A stretch of 64,000 nt of DNA from contig NIVC01000114.1 of assembly GCA_002269645.1 (NCBI GenBank), forward strand, positions 868,001 through 932,000, written 5' to 3'. The notes beneath the pieces are model-generated. The model saw only the letters and a program-made list of their open reading frames with translations, searched no databases and was not told the DNA's origin. This document shows positions 1 to 64,000 of the stretch, in pieces. A program made the translations under genes and the position numbers. Position 1 is the first letter of the stretch, and every line of letters starts with the position of its first letter. Source of the DNA: Macrostomum lignano. Lineage: Eukaryota.

Positions 1-3000
1 CTGAAGCTCTCATTGAATGGCGAAGGCAGCGATGAGTTTCCATACAAATCCTGGTTGCTGCGCTCCACACAGGCGGCACCGAACTGGCACGGATTCAGCG
101 AGCAGTCCGGCACGTCATTGGAGCAGGTCTTTCCCGAGTAGCCGCTGAAGCAGCTGCAGCTGAAGTCTCTGAGCCCGTCAGTGCAGGTGGCGTTGTGGCT
201 GCACGGGTTGCTGGCGCAGTCGTCAATGCGGCTCTGGCAGTTCGGTCCGTTGAAGTCGGTGGCAGAGCAGTCGCAGGTGAACCTCCTGACACCATCGATG
301 CACCTGCCGCCGTGCTTGCACGGACTTGATGCGCAGTCATCGATCTTGGAGCTGCAGATGTCGCCTTGGAAGTCGACGCGAGAGCAGTCGCAGGTGAAAC
401 TGCATTTATTTCAGCATTTTAATGAGAGAAAATACAAAACGTACACAGAAAAATAAAACAAATTTTTCAAAATAAAAAATTGCTTAGTTCGGAATGAATC
501 ATCAACGAGGGAAAATAATAAGTATTAAATTTTTTTCGCATTTTGACACATTTTTTCCTCTACTAGAAGAGAATTAGCAAGTAGGATTGCTAATCAGAAG
601 AAAATAACGCTGTCAACATATCGGACTGTTGGAATATGATTTATCTGTCCATTAAATCTTGTTTTCAGTAGAAAAATTGAAGGAATTTATAACTTCAATA
701 GCATGCATATCGGGGAGGGTAGCAGATATTTTGTGCTTCAAAATTCTAAGTCAGGGTTATCTAAGTATTTTTTGGTTTGTTTTAAACATGATTTAGGTAA
801 CCCCTTCAATTTTAACCTTTCTTCTAAGTAAAATTCTCTAAAGATTTGTTTTAGAAGACTTTTGACTACTGAATCTTGGAAACATTTTGCTTTCAGCGAT
901 AAACAAAAAAAAGAAAGCTCTTTTTCTGATCAAGGGCCTGAAGGAAAGAGAAGCTTAACTCAAAGCAGAATTCGCTGAATGGCTTCACTGCAAAGCCCAG
1001 ATACTAGAATAACTAGATTGGCCACTCAGGCGTATATACTTAGTAAAACAGCCTTCTACTTTCAGTTCGGTAGCAAAGAAGAATGCAAAAGTGCATAAGC
1101 AATTTTTTATACAAATAAAGACAGCTGAAATGACTTTGATAAGCTTAGAAGCCCAAGCTTGCAGGTGTGAACAACTTGCTAATTGGTTCAGCAATAATGT
1201 ACATTAGCCGGTTGGTCCACAGTAATTTACATGGCAGCTTTAGGTTGGAATTCTGAGAAAGGCAATTAAAATTGGGGCGGGGCAGGGGGTTAAAGCTGGT
1301 GGGTAAGAGCTAATAAATAAGCCTTGGCTTTAAAAATACATTGCAATGCTTGTTTAACTTTCTACTGAACAGAAAGTAGCTTACACGCAAATGTGCAGAG
1401 TGGCTAATCTAGTTATTCTAGTATCAGATATCTGTGCTGCAAAGCGACGTCCGCAAGACAACGAAGGGATCAGACTCCCGGTGAATGGTAGGATTCGTTT
1501 GGCGAACGTATTTTTGAGTGACAGAGGCCTCAGCTTCTAATGATCAGGCACTGGGGATGTACTTACGCTCGTAGAAATAGATTTTCCAGTAGTGACGCAA
1601 GAGTTTAAAATTAAGCCAGTCTGTTGATGGGGGTAAAGCCTGGGAAGTTCTGAGTCGCTGGTGTTTGGTAACTTTATCTTCGGTACGAGCGTACGCACCA
1701 GCTCTGCGACTGCCCCACACCCCATACTGCTGTAATTGGCTGACCAGCCCCAAGCTATCTGCAACCAGCTGCGTGCAACCTCCTCTGACCTCCAATTGGC
1801 TATTGATTTTTTTCGCGTAAGTTTGAATTTGCTTGAGCTCGTGGGTCTTGATTCCCTAGGGCTAAAATTCAGTGGACTCAAATATAAGGAGATGTGTGTG
1901 CAACGGGCATTGGCTTTCGCTTCTAACCTGAAAATTAGCTCTCAATCTGCCCGTGTGTCCGCCTTTTTTTATTTCGTGGGTGAACCTACATACTGTACGG
2001 GATAATCGTAAAGACGGACTGATCACATCTCTTCAAGCGATCCCACGTTCAGAATTCGAAATCAGTCTGACTAGGGTGACTCCATCTTTACCCTCTAGAA
2101 TCCGCCCCTGGGTCTTTACCCTCTAGAATCCGCCCCATGGGTCTTTACCCTCTAGAATCCGCCCCATGGGTCTTTACCCTCTAGAATCCGCCCCTGGGTC
2201 TTAACTACATTACAAAATTTGTACTCCCGTTGTTGGCCCACCACCACCTTACTTTCCTTCGCTGCCAGTTTCCCTATATCTATTCTATTCGAAAGTTTAA
2301 ACTAATGTGCTGACTATCTAGAGTTTGTAAACAGCCACTTACACGATCAGTTCGTGTCTCATTACTAATTTGTCATTAAAGTTGGCAATTGAAGAAAGGA
2401 ATTCCCCCATTTTTAGTACAAAAAACTTCTGTGGGAGAAACAATGAAGTTACAATAAAGGTGCGGGCTGGATTATAATATTTAAAATTAAGGAAGCTCGC
2501 GGGCCGCATAGAAAGTCTTTGCAGGCCGGAGGTTGCCGACCCCTGGACTAGGCTGACTGACGCCATCAATTGCTCGTTGCTCTAAAGGTCTTGCAAAGAA
2601 CTGGGAAGCATACGATCGATTAAACGGCCGTGTCACAACACTAGATCTAGGCTTCGATCGCTCACAGTTCATGCGATATAATGAGTAATGACGGCTGCTC
2701 CAGCATGACGAGGCGTGATGGAGTGCTGTTAGCGCAGACCTGGCTCTGGTGGCAGCACGCTCGAAAGCATCAACTAAAATGATAAATGCGACGGCTTCGA
2801 AAAAGGAAACCACAGCCGAAGCCCTTTTTCGAATCCAATGTTCTTTACAGCTGCTTATATCCGCACTCTGGAGCCCGAGCCCAGGCCGAAAGGGTCAAAG
2901 TTTTGATATTTGGCACAGTAATCAAAGATTGCCATCAGGTCACCTTCAGCTTCCTCTGTCCCACAGGGGAGCTGCCCCCAAATGACCCGCACTCAAAAGA

Positions 3001-6000
3001 GTTGTCGATCAGTTGGAAGAGCTGGTTGACACTGATGCTAAAAAACGGATGGCGAGCTGCTAAGTTTAAAACTGAATTACAAGTATTTCTCTACATCTTG
3101 TTTGTTTTCTTGCAACAATAACTTGCTGGATGATAAGAAAGCTCTATTTAACTACGAGCTAAAATTTATTAGATTGTCTACATTACCTAAATGATAGACT
3201 GCACAATCTTTGCAATGCAGTGAAATCAATGGTATCTGAGGCTTTGCACATGCCAATTGCAGCTTCCCAATAGCTCTGAGCCACTCACGTGGAGTTTCCG
3301 TCGCTGCAGACGCCGCCGTTCTGACAGGGCCCTGACAGGCAGTAGTCAGTGTCCACTGAGCAGCTCCTGCCCTCCCAGCCTGTGAAGCAGCTGCAGCTGT
3401 AGTTTTTCACCAGGTCTGTGCACAGGCCGTTGGCGCAGGGCTTGCTGGCGCAGTCATCAATGTTTATCTCACAGTTGGTGCCTGTGAAGTTAAAAAGGAA
3501 TTTCAAAAATAGCAAAGAAATCATCTTTTTTTCGCTCTGCTATACAACACAAATTTTCTAATTGACTATTAAATTTCAAGCAGAGAAATATCAAATGCGC
3601 AGAACCACAAATAATTTCTTTTCGTGTTCCAGCCAGTGCAGAACGGAAAACGGAAACCTGAGCAATGTCACTCAAAACAGCCTCCGCATTGAATGCTTCT
3701 GGCAACCAGAGCACCGTGCGCTAAAAACATGTCTATCATACATGCATAGGCGTGCTAAAGACGAATAGCATTGTCTCAAACTGTAAAAAATTCTGAATGG
3801 AGGCAGAGCGATCAGCATCGATTTCTGGCCTGAAACATACTTCTTCCAAGGCTTGTGCGATGAATGGAAAGAGCTATCGAAACGTGACGATAGCGGGGTG
3901 GCGCCCACGACTCTTAGGTGGGCGCTTCTTTCTTTGAGGTGGGCGACCCTGTCTCTGATTTGGGCACCCCTGTCTCTGAGGTGGGCGCCCATGTCTCTGA
4001 TGTGGGCACCCCTGTCTCTGAGGTGGGCGCTCATGTCTCTGATGTGGGCACCCCTGTCTCTGAGGTGGGCGCCCCTGTCTCTGAGGTGGGCGCCCTGTCT
4101 CTGAGGTGGGCGCCCCTGTCTCTGAGGTGGGCGCCCTGTCTCTGAGGTGGGCGCCCCTGTCTCTGAGGTGGGCACCCCTGTCTCTGAGGTGGGCGCCCCT
4201 GTCTCTGAGGTGGGCGCCCCTGTCTCGGACGTAAGCGCCCCTGTCTCTGAGGTGGGCGCCCTGTCTCTGAGGTGGGCGCCCCTGTCTCTGAGGTGGGCGC
4301 CCTGTCTCTAAGGTGGGCGCCCCTGTCTCTGAGGTGGGCGCCCCTGTCTCTGAGGTGGGCACCCCTGTCTCTGAAGTGGGCGCCCCTGTCTCTGAGGTGG
4401 GCGTGTCTCTGAGGTGGGCACCCCTGTCTCTGAAGTAAGCGCCCCTGTCTCTGAGGTGGGCGTGTCTCTGAGGTGGGCACCCCTGTCTCTGAAGTAAGCG
4501 CCCCTGTCTCTGAGGTGGGCGTGTCTCTGAGGTGGGCACCCCTGTCTCTGAAGTAAGCGCCCCTGTCTCTGAGGTGGGCGCCCCTGTCTCTGAGGTGGGC
4601 GCCCCTGTCTCTGAGGTGGGCGCCCCGGTCTCTGAGGTGGGCGCCCCTTCTCTGAGGTGGCCGTTCCTGTCTCTGAGGTGGGCGCCCCTGTCTCTGAGGT
4701 TGGCGCCCCTGTCTCTGAGGTAGGCGCCCCTGTCTCTGAGGTGGGGGCCCCTGTCTCTGAGGTTGGCGCCCCTGTCTCTGAGGTTGGCGCCACTGTCTCT
4801 GAGGTTGGCGCCCCTGTCTCTGAGGTGGGCGCCCTAGCTTCAAGAAATTCCGAAGCCGGTGTTGCCATTTCTAAGAGGTGGCAAAAGTTGAGCTTTGTCA
4901 TTTAACGATATTGTTTAAATCTTTCCTTCAGTTTTTAAGCAGAAAATGTTTGGTAGGGCACAAATTTTTCCATCCCCCGTCTACCTCCGCCCTCTTTTTG
5001 CAGCCACTGAGTATTTGTAGCAATTCATTAGTTTGGCTTACATCTTTTTTGGCTGTGCATTTAGCCAAAAATGTAAACGAACAAAAGCAGAAAAGCAAAA
5101 GTTAGTAATCGAATAGATTTCTATCATAAATTCAATCTTGCAAGCAATTCTAAGGCGTTTCAATTTCAACTGGCTTTGCCCCACCTGATCACCCACCTGT
5201 GTAGCCGGGAACGCAGCTGCAGTGATACCAGGGGCTCGCGTCTGTGTTGCTGCAGGTGCCTCCGTTTTGGCAGGGATTGGTTCGTGTAGCGCCACCGTCC
5301 GAAGTTGTAGCACAGAAGTTTATTCTAACAGTACAATAAGTACCAACGTACGCCTCAGGACACAGACACGGAGGAGTGCTTGACGTCACAGCACCCGGCC
5401 AGCAAATCCCGCCATTCTTGCAGTCGCCCTCGCTGCAGGCGGCTCGCCTCGTCCGAACCAACGCGTTGGCATCCTCGTCTATGTCTAAAAAGCGTTCTTG
5501 AGTTTAAAATCAGATTGTTAGGATAGTTTTGGGTTATTAAAACATAAACTGTGAGCTCGTCCTAATTCTTTCACTACTTTAGCAAAATAATTAATGATAG
5601 ACGAAGCTCAGAGAGCTCTGTAAAGTCACCGTCATTTTGCTCAACCCTACCTTATAGCCTTGGAGCTGTACTTCAACTAAAGCTCCAATATGTTTTAGAA
5701 TAAATAATGTTTTTATATAAATAAAAATACAGCATATCAACTGATTTATGCTATCATTTTTTCACACTCATTTTAGAAACGCAGGCACTCATTTTAGCAA
5801 CAAGGGCACTCATTTTAGCAACAAGGGCACTCATTTTAGCAACAAGGGCACTCATTTTAGCAACAAGGGCACTCATTTTAGCAATGCAGGCACCCATTTT
5901 AGCAACTCAGGCACTCATTTTAGCCAATGCCGTTCACTTCTCTCAAGTTCGGATGCATTTAGAAAACTGGCATAGCAGACTCACCATCTGGAAGTCTGAC

Positions 6001-6078
6001 ATGCGAAACCGAAGCAGCCACAGCTTGGTGCACAAAAACGAGCAAAATCAGATGCTGCAGCCAACACCGCAGTCGCAT
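1..6078 (-). CDS. Crumbs-like EGF receptor, array copy 1 (5' part; continues beyond window start)
   Basis: Phase-compatible GT-AG exons: 6078-5985 (signal peptide MRLRCWLQHLILLVFVHQAVAASVSHVRLPD), 5484-5197 (..VRTRR-AACSEG, EGF), 3481-3289 (EGFs), 399-<1 (FTCDC..EGFs..CVERSNQDLYG, the ERSN..LY insert typical of Crumbs EGF arrays). Confidence 0.8.
1000..1425. mobile_element. Putative MITE with 28-bp terminal inverted repeats
   Basis: gatactagaataactagattggccactc (1000-1027) versus gagtggctaatctagttattctagtatc (1398-1425), one mismatch. Confidence 0.5.
2088..2201. repeat. ~30-bp tandem repeat tctttaccctctagaatccgcccc(a)tggg, about 4 units
   Basis: Direct inspection. Confidence 0.9.
3935..4832. 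repeat. GC-rich minisatellite, ~21-bp unit gaggtgggcgcccctgtctct (copy 1 intron)
   Basis: Tandem 17-21-bp variants; source of the spurious PTSETGA/HLRDRGA ORFs. Confidence 0.95.
5765..5925. repeat. 21-bp tandem repeat cactcattttagcaacaaggg
   Basis: About 8 units; same core as 52468-52745. Confidence 0.9.
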
Positions 6079-7339
6079 TCGATAAACCGATTTTAGCTGA
6101 TTGCAAAGCTGGGCCAAGGCTCGATTGGAAGTTTTACAGTTTGATATAACAGCATGCAAATATTTATGGGGCTAAATATAAACTCATCTTAACAACAAAT
6201 GCTACAAGAAGAAAGGAAGGCATGGTTTTGTACGAGCTAATTAAAATACTCGTAGCTAACGATCAGATAGCAGATCCCATTGCGTTTTAAACAAATCAAC
6301 ATATTTCCGGCTTTCCTGTATAAATCAAGAAATAAATCAAAGATCAAAGATTTAATCAAAGGTCAAAGATAGACATTCAAAATCGGTGGTCATTATCGGG
6401 GCTTCTTTACGTTTCTGAAGTGTTTTAAATTCTATAAACCCAAGCCAAACATACAGATTTAAATATTCTGTAAGCCTACGTTTCTTTAAATAGGTAGAAT
6501 TTCATTGCACAATGGAGCTCACAATGACTTTCAAGCACAACAATTACTGATTATTTTTACGGCTAAAATAAAAAATACAAAAGAAACTGTAATGAAGACT
6601 TAAAATACGAATTAGTTGCTTCCGATTCGTGCACACGAGCTTATATTTATTGTTGCTGATGTTGCTGTTGAACCGTGAGAAAAAAATCATGAAATAAATT
6701 TGTGTAATAATTATCAATGAATTTATACTTAAAGTATCTTGAATAAAAATATTCTCTAGGAGAATCAGGGATAATGATAAAAGTTATTGAGAGTTATTTA
6801 TCAGATAAGAATACTGGTACAGCGGTTCGACCAAAACAGAAAACAGGATAAAAATTATTAATCAAAACTGCAATACAATTTATCAAGATATTGGCAGCAA
6901 TGCTACTTGTCTAGAAGGCATAATAATATACTTTACTCAAAAATCGACCACGTGATAAAATTTTTTAATAAATGGCATTGTTTATTCCAATATTTACATT
7001 TACGAGTTCTCATGCATCTGCTTCGAGCGAGAACGCAGTATTAAAAATGACGTGTCGTCTTTCGATCCGAGGACCAAAATAAGGCTTCAGAGAAGTCACT
7101 AAATTGAACTACCAACCAGATGTGACCGAAACAACTTGGGTATTGTAGTATTAACACAATTATCATCCAACCTATTTACAATACGATCATAAGCTTACGG
7201 AGCAATTTGAACATAGCACGGAAATAGTACACCTATAAGAGTTTTGTTGCTTTTATTCTAACCTGTGATCTGTACAAAAGACACAGCTGTTTGAACCGTT
7301 AAACATCCTAGTTGGCTCCTACAGACTCTACACTCCCGA

Positions 7340-9607
7340 TAATAACAACAACAGAGTACGCTGTCAGTTCGCAAAAGCAGCGTCAGATGGCTCGCTTCGA
7401 AGCTTGGGCGCGAACAAAGGCCGCACCGCCGGCAGAGTCCGGGGCGCCGGCGTCAGCCAGCAGACAGTCGACGTAGCGCCGAGTCCTCGCCTGTCCCCGC
7501 CGGTAGGGTGCCTGCAACGTAAGTAGCAGCACCTCCTGCACCGGCTCCGGACAGTAGGCCTCGGCGCGGATGACGTGGCCTGCCAGCTGGAGTCGCCGAC
7601 GGCGCAGCAGATCGCTAGGACGGGCCAGGCCGGCGCGATGATAGAGCGCCGTGTTGGTGACTCGCTCGTTGCCGATCTTGAAGGCGGCGCGCAGCAGGCC
7701 AGCGTGCGCCGCGTCGACTTGAGCCTCGAGCGAGTCTGTCAGCGTCCAGGTCTCGGCGTTGTATAACAGGACGGTCTCGATCACCGCCTGGAACAGCGCC
7801 GCCCTCTGGCGGTCCGGTAGGGCCTCGGACTGCAGGACTGACCTTATAGAACGAAAGGCAGCCCAGGCAAGTCCTCGGCGACGCCGCAGATCCTCGCGGA
7901 CGTCGGGAACCAGACCGCCGAGGTAGACGAAATGCTGACATCTTGGAAGCTCACTCGCCTGTCCGTCAGCGCCTCGGCAGAAGATTGCAGCCTCGGTGTC
8001 GTCCGGCACGCATAGCACGACGGTCTTCTGCGTGTTGACCACCAGGCCGACGCTCGCCGCAACGGCAACCAGCCTATCCAGCTGTCGTTGGGCGCCCTCG
8101 ACGGTCGAGGACAGCAGGGCGAGGTCATCGGCGTAGCCAAGCACGCTGAGCCGTCTCTCCGGTTGGCGTCGACCCACGCGTCGCCGCAGCAGGAACCCGT
8201 CGTCGTTGGAAGGCAGAGCAGTCCGTAGCACCCAGTCAAGCACCAGAATAAATAGGAACGGCGCTAGCGTATCTCCCTGGAGCACCCCGGAGGATGTCTC
8301 GAAGAAATCCGATAGGCCGTCCGGTGTTGAGACAGCAGCCGTCGTGCCGTGGTACAGCGCCATGACAGCAGAAATCAGCAGCTCTGGCACGTTGTACGCA
8401 CGGAGCACCTCTGGGAGCGCGTCCCTCACGACCGAGTCGAAGGCCTTCCTGAAATCGACGAAGATTAGGATCAGGGTCAACTGGCGGATGCGCGCCTCCT
8501 CGATGACTCGCCGAAGAGCCAGGATCTGCGTCACTGTGCCGCGATGGGGCCGGAAACCGTTCTGCTCAGGCCGCAGGTACGGGTCCAGCACAGGCTGTAA
8601 CCGCGATAGCAGCATGCGGTTGAACAGCTTTGCGGCGCAGGACTGTAGGCAGATGCCTCGATGCTCCTCGAGCTTGGTGGTGCCCGGCTTCTTTGGAATG
8701 GCGACGATGTGCGCCGTGGTCCATTCGTTTGGCGCCACCTCACCGGAAAGCACGCGGTTCATCACTCTGGCGACCTCAGTGGCCACGCAGTGGATCCGCA
8801 GCGCCTCGGTGGGCACCTCGTCCGGACCAAGCGCTTTGCCGCCCGGTGACTGCCGAGCGAACTTCACAACGTCGGCTGTGCTGACTGGGGCAACGTTGAA
8901 GCTCTCCTCCGCCGGCAACGGCGTCTCCGGCGGCAGCCTCAGATTTTCTGGAAGCGGAGGGGGCGGCGCGTTGACAATGGCGGCGAAGAACTCGCGCAGC
9001 TCGTTCCTGCGCTCATCCGGAGTGTCGCCTGCCAGGTTGAGCGCGATGCGCCGCTTTCGCCCCGTTAGAGTGTTGATGACGGACCAGGCCACGCGCCCTC
9101 TGGCATCGGGCCCTGCGGCAGAGACGGCTTGGATGGCGTCATCGACAGCGGACTGCTGCCGCTGCAGGTAGACAGCCGCCAGAGCCTCCTCCGCCTCGCG
9201 AGTTTGCCGCTCACTCAGACGGAGCCTCTCCAGATCTTCCCTCGCTTCGTCGATCGCGGGGTCGTCCTGCCAGACCGGCTGCCCGCGCTGGGCCGGTCGC
9301 ATCAGCGGGACTGCTTGCTCCGCAGCGGCTCGAACTGCAGCGCTCACCTCCGCGTACTCGGCTCCTCCACGCTTGTCGCCCAGCGCAGTGACAAAGGCAC
9401 CGGCAAAGCGACGTCGCGTCTCGGCGTCCCTGAGCGCGCGGTAGTAGCGCCGCGGTGGCCGCTTTGGCGGACGGTAGAGCGGGTCCCGAAGCCGAAGGTC
9501 GCAGATGAGCAGCCGATGGTCGAACCGCAGAGCCAGCGGCGTAATGGTGCGGCAGTTGGTGACGCGGCGGCGCTCACGAAAGCGCACAAGCACGTGGTCG
9601 AGCTGTG
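7340..9607 (-). mobile_element. 5'-truncated non-LTR retrotransposon (APE-type, RTE-like)
   Basis: Intact RT ORF; 3' tail (TGT)n/TTA at 7340-7352; junction repeat ccga at 7336-7339 and 9608-9611; empty paralogous site at ~18259-18300. Confidence 0.9.
7383..9607 (-). CDS. Non-LTR ORF2 remnant: end of APE endonuclease plus full RT
   Basis: QLDHVLV..NCR..DHRLL (endonuclease C-terminus), GPDEVP, IPKK, QNGFR, FVDFRKAFDSV, GVLQGDTLAPFLF, YADD. No stops. Confidence 0.9.
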
Positions 9608-9994
9608 CCGAGTAAAACACAGGCATTCACATTCCACAGCTGTCAAAACATTATAACTATAATTTTTCAGTAGGCATATCGAAGAAATCATGAGATTGAT
9701 TTCCTTACAATCTTCAACCTACATAATCTAAGAAGGACTTCTTGACCGAGCTACTTTTTTGTACGAGAGACTGTAAAATACGATTCAAATCCAATAGAGG
9801 CAAACACGAACGCTTTAAAAGTGCAAAAAGTACATAATATTCGCATTATAAAAACCATCAGCTACTCAAAGAAGCCAGCACTGGAGTAAAAACAGACAAA
9901 AAACTCATCAATGTAACACCAAATGTTTCAACGCGACTTTTTTAATAAATATAAGACGTCTTCCGCAGAAAATCAGAAAAAAACTGTTCCATCC

Positions 9995-12900
9995 TCAGTG
10001 AAAGCCTTGATTAGCGTAAATGGCAGGTGCGAAATCCGAGTTCTCGTTTGCGTATTCGCAACCTGCGGCTTCAGCAATGGAATCCAGCTGGACTGGTGGA
10101 AGCGGCTGGTTCTGCCGATTCTTCTGAGGGGGGGGGGGGCAAGGAAAAGAAGATAGTGGAATATACTAGATACATGATACTGATATTCAATCATCATCCT
10201 TATCAACACTAAACATGAAAGGTGTCGATTAATTTCTGTTCAGAGTTAGAATTTTTAAGGTCTAGTTTTCTCGTTAATAATAATATGCCTTTTTGGTTTC
10301 AAAAGTTATATCAAATGTCAAGGGACGCGAATTGATATCTCACCACTGAAGCTTTGCAGAGTTCTTCAGTAGCTGAAGCATACTGATGCGCTGAGTCAGC
10401 ATCCTGCACCTTGGCATTCTGCGTGGGCACACAATATTTTGTATATTATTGAGAATTAAAACCCACATCTCAAAATGTGTATTTAAAATTTTCCACAGCG
10501 AAGCTTACACGTGATATTTCACGAGTTGCTGAAACTGTTGGTTCCGCATACTTGGCTGGCTTAGTGCGCGATAAATAGCCCTGAACAATGGCAAAACGAT
10601 TATTACAGTCACAGTTAATGCGTCATTGTCGAATATAGCACAATATTATAACAATCTCTGCACTTACAAAACGGATTAAAAGACCCACCACGGCGACAGC
10701 GAGCCCAGCTGTGACGACGCCAGTAAGTGCGCCGACAACTGCGCCTACAACTACTGAAGAGCTTCGGGATTCCTCAGGATCGGATGCATGCCTTGATTCT
10801 AAAAATATATAATTCATATTCAGTAAAACAACGCACTCGATAATATAAAATCAACTTACACAAACCGTATATTGAGACGACACTGCAAAACGTCTCACCA
10901 TAAGAATCAATACAGACGAATCCGGGAGCCAGATCATAGCTGAATGACCCATTGAAAGGCCAAGGCAGAAATCTCAACTTGTAGTTCGCTTGGTCGCTTC
11001 TCTCCAAACAGACTTCACCGCTCTTGCACGGATTCGGGCTGCAGTCGGGGTGATCAACCGAGCAGTTCACGCCCGAGTAGCCATTGTGGCATTTGCACCT
11101 GCGGAGTTGCCATAGACAATATGCACTACGGAACATGGCAGCAATCTGAATCACAAAAACTTCTCACTCATAGGAATTGTAGAAAACGTCCACGCATGTA
11201 GCTCCGTTTCTGCAAGGTGAAAACGTTTCGCACACCTCAGAAACAACTCCCAGTCGTACACCAGACGAATCGCTGGCTGCAATGGCCTGAGGAAGGCTTG
11301 CCAGCAAGCTGGGAGAGACAGGACGCAACATCAGCGGCTTCTCGCCGTTCAGTTTGGGGCCAGAAATGATGCCGCGGAAAGCTGTGTAGTTCGCTGGTAG
11401 AACTGAGGCCACTGCACTCGATAGGGTCGGCGCTGACCTCTTTGATCTACGGCTGCCGTGAGCTACAGGCAACAATGAGGAGTCTGGGGCTGCCCGAAGA
11501 CCGCTGAAGCCGCCGATGATGAGCTGGCCTGACAGCTGCGGCAGCGGACTCGCACTGCTCAGCGATGCCGACCTGACTGAAGATGACACTGACAGCGACA
11601 GTGAGCGACCCGATATCGACACGGAGATCTTCACTGAGACGAAGCTTCCATTGGCCACCGAGTCTGGGGACGTCAGCGCTGCGATGTGGGAGCCGTTGCT
11701 GTGCAGTAACTGGGCGGACAGACGGCCAGAGTGATCGATCTGAATAAATTTAAACAAATACTGACTTTACCAGATTTAACCGGATCTAGAAAAAAGCATT
11801 AAGGACACTGACCGTAGCGAGCAGTCTTGGAGTGGTCGCCGAGTCGCTCGGGTCGCCCAGCAGCAGCAGAAACGCTCCTCGAGACAAAGTCACCAGCCTC
11901 AGCTCAATCGTCCACGAGTCTCCGCCAGACACACTTGACGCATTTGGCAGAGAAGCGAAACTCGCAGACGATACAAGTCCGCTTATGCCGAACGAGTACT
12001 GTGGAAGCAGCACGGAGCAGTTTTTGCCTCCGAACTCAGCGGGGCAGCCGGTGCAGGCATAATTCGCTACCAGGTCCTTGCAGACGGCTCCGTTCTGACA
12101 CGGCTGTCCGAACCGCTCGCACTCGTTGGTGTCGACTGAACAGGTCGGGCCCTCGTAGCCGGGCAGGCAGTCGCAGGTGAAGCTCCTGACACCGTCGGTG
12201 CACCTGCCGCCGTGCTGGCACGGGCTCGACGCGCAGTCATCGATCCTGGAGCTGCAGGTGGCGCCTTGAAAGTCGACGCGAGAGCAGTCGCAGGTAAACC
12301 TGATTTTGGATTAAAAAAGGCAGTAATTTTTGAAACCGTAATGCTTGTGACGATGAAGTAAGAATCTAAAAAATTGCCTGTTTCATTGTTTGATAAACAC
12401 CTGTTTTAACTTTGCTTGACTATCAAGGGAATATAGTTGGTTTACAGTGTCTCTCTTTCCTAGGATTTTCGTAGATATTCCTTACGGAATTTTACAATCG
12501 TTTATGTTAAACGCATCAGTGAAAAAGCAAAAACAAGGGGCACTGAGACTTCACAATTTTACAATCAAGACGGGAGAAAAGGATTGAGTCTACAGAATTA
12601 TCTAATCGGATAATTCTGTTCAGGATATAATTATGCGTTACAACGCCGCCTTTCGAAACCGTTCTCAAAGGAGCCCTTCAGATGTTTTTTGAATCGAAAT
12701 CAGTCTCAAAAGAGTTTGCAAACAAGTTTATACCCTGACCTATCGATGTCACTTTAGTTGCTACCAAAACATTTCTTACAGCGTCAGACCCAAAAAAGTG
12801 ATTTAGTGGCAGGGGCTCGGGGAATCCGGATGCATTGGGAAGACAGCAAACTCGATATCCTAAATATTTCTAAAAACTGAAGTTGCTAGCTGACAAGAAA

Positions 12901-15900
12901 GCTGTTTGGGCATGCGAGAAAGCTCTAAATAAATTTATTGCATTGCCTACATTATCAAAACAAAGACTGCAGATCCTTACGCAATAAAATTAAATCAACA
13001 GCCAAAGGGTTTCGATCTGAGGCTTTGAGTAGACCACATTGCATATGTAGCTTCTCAAAAGCTTAGGAAACTTACGTAGAAAATTTGAAATCCACGAAGA
13101 GAAAAATAAGTAGTTAAAAATTCCGATCTAAGGCTTTGCACATGCCGAAACCCATCTGCAGCTTCCCAATGGCTCAAACACTCACGTGGAGTTTCCGTCA
13201 CCGCAGACGCCGCCGTTCTGACAGGACCCTGACAGGCAGTAGTCAGTGTCCACCGAGCAGTTCCTGCCCTCCCAGCCTGTGAAGCAGCTGCAGCTGTAGT
13301 TTTTCACCAGGTCCGTGCACAGGCCGTTGGCGCAGGGCTTGCTGGCGCAGTCATCAATGTTGATTTGGCACCTGTCACCTGCGAATCCCGTGTCTGTGCA
13401 GTCACAGGTGAATCTGAAATGAGGATAAAATTAAGAACTGCTGTAACAGAAAAGCTCAAAGTTTTTTATCGGCGGTTGCGGCGATAAATTTTAATAAGTA
13501 TTACAAACGAAGATTTGTATGGTAGTTCAAGTAGCCACTACAGAAACAAAATTTAAAATAGAAACTGGACAGCCACCAGCTCGTCACTTTATTAACGAAA
13601 ACTGGAGGGTTGGCGTGTCAGGCCATGGTTGTTTTGTCAGACTTTACTACCGTCAGGAACAAATCTCATTCTGCCTCTCCGGTGTTGAGAAAGCGGAGCA
13701 CTTCATCTGTGAAGGCACCGCCTCTACTTGGGACAGGCTCACCTGCGTCGGAACCAACCCGGTTATTTTCGAAGTTTTCAGACCCGAGAATTTCTGCCAA
13801 CTCGTCTGCTACCTGAGGGCTACCGGGCCAGCAAATACCCACCCCCGGGACTCTCCGGAGGGGGACCGCGCTGCGGACACCGGCACCACACGCCTCCCCG
13901 CTGCGTTCGAATACCCGAAGCCCCTGCAGCTGAGTCAAGTCAACAAGGAGAACTCACGTGCCGTTGCCATCAATGCACCTGCCGCCATTGAGGCAGGCGC
14001 CCGTTGGACAGTCGTTGTGGTTGATGTTGCAGTTCCTGCCCTCCCAGCCTGTGAAGCAGCTGCAGCTGTAGTCATTCACCAAGTCTGAGCACAGGCCGTT
14101 GATGCAGGGCTTGCTGGCGCAGTCATCAATGTTGCTTTGGCACCTGTCACCTGCGAATCCCGTGTCTGTGCAGTCGCAGGTGAATCTGAAAAGAGGATAA
14201 AATTCAGCTCTATTGTTACAGAAATGGTTGGAAATCCGAGTTTTCTACTGGCGGTTCCGGTAATAAATTTTAAGAACTTTTACAAACGAAAATTGTAAAA
14301 CTCGGAGTAAGGTTTTATAGTTTCGAAATCCTACTTACAACGCAATTGTATATTAGCTGCAGTAGCCACTACAGAAACAAACTTATCATTTGAAACTGGA
14401 AAACAACCAGCCCGTAACTTTAGTAACGAAATTGGAGGATGTGCGCATCAAGTCATGGCTGTCTTGTCAGACATCGCTGCCTCCAGGAATACCCATTTTA
14501 TCTATAGGGTGTTGAGAATGCGGAGCACTTCATCTGCGACTGCCCCGCCTTTACTCAGGACAGGCTCTTCTACCTTGGCACAAACCCGGGCCTTTCCGAC
14601 GGTTTCAGGGCCGAGACTTTCTGCAAGCTCGTCCGCTACTTTAAGGCTACCGGGCTAGACTCGATCCACCCCTTGGACTCTCCAGAGGGGGACCGCGGTG
14701 CGGTCACCGGCACCACCGGCTCTCCATGTGTGAAACCGCAGTACCAGCTGCCCGCAGTGGCCAGGGTTAACAAAAGGGACTTCAACGCCTCCCCGCTGCA
14801 TCCAGACTCCCAGAGCCCCTGCAGCTGAGTCAAGTCAACAAGGAGAACTCACGTTCCGTTGCCATCAATGCACCTGCCGCCATTGAGGCAGGCGCCGGTT
14901 GGACAGTCATTGTGGTTGATGTTGCAGTTCCTGCCCTCCCAGCCTGTGAAGCAGCTGCAGCTGTAGTCATTCACCAAGTCTGAGCACAGGCCGTTGGCGC
15001 AGGGCTTGCTGGCGCAGTCATCAATGTTGATCTCGCAGTTGGTGCCTGTGAAGTTAACAGGAAATTTCAAAAGTAGCAAATAAAATCATCTTGCTTGTTC
15101 GCTTTCCTGATTCAGCACAATTTTTTAACGAAAAGTCAAATTTCAAGCGGAGAAGTCAAAGCATTAAATGCACAAAACCTCGAATATTTCTTATCGCATT
15201 CCAGACAGTGCAGAACAGAAACGAAAGCGGAAAGCTGAGCGATGTCACTCAAAGCAGCCTGAATGTTCCTGGCAACCAGAGCACCATGCGCTGAAAGCAT
15301 GTCTATCATGCATGTACACGCGTACTAAAGATGAATAGCATTGTCTCAAACTGCAGACAAATTAAAGATAATATTGGAACTTAACAGGGGCGTAGAGGGC
15401 GGGGCGCCTAAGAGGCGTCAATCTTCGATTAGATTTGAGTACAATCTGAGTAGGTACGGGCTACAATAGAAAACTCGCACACAGCCATCATAACCATAAA
15501 GTGAAAAGTCAAAATTTCTGAATGGTGGCAGGGCAAGCAGCATCGATTTCTGGCCCTGAACAGATATTTATTCCAAGGCTTGTGCGATGAACGGAAAGAG
15601 CAATTGAAACGTGACGATAGCGGAGTGGCGCCGTCAACTCTTATGTGAGCGCTCCTGCCTCTGAGAGGAGGTGGGCGCCATTGCCTCTGTGGTGAGCTCC
15701 ACTGTCTCTGAAATGGACGCCCTTGTCTCTGAGGTGGTCGCCCCTGTCTCTGAGGTGGGCGCCTTGTTTTTGAGGTGGTCGCCCCTGTCTCTGAGGTGGC
15801 CGCCCCTGTCTCTGAGGTGCGCGCCTTGTCTCTGAGGTGCGCGCCTTGTCTCTGAGGTGGTCGCCCCTGTCTCTGAGGTGGGCGCCCCTGTCTCTGAGGT

Positions 15901-17529
15901 GGGTGCCTTGTCTCTGAGGTGGTCGCCCCTGTCTCTGAGGTGGGCGCCCCTGTCTCTGAGGTGGGTGCCTTGTCTCTGAGGTGGTCGCCCCTGTCTCTGA
16001 GGTGGGCGCCTTGTTTTTGAGGTGGTCGCCCCTGTCTCTGAGGTGGCCGCCCCTGTCTCTGAGGTGCGCGCCTTGTCTCTGAGGTGCGCGCCTTGTCTCT
16101 GAGGTGGTCGCCCCTGTCTCTGAGGTGGGCGCCCCTGTCTCTGAGGTGGGTGCCTTGTCTCTGAGGTGGTCGCCCCTGTCTCTGAGGTGGGTGCCTTGTC
16201 TCTGAGGTGGGTGCCTTGTCTCTGAGGTGGGTGCCTTGTCTCTGAGGTGCGCGCCTTGTCTCTGAGGTGGTCGCCCCTGTCTCTGAGGTGGTCGCCCCTG
16301 TCTCTGAGGTGGGCGCCCCTGTCTCTGAGGTGGGTGCCTTGTCTCTGAGGTGGTCGCCCCTGTCTCTGAGGTGGGCGCCCCTGTCTCTGAGGTGGCCGCC
16401 CCTGTCTCTGAGGTGCGCGCCTTGTCTCTGAGGTGCGCGCCTTGTCTCTGAGGTGGGCGCCTTGTCTCTGAGGTGGTCGCCCCTGTCTCTGAGGTGGCCG
16501 CCCCTGTCTCTGAGGTGCGCGCCTTGTCTCTGAGGTAATCGCCCCTGTCTCTGAGGTGGTCGCCCCCGTCTCTGAGGTGGGCGCCTTGTCTCTGAGGTGG
16601 TCGCCCCTGTCTCTGAGGTGATCGCCCCTGTCTCTGAGGTGGGTGCCCGTGTCTCTGAGGTGGGCGCCCCTGTCTCTGAGGTGAGCGCCTCTGTCTCTGG
16701 GGTGGGCGCCCCTGTCTCTGAGGTGGGCGCCCCTGTCTCTGAGGTGGGCGCCCCTGTCTCTGAGGTGGGCGCCCCTGTCTCTGAGGTGGGCGCCCCTGTC
16801 TCTGAGGTGGGCGCCCCTATCTCTGGGGTGGGCGCCCCAGTCTCTGAGGTGCGCGCCCCTGTCTCTGAGGTGGGCACCCTAGCTACATTAAATTCCGAAG
16901 CCGGTGTTGCCATTTCTAAGAGGTAACAAAAGTTGAGCCCTTGTAATTTAACGAGATTGTTTAAATCTTTACTTCAGTTTTTAAGGAAAAAAAATTTGGT
17001 ACGGCGCAATTTTTTCCGTCTCCCGCCTCCCTCCGCCCTCTCTCTGCAGCCACTGAGTATTTGTAGTAATTCATTAGTTTGGCTTACATCTTTTTTGGCT
17101 GTGCATTTAGCCAAAAATGTAAACGAACAAAGCAGAAAAGCAAAAGTTAGTAATCAAATAGATTTCTATCATAAATTCAATCTTGCAAGCAATTCTAAGG
17201 CGCCTCAATTTAAACTGGCTTTGCCCCACCTGGTCACCCACCTGTGTAGCCGGGAACGCAGCTGCAGTGATACCAGGGGCTCGCGTCTGAGTTGCTGCAG
17301 GTGCCTCCGTTTTGGCAGGGACTGGCTGTTGTAGCGCCACCGCCCGAAGTTGAAGCACAGAAGTCTATTCTAACAGTGCAATAAGTACCAGTGTACGCCT
17401 CAGCACACAGACACGGAGGAGTGCTTGACGTCACAGCACCTGGCCAGCAAATCCCGCCATTCTTGCAGTCGCCCTCGCTGCAGGCGGCTCGCCTCGTCCG
17501 AACCAACGCGTTGGCTTCCTCGTCTATGT
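9995..17529 (-). CDS. Crumbs-like EGF/laminin-G type I membrane protein, array copy 2 (signal exon missing; possible pseudogene)
   Basis: Exons 17529-17242, 15045-14853, 14185-13958, 13413-13186, 12299-11813, 11739-11168 (LamG+EGF), 11098-10899, 10798-10668 (TM VVVGAVVGALTGVVTAGLAVAVVGLLI), 10580-10509, 10418-10344, 10123-9995. Splice phases are consistent and I saw no in-frame stops. Confidence 0.75.
15700..16878. repeat. Same minisatellite family, copy 2 intron
   Basis: Variants gaggtggtcgcccctgtctct and gaggtgcgcgccttgtctct. Confidence 0.95.
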
Positions 17530-18661
17530 CTACAAAGCGTTTGTGAGTTTAAAATCAGATTGTTAGGATAGTTTTGGGGTATTAAAACATAAACTGTGAG
17601 CTCGTCCTAATTCTTTCACTACTTTAGCAAAATAATTAATGATAGACGATGCTCAGAGAGCTCTGTAAAGTCACCGTCAGTTTGCTCAACCCTAGCTTAT
17701 AGACTTGGAGCTGTTATAATCAGGGATAATTATAAAAAGTTATTGAGATTTATTTATCAGATAAGAATACTGGTACATCGGTTCGACCAAAAAAGAAAAC
17801 AGCATAATTTTTTTAATCAAAACTGCAATACGTGTAGATATTGGCAGCAAAAGCTACTTGTCTAGAAGGTATGGTATACTTTACTCAAAAAAATGGACCA
17901 GGTAAAATGATCTTTTTATTAAATGGCATTGCTCATTGCAATATGTACATTTATGAGTTCTCATGCATCTGCTTCGAACAAGAACGCAGTATTAAAATGA
18001 AGTGTCGTCTTTCGATCTTTCGAAAAGTCAATAAATTGAACTACCAACCAGATGTGACCAAAACAACTTAAGTATTGTAGAATTAACACAGATATCATCC
18101 AACCTATTTACAATACGCTCATAAACTTACGGAGCAATTGGAACATAGCACGGAAATTGTACACCTATAAGAGTTTTGTTGCTTTTATTCTAACTTGTGG
18201 TGATCTATTGTACAAAAGACTGCTCGACACAGAACCATCTCAACCTAGTTAGCTCATACAGACTCTACACTCCCAAGTAAAACAGAGGCATTCACATTCC
18301 ACAGCTGTCAAAACATTATAACTATAATTTTTTCAGTAGGCATATCGAAGAAATCATGAGATTGATTTCTTTACAATCTTCAACCTACATAATCTAAGAA
18401 CGATTTCTTGACCGAGCTACTTTCTTTTACGAGAGACTGTAAAATACGATTCAAATCCAATAGAGGCAAACACGAGCGCTTTAAAAGTGCAAAAAGTACA
18501 TAATATTCGCATTATAAAAACCATCAGCTGCCCTCAAAAAAGCCAGCACTGGAGTAAAACGAAACACGAAACTCATCAATGTCGCACCAAATGTTTCAAC
18601 GCAGTGTTTTGAATAAATATGAGACGTCTTCCGCAGAAAATCATTAAAAACTGTTTCATCC

Positions 18662-21600
18662 TCAGTGAAAGCCTTGATTAGCGTAAATGGCAGGTGCGAA
18701 ATCCGAGTTCTCGTTTGCGTATTCGCAACCTGCGGCTTCAGCAATGGAATCCATCTGGACTGGTGGAAGCGGCTGGTTCTGCCGATTCTTCTGAGAGGGG
18801 GGGGGGTAAGTAAAAACAGATAGGGGAATCTGTATGATATTAAATCATTATCATCAACACGAAACATGAAAGGTCTCGATGATGTAACCGCCCTTGTCGC
18901 CTGTCCGCTCCTATTGAGAGACGAACGCTTGGCTAGAGGGGGCAATGACCGTAGGCTGCCTATGACCGGGCAATGACCTGACGGACCTCCAGCACCAGAC
19001 TGTCCCGCCCACATGATTAGTAGCTTTGGTAGCGCTTCGTGACCAGAGGGCCAAGGATCCACATGGACCCCACCTGTAGCCAAGGTGCAATAGTTGGTCA
19101 CTCGGCCATGGTATGACCGAGTGGCTGCCACCACTCTATGTGACCTGGCGCACCTGGATCTTTCTACCAGACCTCTCGAGGCTAGAGCCCCGCCTGGATT
19201 GGTTACCAGGGGATTTAGGCTAACAGGGGAGACGCATGCAGCCGAGTTCAGGGACTCTGCTTGGGGCATGATCGGGAACTCTGGGCTCAATCCTGGAGGA
19301 TTTCTCAGCAGGGGATCCTTTGTGGCTGTGAGCGAGGCTGACTTGCGACTTGCGACTTGCTGACTTGAGTATGAGGCATGTTCGCCTCATACTACTAAGA
19401 GTAGTATGAGGCGAACATGTACTGTCTATAGTTTAGATTGCTCAGGGCGAAGGGACGCGTTAGCATGGGGTTGCAACCTTCCTACTGCCATTCTGTGCCA
19501 AGACTCGCTAATCCCTCTACTGCACGCACACGCGGCCCAGCAGCACGCACTCACAGGCGGGCTTTGCACGGGGAGAGGCCATTAGCTTACCCAAACTTCC
19601 TTATGCTTTGCCACCCCGGGAGAAAGGCTTAGCAAGCCATGAGTTAAATGATGGTGAAAGATTGAATAATGATAAAGTTAGTTAATAGTTAATAATTAGG
19701 CCCTTAGGCGAATGATCAGGCAATTAGGCGGCTTCACTTTAGAGTAAAATACAGCAAAAGATACGGTATCACAATTGGCTCAGCTCTCTATTCAGACAAT
19801 GGAAAATAGGCAAACCCCGGATAAGCAAAGGCAATTAGAGCGCAAATTAATAACAGGAACTTACCGGCAGCTGCACAGAGAGAGAGAGAGGCGGAGTGAC
19901 CGAGGGCGGCTGTAGGCTGCAATCAGGCAGACGGTGAAGCGGCGATGCGCTGGAGCGACGAGGCGCTGATGTAGATCAGGCGATGCTGATGATGCTGGGC
20001 GGTATCAGACCGCTGGCCGATAGGCGAGCTCACTTGGGGAGCTAAGGATAACTTGGCGGTAACAGACCGCGGACCGGCAGGGATTCGTCTTATAGACGAA
20101 TGGGTCAGAACTCAATCTGACAGCAAGTCCAAAGAAGGACGAGGAGAGGAAGAGCGTGAGGATTCTCATGCCGAAATCACTTCCTTTTATAGACCTCACA
20201 GCCGCCTCCTCAAGGTCGTTACCATGGCTCCCTCTCTCTGATTGGCTGCCGGCAGAATGACGTCAGAATGAGTCATGATGAGAAGCATGAGACCGGCATA
20301 GCAACATGAGAAATAGGGAAATTGCGCAATCCGTAGGTGGGGTGGGGGGATAATTGGCGCAGCGGGTGGTCGCGAAAGTGTTGCGCAAGCAAACATTGAG
20401 AACAATAGGGCTGGGGTCGAGAACAAAGGAATTGGAAATCGGGGCTAATTGGGGAAAACTGAGAACAATGGAAAAGTAAACATTGGAGAAAAGGTGATAA
20501 TTAGGTGCGAAAACGAGAACAAAAGAAAGAGAAAATCAGAGAAAATGTGATAATTGGTGGGGGTCGAGAGAACAAAAGAATCAAAAACGAGAACAATAGA
20601 AGCGGAGGTGGGGTGGGTGTCGCATGAGAAATTTGGGGAGGAGAACAATGGCATGAGAAAAGGTTGCGCAAGAGAGGGGGATGAGTCATCGATGAGTCAT
20701 CGGGGGAAAGAAGGGGTCACACGACTTGCGTCACCGTTTGGGAGTTTGGGAGGGGATGGGGAGACGGTGAGCACACAAAATACTGTAAGTAGACACAGAG
20801 AAGGAGGGGACAGCGCAGGAAAAGAGTGCAGAGAGAGACAAAAAGAGGGGGGGGAAGGGGAAGTACAAGAAGAATAGGGTGGAGTGCAGGGGAGATAAGG
20901 TAGAGGGGAGGGTACAGAGAGGGACAGGGAGCTCCGGAAAGGCAGGTGTGGCGGCAGGGGAGACGGAACCAAGGCAGTAGGAGGGGGGGGGGCAGCAGAG
21001 CGGGAGTCTCCAGGCCTGGGCGGAAACCTGGCCGAGTCTCGACAGCTCTGTGCAGAGGGTACACGGGATAGGAGGCACTTTCGAAAAAGTTCCCATGCCC
21101 TATCCCGCGACCAGAGCGTGGTTACATCATCGATTGATTTCTATTCAGAGTTAAAATATTGAAGGTCTAGTTTGCTCGTTAGCAATCTAAATAATATATC
21201 AGATACTCTTTTTGCTTTCGAAAGTTAAACAAATGTCAAGGGACGCGAATTGATATCTCACCACTGAAGCTTTGCAGAGCTCTTCAGTAGCTGAGGCATA
21301 CTGATGCGCTGAGTCAACATCCTGCACCTTGGCATTCTGTGTGGGCACACAATATTTTGTATATTATTGAGAATTAAAATCCACATCTCAAAATGTGTAT
21401 TTAAATTTTCCACAGCGAAGCTTACACGTGATATTTCACCAGTTGCTGAAACTGTTGGTTCCGCATACTTGGCTGGCTTAGTGCGCGATAAATAGCCCTG
21501 AACAATGGCAAAACGATTATTACAGTCACAGTTAATGCGTCATTGTCGAATATAGCACAATATTATAACAATCTCTGCACTTACAAAACGGATTAAAAGA

Positions 21601-24600
21601 CCCACCACGGCGACAGCGAGCCCAGCTGTGACGACGCCAGTAAGTGCGCCGACAAGTGCGCCTACAACTACTGAAGAGCTTCGGGATTCCTCAGGATTGG
21701 ATGCATGCCTTGATTCTAAAAATATATAATTCATATTCAGTAAAACAACGCACTCGATAATATAAAATCAACTTACACAAACCGTATATTGAGACGACAC
21801 TGCACAACGTCTCACCATAAGAATCAATACAGACGAATCCGGGAGCCAGATCATAGCTGAATGACCCATTGAAAGGCCAAGGCAGAAATCTCAACTTGTA
21901 GTTCGCTTGGTCGCTTCTCTCCAAACAGACTTCACCGCTCTTGCACGGATTCGGGCTGCAGTCGGGGTGATCAACCGAGCAGTTCACGCCCGAGTAGCCA
22001 TTGTGGCATTTGCACCTGCGGAGTTGCCATAGACAATATGCACTACGGAACATGGCAGCAATCTGAATCACAAAAACTTCTCACTCATAGGAATTGTAGA
22101 AAACGTCCACGCATGTAGCTCCGTTTCTGCAAGGTGAAAACGTTTCGCACACCTCAGAAACAACTCCCAGTCGTACACCAGACGAATCGCTGGCTGCAAT
22201 GGCCTGAGGAAGGCTTGCCAGCAAGCTGGGAGAGACAGGACGCAACATCAGCGGCTTCTCGCCGTTCAGTTTGGGGCCAGAAATGATGCCGCGGAAAGCT
22301 GTGTAGTTCGCTGGTAGAACTGAGGCCACTGCACTCGATAGGGTCGGCGCTGACCTCTTTGATCTACGGCTGCCGTGAGCTACAGGCAACAATGAGGAGT
22401 CTGGGGCTGCCCGAAGACCGCTGAAGCCGCCGATGATGAGCTGGCCTGACAGCTGCGGCAGCGGACTCGCACTGCTCAGCGATGCCGACCTGACTGAAGA
22501 TGGCACTGACAGCGACAGCGAGCGACCTGATATCGACACGGAGATCTTCACGGAGACGAAGCTGCCGGTGGCCACCGAGTCTGAGGACGTCAGCGCTGCG
22601 ATGTGGGAGCCGTTGCTGTGCAGTAACTGGGCGGACAGACGGCCAGAGTGATCGATCTGAAAAGATTTAAACAAAGCTTAAAAGAAAAACATCTTGAAAT
22701 CCACCAAGAGTACCATTAAGGACACTGACCATAGCGAGCAGTCTCGGAGTGGTCGCCGAGTCGCTCGGGTCGCCCAGCAGCAGCAGAAACGCTCCTCGAG
22801 ACAAAGTCACCAGCCTCAGCTCAATCGTCCACGAGTCTCCGCCAGACACACTTGACGCATTTGGCAGAGAAGCGAAACTCGCAGACGATACAAGTCCGCT
22901 TATGCCGAACGAGAACTGTGGAAGCAGCACGGAGCAGTTTTTGCCTCCGAAGTCAGCGGGGCAGCCGGTGCAGGCATAATCCGCTACCAGGTCCTTGCAG
23001 ACGGCTCCGTTCTGACACGGCTGTCCGAACCGCTTGCACTCGTTGATGTCGACTGAACAGGTCGGGCCCTCGTAGCCGGGCAGGCAGTCGCAGGTGAAGC
23101 TCCTGACACCGTCGGTGCACCTGCCGCCGTGCTGGCACGGGCTCGACGCGCAGTCATCGATCCTGGAGCTGCAGGTGGCGCCTTGAAAGTCGACGCGAGA
23201 GCAGTCGCAGGTAAACCTGATTTTGGATTAAAAAAGGCACTTTGAAACCGTAATGCTTGTGACGATGAAGTAAGAATCTAAAAAATTGCCTGTTTCATTG
23301 TTTGTGTGATAGCTTGGCCTGCGTGCGCGCTGGGGGCGGGGCTAGGTTGAGTTGTTTTGCTCTCTCTCTCTCTCTCTCGCTGCATGTACTTGCTAGCGCG
23401 GGTTGGGGGGGTGCGGTGAGTATGCCGATCGATAACAAATAGTTAATATAAAGCAGGCTTTTTAGCCAGTAAAGTTTTTCGTGCTTTTGAGCTAAAATAA
23501 AGTTTTGTCTTGACTTTATTTCACTGGCGACGAGGATGGGATACGAACCCACGCGGGGAAACCCCAATGGATTAGCAATCCATTGCCATAACCACTCGGC
23601 CACCTGTATAGCATAGGGCCGTTTGAGCCTGAGACGGAGGACTGGTCGCAATACAAGGAGCGCATCGAACAAGTGTTCATTGCAAACGAAATCGAAAGCG
23701 AAGAGAAGAAGCGAGCGGTATTCCTCAGCGTGTGCGGCAAGGACACCTATAGGCTTGTCACCAGTCTTCTGGCCCCAGTTAAGCCTTCAGAGGCTTCCTT
23801 CGCTAACATCTGCGAAAAGCTTGACGATCACTGGGACCCAAAGCCGTCAGAGATCGTGCAAAGGTTCCACTTCTACCAGCGCGTTCGAGAGAGCTCGGAG
23901 TCCGTGGCCGACTTCCTGGCGGCACTGCGGCGTTTGGCTGTCCACTGCAACTTCGGTAACAGTTTGAGCACCATGCTGAGAGATCGTCTGGTGCTTGGCA
24001 TCCAGGATGATCGCATACAGCGCAGACTCCTGTCCGAGACAGAGTTGGACCTGGACAGAGCACTGGCGATCTCCCAGGCGGTGGAGCTGGCAACCAAGGG
24101 CTGCAACTTGGTCAAGGGCTCGTCCTCAGGAACCCCGCAAACCGCCTCGGCAGCATCGGTAGACCAAGTCGGCCAGACCACTGCGGTAGCGACTCAGCGA
24201 CCTGCGAAAAGGTTCTACAGGTGTCTGTCAGCGAAACACCTGGCGGCGAAGTGCCCATTCATGAAGAAGGCCTGTTTCAAGTGCGGCAAGATGGGGCACA
24301 CCGCTGCAGCCTGTCGAGGAGGCTCGGATTCGGCTGGAGCTGAGCCGCGGTCGCAAGTCGCCGCTGTGGAGGAGGAAAGCCAAGACTGCGGCTCCCTGAA
24401 CACCTTGCCCAGTGCAGCTGCCAAGGTACCGCCGTACATCACCACAGTCCTGCTCAACGGAGTGTCCTGCCAGATGGAGATCGACACGGGCGCGGCGGTA
24501 TCGCTGATATCGGCTAGAGCCTATCACGACCTGCTGGGCGGGGCTCCTGAGCTCGAGCGGACCCCGATTCGACTGCGGAACTACTGCGGACAGCCGGTCA

Positions 24601-27600
24601 GTGTACTCGGTCAGATCAGCGTGTCTGCAGAGTTTCCAGGTAAAGCCAAGCAGCTTCTTCCTCTTCTAGTGGTATCTGGATCCGGGTCCAGCCTCATCGG
24701 TAGGAACTGGCTGGCTGTACTGCCGTTGAATTGGGGGAGCGTCAAGCAGCTGCACGAAGCGTCGGCTCCAAAGGATCAGCAAGTGCAGAAGTTGCTAGAG
24801 AGGTTCAGCTCCGTTTTCTCGAGTGGCCTCGGCTGCTACACGGGTGAACCTCTGAAACTGCGAGTGAAGCCCGGGGCGCGACCCAAGTTCATGAAGGCGC
24901 GGCAGGTACCTTTCGCTTTGAAGTCCAAAGTGGAAGAGCAGCTCGAGCGGGAGATCCAGCAGGGCATTCTGCGGCCGGTCTCCGATTCGGAGTATGCGTC
25001 CCCAATCGTGCCGGTACTGAAGTCGGACGGCTCCGTCAGAATCTGCGCAGATTTCAAGTGCACGGTAAACCAGGACGTGGAGATGGACTGCTACCCGCTG
25101 CCAAGGATTGAGGAGTTGTTCGCCAAGCTCACCGGCGGCCAAAAGTTCACCAAGCTGGACCTCAGCCAGGCATACATGCAGCTTCCGCTCGACGAAGAGT
25201 CTCAGCGCTTGTGCACCATCAACACCTCGAAGGGTTTGCTGAGGTATACAAGGCTACCGTTTGGAATCTCACCAGCAGTTGGAATCTTCCAGAGAACCAT
25301 GGACGGCCTGCTGCATGGTGCACAGCATACGGCAACCTTTATTGATGACGTGTTGGTGACCGGCGCCGATGACGCTGAGCACCTCGAGAATCTGGAGACC
25401 GTCCTGCAGCGCCTGAAGGATGCCGGGCTGAAGTGCCGGCTTGACAAATGCCGCTTCATGGAGAATTCGGTGACTTATTTGGGGCATCGGATTGACGCCC
25501 AGGGCCTACATCCGATGAGTGACAAGGTCAACGCGATCGTTGACGCGCCGATGCCAAAGGACGTCACGCAGTTGCGCAGTTTCTTGGGCCTCCTCAACTA
25601 TTACGGCCGGTTTCTGCCGAACCTGTCCAGCGTTCTGGCTCCTCTGCACCGGCTTCTCGAGAAAGGAACTGTCTGGCGATGGGGCGAAGCGCAGTCCGAT
25701 GCTTTCCGGCGCAGCAAGGAGCTGCTATTGAGCTCGCAGGCGCTTGTCCATTTCGACGTCAAAAAGGAGGTGATTCTGGAGTGTGATAGTTCGCCATACG
25801 GGGTCGGGGCCGTCATCTGCCACCGGATTGATGGCCTTGAAAGGCCGATTGCCTTCGCGTCCCGATCGCTCGCCGACGCCGAGAGGAACTATTCGCAGAC
25901 AGAGAAGGAAGCCCTGGCGATCATTTTTGGGATCAAGCACTTCCACGCCTACCTCTATGGCAAAACCTTTGAGCTCAAGAGCGACCACAAGCCGCTACTG
26001 GGCCTGCTACACGAGAGCAAGGCCATTCCACCACTGGCTTCGGCTAGGATCCAGCGTTGGGCTCTGCTGCTTTCGAACTACTCGTATCGACTGCAGTATC
26101 GCAAGGGAACTTCGCTACTGCGGGCTGACGCTCTGAGTCGGCTGCCGCTGCCGACGAAGTCAGTGGAGACGCCGTCACCAGCTGAGGTAGTGCTGCTCAT
26201 CGATGCGTTCAATGAGGGACCCGTGACGGCTGCTCAAGTTCGCGGCTGGACAAGAAAGGACCCGCTGCTCAGTCGAGTGCTGCGGCTCGTGCAAGGTGGA
26301 TGGCCGGAGTGTCCTCGGCTGGATGCGGAACTGCAGCCGTACGCAGTTAGGGCGGCAGAGCTGAGCTTGGAGGACGGCTGCCTGCTGTGGGGCAACCGTG
26401 TGATTGTGCCGGTTCAGGGTCGACAAGCACTGCTCGATTGTCTACATCAGAGCCACCAAGGAGCTTCTAGGATGAAGTCTCTGGCCCGAGGATATTTCTG
26501 GTGGCCGGGATTGGACCGGGACATCGAGAAGCTGTCGCAGAACTGCGGCGAGTGCCAGCGTCATCAGAACTGCCCGCCGCCAGCCCTCCTGCAGCCGTGG
26601 CCGTGGCCGGACAAGCCGTGGTCCCGGATCCACCTGGACTACGCTGGACCAGTCGAGGGAAAAATGCTGTTAGTACTGGTGGACGCTCATTCGAAATGGA
26701 TTGAAGTCCACATTTGCCAGTCCGCCACCAGTGCTGCCACCATCGATCGGCTAAGAAGGACTTTCAGTCAGCTGGGACTGCCTGAGGTCGTAGTGAGCGA
26801 CAACGGTCCGAATTTCGTGAGCCAAGAGATGAGCAACTTCTTGGCCAGTAACGGCATCCGGCATATCAAAGTGGCTCCATATCATCCATCGTCCAACGGA
26901 TTGGCCGAGCGAGCGGTCCAGACGGTGAAGGCGGCCCTGGCGAAGGGGCGGCCGGCGTCCCTGCAGTTTCGGCTAGCTCGGTTCCTGCTGACCTACCGGG
27001 TCACTCCACACAGCACAACTGGTGCTCCACCCTGCCAGCTGATGATGGGCAGGCAGCTGCGGACGCTTCTAGACATTGTGCGGCCCGATGTCTCGGCTAC
27101 AGTCAGGCGCAGCCAGGACTCGCAAAAGGAGTACCACGACCTGCGAGCCAGGGATCGCAACTTCGAAGAAGGCGACGGTGTCCTGGTGCGCGACTTCAAC
27201 GGTCCGGAGAAGTGGGCGCCGGCCTCCGTGAGTCGCCAGACCGGGCCGCTGTCCTACGAGTGCCGCCTGCCCGACGAGCGCATCGTGCGGCGGCATGCCG
27301 ACCACCTGGTGCCGGCGACAATCTCACCTGAGCAAGCTGCGGGATCGGCTCAGTCAGGTGGGGCGGCGCCACAGCTTCTGACTCCGTCAGTGACAACGTC
27401 TGAAGCGCCACCGCCGTCGCTGCCGCCGCCGCCGCTGCCGCCCCCGATGCTGCGGCGTTCGGAGAGGACTACAAGGGCACCGGATCGACTGACCTACGAG
27501 TGAACTTGATCTGACAGTGACTGACAGTTTTTTTTGGGTGTTGGGTTTTTTTTCTTTTCTTTTTTGTTGTTGCAAGTTCTGTTGCTTTTGTCTTGGCATG

Positions 27601-30600
27601 GAGGGATGTGATAGCTTGGCCTGCGTGCGCGCTGGGGGCGGGGCTAGGTTGAGTTGTTTTGCTCTCTCTCTCTCTCTCTCGCTGCATGTACTTGCTAGCG
27701 CGGGTTGGGGGGGTGCGGTGAGTATGCCGATCGATAACAAATAGTTAATATAAAGCAGGCTTTTTAGCCAGTAAAGTTTTTCGTGCTTTTGAGCTAAAAT
27801 AAAGTTTTGTCTTGACTTTATTTCACTTTGATTAACACCTATTTTAACTTTGCTTAACTATCAAGGGAATATAGTTGGTTTACAGTGTCTCTCTTTCCTA
27901 GGATTTTCCTAGATATTCCTTACGGAATTTTACAATCGTTTATGTTAAACGCATCAGTGAAAAAGCAAAAACAAGGGGCACCGAGACTTCACAATTTTAC
28001 AATCAAGACGGGAGAAAAGGATTGAGTCTACAGAATTATCTGATCAGATAATTCTGTTCAGGATATAATTATGCGTTACAACGCCGCCTTTCGAAACCGT
28101 TCTCAAAGGAGCCCTTCAGATGTTTTTTTTGAATCCAACTCAGTCTCAAAAGAGTTTGCAAACAAGTTTATACCCTGACCTATCGATGTCACTTTAGTTG
28201 CTACCAAAACATTTCTTACAGCGTCAGACCCAAAAAAGTGATTTAGTGGCAGGGGCTCGGGGAATCCGGATGCATTGGGAAGACAGCAAACTCGATATCC
28301 TAAATATTTCTAAAAACTGAAGTTGCTAGCTGACAAGAAAGCTGTTTGGGCATGCGAGAAAGCTCTAAATAAATTTATTGCATTGCCTACATTATCAAAA
28401 CAAAGACTGCAGATCCTTACGCAATAAAATTAAATCAACGGCAAAAAGTTTTTAATCTGAGGCTTTGAGTACACCAAATTGCATCTGAAGCTTCTCAAAA
28501 GCTTAGGAAACTTACGTAGAAATTTAGAAATCCACGAAGAGAAAAACAAGTAGTTAAACATTCCGATCTGAGGCTTTGCACATGCCGAAACCCATCTGCA
28601 GCTTCCCAATGGCTCAAACACTCACGTGGAGTTTCCGTCACTGCAGACTCCGCCGTTCTGACAGGGCCCTGACAGGCAGTAGTCAGTGTCCACTGAGCAG
28701 CTCCTGCCCTCCCAGCCTGTGAAGCAGCTGCAGCTGTAGTTTTTCACCAGGTCCGTGCACAGGCCGTTGGCGCAGGGCTTGCTGGCGCAGTCATCAATGT
28801 TGTTTTGACACCTGTCACCTGCGAATCCCGTGACAGTGCAGTCGCAGGTGAATCTGAAAAGAGGATAAAATTCAGCTCTATTGTAACAGAAATGCTCAAA
28901 GTTTTTCTATCGGCGGTTTTGGTGATAAATTTTAATAACTGTTACAAACGAAGATTGTAAAATCCGGAAAAGGGTTTTATAGTTTCGAAATCCTACCCTC
29001 ACCGCAACCGTATGGTAGTTCAAGTAGCCACTACAGAAACAAAATTTAAAATAGAAACTGGAAAGCAACCAGCTCGTCACTTTACTAACGAAAACTGAAG
29101 GGTTGGCGTGTCAGGCCATGGCTGTTTTGTCAGACTTCACTACCGTCAGGAACAAATCTCATTCTGCATCTCCGGTGTTGAGAAAGCGGAGCACTTCATC
29201 TGTGAAGGCACCGCCTCTACTTGGGACAGGCTCACCTGCGTCGACCCCAACCCGATTATTTCCGACGTTTTCAGACCCGAGAATTTCTGCCAACTCGTCT
29301 GCTACCTGAGGGCTACCGGGCCAGCAAATACCCACCTCCGGGACTCTTTGGAGGGAGACCGCCCTGCAGACACTGGCACCACACGCCTCCCCGCTGCGTT
29401 TGGGTGCCCGAATCCCCTGCAGCTGAGTCAAGTCATCAAGGAGAACTCACGTGCCGTTGCCATCAATGCACCTGCCGCCATTGAGGCAAGCGCCCGTTGG
29501 ACAGTCGTTGTGGTTGAAGCTGCAGTTCCTGCCCTCCCAGCCTGTGAAGCAGCTGCAGCTGTAGTTTTTCAGCAGGTCCGTGCACAGGCCGTTGATGCAG
29601 GGCTTGCTGGCGCAGTCATCAATGTTGCTTTGGCACTTGTCACCTGCGAATCCCGTGTCTGTGCAGTCGCAGGTGAATCTGAAAAGAGGATAAAATTCAG
29701 CTCTATTGTTACAGAAATGGTTGGAAATCCGAGTTTTCTATTGGCGGTTCCGGTAATAAATTTTAAGAACTTTTACAAACGAAAATTGTAAAACTCGGAG
29801 TAAGGTTTTATAGTTTCGAAATCCTACTTACACCGCAACCCTATATTAGCTGCAGTAGCCACTACAGAAACAAACTTATCATTTGAAACTGGAAAACAAC
29901 CAGCCCGTAACTTTAGTAAAAAATTGGAGGATGTGCGCATCAAGTCATGGCTGTCTTGTCAGACATCGCTGCCTCCAGGAAAACCCATTTTGTCTATAGG
30001 GTGTTGAGAATGCGGAGCACTTCATCTGTGAATGCCCCGCCTTTACTCAGGACAGGCTCTTCTACCTTGGCACAAACCCGGGCCTTTCCGACGGTTTCAG
30101 GGCCGAGAATTTCTGCAAGCTCGTCCGCTACTTAAAGGCTACCGGGCTAGACTCGATCCACCCCTTGGACTCTCCAGAGGGGGACCACGGTGCGGTCACC
30201 GGCACCACCGGATCTCCATGTGTGAAACCGCAGTACCAGCTGCCCGCAGTGGCCAGGGTTAACAAAAGGGACTTCAACGCCTCCCCGCTGCATCCAGACT
30301 CCAAGAACCCCTGCAGCTGAGTCAAGTCAACAAGGAGAACTCACGTGCCGTTGCCATCAATGCACCTGCCGCCATTGAGGCAGGCGCCGGTTGGACAGTC
30401 GTTGTGGTTGATGTTGCAGTTCCTGCCCTCCCAGCCTGTAAAGCAGCTGCAGCTGTAGTCATTCACCAAGTCTGAGCACAGGCCGTTGGCGCAGGGCTTG
30501 CTGGCGCAGTCATCAATGTTGATCTCGCAGTCGGTGCCTGTGAAGTTAAAAAGGAATTTCAAAAATAGCAAAGAAAATCATCTTGCTTGTTCGCTTTCCT

Positions 30601-33600
30601 GATTCAGCACAATTTTTTTAACGAAAAGTCAATTTCAAGCGGAAGTCAAAGCATCAAATGCACAAAACCTCGAATGTTTCTTATCGCCTTCCAGACAGTG
30701 CAGAACAGAAACGAAAGCGGAAAGCTGAGCAATGTCACTCAAAGCAGCCTGAATGTTCCTGGCAACCAGAGCACCATGCGCTAAAAGCATGTCTATCATG
30801 CATGTATTACGCGTACTAAAGATGAATAGCATTGTCTCAAACTGCAGACAAATCAAATATTATATTGGCACTACAGGGGCTAAGGGGGCGCCTAGGAGGT
30901 GCCGCTCTTTGATTAGATTTGAGTACAATCTGAGTAGGTACGGGCTACAATAGAAAACTCGCACACAAAGCCATCATAACCATAAAGTGAAAAAAAAAAA
31001 TTCTGAATGGTGACAGAGCGAGCAGCACCGATTTCTGGCCATGAACAGATATTTCTTGTGCGATGAACGGAAAGAGCAATCGAAACGTGGCGATAGCTGG
31101 GCGCCCCTGTCTCTAAGATGGGCGCTCCAGTCTCTGAGGTGGGCGCCCCTGTCTCTAAGATGGGCGCTCCAGTCTCTGAGGTGGGCGCCCCTGTCTCTGA
31201 GGTGGGCGCCCTGTCTCTGAGGTGGGCGCCTCTGTCTCTGAGGTGGGCACCCCTGTCTCTGAGGTGGGCGCCCCTTTCTCTGAGGTGGCCGCTCCTGTCT
31301 CTGAGGTGGCCGTCCCTGTCTCTGAGGTGGGCGCCCCTGTCTCTGAGGTGGGCGCCCTGTCTCTGAGGTGGGCGCCCCTGTCTCTGAGGTGGGCGCCCTG
31401 TCTCTGAGGTGGGCGCCCTGTCTCTGAGGTGGGCGCCCTGTCTCTGAGGTGGGCGCCCTGTCTCTGAGGTGGGCGCCCTGTCTCTGAGGTGGGCGCCCTG
31501 TCTCTGAGGTGGGCGCCCCTGTCTCTGGGGTTGGCGCCCCTGTCTCTGAGGTGGGCGCCCTGTCTCTGAGGTGGGCGTCCCTGTCTCTGAGGTGGGCGCC
31601 CTGTCTCTGAGGTGGGCGCCCCTGTCTCTGGGGTTGGCGCCCCTGTCTCTGAGGTGGGCGCCCTGTCTCTGAGGTGGGCGCCCCTTCTTTGAGGTTGGCG
31701 CTCATGTCTGTGAGGTTGGCGCTCCTGTCTCTGAGGTGGGCGCCCCTGTCTCTGAGGTGGGCGCCCCTGTCTCTCGGGTTGGCGCCCTATAGCTACATGA
31801 AATTCCGAAGCTGGTGTTGCCATTTTCAAGAGGTGGCAAAAGTTGAGCCTTTGTCATTTAACGAGATTGTTTAAATCTTTCCTTCAGTTTTTAATGATAA
31901 AAATTTTGGTAGGGTGCAATTTTATCCACCCCGCCTCCATTCGCTATCTCTCTGCAGCCACTGAGTATTTGTAGCAATTCAGTAGTTTGGCTTACATCTT
32001 TTTTTGCTATGCATTTTGTCAAAAAGGTAAACCAACAAAACAAAAAATCAATATTTAACAGTCAAATGGCTTTCTATTATTAATATATTTTCTCAGGCAA
32101 TTCGCAGGTGCGTCAATTTCAACTGGCTTTGCCCCACCTGGTCACCCACCTGTGTAGCCGGGAACGCAGCTGCAGTGATACCAGGGGCTCGCGTCTGAGT
32201 TGCTGCAGGTGCCTCCGTTTTGGCAGGGATTGGAGACTGTAGCGCCACCGTCCGAAGATATAGCACAGAAGTTTATTCTATCAGTGCAATATGTACCAGT
32301 GTACGCGTCAGGGCACAGACACGGAGGAGTGCTTGACGTCACAGCACCCGGCCAGCAAATGCCGCCATTCTTGCAGTCGCCCTCGCTGCAGGCGGCTCGC
32401 CTCGTCCGCGCCAATTCGTTGGCGTCCTCGTCGAACTCTGCAAAACAATTTTGGCGTTTAAAATTATCAGAATTTATTTGATAGGTCAGATAATTCAGTA
32501 AAATCCGGTTTTTAGAAACCCAGCAACCAAAGCATGTTGCGCTAAAACTTCACTATCTATCAAGCATATATGTATACTAGAGCTTGATAGCCGCAAGCTT
32601 GAAAGAAAATCTGAAGGATAACATTGATAGCTGCAGTGGCGAACGCAGGAATTATAATTCGGGGCCCTAAAGGGGCGACAATATTCGGTGTCTTGGATTA
32701 AAAAACTGAAATCTCGCTTGTATAGAAGATTACTCATGACATGATCAGCTGAGCACAATCAAAATTTGAATCGTTGCATCAGCGAGCAATGCGATTTGAT
32801 TCGAGTAGAATATGAGTAGATACGAGCTACGATAAAGAACCTGGACACGCAAGCATCCTAATAATGAAATAGAAATTCAAAACTTCCGAATGGTGGCAGA
32901 GCCAGCAGCAGCGGATCCTGAATTGAAACTGATTTCTTCTAAGACTTGTGCGATGAACAGAAGAAGCAATGGAAACGTGACGATAGCGTTTTGGCGCCCC
33001 CAAACACTTTGTTAGGCGCCCCTGTCTCTTGGTGGGCGCTCCGGACTCTTAAGTGGGCGCCCATATAAGAAACCGGAGACAGGACACACTAAAAGATTTT
33101 TTATTTTATAAAGCCAAATTAATTTGATAGGACATGCAGATTTGCTAATTAAGTCGCTTAAGCTTAATTGCGTCGGCTGCATCAGCTAAAATTGTGATCT
33201 AAAAACTATTTTGTATCTAACAGTTGCGATTCTGAGAAAAACTGAGCAAATTTCATTTACGTTAGATTCATTTGGGGCTTGTGTGCACGGAAGTTGGCCC
33301 GGAGATTGTCGTGTGATTTACCGCAATGAAGGCCAGCCAACAAGGCACAAAAAGTGTACGAGCTACATGCCTGACGATTACAAATCCAGGGTCACTGTGG
33401 ACCCAATGCTCAGAAGTCGGTGGAATTACCGTCAGCGCTTTCTTTGGGACAATGTCGTCAAAGGCGCTGCGCCAGTTTGCCTACAGTCCTAATTCAAATA
33501 TTTTTGTTCGTATTTTATCAAAGCCTGACACATCAGGTGTGTGCGGGCTATGGAATCCATTGGATCCGGACAGACTGTCGCTCCGATGAGCAGCCGAATA

Positions 33601-33915
33601 TATTCTGGAATTGAAATGCTATCCAAAGACCAAGAGCTTTTCAGTGTCTAGATTTTAACAAGAACATGGCGTGTTATAGAGTTCACATCTGGGTCCTTCT
33701 CATGGGCTCTTAGGGTTATTTCGGTACTTTAATTGGCATTCGTATTATAAAAAAGCAAGCTTTACCGAAGAAAACATTAGCAAGCGTAAAAATCACGTCA
33801 ACTCACCAGCTGACTGTAAATCCTTTGAAACGGACTTGGAAGAGACCAGAGATGCCAGGTTTAACATCAAGATTATTTCCAAAGTCAGTAGCAGCTGTGC
33901 TTTGCATGAAAACAT
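18662..33915 (-). CDS. Crumbs-like EGF/laminin-G type I membrane protein, array copy 3 (complete model)
   Basis: Exons 33915-33807 (signal MFSCKAQLLLTLEIILMLNLASLVSS), 32437-32150, 30537-30345, 29678-29451, 28853-28626, 23216-22730, 22656-22085, 22015-21816, 21715-21585 (TM), 21497-21426, 21336-21262, 18790-18662. Exon lengths match copy 2; Gypsy and 2.25-kb insertions lie in introns. Confidence 0.8.
18880..21129. mobile_element. 2250-bp non-coding insertion with TGATGTAACC..GGTTACATCA ends and TCGA duplication (solo LTR or non-autonomous TE)
   Basis: Absent from the paralogous site at 10221-10235 (ggtgtcgattaatt); 10-bp terminal inverted repeat; TCGA at 18876-18879 and 21130-21133. Confidence 0.85.
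23305..23523 (+). repeat. 5' LTR (219 bp)
   Basis: tgtgatagc...tttatttca, followed by a 1-nt spacer and the PBS. Confidence 0.95.
23525..23605 (-). tRNA. tRNA-Ser(GCU)-derived copy with encoded CCA occupying the PBS (acceptor stem broken; not a canonical tRNA gene)
   Basis: Minus strand reads AGG TG GCC GAGTGGTTAT GGC A ATGGA TTGCTAA TCCAT T GGGGTTTCCCC GC GTGGG TTCGTAT CCCAT CCTCGTC G CCA. D, anticodon, variable and T arms pair; tRNA positions 1-4 are absent. Confidence 0.85.
23592..27503 (+). CDS. Gag-Pol polyprotein (Gag with two zinc knuckles, protease, RT, RNase H, integrase)
   Basis: Frame is open from 23592 (LYSIGPFEPETEDWSQYKERIEQVF..). Motifs: CFKCGKMGHTAAAC, IDTGAAVS, RLPFGIS, FIDD, CDSSPYGVGA, TEKEAL, HQSHQG..CGEC, HLDYAGP, SDNGPNF, SNGLAER. 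There is no in-frame ATG at the 5' end. Confidence 0.95.
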   Translation, partial: PLGHLYSIGPFEPETEDWSQYKERIEQVFIANEIESEEKKRAVFLSVCGKDTYRLVTSLLAPVKPSEASFANICEKLDDHWDPKPSEIVQRFHFYQRVRESSESVADFLAALRRLAVHCNFGNSLSTMLRDRLVLGIQDDRIQRRLLSETELDLDRALAISQAVELATKGCNLVKGSSSGTPQTASAASVDQVGQTTAVATQRPAKRFYRCLSAKHLAAKCPFMKKACFKCGKMGHTAAACRGGSDSAGAEPRSQVAAVEEESQDCGSLNTLPSAAAKVPPYITTVLLNGVSCQMEIDTGAAVSLISARAYHDLLGGAPELERTPIRLRNYCGQPVSVLGQISVSAEFPGKAKQLLPLLVVSGSGSSLIGRNWLAVLPLNWGSVKQLHEASAPKDQQVQKLLERFSSVFSSGLGCYTGEPLKLRVKPGARPKFMKARQVPFALKSKVEEQLEREIQQGILRPVSDSEYASPIVPVLKSDGSVRICADFKCTVNQDVEMDCYPLPRIEELFAKLTGGQKFTKLDLSQAYMQLPLDEESQRLCTINTSKGLLRYTRLPFGISPAVGIFQRTMDGLLHGAQHTATFIDDVLVTGADDAEHLENLETVLQRLKDAGLKCRLDKCRFMENSVTYLGHRIDAQGLHPMSDKVNAIVDAPMPKDVTQLRSFLGLLNYYGRFLPNLSSVLAPLHRLLEKGTVWRWGEAQSDAFRRSKELLLSSQALVHFDVKKEVILECDSSPYGVGAVICHRIDGLERPIAFASRSLADAERNYSQTEKEALAIIFGIKHFHAYLYGKTFELKSDHKPLLGLLHESKAIPPLASARIQRWALLLSNYSYRLQYRKGTSLLRADALSRLPLPTKSVETPSPAEVVLLIDAFNEGPVTAAQVRGWTRKDPLLSRVLRLVQGGWPECPRLDAELQPYAVRAAELSLEDGCLLWGNRVIVPVQGRQALLDCLHQSHQGASRMKSLARGYFWWPGLDRDIEKLSQNCGECQRHQNCPPPALLQPWPWPDKPWSRIHLDYAGPVEGKMLLVLVDAHSKWIEVHICQSATSAATIDRLRRTFSQLGLPEVVVSDNGPNFVSQEMSNFLASNGIRHIKVAPYHPSSNGLAERAVQTVKAALAKGRPASLQFRLARFLLTYRVTPHSTTGAPPCQLMMGRQLRTLLDIVRPDVSATVRRSQDSQKEYHDLRARDRNFEEGDGVLVRDFNGPEKWAPASVSRQTGPLSYECRLPDERIVRRHADHLVPATISPEQAAGSAQSGGAAPQLLTPSVTTSEAPPPSLPPPPLPPPMLRRSERTTRAPDRLTYE
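27607..27825 (+). repeat. 3' LTR (219 bp)
   Basis: Same sequence as the 5' LTR, preceded by the PPT. Confidence 0.95.
31095..31788. repeat. Same minisatellite family, copy 3 intron
   Basis: 20/21-bp units gaggtgggcgccc(c)tgtctct. Confidence 0.95.
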
Positions 33916-34665
33916 TGCGGATCAACGGTTATGTTTGATTGTGGTTTCTATTGAAGCTGCAATCAGTCTTGATCGACTTGGAGAAATGTTCTCGAGGCAT
34001 GAAGTATTAGTGCGATTTTTTATTTAGGATGCAACAAAGACCCAAGCCTCCAATTTCGAAGTTTTGAACTGATTAGAAAACATGAAGAACTAAAGACAGT
34101 GACGGCTTAAAAAATCATTAAAACTGTCGTCGTTACTAATTAATAATTTTTTATTTATCGTGCAAATTACGAGCCACTAAAGACATTTGCTTCATTTACA
34201 GCAAAATCTACGAAATAAATGAATTTGTTTTAATGCTTGGATAAATTGTATCGACGCTAAAACAGCGCAAAAATTGATTCACCGATAACGTGGTCATGAT
34301 TAGCGCCTTACTGATTACTGCCAAAAACTGGACAGTACTGGCTAATACTGTATTGTAAAGAACATGAAAGCTGTTCGCGAACTGAGTCTATGGAAAATAC
34401 TCGTAATCAATTACTCGTGAGTATTGTGCTCAGAATCTAATGACATGCATTAAAATAAATATCATTTGTTTGTTTTACTCTGAGCGTTTAAAACTACAGA
34501 AAGTAGCAGCATTAAAATAATCGCAACCAAATGAAAAAATGAAATAAATAACAAATAAATCTAGATTAAACAGATAATACAAGTAAAGTAAGCTACAACT
34601 CTAAGCAATGTATGAATAAAAATGTTTTCGAAAATTGCGCGAAGTCTCATGAAATGGGATCGTCA

Positions 34666-37600
34666 TCACAAGTGGGTACTTTCAAGTGGCTGACAATTAT
34701 GAGATGCGACATCGCCAGGTATGCCAGTTTCATCAGGTACCTAATTATGGTGTGTCATTTTAATTGGGGTACTTGAAATGTATGGCTTGTTGTATAGATA
34801 GCTGGCTTCTGTGAAATGGTGGCTGGGTTTTGTGAGATGGCTGCTGGCTTTTGTGAGATGGTGGCTGGCTTCTGTGAGATGGTGGCTGGGTTTTGTGAGG
34901 TGGTGGCTGGCTTCTGTGAGATGGTGGCTGGATTTTGTGAGATGGTGGCTGGGTTTTGTGAGATGGTGGCTGGGTTTTGTGAAATGGTGGCTGGGTTTTG
35001 TGAGATGGTGGCTGGGTTTTGTGAGATGGCTGCTGGCTTTTGTGAGATGGTGGCTGGCTTCTGTGAGATGGTGGCTGGGTTTTGTGAGGTGGTGGCTGGC
35101 TTCTGTGAGATGGTGGCTGGATTTTGTGAGATGGTGGCTGGGTTTTGTGAGATGGTGGCTGGGTTTTGTGAAATGGTGGCTGGGTTTTGTGAGATGGTGG
35201 CTGGTTTTTGTGAGATGGTGGCTGGGTTTTGTGAGATGGTGGCTGGGTTTTTTGAAATGGTGGCTGGGTTTTGCAAGATGGTGGCTGGCTTCTGTGAGAT
35301 GGTGGCTGGGTTTTGTGAGATGGTGGCTGGGTTCTGTGAGATGGTGGCTGGGTTTTGCAAGATGGTGGCTGGCTTCTGTGAGATGGTGGCTGGGTTTTGT
35401 GAGATGGTGGCTGACTTTTGTGAGATGGTGGCTGACTTTTGTGAGATGGTGGCTGGGTTTTGTGAGATGGTGGCTGACTTTTGTGAGATGGTGGCTGGGT
35501 TTTGTGAGATGGTGGCTGACTTTTGTGAGATGGTGGCTGGGTTTTGTGAGATGGGGGCTGGGTTTTGTGAAATGGTGGCTGGGTTTTGTGAGATGGTGGC
35601 TGGTTTTTGTGAGATGGTGGCTGGGTTTTGTGAGATGGTGGCTGGGTTTTTTGAAATGGTGGCTGGGTTTTGCAAGATGGTGGCTGGCTTCTGTGAGATG
35701 GTGGCTGGGTTTTGTGAGATGGTGGCTGGGTTCTGTGAGATGGTGGCTGGGTTTTGCAAGATGGTGGCTGGCTTCTGTGAGATGGTGGCTGGGTTTTGTG
35801 AGATGGTGGCTGGCTTCTGTGAGATGGTGGCTGGGTTTTGCAAGATGGTGGCTGGCTTCTGTGAGATGGTGGCTGGGTTTTGTGAGATGGTGGCTGACTT
35901 TTGTGAGATGGTGGCTGACTTTTGTGAGATGGTGGCTGGGTTTTGTGAGATGGTGGCTGACTTTTGTGAGATGGTGGCTGACTTTTGTGAGATGGTGGCT
36001 GGGTTTTGTGAGATGGTGGCTGGGTTTTGTGAGATGGTGGCTGGGTTTTGTGAGATGGTGGCTGGGTTTTGTGAAATGGTGGCTGGGTTTTGTGAGATGA
36101 TGGATGGGGCTGTGAGATGGTGTATGGGTTCTGTGACAAGATGCCTGGGTTCTAGGCTTCCTTGAATAAATGAATAAATAGTATATTTATCCTAATAATA
36201 TAAATGAGATGTTACATTGAAATGTAGAGATTATTACCTGTTCTAATGATTGACCCTCGGGAAGACCGACGCCCTCATCTCTGGCAGTGGAAGGCAGGGC
36301 TCGACCAGTATTGGCTCTCTATAGCGCAACAAAAAATGCTAATTTGTGAAAAAAACATTCTTTAGGTTTTTTACGTTAACATGGTTAGTACAGAATTTTA
36401 TTTCTTATTTATTTCCTTCGATCAAATCGGTCAATCGAGCTTTAAATTTGTGGTTTACGTGGTCTAAATAACTTGATCGTTAGAGTTAATCAGTTTAAAC
36501 ATAATTTTAAATGTTTTTTTGAAATTGTACATACCAGTTTGCCTACACAATTACACCTTTTCACGTTCAATCCTGAACAAAGTCCAGTTCCAAAAAAACT
36601 AGCGGAAATTCAATTCAGACAATTCAGACTGGGGACAATTTTGTCTATGGCTAAACCTCGCTTCCGTAGCAGAATGTTTTGAACTGGGGTTTGTTGCCCC
36701 AGTCTGAATTGTCTGAATTGAATTTCCGCTAGTTTTTTTAGAACTGGACTTTGTTCAAAATTGAACGTGAAAAGGTGTAGTAAATTTGAGATAATACACT
36801 AGAGCTTGAAATATTGTAGAAAGATAAATAAAAATTCCGTACCTGTCAAAGATGCTCGAGTCAAAGGACTATGGGTACATTTTAACAAAAAAAGACTTGT
36901 TCATTGAGAATTTATAACACATAGTCGCACTTACTAAGCAAACGTAGCTAGCGTCCTGTCTACCATCAGTCTGCAGTGGATTTTCGTAAGTGTACATCTA
37001 AATTCGAAGAATTGATATGCCATGTTAGTTATTTACTGCAACCACACATCGTGTGAAGTTATTACACAACTAAAGAAACTTACCGCGCTAGACTCTCTTT
37101 GATCAGGGGCAAGGTAGCCACTGCTAGGACGCAGCTCTACATTTGCGTCTGCCTGGGACACCGGCTGGCTTCCATTGGATTCTCTGTCAGAGGCAGCGCT
37201 TTGAGAAGTTGGACGACGATTCAGCTTCTTTTTTAAACAAACTGCTAGTAAAGATGCTGGAATGAAGTCATAGATGAATGGGTATGTTATTTGGGGCATG
37301 TTGGGGTTCTGTGGGATGATGGATGGGTTCCGTGAGATGGTGGATGGGCTCTGTGATATAATAATAATAACTGATTTCACCTGCCCTAATGGACAGATGT
37401 GCAACCGACAGCTCAGCCGCAGCTATTGCGCGGCGCATCTGAAGTATGCTTAGGGCTGTTCAGTCTGTCGACTGTGGTTGGGGGTCGCCACACACCCTCA
37501 AATACCCCAGCTAATGCTGGTACCCATTTTACAGCTGGGTACTCAGGCACATTGTCTCATGAATGTATTTTTAGTAGCCGTAAATAGTGATTTCGAAGCG

Positions 37601-40600
37601 TTGAATAATGAGCGTACAGCATGGGACAATGCTTATTTTTTACGGCTACGAGCCGGGCCGAAATATTTTGAGGGCATTATCTTCTTCTTATCTTTGAAGA
37701 CCTCTTTATGATATGTATGCCTTTTAGTACTAACTATGTCTATGGGCAAGCCTGCGAGCTGAAGTTGAGCTGGATTAAAAGAGAGACAGTTCGCTAAGTT
37801 AGACGCTAACGCGCGAGAAATACACACGGCGTAAAAGCCAGAGCCTTGAGCTGACTAAACTTCTAAGTTGCTTTACTTAGTGACTACGTGATTTGTGCAA
37901 AGACGTAACACTTTAGCACTCTAAACGGAGGCAAATACCTTACAAAACTTGATGCCACGCAGTCCTTTCTTCAGCTGGAGCTTGATGAAGATTCTAAGAA
38001 ATATATGGTACTCAACATGCTCAAAGACTATATCAGTGTCGACAGTTGCATTATGGCTTGGCAAGCGGACAAGCTGTGTTCCAAATGGCAATGGACAAGA
38101 TACTTCAAGGACTAAATCGTTTAATTGGCTTCATAGACGATATCATGGTGGTTTGCAAAAACTTCGAAGAGCATTTGAACAACTTAACAACCGTGTAACA
38201 ACGTTTCCGAGAACGTGGTGTAAGGCTAAAGAAATCAAAATGTAAATTTATGCTCGAATCCATAACGTTTATTGGATACAGAATGGACAAGAATGGAATC
38301 TACCCCACTGAAGATAAGTGCAGGCCATTCGAGATGCACCTAGACCTCAGAGTATTTCGGAATTAAGAGCTTGGCTTTGTTTAGTCAACTAGTACGGGAA
38401 GTTGATTCAGAACCTTTCTGCATTAATGCATCCATTCTATAAACAATTGCAAAAGGATTGAAAAATAATTTGACTGGTCAAATGATTGCGAGTCTGCTTT
38501 TGGAGAAATAAAGAAACAGCAAATGTCGAACAAAGTACTGATGTACTATGATTCGACGAAGAAGTTAAATTGGAGTGCGATGCTTCATCATATCGTCTTG
38601 GAGCAGTGATCTCACATGAAACACCGACAGGCGACAGTCTGATTGCATACGCATCAATGACTCTATCTTCTGCTGAAAAGAACTACGCCCAAATCGATAA
38701 AAAGGCTTTGGCTATAATTTTTAGTCTAAAAAAGTTTCACGAGTATTTGTTAGGTCACTCATTAACATAAGTGACGGACCACAAGCCTCTCGTACCAATA
38801 TTTGATTCAAGAAGACCAATTCCGCCAGTTGCAGCCAGCCGATTGCAAAGATGAGCTATGTTTCTCGGTGCGCACTCGTAAGACATTGAAGTTAGAAACA
38901 CTGACTGCCACTGCAATGCTAATGAGCTATCAAGACTCCCAGAAAACTTCGCCGACACGAAAGAAACTACGACGTAGCTCCAGCTTGATCCAGCAAGTCC
39001 TAATCAGTAGGCTTCCTGTACAGGCTAAGGTCATCGCAGAGGAAACTTTGAAGGATCCAGTACTCAAAAAAGTATTGACTCGATCTAGACAAGAATGACA
39101 GGATTCTTCAAAACAACGCTGAGCGTCTCAGCTGACGCTGAGTTGAAGCCGCACACGAAAAAGACACGAGTTTGGTATAAAATCTGAGGTGATCCTGCTG
39201 GGAATGCGAGTAGTAATACTATATGCTCTACAGCACTTGGTTCTTGAAGAACTTCATGAGGGTCACCCGGGTATGGTCCTCACAAAATCAAGGGCCAGAA
39301 TGTACTGCTGGTGGCCCCAGATAGACAAGGATATAGAAGCAGCGTGAGCCACTGCCGGAGGTGTCAATTGCATCGTTCAAATCCACCTAAAGCACCCCTA
39401 AGCCCATTCTCGTGGCCTACTACTCTTTGGACGAGAATTTATGTAGACTTTGTGGAACCATTCAAGTCCTGGATGTTTTTGGGTGACGTTGATGCTACTA
39501 GTAAGTTCCCTGCACTCATTCACATGAAGAAAGCAACATCTAAGAATAAGATTGGGTCATTGAGAGAAATCTTTGTCCGATTTGGTTTGCTCAAGACCCA
39601 AGATCAAAGAAATTGTCCGAAAATATGGTAAAACAAATAAAAAATGCATTGAAAGCATCGGCAAAGGTGACATGCGAAAACAACTTTCAAATTTCTTATT
39701 CCGAGCCAAAAACAACACCTCACAGCACAACTGGAAAGACTCCAGCTGAACTTCTTTTTGGTAGAAATCTAGGAAAAAACTGCCATTTCTCTTTCCGGGC
39801 GCGGAATCGAAAGTTCTGTGTGTCCAGAACAAGAAAAATAGTATTATGATGACGCAAAAATAACTGCGTCTGTGGAATTTTCTTTCGGAGAGCGAGTCCA
39901 GATAAAATATTTACGACGAGGAAAAGCCAGATGGACTATATGGACTATACTGAGACGTACAGCCCATTAACACATACTCTGTTAGAGTCGGTGATCTACT
40001 TTGGAAGCGACATGCGAATTAGCTTCTGAAGACTAGACAACGACTACAAGCGACCATTGAACCAAAGCTGGAATGGAATGATTTCAAAGTAACTATTTCT
40101 TCAGAAACAGAGCAGGATGCTTCACATGCTACAGAAAAGTCAAATGCAAGCAGTGGTCAGTCTCCGAAGGAAATTGGATTGAACCAACAACTTGGACGTG
40201 GTTACAATCTAAGGAATAGAGGATTGCTAAAGATGCCTGTACGATACCAGGCAGGAAAGGGAGAGGTGTAGTATCTATGGAAATACTTATGCGTTGACTT
40301 GCTAAGTCAAGCTCGCTAGTAAAAAATTACACACACACACACACGCACACCCCACTCCTTATTTTGTTACGGCTACAACCAGGCCAAAATATACTGAGGG
40401 CATAATCTTCTTCTCTGTCAACCGATACCTCGCGTCTTTGCGTTCCTTACTTCAACTGTTCTGATTTAGGTCGAGGATCGAACCTCGACCTTCCTGTCGT
40501 GAGTCCGACGCTCTAATCACTAGGCTACAACCCCCATATGAGTGCTGTGAGACGATGGATCGGGTCTTTGAAATAATAGATGGGATCTGTGACATGGTGA

Positions 40601-43600
40601 ATGATGTGATAATGATGATGAATTTTTATAGCATTTGTATCTTTTTACAAGTCTTAGGGTTAATACATGCTGTTACAGCTCACAGGAACTCCTCACCAAT
40701 AAAGATGACAACAAGGGCGGCGCTGACCGCAACAACGATGGCTGTGGGAAAATCAGCGGGCGACGCTTCCTTGATGGAACACTCTTTGCCAAGAAACCCA
40801 GCAGGGCAGTCGCATTTGAAGTCGTTCCAAAGAGCCACACATTGGCCACCATTCAAGCAGACATTGGAACTTCCTTCGCTAGTTTTCTGGCAAACCGCGT
40901 CGCCATGACAACCAGGCAGGATTGACGACGCAGCCATCCAATTGAATCCCGAGTAGCCGCTTGGCAGGGAGCGATTAACGAGTGGCACCAAGTAACCGTT
41001 GAGTCGCAAGTTGTCAAGGCAACCTTTAAATCCGGGGCCCCCAGCTGTAACCGTAGCAGAAGAATCCAGGATCAAACCAGCTGGAATCGGCGTTGTGTCT
41101 GCCAACACCCGGAAATCGCTGGCATTGATTGACACACCAGCGGTCAAAAAGGTGCCCTCAGCACAACTAATACTGAAGTTAAATGGTAAACCTGTTGCTA
41201 TGGAAACCGCCACCAATACTGTCCGGTCGTCAAGAGAGACTTTAAAGTGTCCGGACTCGCAACCAACTGACAACTGATGACTGCCGCTGAGCACGGTCAG
41301 TAGATGGCAGTCTGACTGGCGAGTGCGGCCCCAGCCGGTAACCGCAGTCAGAGTTTCGTTGAGACCAGTCACCGATAATGCAATCTGGCTGCTTGATGGC
41401 GATATCAGAGAGCTGCTGAATGTTGCAGCTGTGCGGCCTGAGTTTCAGAGGAAATTTAGCCACATGTCAAAATAGAAATACAAGAGAGTGCTACTAACAG
41501 TAGTCTGTAACTTACACTCGAATCCGCCAGAGTCCAATTTAACGCACTCCGTTCCGTTAGGGCAGTATTGGTCAGCAAAATAGCAATGGTCTTTCATTGT
41601 ACAATTGGGTCCGAGCCATCCCTCAGTGCAGTTGCACCTGTGAAAAGTTAGTTACACGGCAAGAAGATTATGATTCGTTGGCACGCACCTGGTCGATCTG
41701 AGAGAAACAGCTGCCCATGACTCACGTACTCACGTCGATCTCTCGGCTGCAGGTTAGGCCCTCGTAGCCAGGCAGGCAGTGGCAGGTGAATGAGGCCAGG
41801 CCGTCCGTGCAGCTCGACGCGTGAGCGCACACGCTGCGGTTGGTTGTCGGATCCAGACAGTCGTTCGGGTTGATTTCGCACGTGTCACCGTTGGTACCTG
41901 TTGTAGTTAAGTAGAAAAACAGATTGGAATCTATGCAGTCTTTGCGTACAAGATCTTCTCACCATTTTTGCAGAGGCAGACGAAACCGGCAGCCAGCGCG
42001 TAGCTGAAGCTGCCGTTGAACGGCGCTGGCATCGTCGGGTTTCCATACAGAGCCTGGTTGCTGCGCTCCAGACAGGCGCCACCGAACTGGCACGGATTCG
42101 GCGAGCAGTCCGGAATGTCATCGGAGCAGGTCTTTCCTGAGTAGCCGCTGAAGCAGCTGCAGCTGAAGTCTCTGAGCCCGTCAGTGCAGGTGGCGTTGTG
42201 GCTGCACGGGTTGCTGGCGCAGCCGTCAATGCGGCTCTGGCAGTTCGGTCCGTTGAAGTCGGTTGCAGAGCAGTCGCAAGTGAACCTGCATTTATTAGAA
42301 TAATTTTATTTGATTACCTTCAAAAAACTACCAGATAACTACATTTGGAACTAAAATAAATGCTTGTATTCAGATGAGCCATCAATAATGGAAAAGTACC
42401 GTATGTACGCATTTTTTCGCTTTTTTGCACGTCCTGATTTGCCACTTTTCTGAGAAAGAAAAGCTTTTAGAATGTCAATCAGAAGCCAGGAATACTCTCA
42501 GAATATCTTAGAACGTATTTTCAAGCAACAGATGCTTCAGTTTTACATGTTTTTTTAATTTACAGATTTTTAATCAGCAATCAGATTAGCAGGAGTGCTA
42601 CAGACGCTGACAAGTGGCAAAAAAGTTTCTTATTTTTCGACTTTAAAGTTTTCACTTTAAAGTTTGTACTCCCAAATGGGCCGCTTCTCAATTAACAGGT
42701 AAAAAGTACCTGTTAACAGGCACTTTGCCAGAGTGTCTTGCGTCGTTCGAACAGGCATCCATCCGATAGGCTAAAATTTGACACCACATTCGAAAAAATT
42801 CGCCCTGAAATAAAAAAATTTCCTTAACAACATCTGAAATCAAAAAATTTCCTTAACAACATCTGAATTTTGGGCGAGCCCCCGGCCTCTTTTTCCGCGA
42901 TTTCCGGGCCTCTGCTCCGCACGGGTAGCGCCAAATTCTTAGTAACTCCAGGAAAACAAACTTCGATCTGTTTGAAACGTCGCGTTAAAGTCTCAACACT
43001 GTAGCATGAAAAACTTACTCAAGTTCTGGGACTAAGTTTTTAACTACGGTCGTTATCAGGCACTTTTTGATACCTGGGCAAGTTATTAATGGCCCAATCA
43101 GCCGGATCTCAGTTTTTCCGAATAGAAGACATCCATTTGAGTGATTTGGTGTAGAAAACATCAAAAATATAGTTTTCCATCTCGATGAGATGCGCCTCTC
43201 AAAAGCGCACTAAAAATGTGTACTTTTAAAGTGCAGACACGAGCGTAGGCAGCCATGTGAAAAGTACATTTTAGACCAAAAAACTATAGCGCATCAAACA
43301 GCCCCAGGTGTTGTTGACGCAAGGCAGCAGCTCAAAAGCCGCGCTGTTGCGCGTCCATTTCGCTGCGGTGAGTCAATGTTGAAAAAATGCCTAATTTTCG
43401 ACATCAAAAAACACGTTCTTTGTACTTTTAGCTTGAAAGTTCAAGTGCAATAAAAATTAATTTCGGATCGTTGTAGCGTTCGAATAGCCGCGTCTACTGA
43501 GCCCGCTCGCTAAGCGCTACCATATTCTCAATCCTAATTTTTTTGAGATCAAAGTTTTTCAAAGTGCCGAAAAAGGCTAGAGGCTAAAAGCTAAAGGCTG

Positions 43601-46473
43601 AAAGCTACCAGGCTAGAGTCCGCTACCTGAAACCTTCCAGGCTAGAGTCTATCCACTTCCTGAAACTCTCCAGAGAGGGATCGCGGTGCGGTCAGCGGCA
43701 CCACCGGATCTCCCTGTTCGAAACCGCAGCAATAACTGCCCGTGGTGGCCAGGGCCAGGGCCTAGAGCCCCCTGCAGATGATTCAAGTCAAGAAGGAGAA
43801 CTCACGTGCCGTTGCCATCAATGCACCTGCCGCCATTGAGGCAGGCGTCTGTTGGACAGTCATTGTGGTTGATGCTGCAGTTCCTGCCCTCCCAGCCTGT
43901 GAAGCAGCTGCAGTTGTAGTCAGTCGCCAAGTCTGAGCACAGGCCGTTAGCGCAGGGCTTGCTGGCGCAGTCATCAATGTTGATCTCGCAGTTGGTGCCT
44001 GTGTTAAAAAAACTGGAAATGTCAAAACTAACAAAGAAGTCAAGCTTTCTTGCTCGCTCTGCTACCCATGATATTTAGCATACATTTCAGGCATCAGTGA
44101 AACCTAAAAATAAGGGAACCTTAGTGCGGAAGCGCTAAAGCATGCGCATTATGCATATGAGCGTAGACTAAGGCAGAGAGATGCGACTGAGAGTTTACGA
44201 AGCCTCTTGGCGTTCATTAGATCGATACAACGATTGTTACATAACTGGGTATAAAAGATAGAGATAGGGGTGAGTGAAAAGCATGTACACTGTACAATAG
44301 CAACCCCCAACCTCGCCCTAGCGACTGGCGCATAAAAGTACACTTGCAACTCACTACATGAGTACTCGTACCAGAGCCTTGTCTCAAGCGTCAAAGTCAC
44401 TAGCAACCCCCAACCTCGCCCTAGCGACTGGCGCATAAAAGTACACTTGCAACTCACTACATGAGTACTCGTACCAGAGCCTTGTCTCAAGCGTCAAAGT
44501 CACTAGCAACCCCCAACCTCGCCCTAGCGACTGGCGCATAAAAGTACACTTGCAACTCACTACATGAGTACTCGTACCAGAGCCTTGTCTCAAGCGTCAA
44601 AGTCACTAGCAACCCCCAACCTCGCCCTAGCGACTGGTGCATAAAAGTACACTTGCAACTCACTACATGAGTACTAGAGCTTGTCTCAAGCGTCAAAGTC
44701 ACTCAAAGCAGCCACCGTATTGAATGCTTCTAACAACCAAAACAATATACCCTAAACCATGTCCATCCTGCATACATGCGTACTAGATAGCTGGATAGCA
44801 TTGTCTCAAGCTTAGCAAATCTAAAGATAATTTTGGTAGCTGCAGTGGCGTTCACAGTAATTATAATTGAGGTGGCTACACTATTGGCTACCTTAAGGGG
44901 CGCCAATATTTAATTCGATTTCGAGTACAATCTGAGTACAACTCGCGCACACAACCGTCCTAAAATGAAGTCGAAACTTAAAACTTTCTGAATGGTGACA
45001 GAGCGAGCATCATATCGGGTCCTGGCCAGGAGCAGAGTTCTACCAAGGCTTGTGCGATGAACGGAAAGAGCAATCCGATAGTGGGTTGGCGCCTCGGACA
45101 CTGAGGTGGGCGCCCCTGTCTGTGAGGTGGATGCCCCTGTCTGTGAGGTGGGCGCCCCTGTCTGTGAGGTGGATGCCCCTGTCTGTGATGTGGGTGCCCC
45201 TGTCTCTGAGGTGGGTGCCCCTGTCTCTGAGGTGGGTGCCCCTGTCTGTGAGGTGGGTGCCCCTGTCTCTGAGGTGGGTGCCCCTGTCACTGAGGTGGGC
45301 GCCCCTGTCTGTGAGGTGGATGCCCCTGTCACTGAGGTGGGTGCCCCTGTCTCTGAGGTGGGTGCCCCTGTCTCTGAGGTGGATGCCCCTGTCTGTGAGG
45401 TGGCCTAGCCATGCATGAAACTCCAAGGACGGTAGAAAACTTATCCAAGATGTGGCAAAATTTAGGCTCTTGTCTTTCAACAAGATTGTTTAACGCTTTC
45501 ATTCAGTTTTTAAGGTAAGAAGTTGGGGTGGGGTGCAAATATTTTGGCCTGTTGTTGGGTGGGGGGAAGCTACCCTCCCCTTATTAGCCCTCTCAGTGAA
45601 TGTCATTGACTATTTGTAGTAAGCTATTAGTTTGCCTCAAATCTTATTCGGCTGTGAATTTAGCTAAAATTTTAAAGGAGCAAAACATAAAATCTGTATT
45701 TGATATTATTTCTTCTATTTCTTCAAATAGATTTTTACTACCGTTTCAATTTCAACTGGCTTTGCCCCACCTGGTCACCCACCTGTGTAGCCAGGAGCGC
45801 AGCTGCAGTGATACCAGGGGCTTGTGTCTGTGTTGCTGCAGGTGCCTCCGTTTTGGCAGGGACTGCTTGAATTGGTGCTGCTATCCGAAGTTGAAGAACA
45901 GTAGTTTATTAAATGAGTGGTGCAATAAGGACCAGTGTACGGCTCAAGACACAGACACGGAGTGTCTGACGTCACAGGACCGGGCCAGCAAATGCCGCCA
46001 TTCTTGCAGTCGCCCTCGCTGCAGGCGGCTCGCCTCGTCCGAACCAACGTGTTGGCGTCCTTGTCAAACTCTACAAAAAAATTTTGGGTTGTTATAAAGT
46101 ACATATGCGGGTCCTTCTCATGGGCTCTCGGGGTATTAAAATTGGGATAAAAAGTCAATTATGTCAATTGGATGAGGTCAACCTAAAGTTTTTTTCTTCA
46201 AATGAGCAACTTGGATGATGAGATGTCTCAGCGGCTGTAGTTGTCGATCGCAGTCTGGAGTTTCACCTCAGGTTTATTTCGGTACTTTAATTGGCATTCG
46301 TATTATAAAAAAGCAAGCTTTACCGAAGAAAACATTAGCAAGCGTAAAAATCACGTCAACTCACCAGCTGATTGTAAATCCTTTGAAACGGACTTGGAAG
46401 AGACCAGAGATGCCAGGTTTAACATCAAGATTATTTCCAAAGTCAGTAGCAGCTGTGCTTTGCATGAAAACAT
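34666..46473 (-). CDS. Crumbs-like EGF/laminin-G type I membrane protein, array copy 4 (one LamG deleted)
   Basis: Exons 46473-46365 (signal), 46070-45783, 43998-43806, 42285-41963, 41897-41726, 41637-41516, 41437-40697 (LamG GPGFKGCLDNLRLNG, EGF, TM start), 37256-37084, 36997-36935, 36318-36238, 34740-34666. The small tail exons are the least certain. Confidence 0.72.
34802..36120. repeat. 21-bp minisatellite tgtgagatggtggctgggttt (~60 units), last intron of copy 4
   Basis: Strict 21-bp period with higher-order blocks; gives the ISQNPAT/MVAGFCE ORF artefacts. Confidence 0.97.
36554..36777. mobile_element. 224-bp fold-back MITE with TA target duplication (Tc1/mariner-like)
   Basis: ~80-bp near-perfect inverted arms (caccttttcacgttcaa..cagactgggg / ccccagtctg..ttgaacgtgaaaaggtg) flanked by TA; not seen in the paralogous copy 5 intron. 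Confidence 0.8.
37478..37556 (-). mobile_element. SINE body/3' fragment
   Basis: Minus strand cccagctgtaaaatgggtaccagcattagctgggg..gtggcgacccc matches 54298-54375. Confidence 0.6.
37870..40325 (+). mobile_element. Decayed Ty3/Gypsy element in an intron of copy 4
   Basis: Interrupted RT (YGLASGQAVFQ..FIDDIMV), RNase H (ECDASSY..AEKNYAQIDKKALA), integrase (LHEGHPG..CRRC..YVDF); PPT aggaaagggagagg followed by TGTAGT at 40267; several stops and frameshifts. Confidence 0.88.
40466..40535 (-). mobile_element. SINE tRNA-like head (fragment)
   Basis: Minus strand ggggttgtagcctagtgattagagcgtcggac..ggttcgatcc matches the head at 54173. Confidence 0.65.
44298..44703. repeat. 103-bp tandem repeat, about 4 units
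   Basis: tagcaacccccaacctcgccc recurs at 44298, 44401, 44504 and 44607. Confidence 0.92.
45102..45402. repeat. Same minisatellite family, copy 4 intron
   Basis: Variants gaggtgggtgcccctgtctct and gaggtggatgcccctgtctgt. Confidence 0.93.
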
Positions 46474-47198
46474 TGCGGATCAACGGTTATGTTTGATTGT
46501 GGTTTCTATTGAAGCTGCAATCAGTCTTGATCGACTTGGAGAAATGTTCTCGAGGCATGAAGTATTAGTGCGATTTTTTATTTAGGATGCGACAAAGACC
46601 CAATTCCCTCTAATTTCGAAGTTTTGAACTGATTAGAAAACATGAATAACTAAAAACATTGACGGCTTTAAAAAATTAAAACTGTCGCCTTTACTAACTA
46701 ATAATTATTTATTTATCGTGCAAATTACGAGCCACTAAAGACGTACGCTCCATTTAAAATAAAATCTACAAAATACATGTAATTGAATTTGTTTTAATGC
46801 TTGGATAAATTGTATCGACGCTAAAACAGACGCTTAATATGATTTACCGATCATGTCATCATAAGTAGGTCTTTACTGATTACTGCCAAAACACAGCGCA
46901 CTGCTGGCTAACACTGTATTTTAGAAAGTCAGGGGGTCTAGAGTAACATTGTGCAATAAACAAACTAATCAGTGCGTTCAGTGACTCATGACATGCAATA
47001 GAATAAATTTCACTTGTTTGTTTTACTCTGAGCGTTTAAAACTACAGAAAGTAACAGCAGTGAAGTAATCGCAACCAGCTGGTAAGAAATGCAAAAAAAT
47101 AACAAACAAAAATACATTTAACAGATAATACATGTAGAGTGAATTGCTAATTTATAAGTAATGTATGAAGACAGTGTTTTTGAAAATTGCGCAAAGTC

Positions 47199-50100
47199 TC
47201 ATGAAATCGGAGCATCATAGGTATTATCAGGTTGCTGGCCATCATGAAATGCGACATCGCCAGGTGCGACAGCTTCATCAGGTACCTAATTGAGTATTTT
47301 AGTTTGGGTATGCAAAATGTTCAGCTGGTTGTATAAATTTCAGGCTTCTGTGAGATGATGGATGCATTCTGTGAGATGATGGATGGGATCTGTGAGATTG
47401 TGGATGGATTCTGTGAGATGGCGGATAGATTCTGTGAGATCGGGGATCGATTCTGTGAGATGATGGATGAATTCTGTGAGATGATGAATGAATTCTGTGA
47501 GATGATGGATGAACTCTGTGAGATGGGGGGTCAATTCTGTGAGATGGGGATCGATTCTGTGAGATGATGGATGAATTCTGTGAGATAGGGGATCGATTCT
47601 GTGAGATGATGGATAAATTCTGTGAGATGATGGATGAATTCTGTGAGATGGTATATGGATTCTGTGTTTTCTTGAGTAAATCTATAAGTACATATATCCT
47701 AATAATTTAAGTGCAATGCACCTGCTCCAACGATTGATCCTCGGACAGATCGATGCCCTCATCGGTCGGAGTGGGTGGCAGGGCTCGACCAGCATTGGCT
47801 CCCTGGTAAAACATTAAATTTCCGTTTTTAAAAAATAATCATGTTTTATTGGTTCTTGACGTTAACATTGATTAAAACAAACTTTTGTTCATTACTTTTC
47901 AATCAAATCGGCAATGAATAGGTTTTTTATTTGTTCTATTTTTTTCGTGATCTACAAGATTTGATTGTTCTTTAGAACGAAAAACTTTAAAAAATGATTT
48001 GTAAACTTTTAATTTTAGATAAATTTACGAGTAGATAAATAGAACTTAAAGATCTTGTATATAGGTAAATATAAATTCCATACATGCAAGAGAGCTTGAC
48101 TAAAGTGACCATTGGCACATTTTAACAAAAAAGTAAACTTGTTGATTTAAAATCCAGAACACAATTTCACACTTACTAAACAAACGTAGCTAAGAGAACC
48201 GGGCAAACCAGTATCCTGACTACCGTCCGCCTCGAGTGGATTTTCGTAAGTGTACACCTAAATTTGAAGAAAAAATATGCCAAGTTAGTTTTCTACTGCA
48301 ACTACACATCGCGTGAAGTTATTAGTCTTATTACACAATTAAAGAAACTTACCGCGCTAGAGTCTCTTTGATCAGCGACAAGGTAGCCACTGCTAGGACG
48401 CAGCTCTACATTTGCGTCTGCATGAGGCACCGGCTGACTTCCATTGGATTCGCTGTCAGAGGCAGCGCTTTGAGAAGTTGGACGACAATTTAGCTTCTTT
48501 TTTAAATAAACTGCTGATGATGCTGGAATGAAGTCATCGATAAATGGGTGTCTTATTTGGGGCATGTTGGGGTTCTGTGGGATGATGGATGGGTTCTGTC
48601 AGATGGTGGATGGATTCTGTGAGATGGTGGATGGGTTCTGTCAGATGGTGGATGGGTTCTGTGAGATGATTGATGGATTCTGTCAGATGATGGATAGATC
48701 CTGTGAGATGATGGATGGATTCTGTGAGATGGTGGATGGGTTCTGTGAGATGGTGGATGGGTTCTGTGAGATGGTGGATGGGTTCTGTGAGATGGTGGAT
48801 GGGTTCTGTGAGATGGTGGATGGGTTCTGTGAGATAGTGGATGGGTTCTGTGAGATGGTGGATGAGTTCTGTGAGATGATGGATTGGGTCTTTGAAATAA
48901 TAGATAGGTTCGGTGACATGGTGAATGATGTGATGATAATGAGTTTTTTCAGCACATGTATCTTTTCTACCCCTCACCGATAGCAATCAAGATGACAACA
49001 ACAAGCGCGGCGCCAACCGCAACAACAATAGCTGTGGGAAAATCAGCAGGTGACGCATCCTTGACGGAACACTCTTTGCCAAGAAATCCAGCAGGACAGT
49101 CGCATTTGAAGTCGTTCCAAAGAGCCACACATTGGCCACCATTTAAGCAGACATTGGAAGGAGTTTTCTGGCAAACCACGTCGCCATGACAACCAGTCAG
49201 GATTGAAGACGCAGCCATCCAATTAAATCCCGAATAACCGCTTGGCAGGGAGCGATTGACGAGTGGCACCAAGTAACCGTTGAGTCGCAAGTTGTCAAGG
49301 CAACCCTTGAATCCGGGGCCCCCAGCTGTAACCGTAGCAGAAGAATCCAGGATCAAACCAGCTGGAATCGGCGTTGTGTCTGCCAACACCCGGAAATCGC
49401 TAGCATTGGTCGACACACCAGCGGTCAAAAAGCCACCCTCAGCACAACTAATACTGAAGTTAAATGGTAAACCTGTTGCTATGGAAACCGCCACCAATAC
49501 TGTCCGGTCGTTAAGAGAGACTTTAAAGTGTCCGGACTCGCAACCAACTGACAGCTGATGACTGCCGCTGAGCACGGTCAGTAGATGGCAGTCTGACTGA
49601 CGAGTGCGGGCCCAGCCGGTAACCGCAGTCAGAGTTTCGTTGAGACCAGTCACCGATAATGCAATCTGGCTGCTTGATGGCGATATCAGAGAGCTGCCAA
49701 ATGTTGCAGCTGTGCGGCCTGAGTTTCAGAGGAAATTTAGCCACATGTCAAAATAGAAATACAAGAGAGTGCTACTAACAGTAGTCTATAACTCACACTC
49801 AAATCCGCCAGAGTCCAATTGTACGCACTTCGTTCCGTTAGGGCAGTATTGGTCAGCAAAATAACAATGGTCTTTCATTGTACAATTGGGTCCGAACCAT
49901 CCCTCAGTGCAGTTGCACCTGTGAAAACAGTTACACGGCAAGAAGATTTTAATTTATCGCCAACTGGTCAAGAAACAGCTATCTACAACTCACGTATAGG
50001 AATTGTAGAAAGCATTAGTGCAAACAGCTCCGTTCTTGCAAGGCAAGAATGTCTGGCAAGCATTCTCCGTAGATACGCCAGTGAGCACTGATGAGTAGCT

Positions 50101-53100
50101 AGCTGAGACAGCCTCTGGCAAGCTGTCGATCAAGCTGGAGGTTACAGGACCGAGAATCAGTGGCCGGTCACCGTTCAGTCTCGCAGATCCAACGATGCCA
50201 CGAAACGCGGTGATGTTGTCTGGCAACAGAGATGCGACGCCGCTAGGAAGACTCGGCGCTGATCTCTTTGACCGAGAGACACCAGCCGAAGAATCAACAA
50301 GCGACGGAGCCGGGGCTGCCCGAAGACCGCTGAAGCCGCCGATGATGAGCTGGCCTGACAGCTGCGGCAGCGGACTCGCACTGCTCAGCGATGCCGACCT
50401 GACTGAAGATGACACTGACAGCGACAGCGAGCGACCCGATATCGACACGGAGATCTTCACGGACACGAAGCTGCCGGTGGCCACCGAGTCTGAGGACGTC
50501 AGCGCTGCGATGTGGGAGCCGTTGCCGTGCAGTAACTGGGCGGACAGACGGCCAGAATGATCGATCTGAAAAGATTGAAACAAATACTGAAAAAATCTGA
50601 AAATACTTTACAATCAAAGACATCAAAAAAGGACACTGACCGTAGCGAGCAGTCTCGGAGTGGTCGCCGAGTCGCTCGGGTCGCCCAGCAGAAGCAGAAA
50701 CGCACCTCGAGACAAAGTCACCAGCCTCAGCTCAATCGTCCACGAGTTATTAGCAGTGAAATTCGAGTCAGCAGGAATTAGGGACAAAAAACTAGCTGAT
50801 GAAGCGTTGCCGTCCAGTCCAAACGCAAAATCGGGAAGCTGGACCGAACAGTTGCGTCCCGTAAAGCTCCGCTCCAGGCTGCACACGCACCGGTAGTCGT
50901 GCAGGGGAGTCGGGAACTCCTGCAAGAGAATCGGCTGGCACGTGGCGCCGTTCTGGCACCAGTTGGAGTCGCAGCCGGTGAGGCTCACCGAGCACTTCCT
51001 GCCGCCCAGTCCGGCAGGGCAGTTCGCGCACTCGAAATCCGCCAGCCGGTCGATGCAGGTCGCTCTGCTGGGACACGGCGGGGGCAGCGACCGACACTCG
51101 TCGATCTCTCGGCTGCAGTTTGAGCCCTCGTAGCCGGGCAGGCAGTGGCAGGTGAATGAGGCCAGGCCGTCCGTGCAGCTCGACGCGTGAACGCACACGC
51201 TGCGGTTGGTGGCCGGGTCCAGACAGTCGTTCGGGTTGATCTCGCAGTGGGTTCCATAGGCACCTGCACGAGAACTCGTAGATGTATTTTACGTGTAAAA
51301 TGCTTCTAGAACAATTCCAGATAAGTAAAGCAAATCAAAACAGTACCAGATGGGCACCAGCAGATGTAGCCGGCAGCCATCGAATAGTTAAAGGTGCCGT
51401 TGAACGGTGGCGGGTAACCAGCCAGTCCGTAGTACTTCTGGTTGCTGATCTCCAGACAACGACCCTCGTTTTTACACAGGTGCGGCGTGCAGTCCTCGTA
51501 GTCAAGGGAGCAGTCTGGGCCGGAGAATCCATCGTAGCAGTTGCAGGTGTAATTTCTGAACCCGTCGATGCAGGCCGCCCCGTTCTGGCACCGATTCGGC
51601 ATGCAGTTGTCAATGCGGTTCTGGCAATTTGCGCCGTAAAAGTCCGTCATGGAACAGTCGCAGGTGTAACTTCTCAAGCCGTCGGTGCATTTGCCACCAT
51701 TTTGACACGGGTTCGGTTGGCAATCGTTGATCCACAAGTTGCAATTTGTACCTTCGTAATCTGTGTCTTGACAATAGCACGTGTACCTGAGTAGGAGTAG
51801 TTATTACATGCAATTTAATCCAATATACTAAAAATGAAAATCTTGCTTGTTTGTTTGTACGCAATCGATTAGAGAAAAAATGGCTGGACCGATTTTCATG
51901 AGATTTGCACTGTTCGATCAGAAATTTGTACCTTCGTAATCTGTGTCTTGACAATAGCACGTGTACCTGAGTAGGAGTAGTTATTACATGCAATTTAATA
52001 CGCTACTGATAGTCTATTGTACCAGCGTTGGTGTTGAATCAATGTCAGATGTTTTACCATCAACTTCTCAATTAAAAAAAGAAGCAGCCTACTCCTACTT
52101 GCATGGTAAGTACATGCTTAACTCCTCTTATGAACTAACTACATTGTTACAAGCAGGGGCGTCGCCACCGGGGGGGGGGACATGCCCCCCCCCAGTAAAA
52201 TCTATGGGGGGACATGACAATGCTTTGTCCCCCCAACCCACCTTGTGACTCGTTGTGGAAAGCAAAAATTTTGTTTCAGGATGCTTAAATATAGCACCTG
52301 GGGCGCTAAAATGAGTAACTGCAGCGCTAAAAAATAGCGCTGACAATCAGCAGGGGCGTCGCCATGGATTTTATGGTGGGGGGGGACAAAGCCAACAATT
52401 ATACATGTACATGTACATGACTAAGTTCCTACATGTACATTATTTTCAGAATTGGTATTGTCAGTACTCAATTTAGCGCCGCAGCCACTCATTTTAGCGC
52501 CGCAGATACTCATTTTAGCGCCACAGGCACTCATTTTAGCGTCACAGGCACTCATTTTAGCGCTGCAGGCACTCATTTTAGCGCTGCAGGCACTCATTTT
52601 AGCACCACAACACTCATTTTAGCGCCTCAGGCACTCATTTTGGCGCCACAACACTCATTTTAGCGCCACAGCACTCATTTTAGCGCCGCAGGCACTCATT
52701 TTAGCGCCACAGCACTCATTTTAGCGCCGCAGGCACTCATTTTGGCATGACCCCCCTGTTGGCGACGCCCCTGCTGAAAATTACACAACTTTCAAAATAA
52801 TGTTACAGTAGGAATTTAGTCATGTATATGTAAATGTAAAACTCTGCTTTTTCCCCTTCATAAAATCTATGGCGACGCCCCTGGTTAAATGCTTGATTAT
52901 TAAAGTTGTGTTCAGTTGAGCTTATTTGTGTTACAGATTTATTTGATCGCGTATACATGAGTAGATCGATGTACAAGCATGTTTTAGTTTGAATTGTTTT
53001 ATTAATTAGTTATACATGTACTCTATAGATGTAAGTGTAGTTAAGAAGAAACACAACTTCAAAAGTTATTAAAACACAAAAAACCAATATTTTAGCTGTG

Positions 53101-53655
53101 TGAACAAACATCATTGGTGACTTTTGATTGATTATAATGTAATTTTCTTCGTTATAACAAAAACTTTACATGTATATTTTAGTGTATGTTGTTCTTGAAT
53201 GCACACATTTTTTGCCACCTGGGCATGTTTAGAAGCGATGGTTAGAGACTCTAATCTATCGATTGTTTAGTTGCCAAGGCATCAGCAGCAAAACTTCAAT
53301 CTTGCTTGAATTAACATTTTTGCACACATTTTTGCCACCTAAGCATGTTTAGAAGCGATGGTTAGAGACTCTAATCTATCGATTGTTTACTTGCCAAGGC
53401 ATTAGCAGCAAAACTTCAATCTTGCTTGTTAACACTGTGCTCAAGCTGTAGGACTCACGTCGTCTCTCCACTGCTACACAAGCCGCCGTTTTGACACGGC
53501 TTCGATTGGCAATAGTCCACGCTAGATGCGGCTCGCCGCGATGCAGTCAGCTGCAGTTCTAAGCCCTGGCAACTGCCCAGCAACCAGCAGCAGTGGAAAT
53601 AGTAAACAAATAATAGACTTTTGACAACCATAACTATCTGTAGACATTGTGCCAT
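47199..53655 (-). CDS. Crumbs-like EGF/laminin-G type I membrane protein, array copy 5 (complete model, two LamG)
   Basis: Exons 53655-53459 (signal MAQCLQIVMVVKSLLFVYYFHCCWLLGSCQG + EGF start), 51786-51347, 51263-50641, 50565-49994, 49918-49797, 49718-48978 (LamG, EGF, TM AIVVAVGAALVVVILIAI), 48522-48353, 48257-48177, 47802-47722, 47285-47199. Phases all compatible. Confidence 0.78.
47345..47665. repeat. Related 21-bp minisatellite (ttctgtgagatgatggatgaa), last intron of copy 5
   Basis: About 15 units at the position homologous to 34802-36120. Confidence 0.9.
48575..48885. repeat. Related 21-bp minisatellite (ttctgtgagatggtggatggg), post-TM intron of copy 5
   Basis: About 15 tandem units. 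Confidence 0.9.
52154..52883. mobile_element. Two CAGGGGCGTCGCCA-terminated MITE-like units enclosing a 21-bp tandem repeat
   Basis: Left ends at 52154 and 52351, right ends (tggcgacgcccctg) at 52773 and 52883. Confidence 0.65.
52468..52745. repeat. 21-bp tandem repeat cactcattttagcgccgcagg
   Basis: About 13 units inside the MITE-like element. Confidence 0.9.
53195..53428. repeat. ~120-bp tandem duplication
   Basis: gcacacatttttgccacct..cttcaatcttgcttg occurs twice. Confidence 0.85.
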
Positions 53656-54172
53656 TGTGCCGTCTGAAGTATAAATTTGAAAACTCAACAAATGCAAGAA
53701 TTGTGAAACTCTGCTAACTCAAAATTGAAATCAAAACAGCCAAAGTTTAACTAGTGCAACAAATTAAAATTAATAATCATGAAAAACACATACTTTACTT
53801 AACTAAAAAGTTACTATATAAAAATCATAAGTCCGTATTTATTGTCAATTGGTATTTTAATAAACGATATATACATATATTAAATGTCTAATTAAAAATT
53901 TCTTCAAGCAAAGTTAATTAGTGCGCAATATCTATTGTAGAATTTCTTGATACAATTATATTTTGACATTATTAATTGAATAGATATAAACAGAGAGAAT
54001 GCTAGAGATAAAACAGAGCATAGTTAAAACACGCAAGTTACTAAAAAAACTATAAACTAAGAAAATTATCAAGCAGATGCACTACAGATTTACTAAAATC
54101 ATAGCAAGAATAAAATTTGCAGTAGAATTTTCTTAAAAATGATCTAAGCTAAGTAAAGTATGCTCTTATAGT

Positions 54173-54425
54173 GGGGTTGTAGCCCAGTGGTTAGAGCGTC
54201 GGACGCAAGACTGAAAGGTCGGAGGTTCGATTCTCAACCCAATTTGGAACAATGTGTCTTTGGGCAAGACACTTAACTCTGCGTTGCTTCAGTTTACCCC
54301 CAGCTGTAAAAATGGGTGCTAGCATTAGCTGGGGTTTAATTGAGGGTGTGTGTGTGTGTGTATGTGGCGACCCCCCCCCCCTAAGTTCATATGCGCCGCG
54401 CTATAGCTGCGACTGAGCTGTTAGT
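54173..54425 (+). mobile_element. tRNA-headed SINE with CORE-like central domain
   Basis: A box GTAGCCCAGTGG, B box GGTTCGATTC, then gtgtctttgggcaagacacttaac..cagctgtaaaaatggg and a (GT)n tract. Confidence 0.75.
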
Positions 54426-54454
54426 TAATTAAACCAGTTTGACCATCTACTAGA

Positions 54455-54922
54455 GCAGATCGAGGTTGGCAAACTTCGGCCCGGGAAGCCTCTTATCCGG
54501 CCCTTGGCTCATTTGAAACTTCACAATAGCAATTCGGCCTGCTCAATGCTTGTGTCTCTTCTCTCCTCTCTCCTATCCCTTCTCCCCCCTACCCCCCTCT
54601 CTCTTCACTCCCCTCTTTCCTCTCTCTCCCCTATAACCCTCTCCTCTCTTCCCTCTCTAGCTCCTCTCTCATATCTCCCCTCTATCTCTCCTCTCCCTCG
54701 CTCTTCTCTCCCCTCACACCTCTCCTCTCTCCCCCTCTCTATTCTAACCCCTCTCTCCTCTGTCCCCTCTATTCTCTCCCTTCTTTCGTCTGTCTCCTCT
54801 TTTCTCATCTTGTCTTGTTTCTTATCTCTTCTATTCCCCCTCCTTTTCTCACTCATCTAGCCTGCAGCCATGAGCTAAATTCTACATCCGCCCCTTGAGG
54901 TAAAAAAGTCTGCCGAGCCCTG
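54455..54922. mobile_element. Degenerate hAT/Charlie-like non-autonomous element with internal CT-rich tract
   Basis: Ends gaggttggcaaac..cggcccg and ccggccc..aaagtctgccgagccctg resemble CAGGGGTCGGCAAAC-type termini; a similar single end finishes at 2545. Confidence 0.45.
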
Positions 54923-55031
54923 TACTATAGAAATCGGACTTCTCTCCACCCAATTAGTCTATGGAAAATCCTCATATACATTTCCTACTACTACATGCAG
55001 ATAACAGGAATGCGAGCAGAATTCTGTCAAG

Positions 55032-56075
55032 TTAATCAGACTTTTTATCAGTAGCAGCGGCAGCCCGTTTGCCATCTCGTACCAGCTGGTACAGCGACCT
55101 CAGATAGACCAAACCGATGACACGGAACAGGCCACCCAGAGCGCACTGGGCCATGGTATCCAGCCAGCCAGTAGGCGGACTGAACCCCGCAGTCAGACAG
55201 CCAACCAGCCAACCATCCGAGCCGAAGCAACTCAAAAACCTGCCATCAATCAAATCTTTAACCAACTGCTCAGCAATCTGATCGGCAGAATACAGCGAGA
55301 TATTGGCACTGATGCTAGCAGTGATAGCCGGCTTGCTGGCGTTCTCAGTCTGATAGCCGGGCGTGTCCGTGTCCGGTGGGAACGCCAGCACCAGTCTCAC
55401 TTGGCTGGCTGCCAGCTCCATCTGAAGGGCTTCGGCCAAGCCGCGGAGAGCGAACTTGGCGGCCCCGTAGCCGGTGTAGCCGTAGACACCCAGCTGACCA
55501 GCTACACTGGACAGGAAGGCAATTCTAGCGGGCTGGCCCGCTGCCAACAGCCTGGGCAGCAGGCAGTGAGTCAGCCGCATTGCAGCAGTATAATTAGTAG
55601 CCATCTGACTCTCGTGCTGAGCCAGACTCAGCTGTTCAAACTCTAACGGCAAAGCGTAGCCGGCGCAGTTGACAACGCCTAGCAACGGTTGAGTCACTGT
55701 TGCTAAGTGACTGTCAAGATCAGCTTGAAGCTTATCCGGATCGCCAGTTAAATCAATTGATAACAAGTAGATAGCAGCCTCGGATTCGCTCAGTTCAGGC
55801 GAATCGGCTAGCAATTCGGCCTTAGCAACTGCTAACTTTTTAGCGTCCCTAGCAACAATAGTCAGATGAGCCCCCAGACGGCGCAGACGCCGGCACAGAG
55901 CAAAACCAATGCCGCTAGAGCCACCCGACACCACGAAATGGCCGCCGCGAGGATTCAACTTGTTGCTAGGGAGAATTCGGTTGAGAACTAGCCAGTAGCA
56001 CAGGCTGAACAGAAGGCTGGCGGCTCCTAAAGCTGCCGCCACAATGCCTGACCAATAGCAGAGGGAGCAGTCCAT
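55032..56075 (-). CDS. KDSR: 3-ketodihydrosphingosine reductase (SDR family; FVT1/TSC10 orthologue)
   Basis: 347-aa uninterrupted ORF with N-terminal hydrophobic anchor, SGGSSGIG nucleotide-binding motif, YGAAK catalytic YxxxK, the KDSR-typical FPPDTDTPG motif and a C-terminal hydrophobic segment. Confidence 0.93.
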   Translation of the reverse strand: MDCSLCYWSGIVAAALGAASLLFSLCYWLVLNRILPSNKLNPRGGHFVVSGGSSGIGFALCRRLRRLGAHLTIVARDAKKLAVAKAELLADSPELSESEAAIYLLSIDLTGDPDKLQADLDSHLATVTQPLLGVVNCAGYALPLEFEQLSLAQHESQMATNYTAAMRLTHCLLPRLLAAGQPARIAFLSSVAGQLGVYGYTGYGAAKFALRGLAEALQMELAASQVRLVLAFPPDTDTPGYQTENASKPAITASISANISLYSADQIAEQLVKDLIDGRFLSCFGSDGWLVGCLTAGFSPPTGWLDTMAQCALGGLFRVIGLVYLRSLYQLVRDGKRAAAATDKKSD

Positions 56076-56169
56076 GCATATAAACGGTTTAGTCCTTTTA
56101 GGGAGCTTTCTTACAAATATAAAGTACCTGAAATTAGGGCTAAAACATTTAAACTCTAATTTGTGGCTT

Positions 56170-57415
56170 ACGGGGGAATTGATGAGATGCCAAAACGCTT
56201 AAGGGGGAATTTTGGAGATGCCAAACGCTTGAAGGGGAATTGCTGATATGCTAAAGGCTTAATTAAAGGGGAATGGCTAAGATGCCAAAGGCTAACGGGG
56301 GAATTGCTGAGATGCCAAAGGCTAACTGGGGGAATTGCTGAGATGCCAAAGGCTTAAAGGGGGATTGCTGAGATGCCAAAGGCTAACTGGGGGAATTGCT
56401 GAGATGCCAAAGGCTAACGGGGGGGGGTTGCTGAGATGCCAAAGGCTAACGGGGGGGGTTGCTGAGATGCCAAAGGCTAACGGGGGAATTGCTGAGATGC
56501 CAAAGGCTAACTGGGGGAATTGCTGAGATGCCAAAGGCTAACGGGGGGGGGGGTTGCTGAGATGCCAAAGGCTAACGGGGGAATTGCTGAGATGCCAAAG
56601 GCTAACTGGGGGAATTGCTGAGATGCCAAAGGCTAACTGGGGGAATTGCTGAGATGCCAAAGGCTAACGGAGGGGTTGCTGAGATGCCAAAGGCTAACGG
56701 AGGGGTTGCTGAGATGCCAAAGGCTAACGGGGAAATTGCTGAGATTCCAAAGGCTAACTGGGGGAATTGCTGAGATGCCAAAGGCTAACGGAGGGGTTGC
56801 TGAGATGCCAAAGGCTAACGGAGGGGTTGCTGAGATGCCAAAGGCTAACGGGGAAATTGCTGAGATTCCAAAGGCTTAAAGGGGAATTGCTGAGATTCCA
56901 AAGGCTTAAAGGGGAATTGCTGAGATTCCAAAGGCTTAAAGGGGAATTGCTGAGATTCCAAAGGCTTAAAGGGGAATTGCTGAGATTCCAAAGGCTTAAA
57001 GGGGAATTGCTGAGATTCCAAAGGCTTAAAGGGGAATTGCTGAGATTCCAAAGGCTTAAAATGGGAATTGCTGAGATTCCAAAGGCTTAAAGGGGAATTG
57101 CTGAGATGCCAAAGGCTAACTGGGGGAATTGCTGAGATGCCAAAGGCTAACTGGGGGAATTGCTGAGATTCCAAAGGCTTAAAGGGGAATTGCTGAGATG
57201 CCAAAGGCTTAAAGGGGAATTGCTGAGATGCCAAAGGCTAACTGGGGGAATTGCTGAGATGCCAAAGGCTAACTGGGGGAATTGCTGAGATTCCAAAGGC
57301 CTAAAGGGGAATTGCTGAGATGCCAAAGGCTTAAAGGGGAATTGCTGAGATGCGAAAGGCTTAAAGGGGAATTGCTGAGATGCCAAAGGCTTAAAGGGGA
57401 ATTGCTGAGATGCTT
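56170..57415. repeat. ~30-bp minisatellite ggggaattgctgagat(g/t)ccaaaggct(taaa/aac)
   Basis: About 40 units upstream of KDSR; no spacers. Confidence 0.95.
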
Positions 57416-58299
57416 ACATAGTTTAACCGCTAATTTATAAATTATATCTAAGATTAATATAACACTACTTAAACAACTAAGCGTAAGTAGTATATGAAAG
57501 CAAATCTTATATATTTCAAGAAAAAACTTTCAGAAAAACTTGACAAACTTATCTAAATTGTTTACTAGTAAAACATTCATGAGACTAATAAAAAAGATTG
57601 AAAAAATGCATGTAGACTCAGATGAATTCAACCCATTACCAAGCAGGCTTGCAGCCCTAGTTTTATAGTAAATACATTTATATTTGAAAAAACTTAATTT
57701 TTCTGTCACAATAGATTTTGATCGCAGATAATTTTAAAAAAAGGAATAAACGCATGTAACACTCGCAGTCAAGATAAATATGCTTGCTACTAATTTGATA
57801 GGCTGGTGTTGGCTTCAAGCAAAACAAAATTGGGATCTCTGCTTCTAGAGGCGATATGTATCGATTTTATATTAGATTTTCTCCGCTGGCAATTAAAAAG
57901 CTTCAAACACAATTAATACAGTTGAGTCTACACTGAACTTGAAGAACATAAGCTTTGAGCTGGAGAATAATACGGTACTAAGATTGAAAAGAGTAGGATT
58001 CTAAAAATAGATTGAGAAACGGAGACAGGGTGAGAGAGCAGAAAAAAAATATAATTATGTTTATCCATCATTAAGTGTCGCGCAAAGCATAAATAGCCGT
58101 AGCATCCGGGATTTTACTAGGTAAATATTGTATTCTTGTAAACATCTTTTGTTGAATTATGCATGCCATACATTAAATGGATAATATCTGTTACAATATG
58201 TGGTTAGCAATGATGTTACCGTCTACATGTATAAGCGTTATGGTGATGCAAAAGTTTAAAACTAATAAATTTAGTTATCGGGTTGCAATTAACACATTG

Positions 58300-58822
58300 G
58301 AGAGAGTTCAAGGACTCTTATAAGTGTTTAGATTGGGAGTCTAAGGGCTCTTATAAGTATTTAGATTGGGAGTCTAAGGACTCTTATAAGTGTTTAGACT
58401 GGGAGTCTAAGGACTCTTATAAGTGTTTAGATTGGGAGTCTAAGGACTCTTATAAGTGTTTGGACTGGGAGTCTAAGGACTCTTATAAGTGTTTAGATTG
58501 GGAGTCTAAGGACTCTTATAAGTGTTTAGACTGGGAGTCTAAGGACTCTTATAAGTGTTTGGATTGGGAGTCTAAGGACTCTTATAAGTATTTAGATTGG
58601 GAGTCTAAGGACTCTTATAAGTTTTTAGATCGAAGAGCTTAAGGACTCTTAAAAAGTGTTTAGATTGGAGAGTTTAAGGACTCCTAAATAATGTTTAGAC
58701 TGGGGAGTTCAAGGACTCCTAAATAGTGTTTAGATTGGGGAGTTCAAGGACTCCTAAATAATGTTTAGATTGGGGAGTTCAAGGACTCCTAAATAGTGTT
58801 TAGATTGTGGGTTTTAAGGACT
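58300..58822. repeat. 33-bp minisatellite gtttagattgggagtctaaggactcttataagt
   Basis: About 15 units between ALG2 and KDSR. Confidence 0.95.
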
Positions 58823-58980
58823 CAAATGTCATAAATTTCGGATTTAAAAAGTCAGCAAAAGTTTAGAACAGAAGCAATTTCTTTAACCATGATTTCAGTA
58901 GCTAATGACTAATTTAAATCAAATATTGACGCAATAAAAATCTTCAAGCAGACACAAAAGTCCTGACTTGATGTGAAGTT

Positions 58981-60872
58981 TCAGTCACTAGAAGCAGCAG
59001 CAGAAGCCTCACTGTCCCTCTGCAGCACTCTGACCACAGCATCGGCAAAGGCGGCATTGGAGAACTTGTCGGTCACGTGACGCCTACCAGCTCGACCCAT
59101 AGCGGTGCGCAGGCCCTCCTCATTAACCAGCCGACCCATTGCAGCCGAAAACTCAGCCTCGCCAGGCTCGCACAAGAAGCCAGTAGCTCCATGTAGTACA
59201 GTCTCCAATGGTCCGCCATTATTCACTGCCACCACGGGGCAGCCGAGATACTGAGCTTCAACTGGCACAATGCCAAAATGCTCACCAGATGGAGTATAGA
59301 TCAGAGCAGTGGCGATCTTTAGTAGGGCCGCTTTAGCAGGTGAGCTGCAACTGCGCAGAAAGGTGACCCGATTCGACACCTGCAGCTCCTCAGCCAGCTG
59401 ACGCAACGCTTCAAAGTGTTCCACATTCTCCAACAGTCTCGAATCGTAGCCACCAGCAATGACCAGATGAGCTGAAGCTGCAGAGCCTCGTCCTTGATCG
59501 TTCAACAATCGTGCAAAGGCTTTCAAAGCCAATCCGACATTCTTTTTACGTTCGTAACGGTTTAATGATAGGAACAGGCTCCGGCGAGCGGACGGCTCCG
59601 GCAGGCAGGCTTGAAGCTCTTCGTCACCAGACGGATCGGCAGCGGCGATGTCCAGCGAGGCGAAGTTGGGTACCGGGTAGACGATGTGCAGTTTGCGGCT
59701 GGCCAGGGCCGGGAAGGTGGATCTGACCACGCTGGCTGTAAACCGGCTGTTCACCATCAGTTCATCAGCCCGGCCGGTGGTCCAGGCTTCCAGGGCGTCC
59801 AGCGGGCGACGATACATACGTTTCAGACGACCGGAGCGTTGAGTAGAGAGCAGCAGGTCCGGGTAGTGGCAGTAGAACAGGGTTCGCCGGGAGAACCAGC
59901 GTAGCAGAGGCACCGGGGCTGAGACCTGTGGACCAATGGTGAATCGCGGAGAGGGTACTATGGGGAAGGAAAAGAGGGAAAAGACTGGATCTATAGGAGG
60001 CAAAGGGAGAAGATGCGAAAAGTATTAAAAAGACAGGGAACATGCGGAAAAGAGGGTAGTTTGGGAGGGAAAGAGCGGGATAGATAGTAGAGGGTGGAAA
60101 TGGGGAAGAGGGGAAGAGAAAATCGAAGGGGCAGAGAGACAGTAGAGAGGAAAGAGGGGGAAGAGGGGAAGAGGGGGAGAGAGGGTAGAGGGGGAAGAGT
60201 GGGAAGAGAGGGTAGAGGGAAAAGAGAGGGTAGAGGGGGCGAGAGGGTAGAGGGGGAAGAGGGGGAGAGAGGGTAGAGGGAAAGGGACGGAAGAGGGGGG
60301 AGAGGGAAAGAGGGTCAAGGGGTGGAAGAGAGGGTAAGGACAGACAGGGGGATCTCTATCTCTATCTATCTACAGAAATAAATAAAGTAGCCATAAGAGA
60401 CAAAATACACAATGAAAAAATTCCGAACCTGATCCACAATAACCGCCCGAGGAAAATTGGCTCCCCTCCAACTGATCAGCACGTACAGAGCTGCCCACAG
60501 CATACGCAGGCAGGCACACAGAGCGATGCACCTGCCCATGAGAGACCTCGGCAGCCAGGATGCGCTGACAAACACGTCCAGCTGGCCGTTACGCGTCTCC
60601 TCAAAGCAGTGCGACTTATCGTGATGCGCCGTGATGAAGGAGACTGGATAGCCGCGATCTTTCAATGCCAGAGCCATGTCCACCATCGCTCTCTCGGCGC
60701 CGCCTATCCCCAGATCCGGGTGCAGAAAGAGCACAGGGCCCGGGGCCGGCTGCTCCCGGCATTGGCTTCGATTGGGTTCGCTATTTGAATGCGACATCTC
60801 CTCGTCACTGCTGACGTCATCGCCGCTGCTGACGTCATCGTCACTAATTGGCGGATTCTTTGAGCCCGACAT
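58981..60872 (-). CDS. ALG2: Alpha-1,3/1,6-mannosyltransferase ALG2 (GT4), two exons 60872-60429 and 59925-58981
   Basis: FLHPDLGIGGAER, HCFEET, DQ|VSAPVP joined across a phase-0 GT-AG intron, FYCHYPDLLL, SLNRYERKKN, EHFGIVPVEA, GGPLETV. The intron is a GA-rich low-complexity tract. Confidence 0.95.
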
Positions 60873-60974
60873 GAAGAATAATTATATGAAATAGGTTAAG
60901 TAGATTATTTAGACAGCTGGTGATATAGTAAAGCGTTGAAGGTATGTGTGCCCTTTACAGTTAAGGGTGACTCT

Positions 60975-61697
60975 CATACAGCCTACAGACATTCTGTACA
61001 GTCAACAGTAGGACTCTATGTACAGTCTACAGTAAGGCTCTACAGTCTACAGTAGGACTATACAGCCTACAGTAAGACTCTATACAGCCTACAGTAAGAC
61101 TCTATACAGCCTACAGTAAGACTCTTTACAGTCTACAGTAAGACTCTTTACAGTCTACAGTAAGACTCTATACAGTGTACAGTAAAGACTCTATACAGTG
61201 TACAGTAAAGACTCTATACAGTCCACAGAAACTTTATACAGCCTACTGTAGGACTCTATACAGCCTACTGTAAGACTCTATACAGCCTACTGTAAGATTA
61301 TAGTCTACAGTAACTCTCTCTGTCTCTATACAGCCTGCTGTAAGATTATACAGTCTACAGTAACTCTCTCTATACAGCCTGCTGTAAGATTATACAGTCT
61401 ACAGTAACTCTCTCTATACAGCCTGCTGTAAGATTATACAGTCTACAGTAACTCTCTCTATACAGCCTACTGTAAGATTATACAGTCTACAGTAACTCTC
61501 TCTATACAGCCTGCTGTAAGATTATACAGTCTACAGTAACTCTCTCTATACAGCCTGCTGTAAGATTATACAGTCTACAGTAACTCTCTCTATACAGCCT
61601 ACTGTAAGATTATACAGTCTACAGTAACTCTCTCTATACAGCCTGCTGTAAGATTATACAGTCTACAGTAACTCTCTATAAAAGCCTACAGTAAGAC
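60975..61697. repeat. 22-bp minisatellite evolving into a 44-bp dimer unit
   Basis: tatacagcctacagtaagactc units grade into ctatacagcctgctgtaagattatacagtctacagtaactctct. Confidence 0.9.
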
Positions 61698-62283
61698 GAG
61701 TTATTTTATGAAAGTTTCTAAAAGTACATACATAGATAGTTATGATTTAAAACTATGACTGTCATATTATTTCACACGTAGCCATAAGACTTCGCGAAGG
61801 TACAACTCATCTTCTTTCTACGATTTTACTATTTCGTTTCTTAAATCTCTTTACTCAGCCAGCTTCACAAGAGAATAGCAAGTATACAAGAATACCTTAG
61901 ATGCATCGAATTTAACATCTTGGATTTTAACCCACTGTACAGATAATAAACACACTAGCTAAGAACAATTGTGTTAGAAAATTGCCTGAGACCAGAGGTA
62001 GACTAAAAAAATTAAACGAGTACAGTAAGCAGAAACAAGGATCTCTATTTTTAGACTGTTCATTTAATATTAGATCTACTCTTCTCTACAAATATAATTC
62101 TATAGCATTATTGAAAGTTGCCAAATGCACTGAATATTTTATTACAAATTTACTACTTGAGTCTCTGACAAAATGGAATGGAAGCTAGCGGAATTGATGC
62201 ATTGGATTACGCACTGACTAAGAAAACAGTGGTGACTTTCAACAGCTAACAAGGGACTTTTGTAAATAGAATTTTGGCCAGTG

Positions 62284-63265
62284 TCAACTCATGAAACCAG
62301 GATAAAATTTTCAGGCCCAAGGTTCTATAAACTAGCATGGAATTTTAAAGACTTTGAGGACTTGGACTTTTAAGTTTTTGAGCAAATCAATTAGTTTCTC
62401 AATTTCCCAATGCTTCAGAGCAAGGGTTCACCCCTACCTACCCACTAAAGGGCACCCAAAAATAAGTAAGCTTGATTCAATCAAGCATATATGCACAAAT
62501 TTCACTATAGACCAGTACCTTATTGCAACCAAGGGTCAAATAGTGTCATATTGTTCTTATAGTGCACAAGTATAAATTAAAAAGTGCACTAAACAGAAAT
62601 ATGCCTTTTCTTTATTTGCTCAATCAGTTGTTGAATTGTACTAGAGTATTGCCATTTTCAAAAACACTTTTAGCTGCAATAGGGAAGGCAAAACAGGTAT
62701 GTATTTAACCCAATAGGAAAAAGTTAAACTTTGGTAACTAGCTAATCTTTGTAGATTTCCATTTCTAATAAGGTTTTAGCCTAGTAGCTAATGTCAGACT
62801 AATGACCTGAGGGTCAAGGGTTTATTCTCAACTCATGAAACCAGGATAAAATTTTCAGGCTTAAGGTTCTATACCCTAGCATGGAATTTTAAGGCCTTTG
62901 AGGACTTGGACTTTTAAGTTTTTGAGCAAATCAAGTAGTTTCTCAATTTCCCAATGCTTCAGAGCAAGGGTTCACCCCTACCTACCCACTAAAGGGCACC
63001 CAAAAATAAGTAAGCTTGATTCAATCAAGCATATATGCACAAATTTCACTATAGACCAGTACCTTATTGCAACCAAGGGTCAAATAGTGTCATATTGTTC
63101 TTATAGTGCACAAGTATAAATTAAAAAGTGCACTAAACAGAAATATGCCTTTGGTAAAACTTTGGTAACTAGCTAATCTTTGTAGATTTCCATTTCTAAT
63201 AAGGTTTTAGCCTAGTAGCTAATGTCAGACTAATGACCTGAGGGTCAAGGGTTTATTCTCAACCC
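62284..63265. repeat. Local tandem duplication (~320-bp and ~100-bp blocks)
   Basis: tcaactcatgaaaccagg..aaatatgcctt at ~62284 and ~62828; ggtaactagctaatc..ttattctcaac at ~62730 and ~63165. Confidence 0.85.
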
Positions 63266-63470
63266 ACTTGGAACAATTTGTATCCTTGAGCAAGACATTT
63301 AACTCTGCATTGCTTTAGTTTGCCCAGCTGTACAATAAGTACTCAGCAGTAGCTGGGACTATTGAGGGTTGTCTGACAACCCCCCCCCCAGACTATCCCA
63401 GTCCTTAGACTAAACAGCCATTTGAAACTTTTATACATGCCATGAAATAGCTGCAACTAAGCTGTCAGTT
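63200..63470 (+). mobile_element. Diverged copy of the same SINE
   Basis: ttttagcctagtag..gtatccttgagcaagacatttaactctgcattgc..cccagctgtac is colinear with 54173-54425. Confidence 0.65.
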
Positions 63471-64000
63471 GCACATCTGGTACAATTCGAGCAGGTATAC
63501 TCAATGTTATTATTATTACTATTAGATAGTGCTTCATGGGTTAAAGGCATAGGTTAAACTTTTTACTTTTATATAGCAATATAGAATAACTGATCATGGT
63601 CATAAGCTAGGGGTATTTTCTTTAGCCAAAAAATAAATATATCAATAAACTTTAAAGCAACTACAAATCTATAAAATATATTTAGCTAAGTAATAAAGAA
63701 AAATATTAAAACATAAGGGAATTAGCAATAATGTGGTATGTATACTTTTATAGTAAGCTCAAATTAATGTTTCAAATAAAAATAAATGATATATAAAAAA
63801 GCTAGAATTTATATTTTTAATAAATCTATATTTGTATTTAACTTTTAACATCAATCAATGATGTATAAATTGTAGAAAAAATATCATATTATATAAAAAT
63901 AGTTATATTGCACTTCTTAAAATCATTAAGAATAGGGGCTAAATCTGAATATATAATGAAAAATCTGGCATACATAGTGTTGCATTGTTAAGTTTAATTA

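Follow-up and report, generated by a model that had tools for sequence, protein, structure and literature searches.

A probable Crumbs-derived tandem gene array with mosaic ectodomains and non-canonical cytoplasmic tails in the flatworm Macrostomum lignano

The stretch of Macrostomum lignano DNA analysed here (NIVC01000114.1:868001-932000, 64,000 nucleotides, called the window throughout) contains five minus-strand genes, A to E, arranged head-to-tail. An initial annotation made from the sequence had proposed such an arrangement, and exon mapping, splice models and a search with an EGF regular expression bore it out: all 24 EGF-like matches found in the window lie on the minus strand, none of the 51 exons of A-E carries a stop codon or frameshift, and every intron is of the canonical GT-AG type. 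There is no N anywhere in the window. The five genes encode type I membrane proteins in which EGF arrays are combined with LamG domains and with an insert-bearing EGF that is a signature of Crumbs (insert-EGF). Within the array, transcript-based GenBank models exist for C and E only, and these were built from RNA-seq (PMC5730564). The genes and their right-hand neighbours are as follows.

53655-47707, minus strand: gene A, 986 aa, open model with GT-AG introns; exons 53655-53459, 51786-51347, 51263-50641, 50565-49994, 49918-49797, 49718-48978, 48522-48353, 47802-47707
46473-36187, minus strand: gene B, 750 aa, a hybrid, open splice model with GT-AG introns; exons 46473-46365, 46070-45783, 43998-43806, 42285-41963, 41897-41726, 41637-41516, 41437-40697, 37256-37084, 36318-36187
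33915-18662, minus strand: gene C, BOX15_Mlig025742g2 (P0009), 903 aa, 12 exons, spliced model identical to P0009
17529-9995 plus a candidate exon 1 at 18524-18431, minus strand: gene D, duplicate of C, all exons open; exons 17529-17242, 15045-14853, 14185-13958, 13413-13186, 12299-11813, 11739-11168, 11098-10899, 10798-10668, 10580-10509, 10418-10344, 10123-9995
6147-1, continuing past the left edge, minus strand: gene E (P0008), 1099 aa from the Met at 6078, by exon mapping; window exons 6147-5986, 5485-5195, 3485-3288, 398-1
51360-51458 (A), 41976-42074 (B), 21829-21927 (C), 10912-11010 (D), minus strand: insert-EGF motif; that of E runs off the window edge
55032-56075, minus strand: short-chain dehydrogenase ORF, right-flank neighbour outside the family
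58981-60003, minus strand: GT4 glycosyltransferase ORF, right flank

The array had been described as one of five copies. Five do lie in the window, but the array extends past it: at least three further family genes and a canonical crb gene are located leftward on the same contig. The Crumbs-family cluster spans at least 230 kb and includes at least 10 linked paralogues. Similar tandem arrays of the family are present on two other M. lignano contigs.

A signal peptide had been assigned to every gene. This held for A, B, C and E, each of which has an N-terminal hydrophobic leader and one C-terminal transmembrane (TM) segment, but not for D, upstream of which no homologue of the signal-peptide exon (exon 1) of C or E was found; its leader is a candidate only, encoded by an exon that begins MVFIMRIL... 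and starts a mere ~140 bp past the stop codon of C. The previously reported combination of LamG and TM segment was recovered in each of A-D. The LamG content differs between the genes, A having LamG2 and LamG3, B LamG3, C and D LamG2, and E LamG1 and LamG2. In A, the signal peptide is followed by about eight EGFs including the insert-EGF, LamG2, an EGF, an EGF-like domain, LamG3, an EGF, the TM segment and a Ser/acidic tail of 79 aa. Its AlphaFold (AF2) model contains two confident beta-sandwiches (LamG2 and LamG3, pLDDT 80-94), which Foldseek matched to neurexin LNS, laminin LG and CELSR domains, with EGF matches as well. Our searches returned no matching NCBI protein or GenBank model for A, and UniProt P0002 is a predicted fusion of A and B. 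Gene B bears a LamG domain as claimed, namely LamG3, but its LamG2 has been deleted and half an EGF remains at the deletion junction. It is not called as a gene in the GenBank annotation, and UniProt P0001 is a variant of B with one extra EGF cassette.

Gene C encodes a signal peptide, an RTRR site, an EGF array that includes three 2-EGF cassette exons, LamG2, an EGF, a truncated insert-EGF, the TM segment and an 88-aa tail with four Tyr, two of them in YxN motifs. Gene D, likewise not called in GenBank, is a recent duplicate of C, with 95-96% identity across ~6 kb, introns counted. The last ~3.3 kb of gene E lie left of the window and encode EGFs, LamG1, an EGF, LamG2, the insert-EGF, the TM segment and a 43-aa tail that terminates in YATADRI.

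The family had been called Crumbs-derived, and several observations agree with this. Aligned to bird Crb2, P0003, the most complete paralogue, is colinear for 1326 residues at 30% identity (E 3e-159), in an alignment that spans the EGFs, the insert-EGF (CLERSNQALY..FSYALAAGFVCLC vs CFERSNPAYY..FSYSQAAGFLCWC) and all three LamG domains, and 89 of the best 120 matches of this search end in ERLI. The insert-EGF motif (C.ERS..Y..FSY..AGF.C.C), which occurs in all of A-E, is the consensus of an alignment of 70 Crumbs sequences. Among the matches listed, a strict regular expression found it in 34 of the 89 that end in ERLI, and in only one of the 17 that neither end in ERLI nor come from M. lignano, P0019, which is annotated as crumbs-like. 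The full interleaving of three LamG domains is present in P0003, and the window genes are subsets of this Crumbs EGF/LamG ectodomain. LamG-region searches of a word-indexed database returned M. lignano proteins only, in line with the proposal of a lineage-specific family, and thus gave no foreign relatives for placing it. A single-sequence HMMER search with LamG3 of A against 1.84 billion representatives likewise retrieved nothing but M. lignano relatives, the canonical-tailed P0121 among them, and no foreign Crumbs at E<=1e-3. As LamG alone does not connect to Crumbs from outside Macrostomum at library-wide significance, the link depends on the colinearity, on the EGF part and on the bridge formed by canonical M. 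lignano genes, to one of which (P0126) LamG3 of A is 56% identical. On these sequence comparisons, the ectodomains of A-E are in all probability Crumbs by descent, and the locus is a Crumbs expansion specific to the M. lignano lineage.

The cytoplasmic tails follow a different pattern. They are 43-89 aa long, end in …VHCT, …ILLG, …QGFH (both C and D) or …ADRI, and fall into three unrelated kinds: those of A and B are Ser/acidic with one Tyr, those of C and D have four Tyr including two YxN, and that of E is short. It had been stated that the tails were re-engineered and had lost the Crumbs motifs. Indeed, a tail motif scan found neither the G[TQ]Y.PS FERM-binding motif nor the PDZ-binding ERLI in any of the tails of A-E, and a six-frame scan of the window found no ORF with GTYxPS, ERLI-stop or EVFF-stop. 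That a canonical or EVFF tail exon had left a relic in the window was considered as well and rejected, as the six-frame scan was empty and a lenient tblastn of canonical tail exons against the window gave noise only. When concatenated tails were searched for possible tail donors, only P0084 and P0075 were returned, in a search that missed even identical family members. The first tail exons of A and B align to the canonical tail exon with 26-31% identity over 38-42 aa (E 8-12), which is a hint at best; the alignment of B shares K…NRR.

Canonical-tailed genes have been retained in M. lignano, where canonical crb has the ids Mlig013136 and Mlig011649. P0126 (…RRKESGTYGPSKAE…PPPEERLI, with GTYGPS) and P0129 (…GQYRPS…PTEERLI) are of this type, and the search for a true crb orthologue, suggested earlier as a check, located one, complete with GTY and ERLI, elsewhere in this extended cluster, on the contig of the window at about 687.4-691.6 kb, ~176 kb left of the window. 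Canonical crb and gene A share exon boundaries, including an intron inside the TM helix. Since this intra-TM intron is common to both, the tail forms a 3' exon module of its own, and tails have been exchanged as 3' exons behind the intron. New in this analysis are the retention of canonical Crumbs genes, this exchange of tails by 3' exons and the patchwork left by recombination.

The features that bear on this patchwork are listed below.

15668-16879 (D), 3900-4834 (E), 31098-31787 (C), 45101-45403 (B): 21-bp minisatellite in intron 2 (TRF)
34801-36151: second 21-bp minisatellite family, downstream of the B stop (TRF)
37304-37356 (B intron), 47346-47666 (past the A stop), 48570-48927 (A intron separating TM and tail exons): relatives of the second minisatellite
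50745-50647 and 50565-50326 (A), 22834-22736 and 22656-22417 (C), 11917-11819 and 11739-11500 (D), minus strand: LamG2 core island
23305-27827, plus strand: full-length Ty3/gypsy LTR retrotransposon, antisense to C within its intron 5 (RVT_1, RNase H, integrase)
7383-9626, minus strand: LINE-type reverse-transcriptase ORF between D and E (RVT_1, E 8e-29)

The family had also been supposed to recombine, and both mosaic copies and a common conversion-like island in LamG2 point the same way. The copies are mosaics of each other, and in B a 5' half resembling C and E has been joined to a 3' half of the A type. More precisely, its 5' half is of the C/D/E type, and its 3' half (EGF-like domain, LamG3, EGF, TM segment and tail) is of the A type. 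In a self-comparison of the window, 40697-41669 of B matched 48984-49948 of A at 94%, 36778-37293 of B matched 48016-48559 of A at 81%, and 33709-34746 matched 46267-47291 at 85%. Gene D is E-like in its 5' part and C-like in the remainder (16901-17714 is 94% identical to E and 87% to C), it lacks the block that carries E exon 1, and the switch of partner falls inside the intronic minisatellite. We considered whether these 21-bp repeats encode a mucin-like 'GAPTSET' stretch and rejected this, as the RNA-based model of C places them in intron 2 and their frame drifts among three open frames. At least nine copies have an almost unchanged nucleotide sequence in the LamG2 core, which is interrupted by a diverged intron. 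The dS of this core is 0.02-0.22 as opposed to 1.9 in the remainder of the same domain; the island looks conversion-like. The gypsy element has identical (100%) LTRs of 221 bp (23305-23525, 27607-27827) and is absent from D, intron 5 of C corresponding to intron 5 of D plus 4523 bp.

Taken together, we regard the window as part of a Crumbs-family cluster of M. lignano that originated when crb was repeatedly duplicated in place and the copies were then remodelled at the level of exons, and we assign a probability of roughly 0.8 to this identity and origin. The initial annotation went further and proposed a diversifying recognition locus (allorecognition, immunity or mate recognition), in which clustered, fast-evolving receptors would bind in an individual- or non-self-specific manner. 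Such a role would fit clustered paralogous surface receptors with variable copy number, shuffled modules and varied tails, and Tyr motifs do occur in some of these tails (YxN in C and D; YxxI and ITIM-like motifs in the off-window P0075 and P0084). It would also fit the N-terminal EGF1-2 exon, which has the highest dN/dS (0.58-0.82, and 1.28 for D-E), and P0001, which hints at a variant of B, the assembly representing one inbred line. However, the dN/dS check proposed with that idea speaks against it. Pairwise NG86 dN/dS was 0.1-0.8 in nearly every segment compared, in a crude test that relies on pairwise comparison of short segments and in which gene conversion is a confounder, and the sole value above 1 (D-E) rests on 11 changed codons, of which 9 are nonsynonymous and 2 synonymous. 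The regions common to A and B are under clear purifying selection, with dN/dS of 0.19 in LamG3 at dS 0.13, 0.25-0.38 in the EGF cassette and 0.48 in the tails. Moreover, we found no hypervariable ectodomain module in the window genes, whose variation is one of domain content, and the LamG2 core is homogenised instead. The five window tails have no ITIM or ITAM, ITIM-like matches being confined to the off-window relatives P0075, P0084 and P0007. With dN/dS below 1 in nearly all comparisons and neither such motifs nor a hypervariable domain, the allorecognition or immune reading is unsupported. A literature search found no paper on Macrostomum or flatworm Crumbs or on these Mlig gene ids and no phenotype linked to the genes. 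M. lignano is not colonial and, to our knowledge, has no allorecognition phenotype. We therefore consider a diversifying locus very unlikely.

An alternative is that most copies are dead duplicates, a by-product of a highly duplicated and repeat-rich neopolyploid genome, one or two being functional and the others decaying or silent. As B and D are not called in the RNA-based set and A has no NCBI match, some copies may indeed be silent; moreover, B and D have lost parts of the gene (LamG2 and half an EGF in B, the exon-1 block in D), C and D differ with dN/dS of 0.50 overall (dS 0.044) and 0.85 in the tails, which is compatible with relaxed constraint, a young gypsy element and a LINE have inserted in C and between D and E, and the M. 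lignano assembly is reported to be redundant (PMC5730564; PMC10733133). Yet all 51 exons are intact and canonically spliced, A and B are constrained where they can be compared, and the transposable elements are all intronic or intergenic. The annotation pipeline dropped transcripts that overlap repeats (PMC5730564), so a missing gene model is weak evidence, and on balance we find this explanation unlikely. An assembly artefact, with C and D (or more) being haplotypes or subgenome copies misplaced in tandem, might be suspected from the C-D identity, introns included, which is in the range of the Mlig_3_7 duplicated blocks (PMC5730564). It is nevertheless highly improbable: the window has no gap of N, a 4.5-kb retrotransposon and a 5' end of D that is E-like rather than C-like set C and D apart, one downstream block is common to the C-to-D and D-to-E junctions, as a true tandem would predict, A, B and E are too diverged from C and D to be alleles, and like arrangements recur on the two other contigs. 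Just as hard to credit is a single giant transcript or polycistron comprising A-E. Gene predictors did join A and B (cf. P0001 and P0002), multi-gene precursors resolved by trans-splicing make up ~7% of M. lignano transcriptional units (PMC5730564), and the candidate exon 1 of D closely follows the C stop. But each unit closes with a TM segment and a tail followed by an in-frame stop, the next one begins with a signal peptide of its own, C and E are distinct genes in the RNA-based models, and a fusion would put EGF and LamG domains after a cytoplasmic tail, P0002 in particular requiring a splice donor just before the A stop.

Under the preferred reading, duplication followed by exon-level remodelling, repeated local duplication of crb would have built the cluster, and unequal crossing-over and gene conversion would have made and reshuffled the copies, probably aided by phase-compatible 2-EGF cassette exons and intronic minisatellites. 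Crumbs of fly and fish is established to make homophilic Crb-Crb contacts. The paralogue ectodomains may have kept binding of the Crumbs type, while their new tails would uncouple them from the Pals1/PATJ and Moesin scaffold; if so, the paralogues might serve as receptors in adhesion or recognition, or might modulate canonical Crumbs, and would engage other partners inside the cell, for instance SH2 adaptors in the case of the C/D tail. Furin cleavage is predicted at RTRR|A and in a conserved R-x-K/R-R|S loop of LamG2. We put forward this functional picture, Crumbs-type binding uncoupled from the polarity scaffold, only tentatively. It is improbable, though conceivable, that the genes form a combinatorial receptor family in which a homogenised LamG2 core is displayed on varied EGF/LamG scaffolds and connected to at least five intracellular outputs (canonical GTY/ERLI, GVRVGHL…EVFF, Ser/acidic, YxN and YxxI tails). 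In that case, contacts of the Crb-Crb type could be read differently by each cell type as a cell-cell, sperm-egg or partner recognition code, and minisatellite-guided recombination would keep making new specificities.

The role of the large Crumbs ectodomain is poorly understood; mechanistic work has mostly concerned the 37-residue tail. M. lignano is genetically tractable (transgenesis, RNAi), and its locus offers a natural series in which the same ectodomain is followed by canonical, EVFF or three unrelated tails, and in which LamG1, LamG2 or LamG3 is deleted in turn, which would make ectodomain function separable from polarity scaffolding. The locus may also illustrate cleanly how new receptor architectures emerge soon after polyploidisation from tandem duplication, cassette exons, minisatellites in introns and a distinct tail-exon module. 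If the copies are silent, it is simply another duplicated family in a redundant genome.

Among known systems, Crumbs itself (Drosophila Crb; CRB1/CRB2) has the same type I topology and insert-bearing EGF, its EGF/LamG1/EGF/LamG2/EGF/LamG3/EGF order is colinear in the fullest M. lignano paralogue, and the canonical M. lignano gene is tied to gene A by the exon boundaries and LamG3 identity given above. The window family differs in having tails of 43-89 aa without GTY or ERLI instead of one of ~37 aa with both, in the loss of one to three LamG domains in A-D, in a single EGF after LamG3, in a predicted furin-type site in an inserted LamG2 loop, and in at least 10 linked paralogues compared with one to three Crumbs genes. 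Clustered arrays of EGF/LamG or Ig surface receptors that exon shuffling has built, such as clustered protocadherins, Hydractinia Alr and Botryllus fuhc, are likewise tandem, their ectodomains are modular, and their copies undergo unequal crossing-over or gene conversion, but they belong to different domain families, and the window has no variable-exon/constant-exon splicing and no demonstrated positive selection. In C. elegans, the tails of the Crumbs-family proteins stay Crumbs-like. The worm also has a few lineage-specific Crumbs paralogues whose ectodomains differ in length, crb-1, eat-20 and crb-3, but these are three genes only and are not described as a tandem array (PMC4359734). A precedent for the tails is CRB3-CLPI, an alternative-tail isoform of mammalian Crumbs3 in which a swap of the C-terminal exon removes ERLI and redirects partners (PMC2064851). 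There, a single gene whose product has hardly any ectodomain is spliced alternatively, whereas in M. lignano the different tails are fixed in separate genes that retain large ectodomains.

The sequence is eukaryotic, with 47-48% G+C and zero N; its best-resolved gene, used as a protein query, retrieved Macrostomum lignano proteins at 95-100% identity, and the stretch lies at NIVC01000114.1:868001-932000 of assembly GCA_002269645.1 (Mlig_3_7). Scanning for the EGF pattern gave 24 EGF-like units, each of them on the minus strand. Gene models were built by mapping database proteins and the window's own exon pieces, with junctions fixed by GT/AG and frame continuity:

53655-47707, minus strand: gene A, 8 exons, 986 aa; signal peptide, about 8 EGF, LamG2, EGF, EGF-like, LamG3, EGF, transmembrane segment (TM), tail
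46473-36187, minus strand: gene B, 9 exons, 750 aa; 3' half as in A, LamG2 absent, half an EGF remaining at the deletion junction
33915-18662, minus strand: gene C, 12 exons, 903 aa; signal peptide, RTRR, EGF array with three 228-nt two-EGF cassette exons, LamG2, EGF, truncated insert-EGF, TM, tail
17529-9995, minus strand: gene D, 11 exons, homologues of C exons 2-12; layout as in C from RTRR on
from 6078 leftwards, minus strand: gene E (protein P0008), 1099 aa from its own Met, last six exons beyond the window; LamG1 additionally present

The spliced model of C equals GenBank BOX15_Mlig025742g2 (P0009) at every residue. As all five models could be resolved head to tail, with stops or frameshifts in 0 of 51 exons, the initial annotation was correct in describing five minus-strand genes in this arrangement.

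The Crumbs ancestry of the ectodomain is seen in full-length comparisons. Beyond Macrostomum, the full-length matches are vertebrate CRB1/CRB2 (92% query coverage, 25-31% identity), and 89 of the 120 best hits end in ERLI. P0003, a 1404-aa protein encoded on a different contig, is the most complete paralogue. Its alignment to pigeon Crb2 is colinear for 1326 residues (30% identity, E 3e-159) and spans EGFs, the insert-EGF (CLERSNQALY…FSYALAAGFVCLC vs CFERSNPAYY…FSYSQAAGFLCWC) and all three LamG domains. The insert-EGF motif is the majority consensus of the Crumbs alignment; a strict regex recovers it from 34 of the 89 ERLI-ending hits and from 1 of 17 other non-M. lignano hits, namely P0019, annotated as crumbs-like. 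When the LamG3 of A was run with HMMER against 1.84 billion representative proteins, 7 sequences passed E<=1e-3 and foreign Crumbs was not among them; the LamG domains by themselves are too diverged for this.

Pfam recognized EGF strongly and Laminin_G weakly in the window proteins. The AlphaFold2 model of A (70-sequence alignment, mean pLDDT 72) places residues ~355-580 and ~656-830 in two confidently predicted beta-sandwiches (block means mostly 77-94), which Foldseek matched to the CELSR1 ectodomain, neurexin LNS-EGF-LNS and laminin LG pairs, while the N-terminal part matched Notch EGFs. A furin-type site, RTRR|A, stands just before EGF1 in B-E, and another, R-x-K/R-R|S, was found in 10 of 10 aligned family sequences, the canonical-tailed P0126 among them, inside a LamG2 insertion loop that is length-variable, of low pLDDT and predicted to be disordered (A residues 518-521, window ~50270; C 609-612; D 604-607; E 857-860). 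These two sites suggest proteolytic maturation of the family proteins.

The cytoplasmic tails fall into distinct types:

A and B: 79 and 89 aa, homologous, Ser/acidic-rich, single Tyr
C and D: 88 aa, four Tyr, two within YxN motifs
E: 43 aa, with YATADRI at its end; a shorter version of the tail of the off-window member P0075

A motif search found GTYxPS, ERLI, ITIM, ITAM and NPxY absent from every window tail, a scan of the window's six frames gave no GTYxPS and no ERLI-stop or EVFF-stop ORF, and lenient tblastn with canonical tail exons returned only noise. The claim that the tails lack both the FERM-binding GTY motif and the PDZ-binding ERLI of canonical Crumbs was thus borne out. Off-window P0003, P0007 and P0010 (loci L004, L005, L006, L008, L009) bear a fourth type, …GVRVGHL…PVPQEVFF, loosely like …GARLEM…VPPEERLI and with a hydrophobic-x-hydrophobic end; possibly it represents a PDZ ligand that has diverged. 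Three exon boundaries of the canonical Crumbs gene, crb (…FYNSYS|CNC…, …GGFEC|RAAATF… and the intra-TM …GLVIIISV|VAVLLFKY…), are all common to A, whose intra-TM boundary reads …VILIAI|ASSAVYLKK…. From mid-TM onward the sequence is thus a separate 3' exon module, which accounts for the possibility of tail exchange. In A and B the tail exons are flanked by a second family of 21-bp minisatellites: arrays occupy the intron preceding the first of these exons and the sequence directly after the stop (34801-36151, 37304-37356, 47346-47666, 48570-48927).

A true crb orthologue, proposed to lie elsewhere, was found. The match that we take as decisive, among the 7 HMMER hits, is the canonical M. lignano gene P0121/P0126 (BOX15_Mlig013136g1, partial), 56% identical to A across LamG3-EGF and ending in a textbook Crumbs tail, …NRRKESGTYGPSKAESRSNAHAQAQPPVRPPPEERLI; a second canonical-tailed type, P0129 (Mlig011649g2), ends …RNRRSETGQYRPSKEE…RPPTEERLI. 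By six-frame motif scan and tblastn, a Mlig013136-type copy with the GTYxPS and ERLI tail lies on NIVC01000114.1 itself, at about 687.4-691.6 kb, ~176 kb left of the window, so the true crb belongs to the extended cluster that includes the window genes. Read from right to left, this cluster comprises A, B, C, D, E, a 334-aa EGF gene model, P0075 (801-804 kb), a P0007-like gene, P0010 (697-709 kb) and, on the opposite strand, canonical crb, tail-to-tail with P0010. The tail-to-tail arrangement recurs on two further contigs, which fits the three subgenomes of this neopolyploid (PMC10733133) and the known redundancy of its assembly (PMC5730564). NIVC01001300.1 (P0003, a P0010-like gene, P0007) and NIVC01000038.1 also bear related tandem sets.

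Self-comparison of the window with minisatellites masked revealed exchange among the copies. C and D, 95-96% identical over about 6 kb, introns included (dS 0.044), are evidently a recent tandem duplicate. The 5' end of D (16901-17714) is 94% identical to E vs 87% to C, and the switch point lies inside a 21-bp minisatellite of intron 2, found at the same place in four genes:

3900-4834: gene E
15668-16879: gene D
31098-31787: gene C
45101-45403: gene B

This breakpoint suggests that the minisatellite serves as a recombination substrate. Gene B is a chimera of three kinds of sequence: C-like around the promoter and exon 1 (85%, the exon 1 protein being identical), C/D/E-like across exons 2-4 (86-94%) and A-like from exon 5 onwards (93-94%; 81% in the tail). 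The two-EGF cassette exon is present once in B and E and three times in C and D; the UniProt prediction P0001 is a B variant with one additional cassette. Intron 2 of B also holds a 103-bp tandem repeat (44298-44703, 4 copies, 97% matches). In the self-comparison, the 1.1-kb block with exon 1 of E was missing from D, for which the sole candidate leader is an ORF, MVFIMRILCTFCTFKALVFA…, about 140 bp past the stop of C; this ORF, MVFIMRILCTFCTFKA(L/F)VFASIGFESYFTVS, is repeated ~140 bp past the stop of D:

18524-18431, minus strand: candidate leader ORF past C, phase-compatible GTAAAA donor
9852-9760, minus strand: candidate leader ORF past D, phase-compatible GTAAAA donor

Each is possibly the leader exon of the next gene, a placement faintly suggestive of densely packed or polycistronic transcription.

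Nine paralogues on four contigs share a 339-nt LamG2 core at 92-100% nucleotide identity (dS 0.02-0.22; A-C 0.053), while its internal 75-94-bp intron is just 63-82% alike and the remainder of the domain is saturated between A and C (dS 1.9):

50745-50647 and 50565-50326: core in A
22834-22736 and 22656-22417: core in C
11917-11819 and 11739-11500: core in D
off-window: loci L001, L003, L004, L006, L007

This looks like repeated short-tract, exon-only gene conversion, possibly cDNA-templated, or unusual synonymous constraint.

Pairwise Nei-Gojobori dN/dS, a crude measure confounded by gene conversion, was 0.50 for C-D overall (EGF cassettes 0.26, tail 0.85), 0.19 for LamG3-EGF of A-B (tails 0.48) and likewise 0.19 for the C-terminal part of LamG2 of A-C, 0.25-0.38 for the first cassette exon among B-E (C-D 0.00), 0.11-0.49 for the insert-EGF and 0.58-0.82 for the N-terminal EGF1-2 exon, with 1.28 for D-E from 9 nonsynonymous and 2 synonymous codon changes. 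These values indicate that the family is mainly under purifying selection, the membrane-distal tip being least constrained; its diversification is architectural, not by point substitution.

The reading with the best support is that crb underwent a lineage-specific expansion in tandem. Its copies would have dropped, duplicated and swapped ectodomain modules and had their tail-exon module replaced, giving surface proteins to which the FERM- and PDZ-binding motifs that define Crumbs as a polarity determinant (PMC3564977, PMC2064851) would no longer be available. We infer that the paralogues may keep Crumbs-type extracellular interactions while feeding other intracellular partners, or may modulate canonical Crumbs. 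For the proposed analogy to allorecognition or immune loci, clustering and modularity are the sole positive evidence. Readings of the copies as pseudogenes or artefacts are weakened by intact ORFs, purifying selection and the junction structure, yet may still hold for B and D. RNA-seq-derived GenBank models are present for C and E, and a contig look-up found none for B or D in the Mlig_3_7 gene set, which consists of genome-guided, repeat-filtered RNA-seq assemblies (PMC5730564); A is covered only by UniProt predictions, where it is fused with B. The locus is real and correctly described, a known family in new variation and of moderate interest, its chief value being a natural dissection of the Crumbs ectodomain.

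Mobile elements break none of the exons. A 4.5-kb gypsy-type LTR retrotransposon (23305-27827, plus strand) in intron 5 of C, missing from the D duplicate, has 221-bp LTRs that are 100% identical to each other and an unbroken gag-pol ORF of 1276 aa, and is a very recent insertion; a LINE RT ORF lies between D and E. The right flank holds the following:

55032-56075, minus strand: short-chain dehydrogenase (adh_short, E 1.5e-32)
58981-60003, minus strand: GT4 glycosyltransferase (Glycos_transf_1, E 1e-33)
56165-57413, 58310-58823, 60969-61697: long 30-, 33- and 44-bp minisatellites separating these neighbours
62284-62608 and 62828-63152: 325-bp direct repeat, 97.8% identity, at the AT-rich right end of the window
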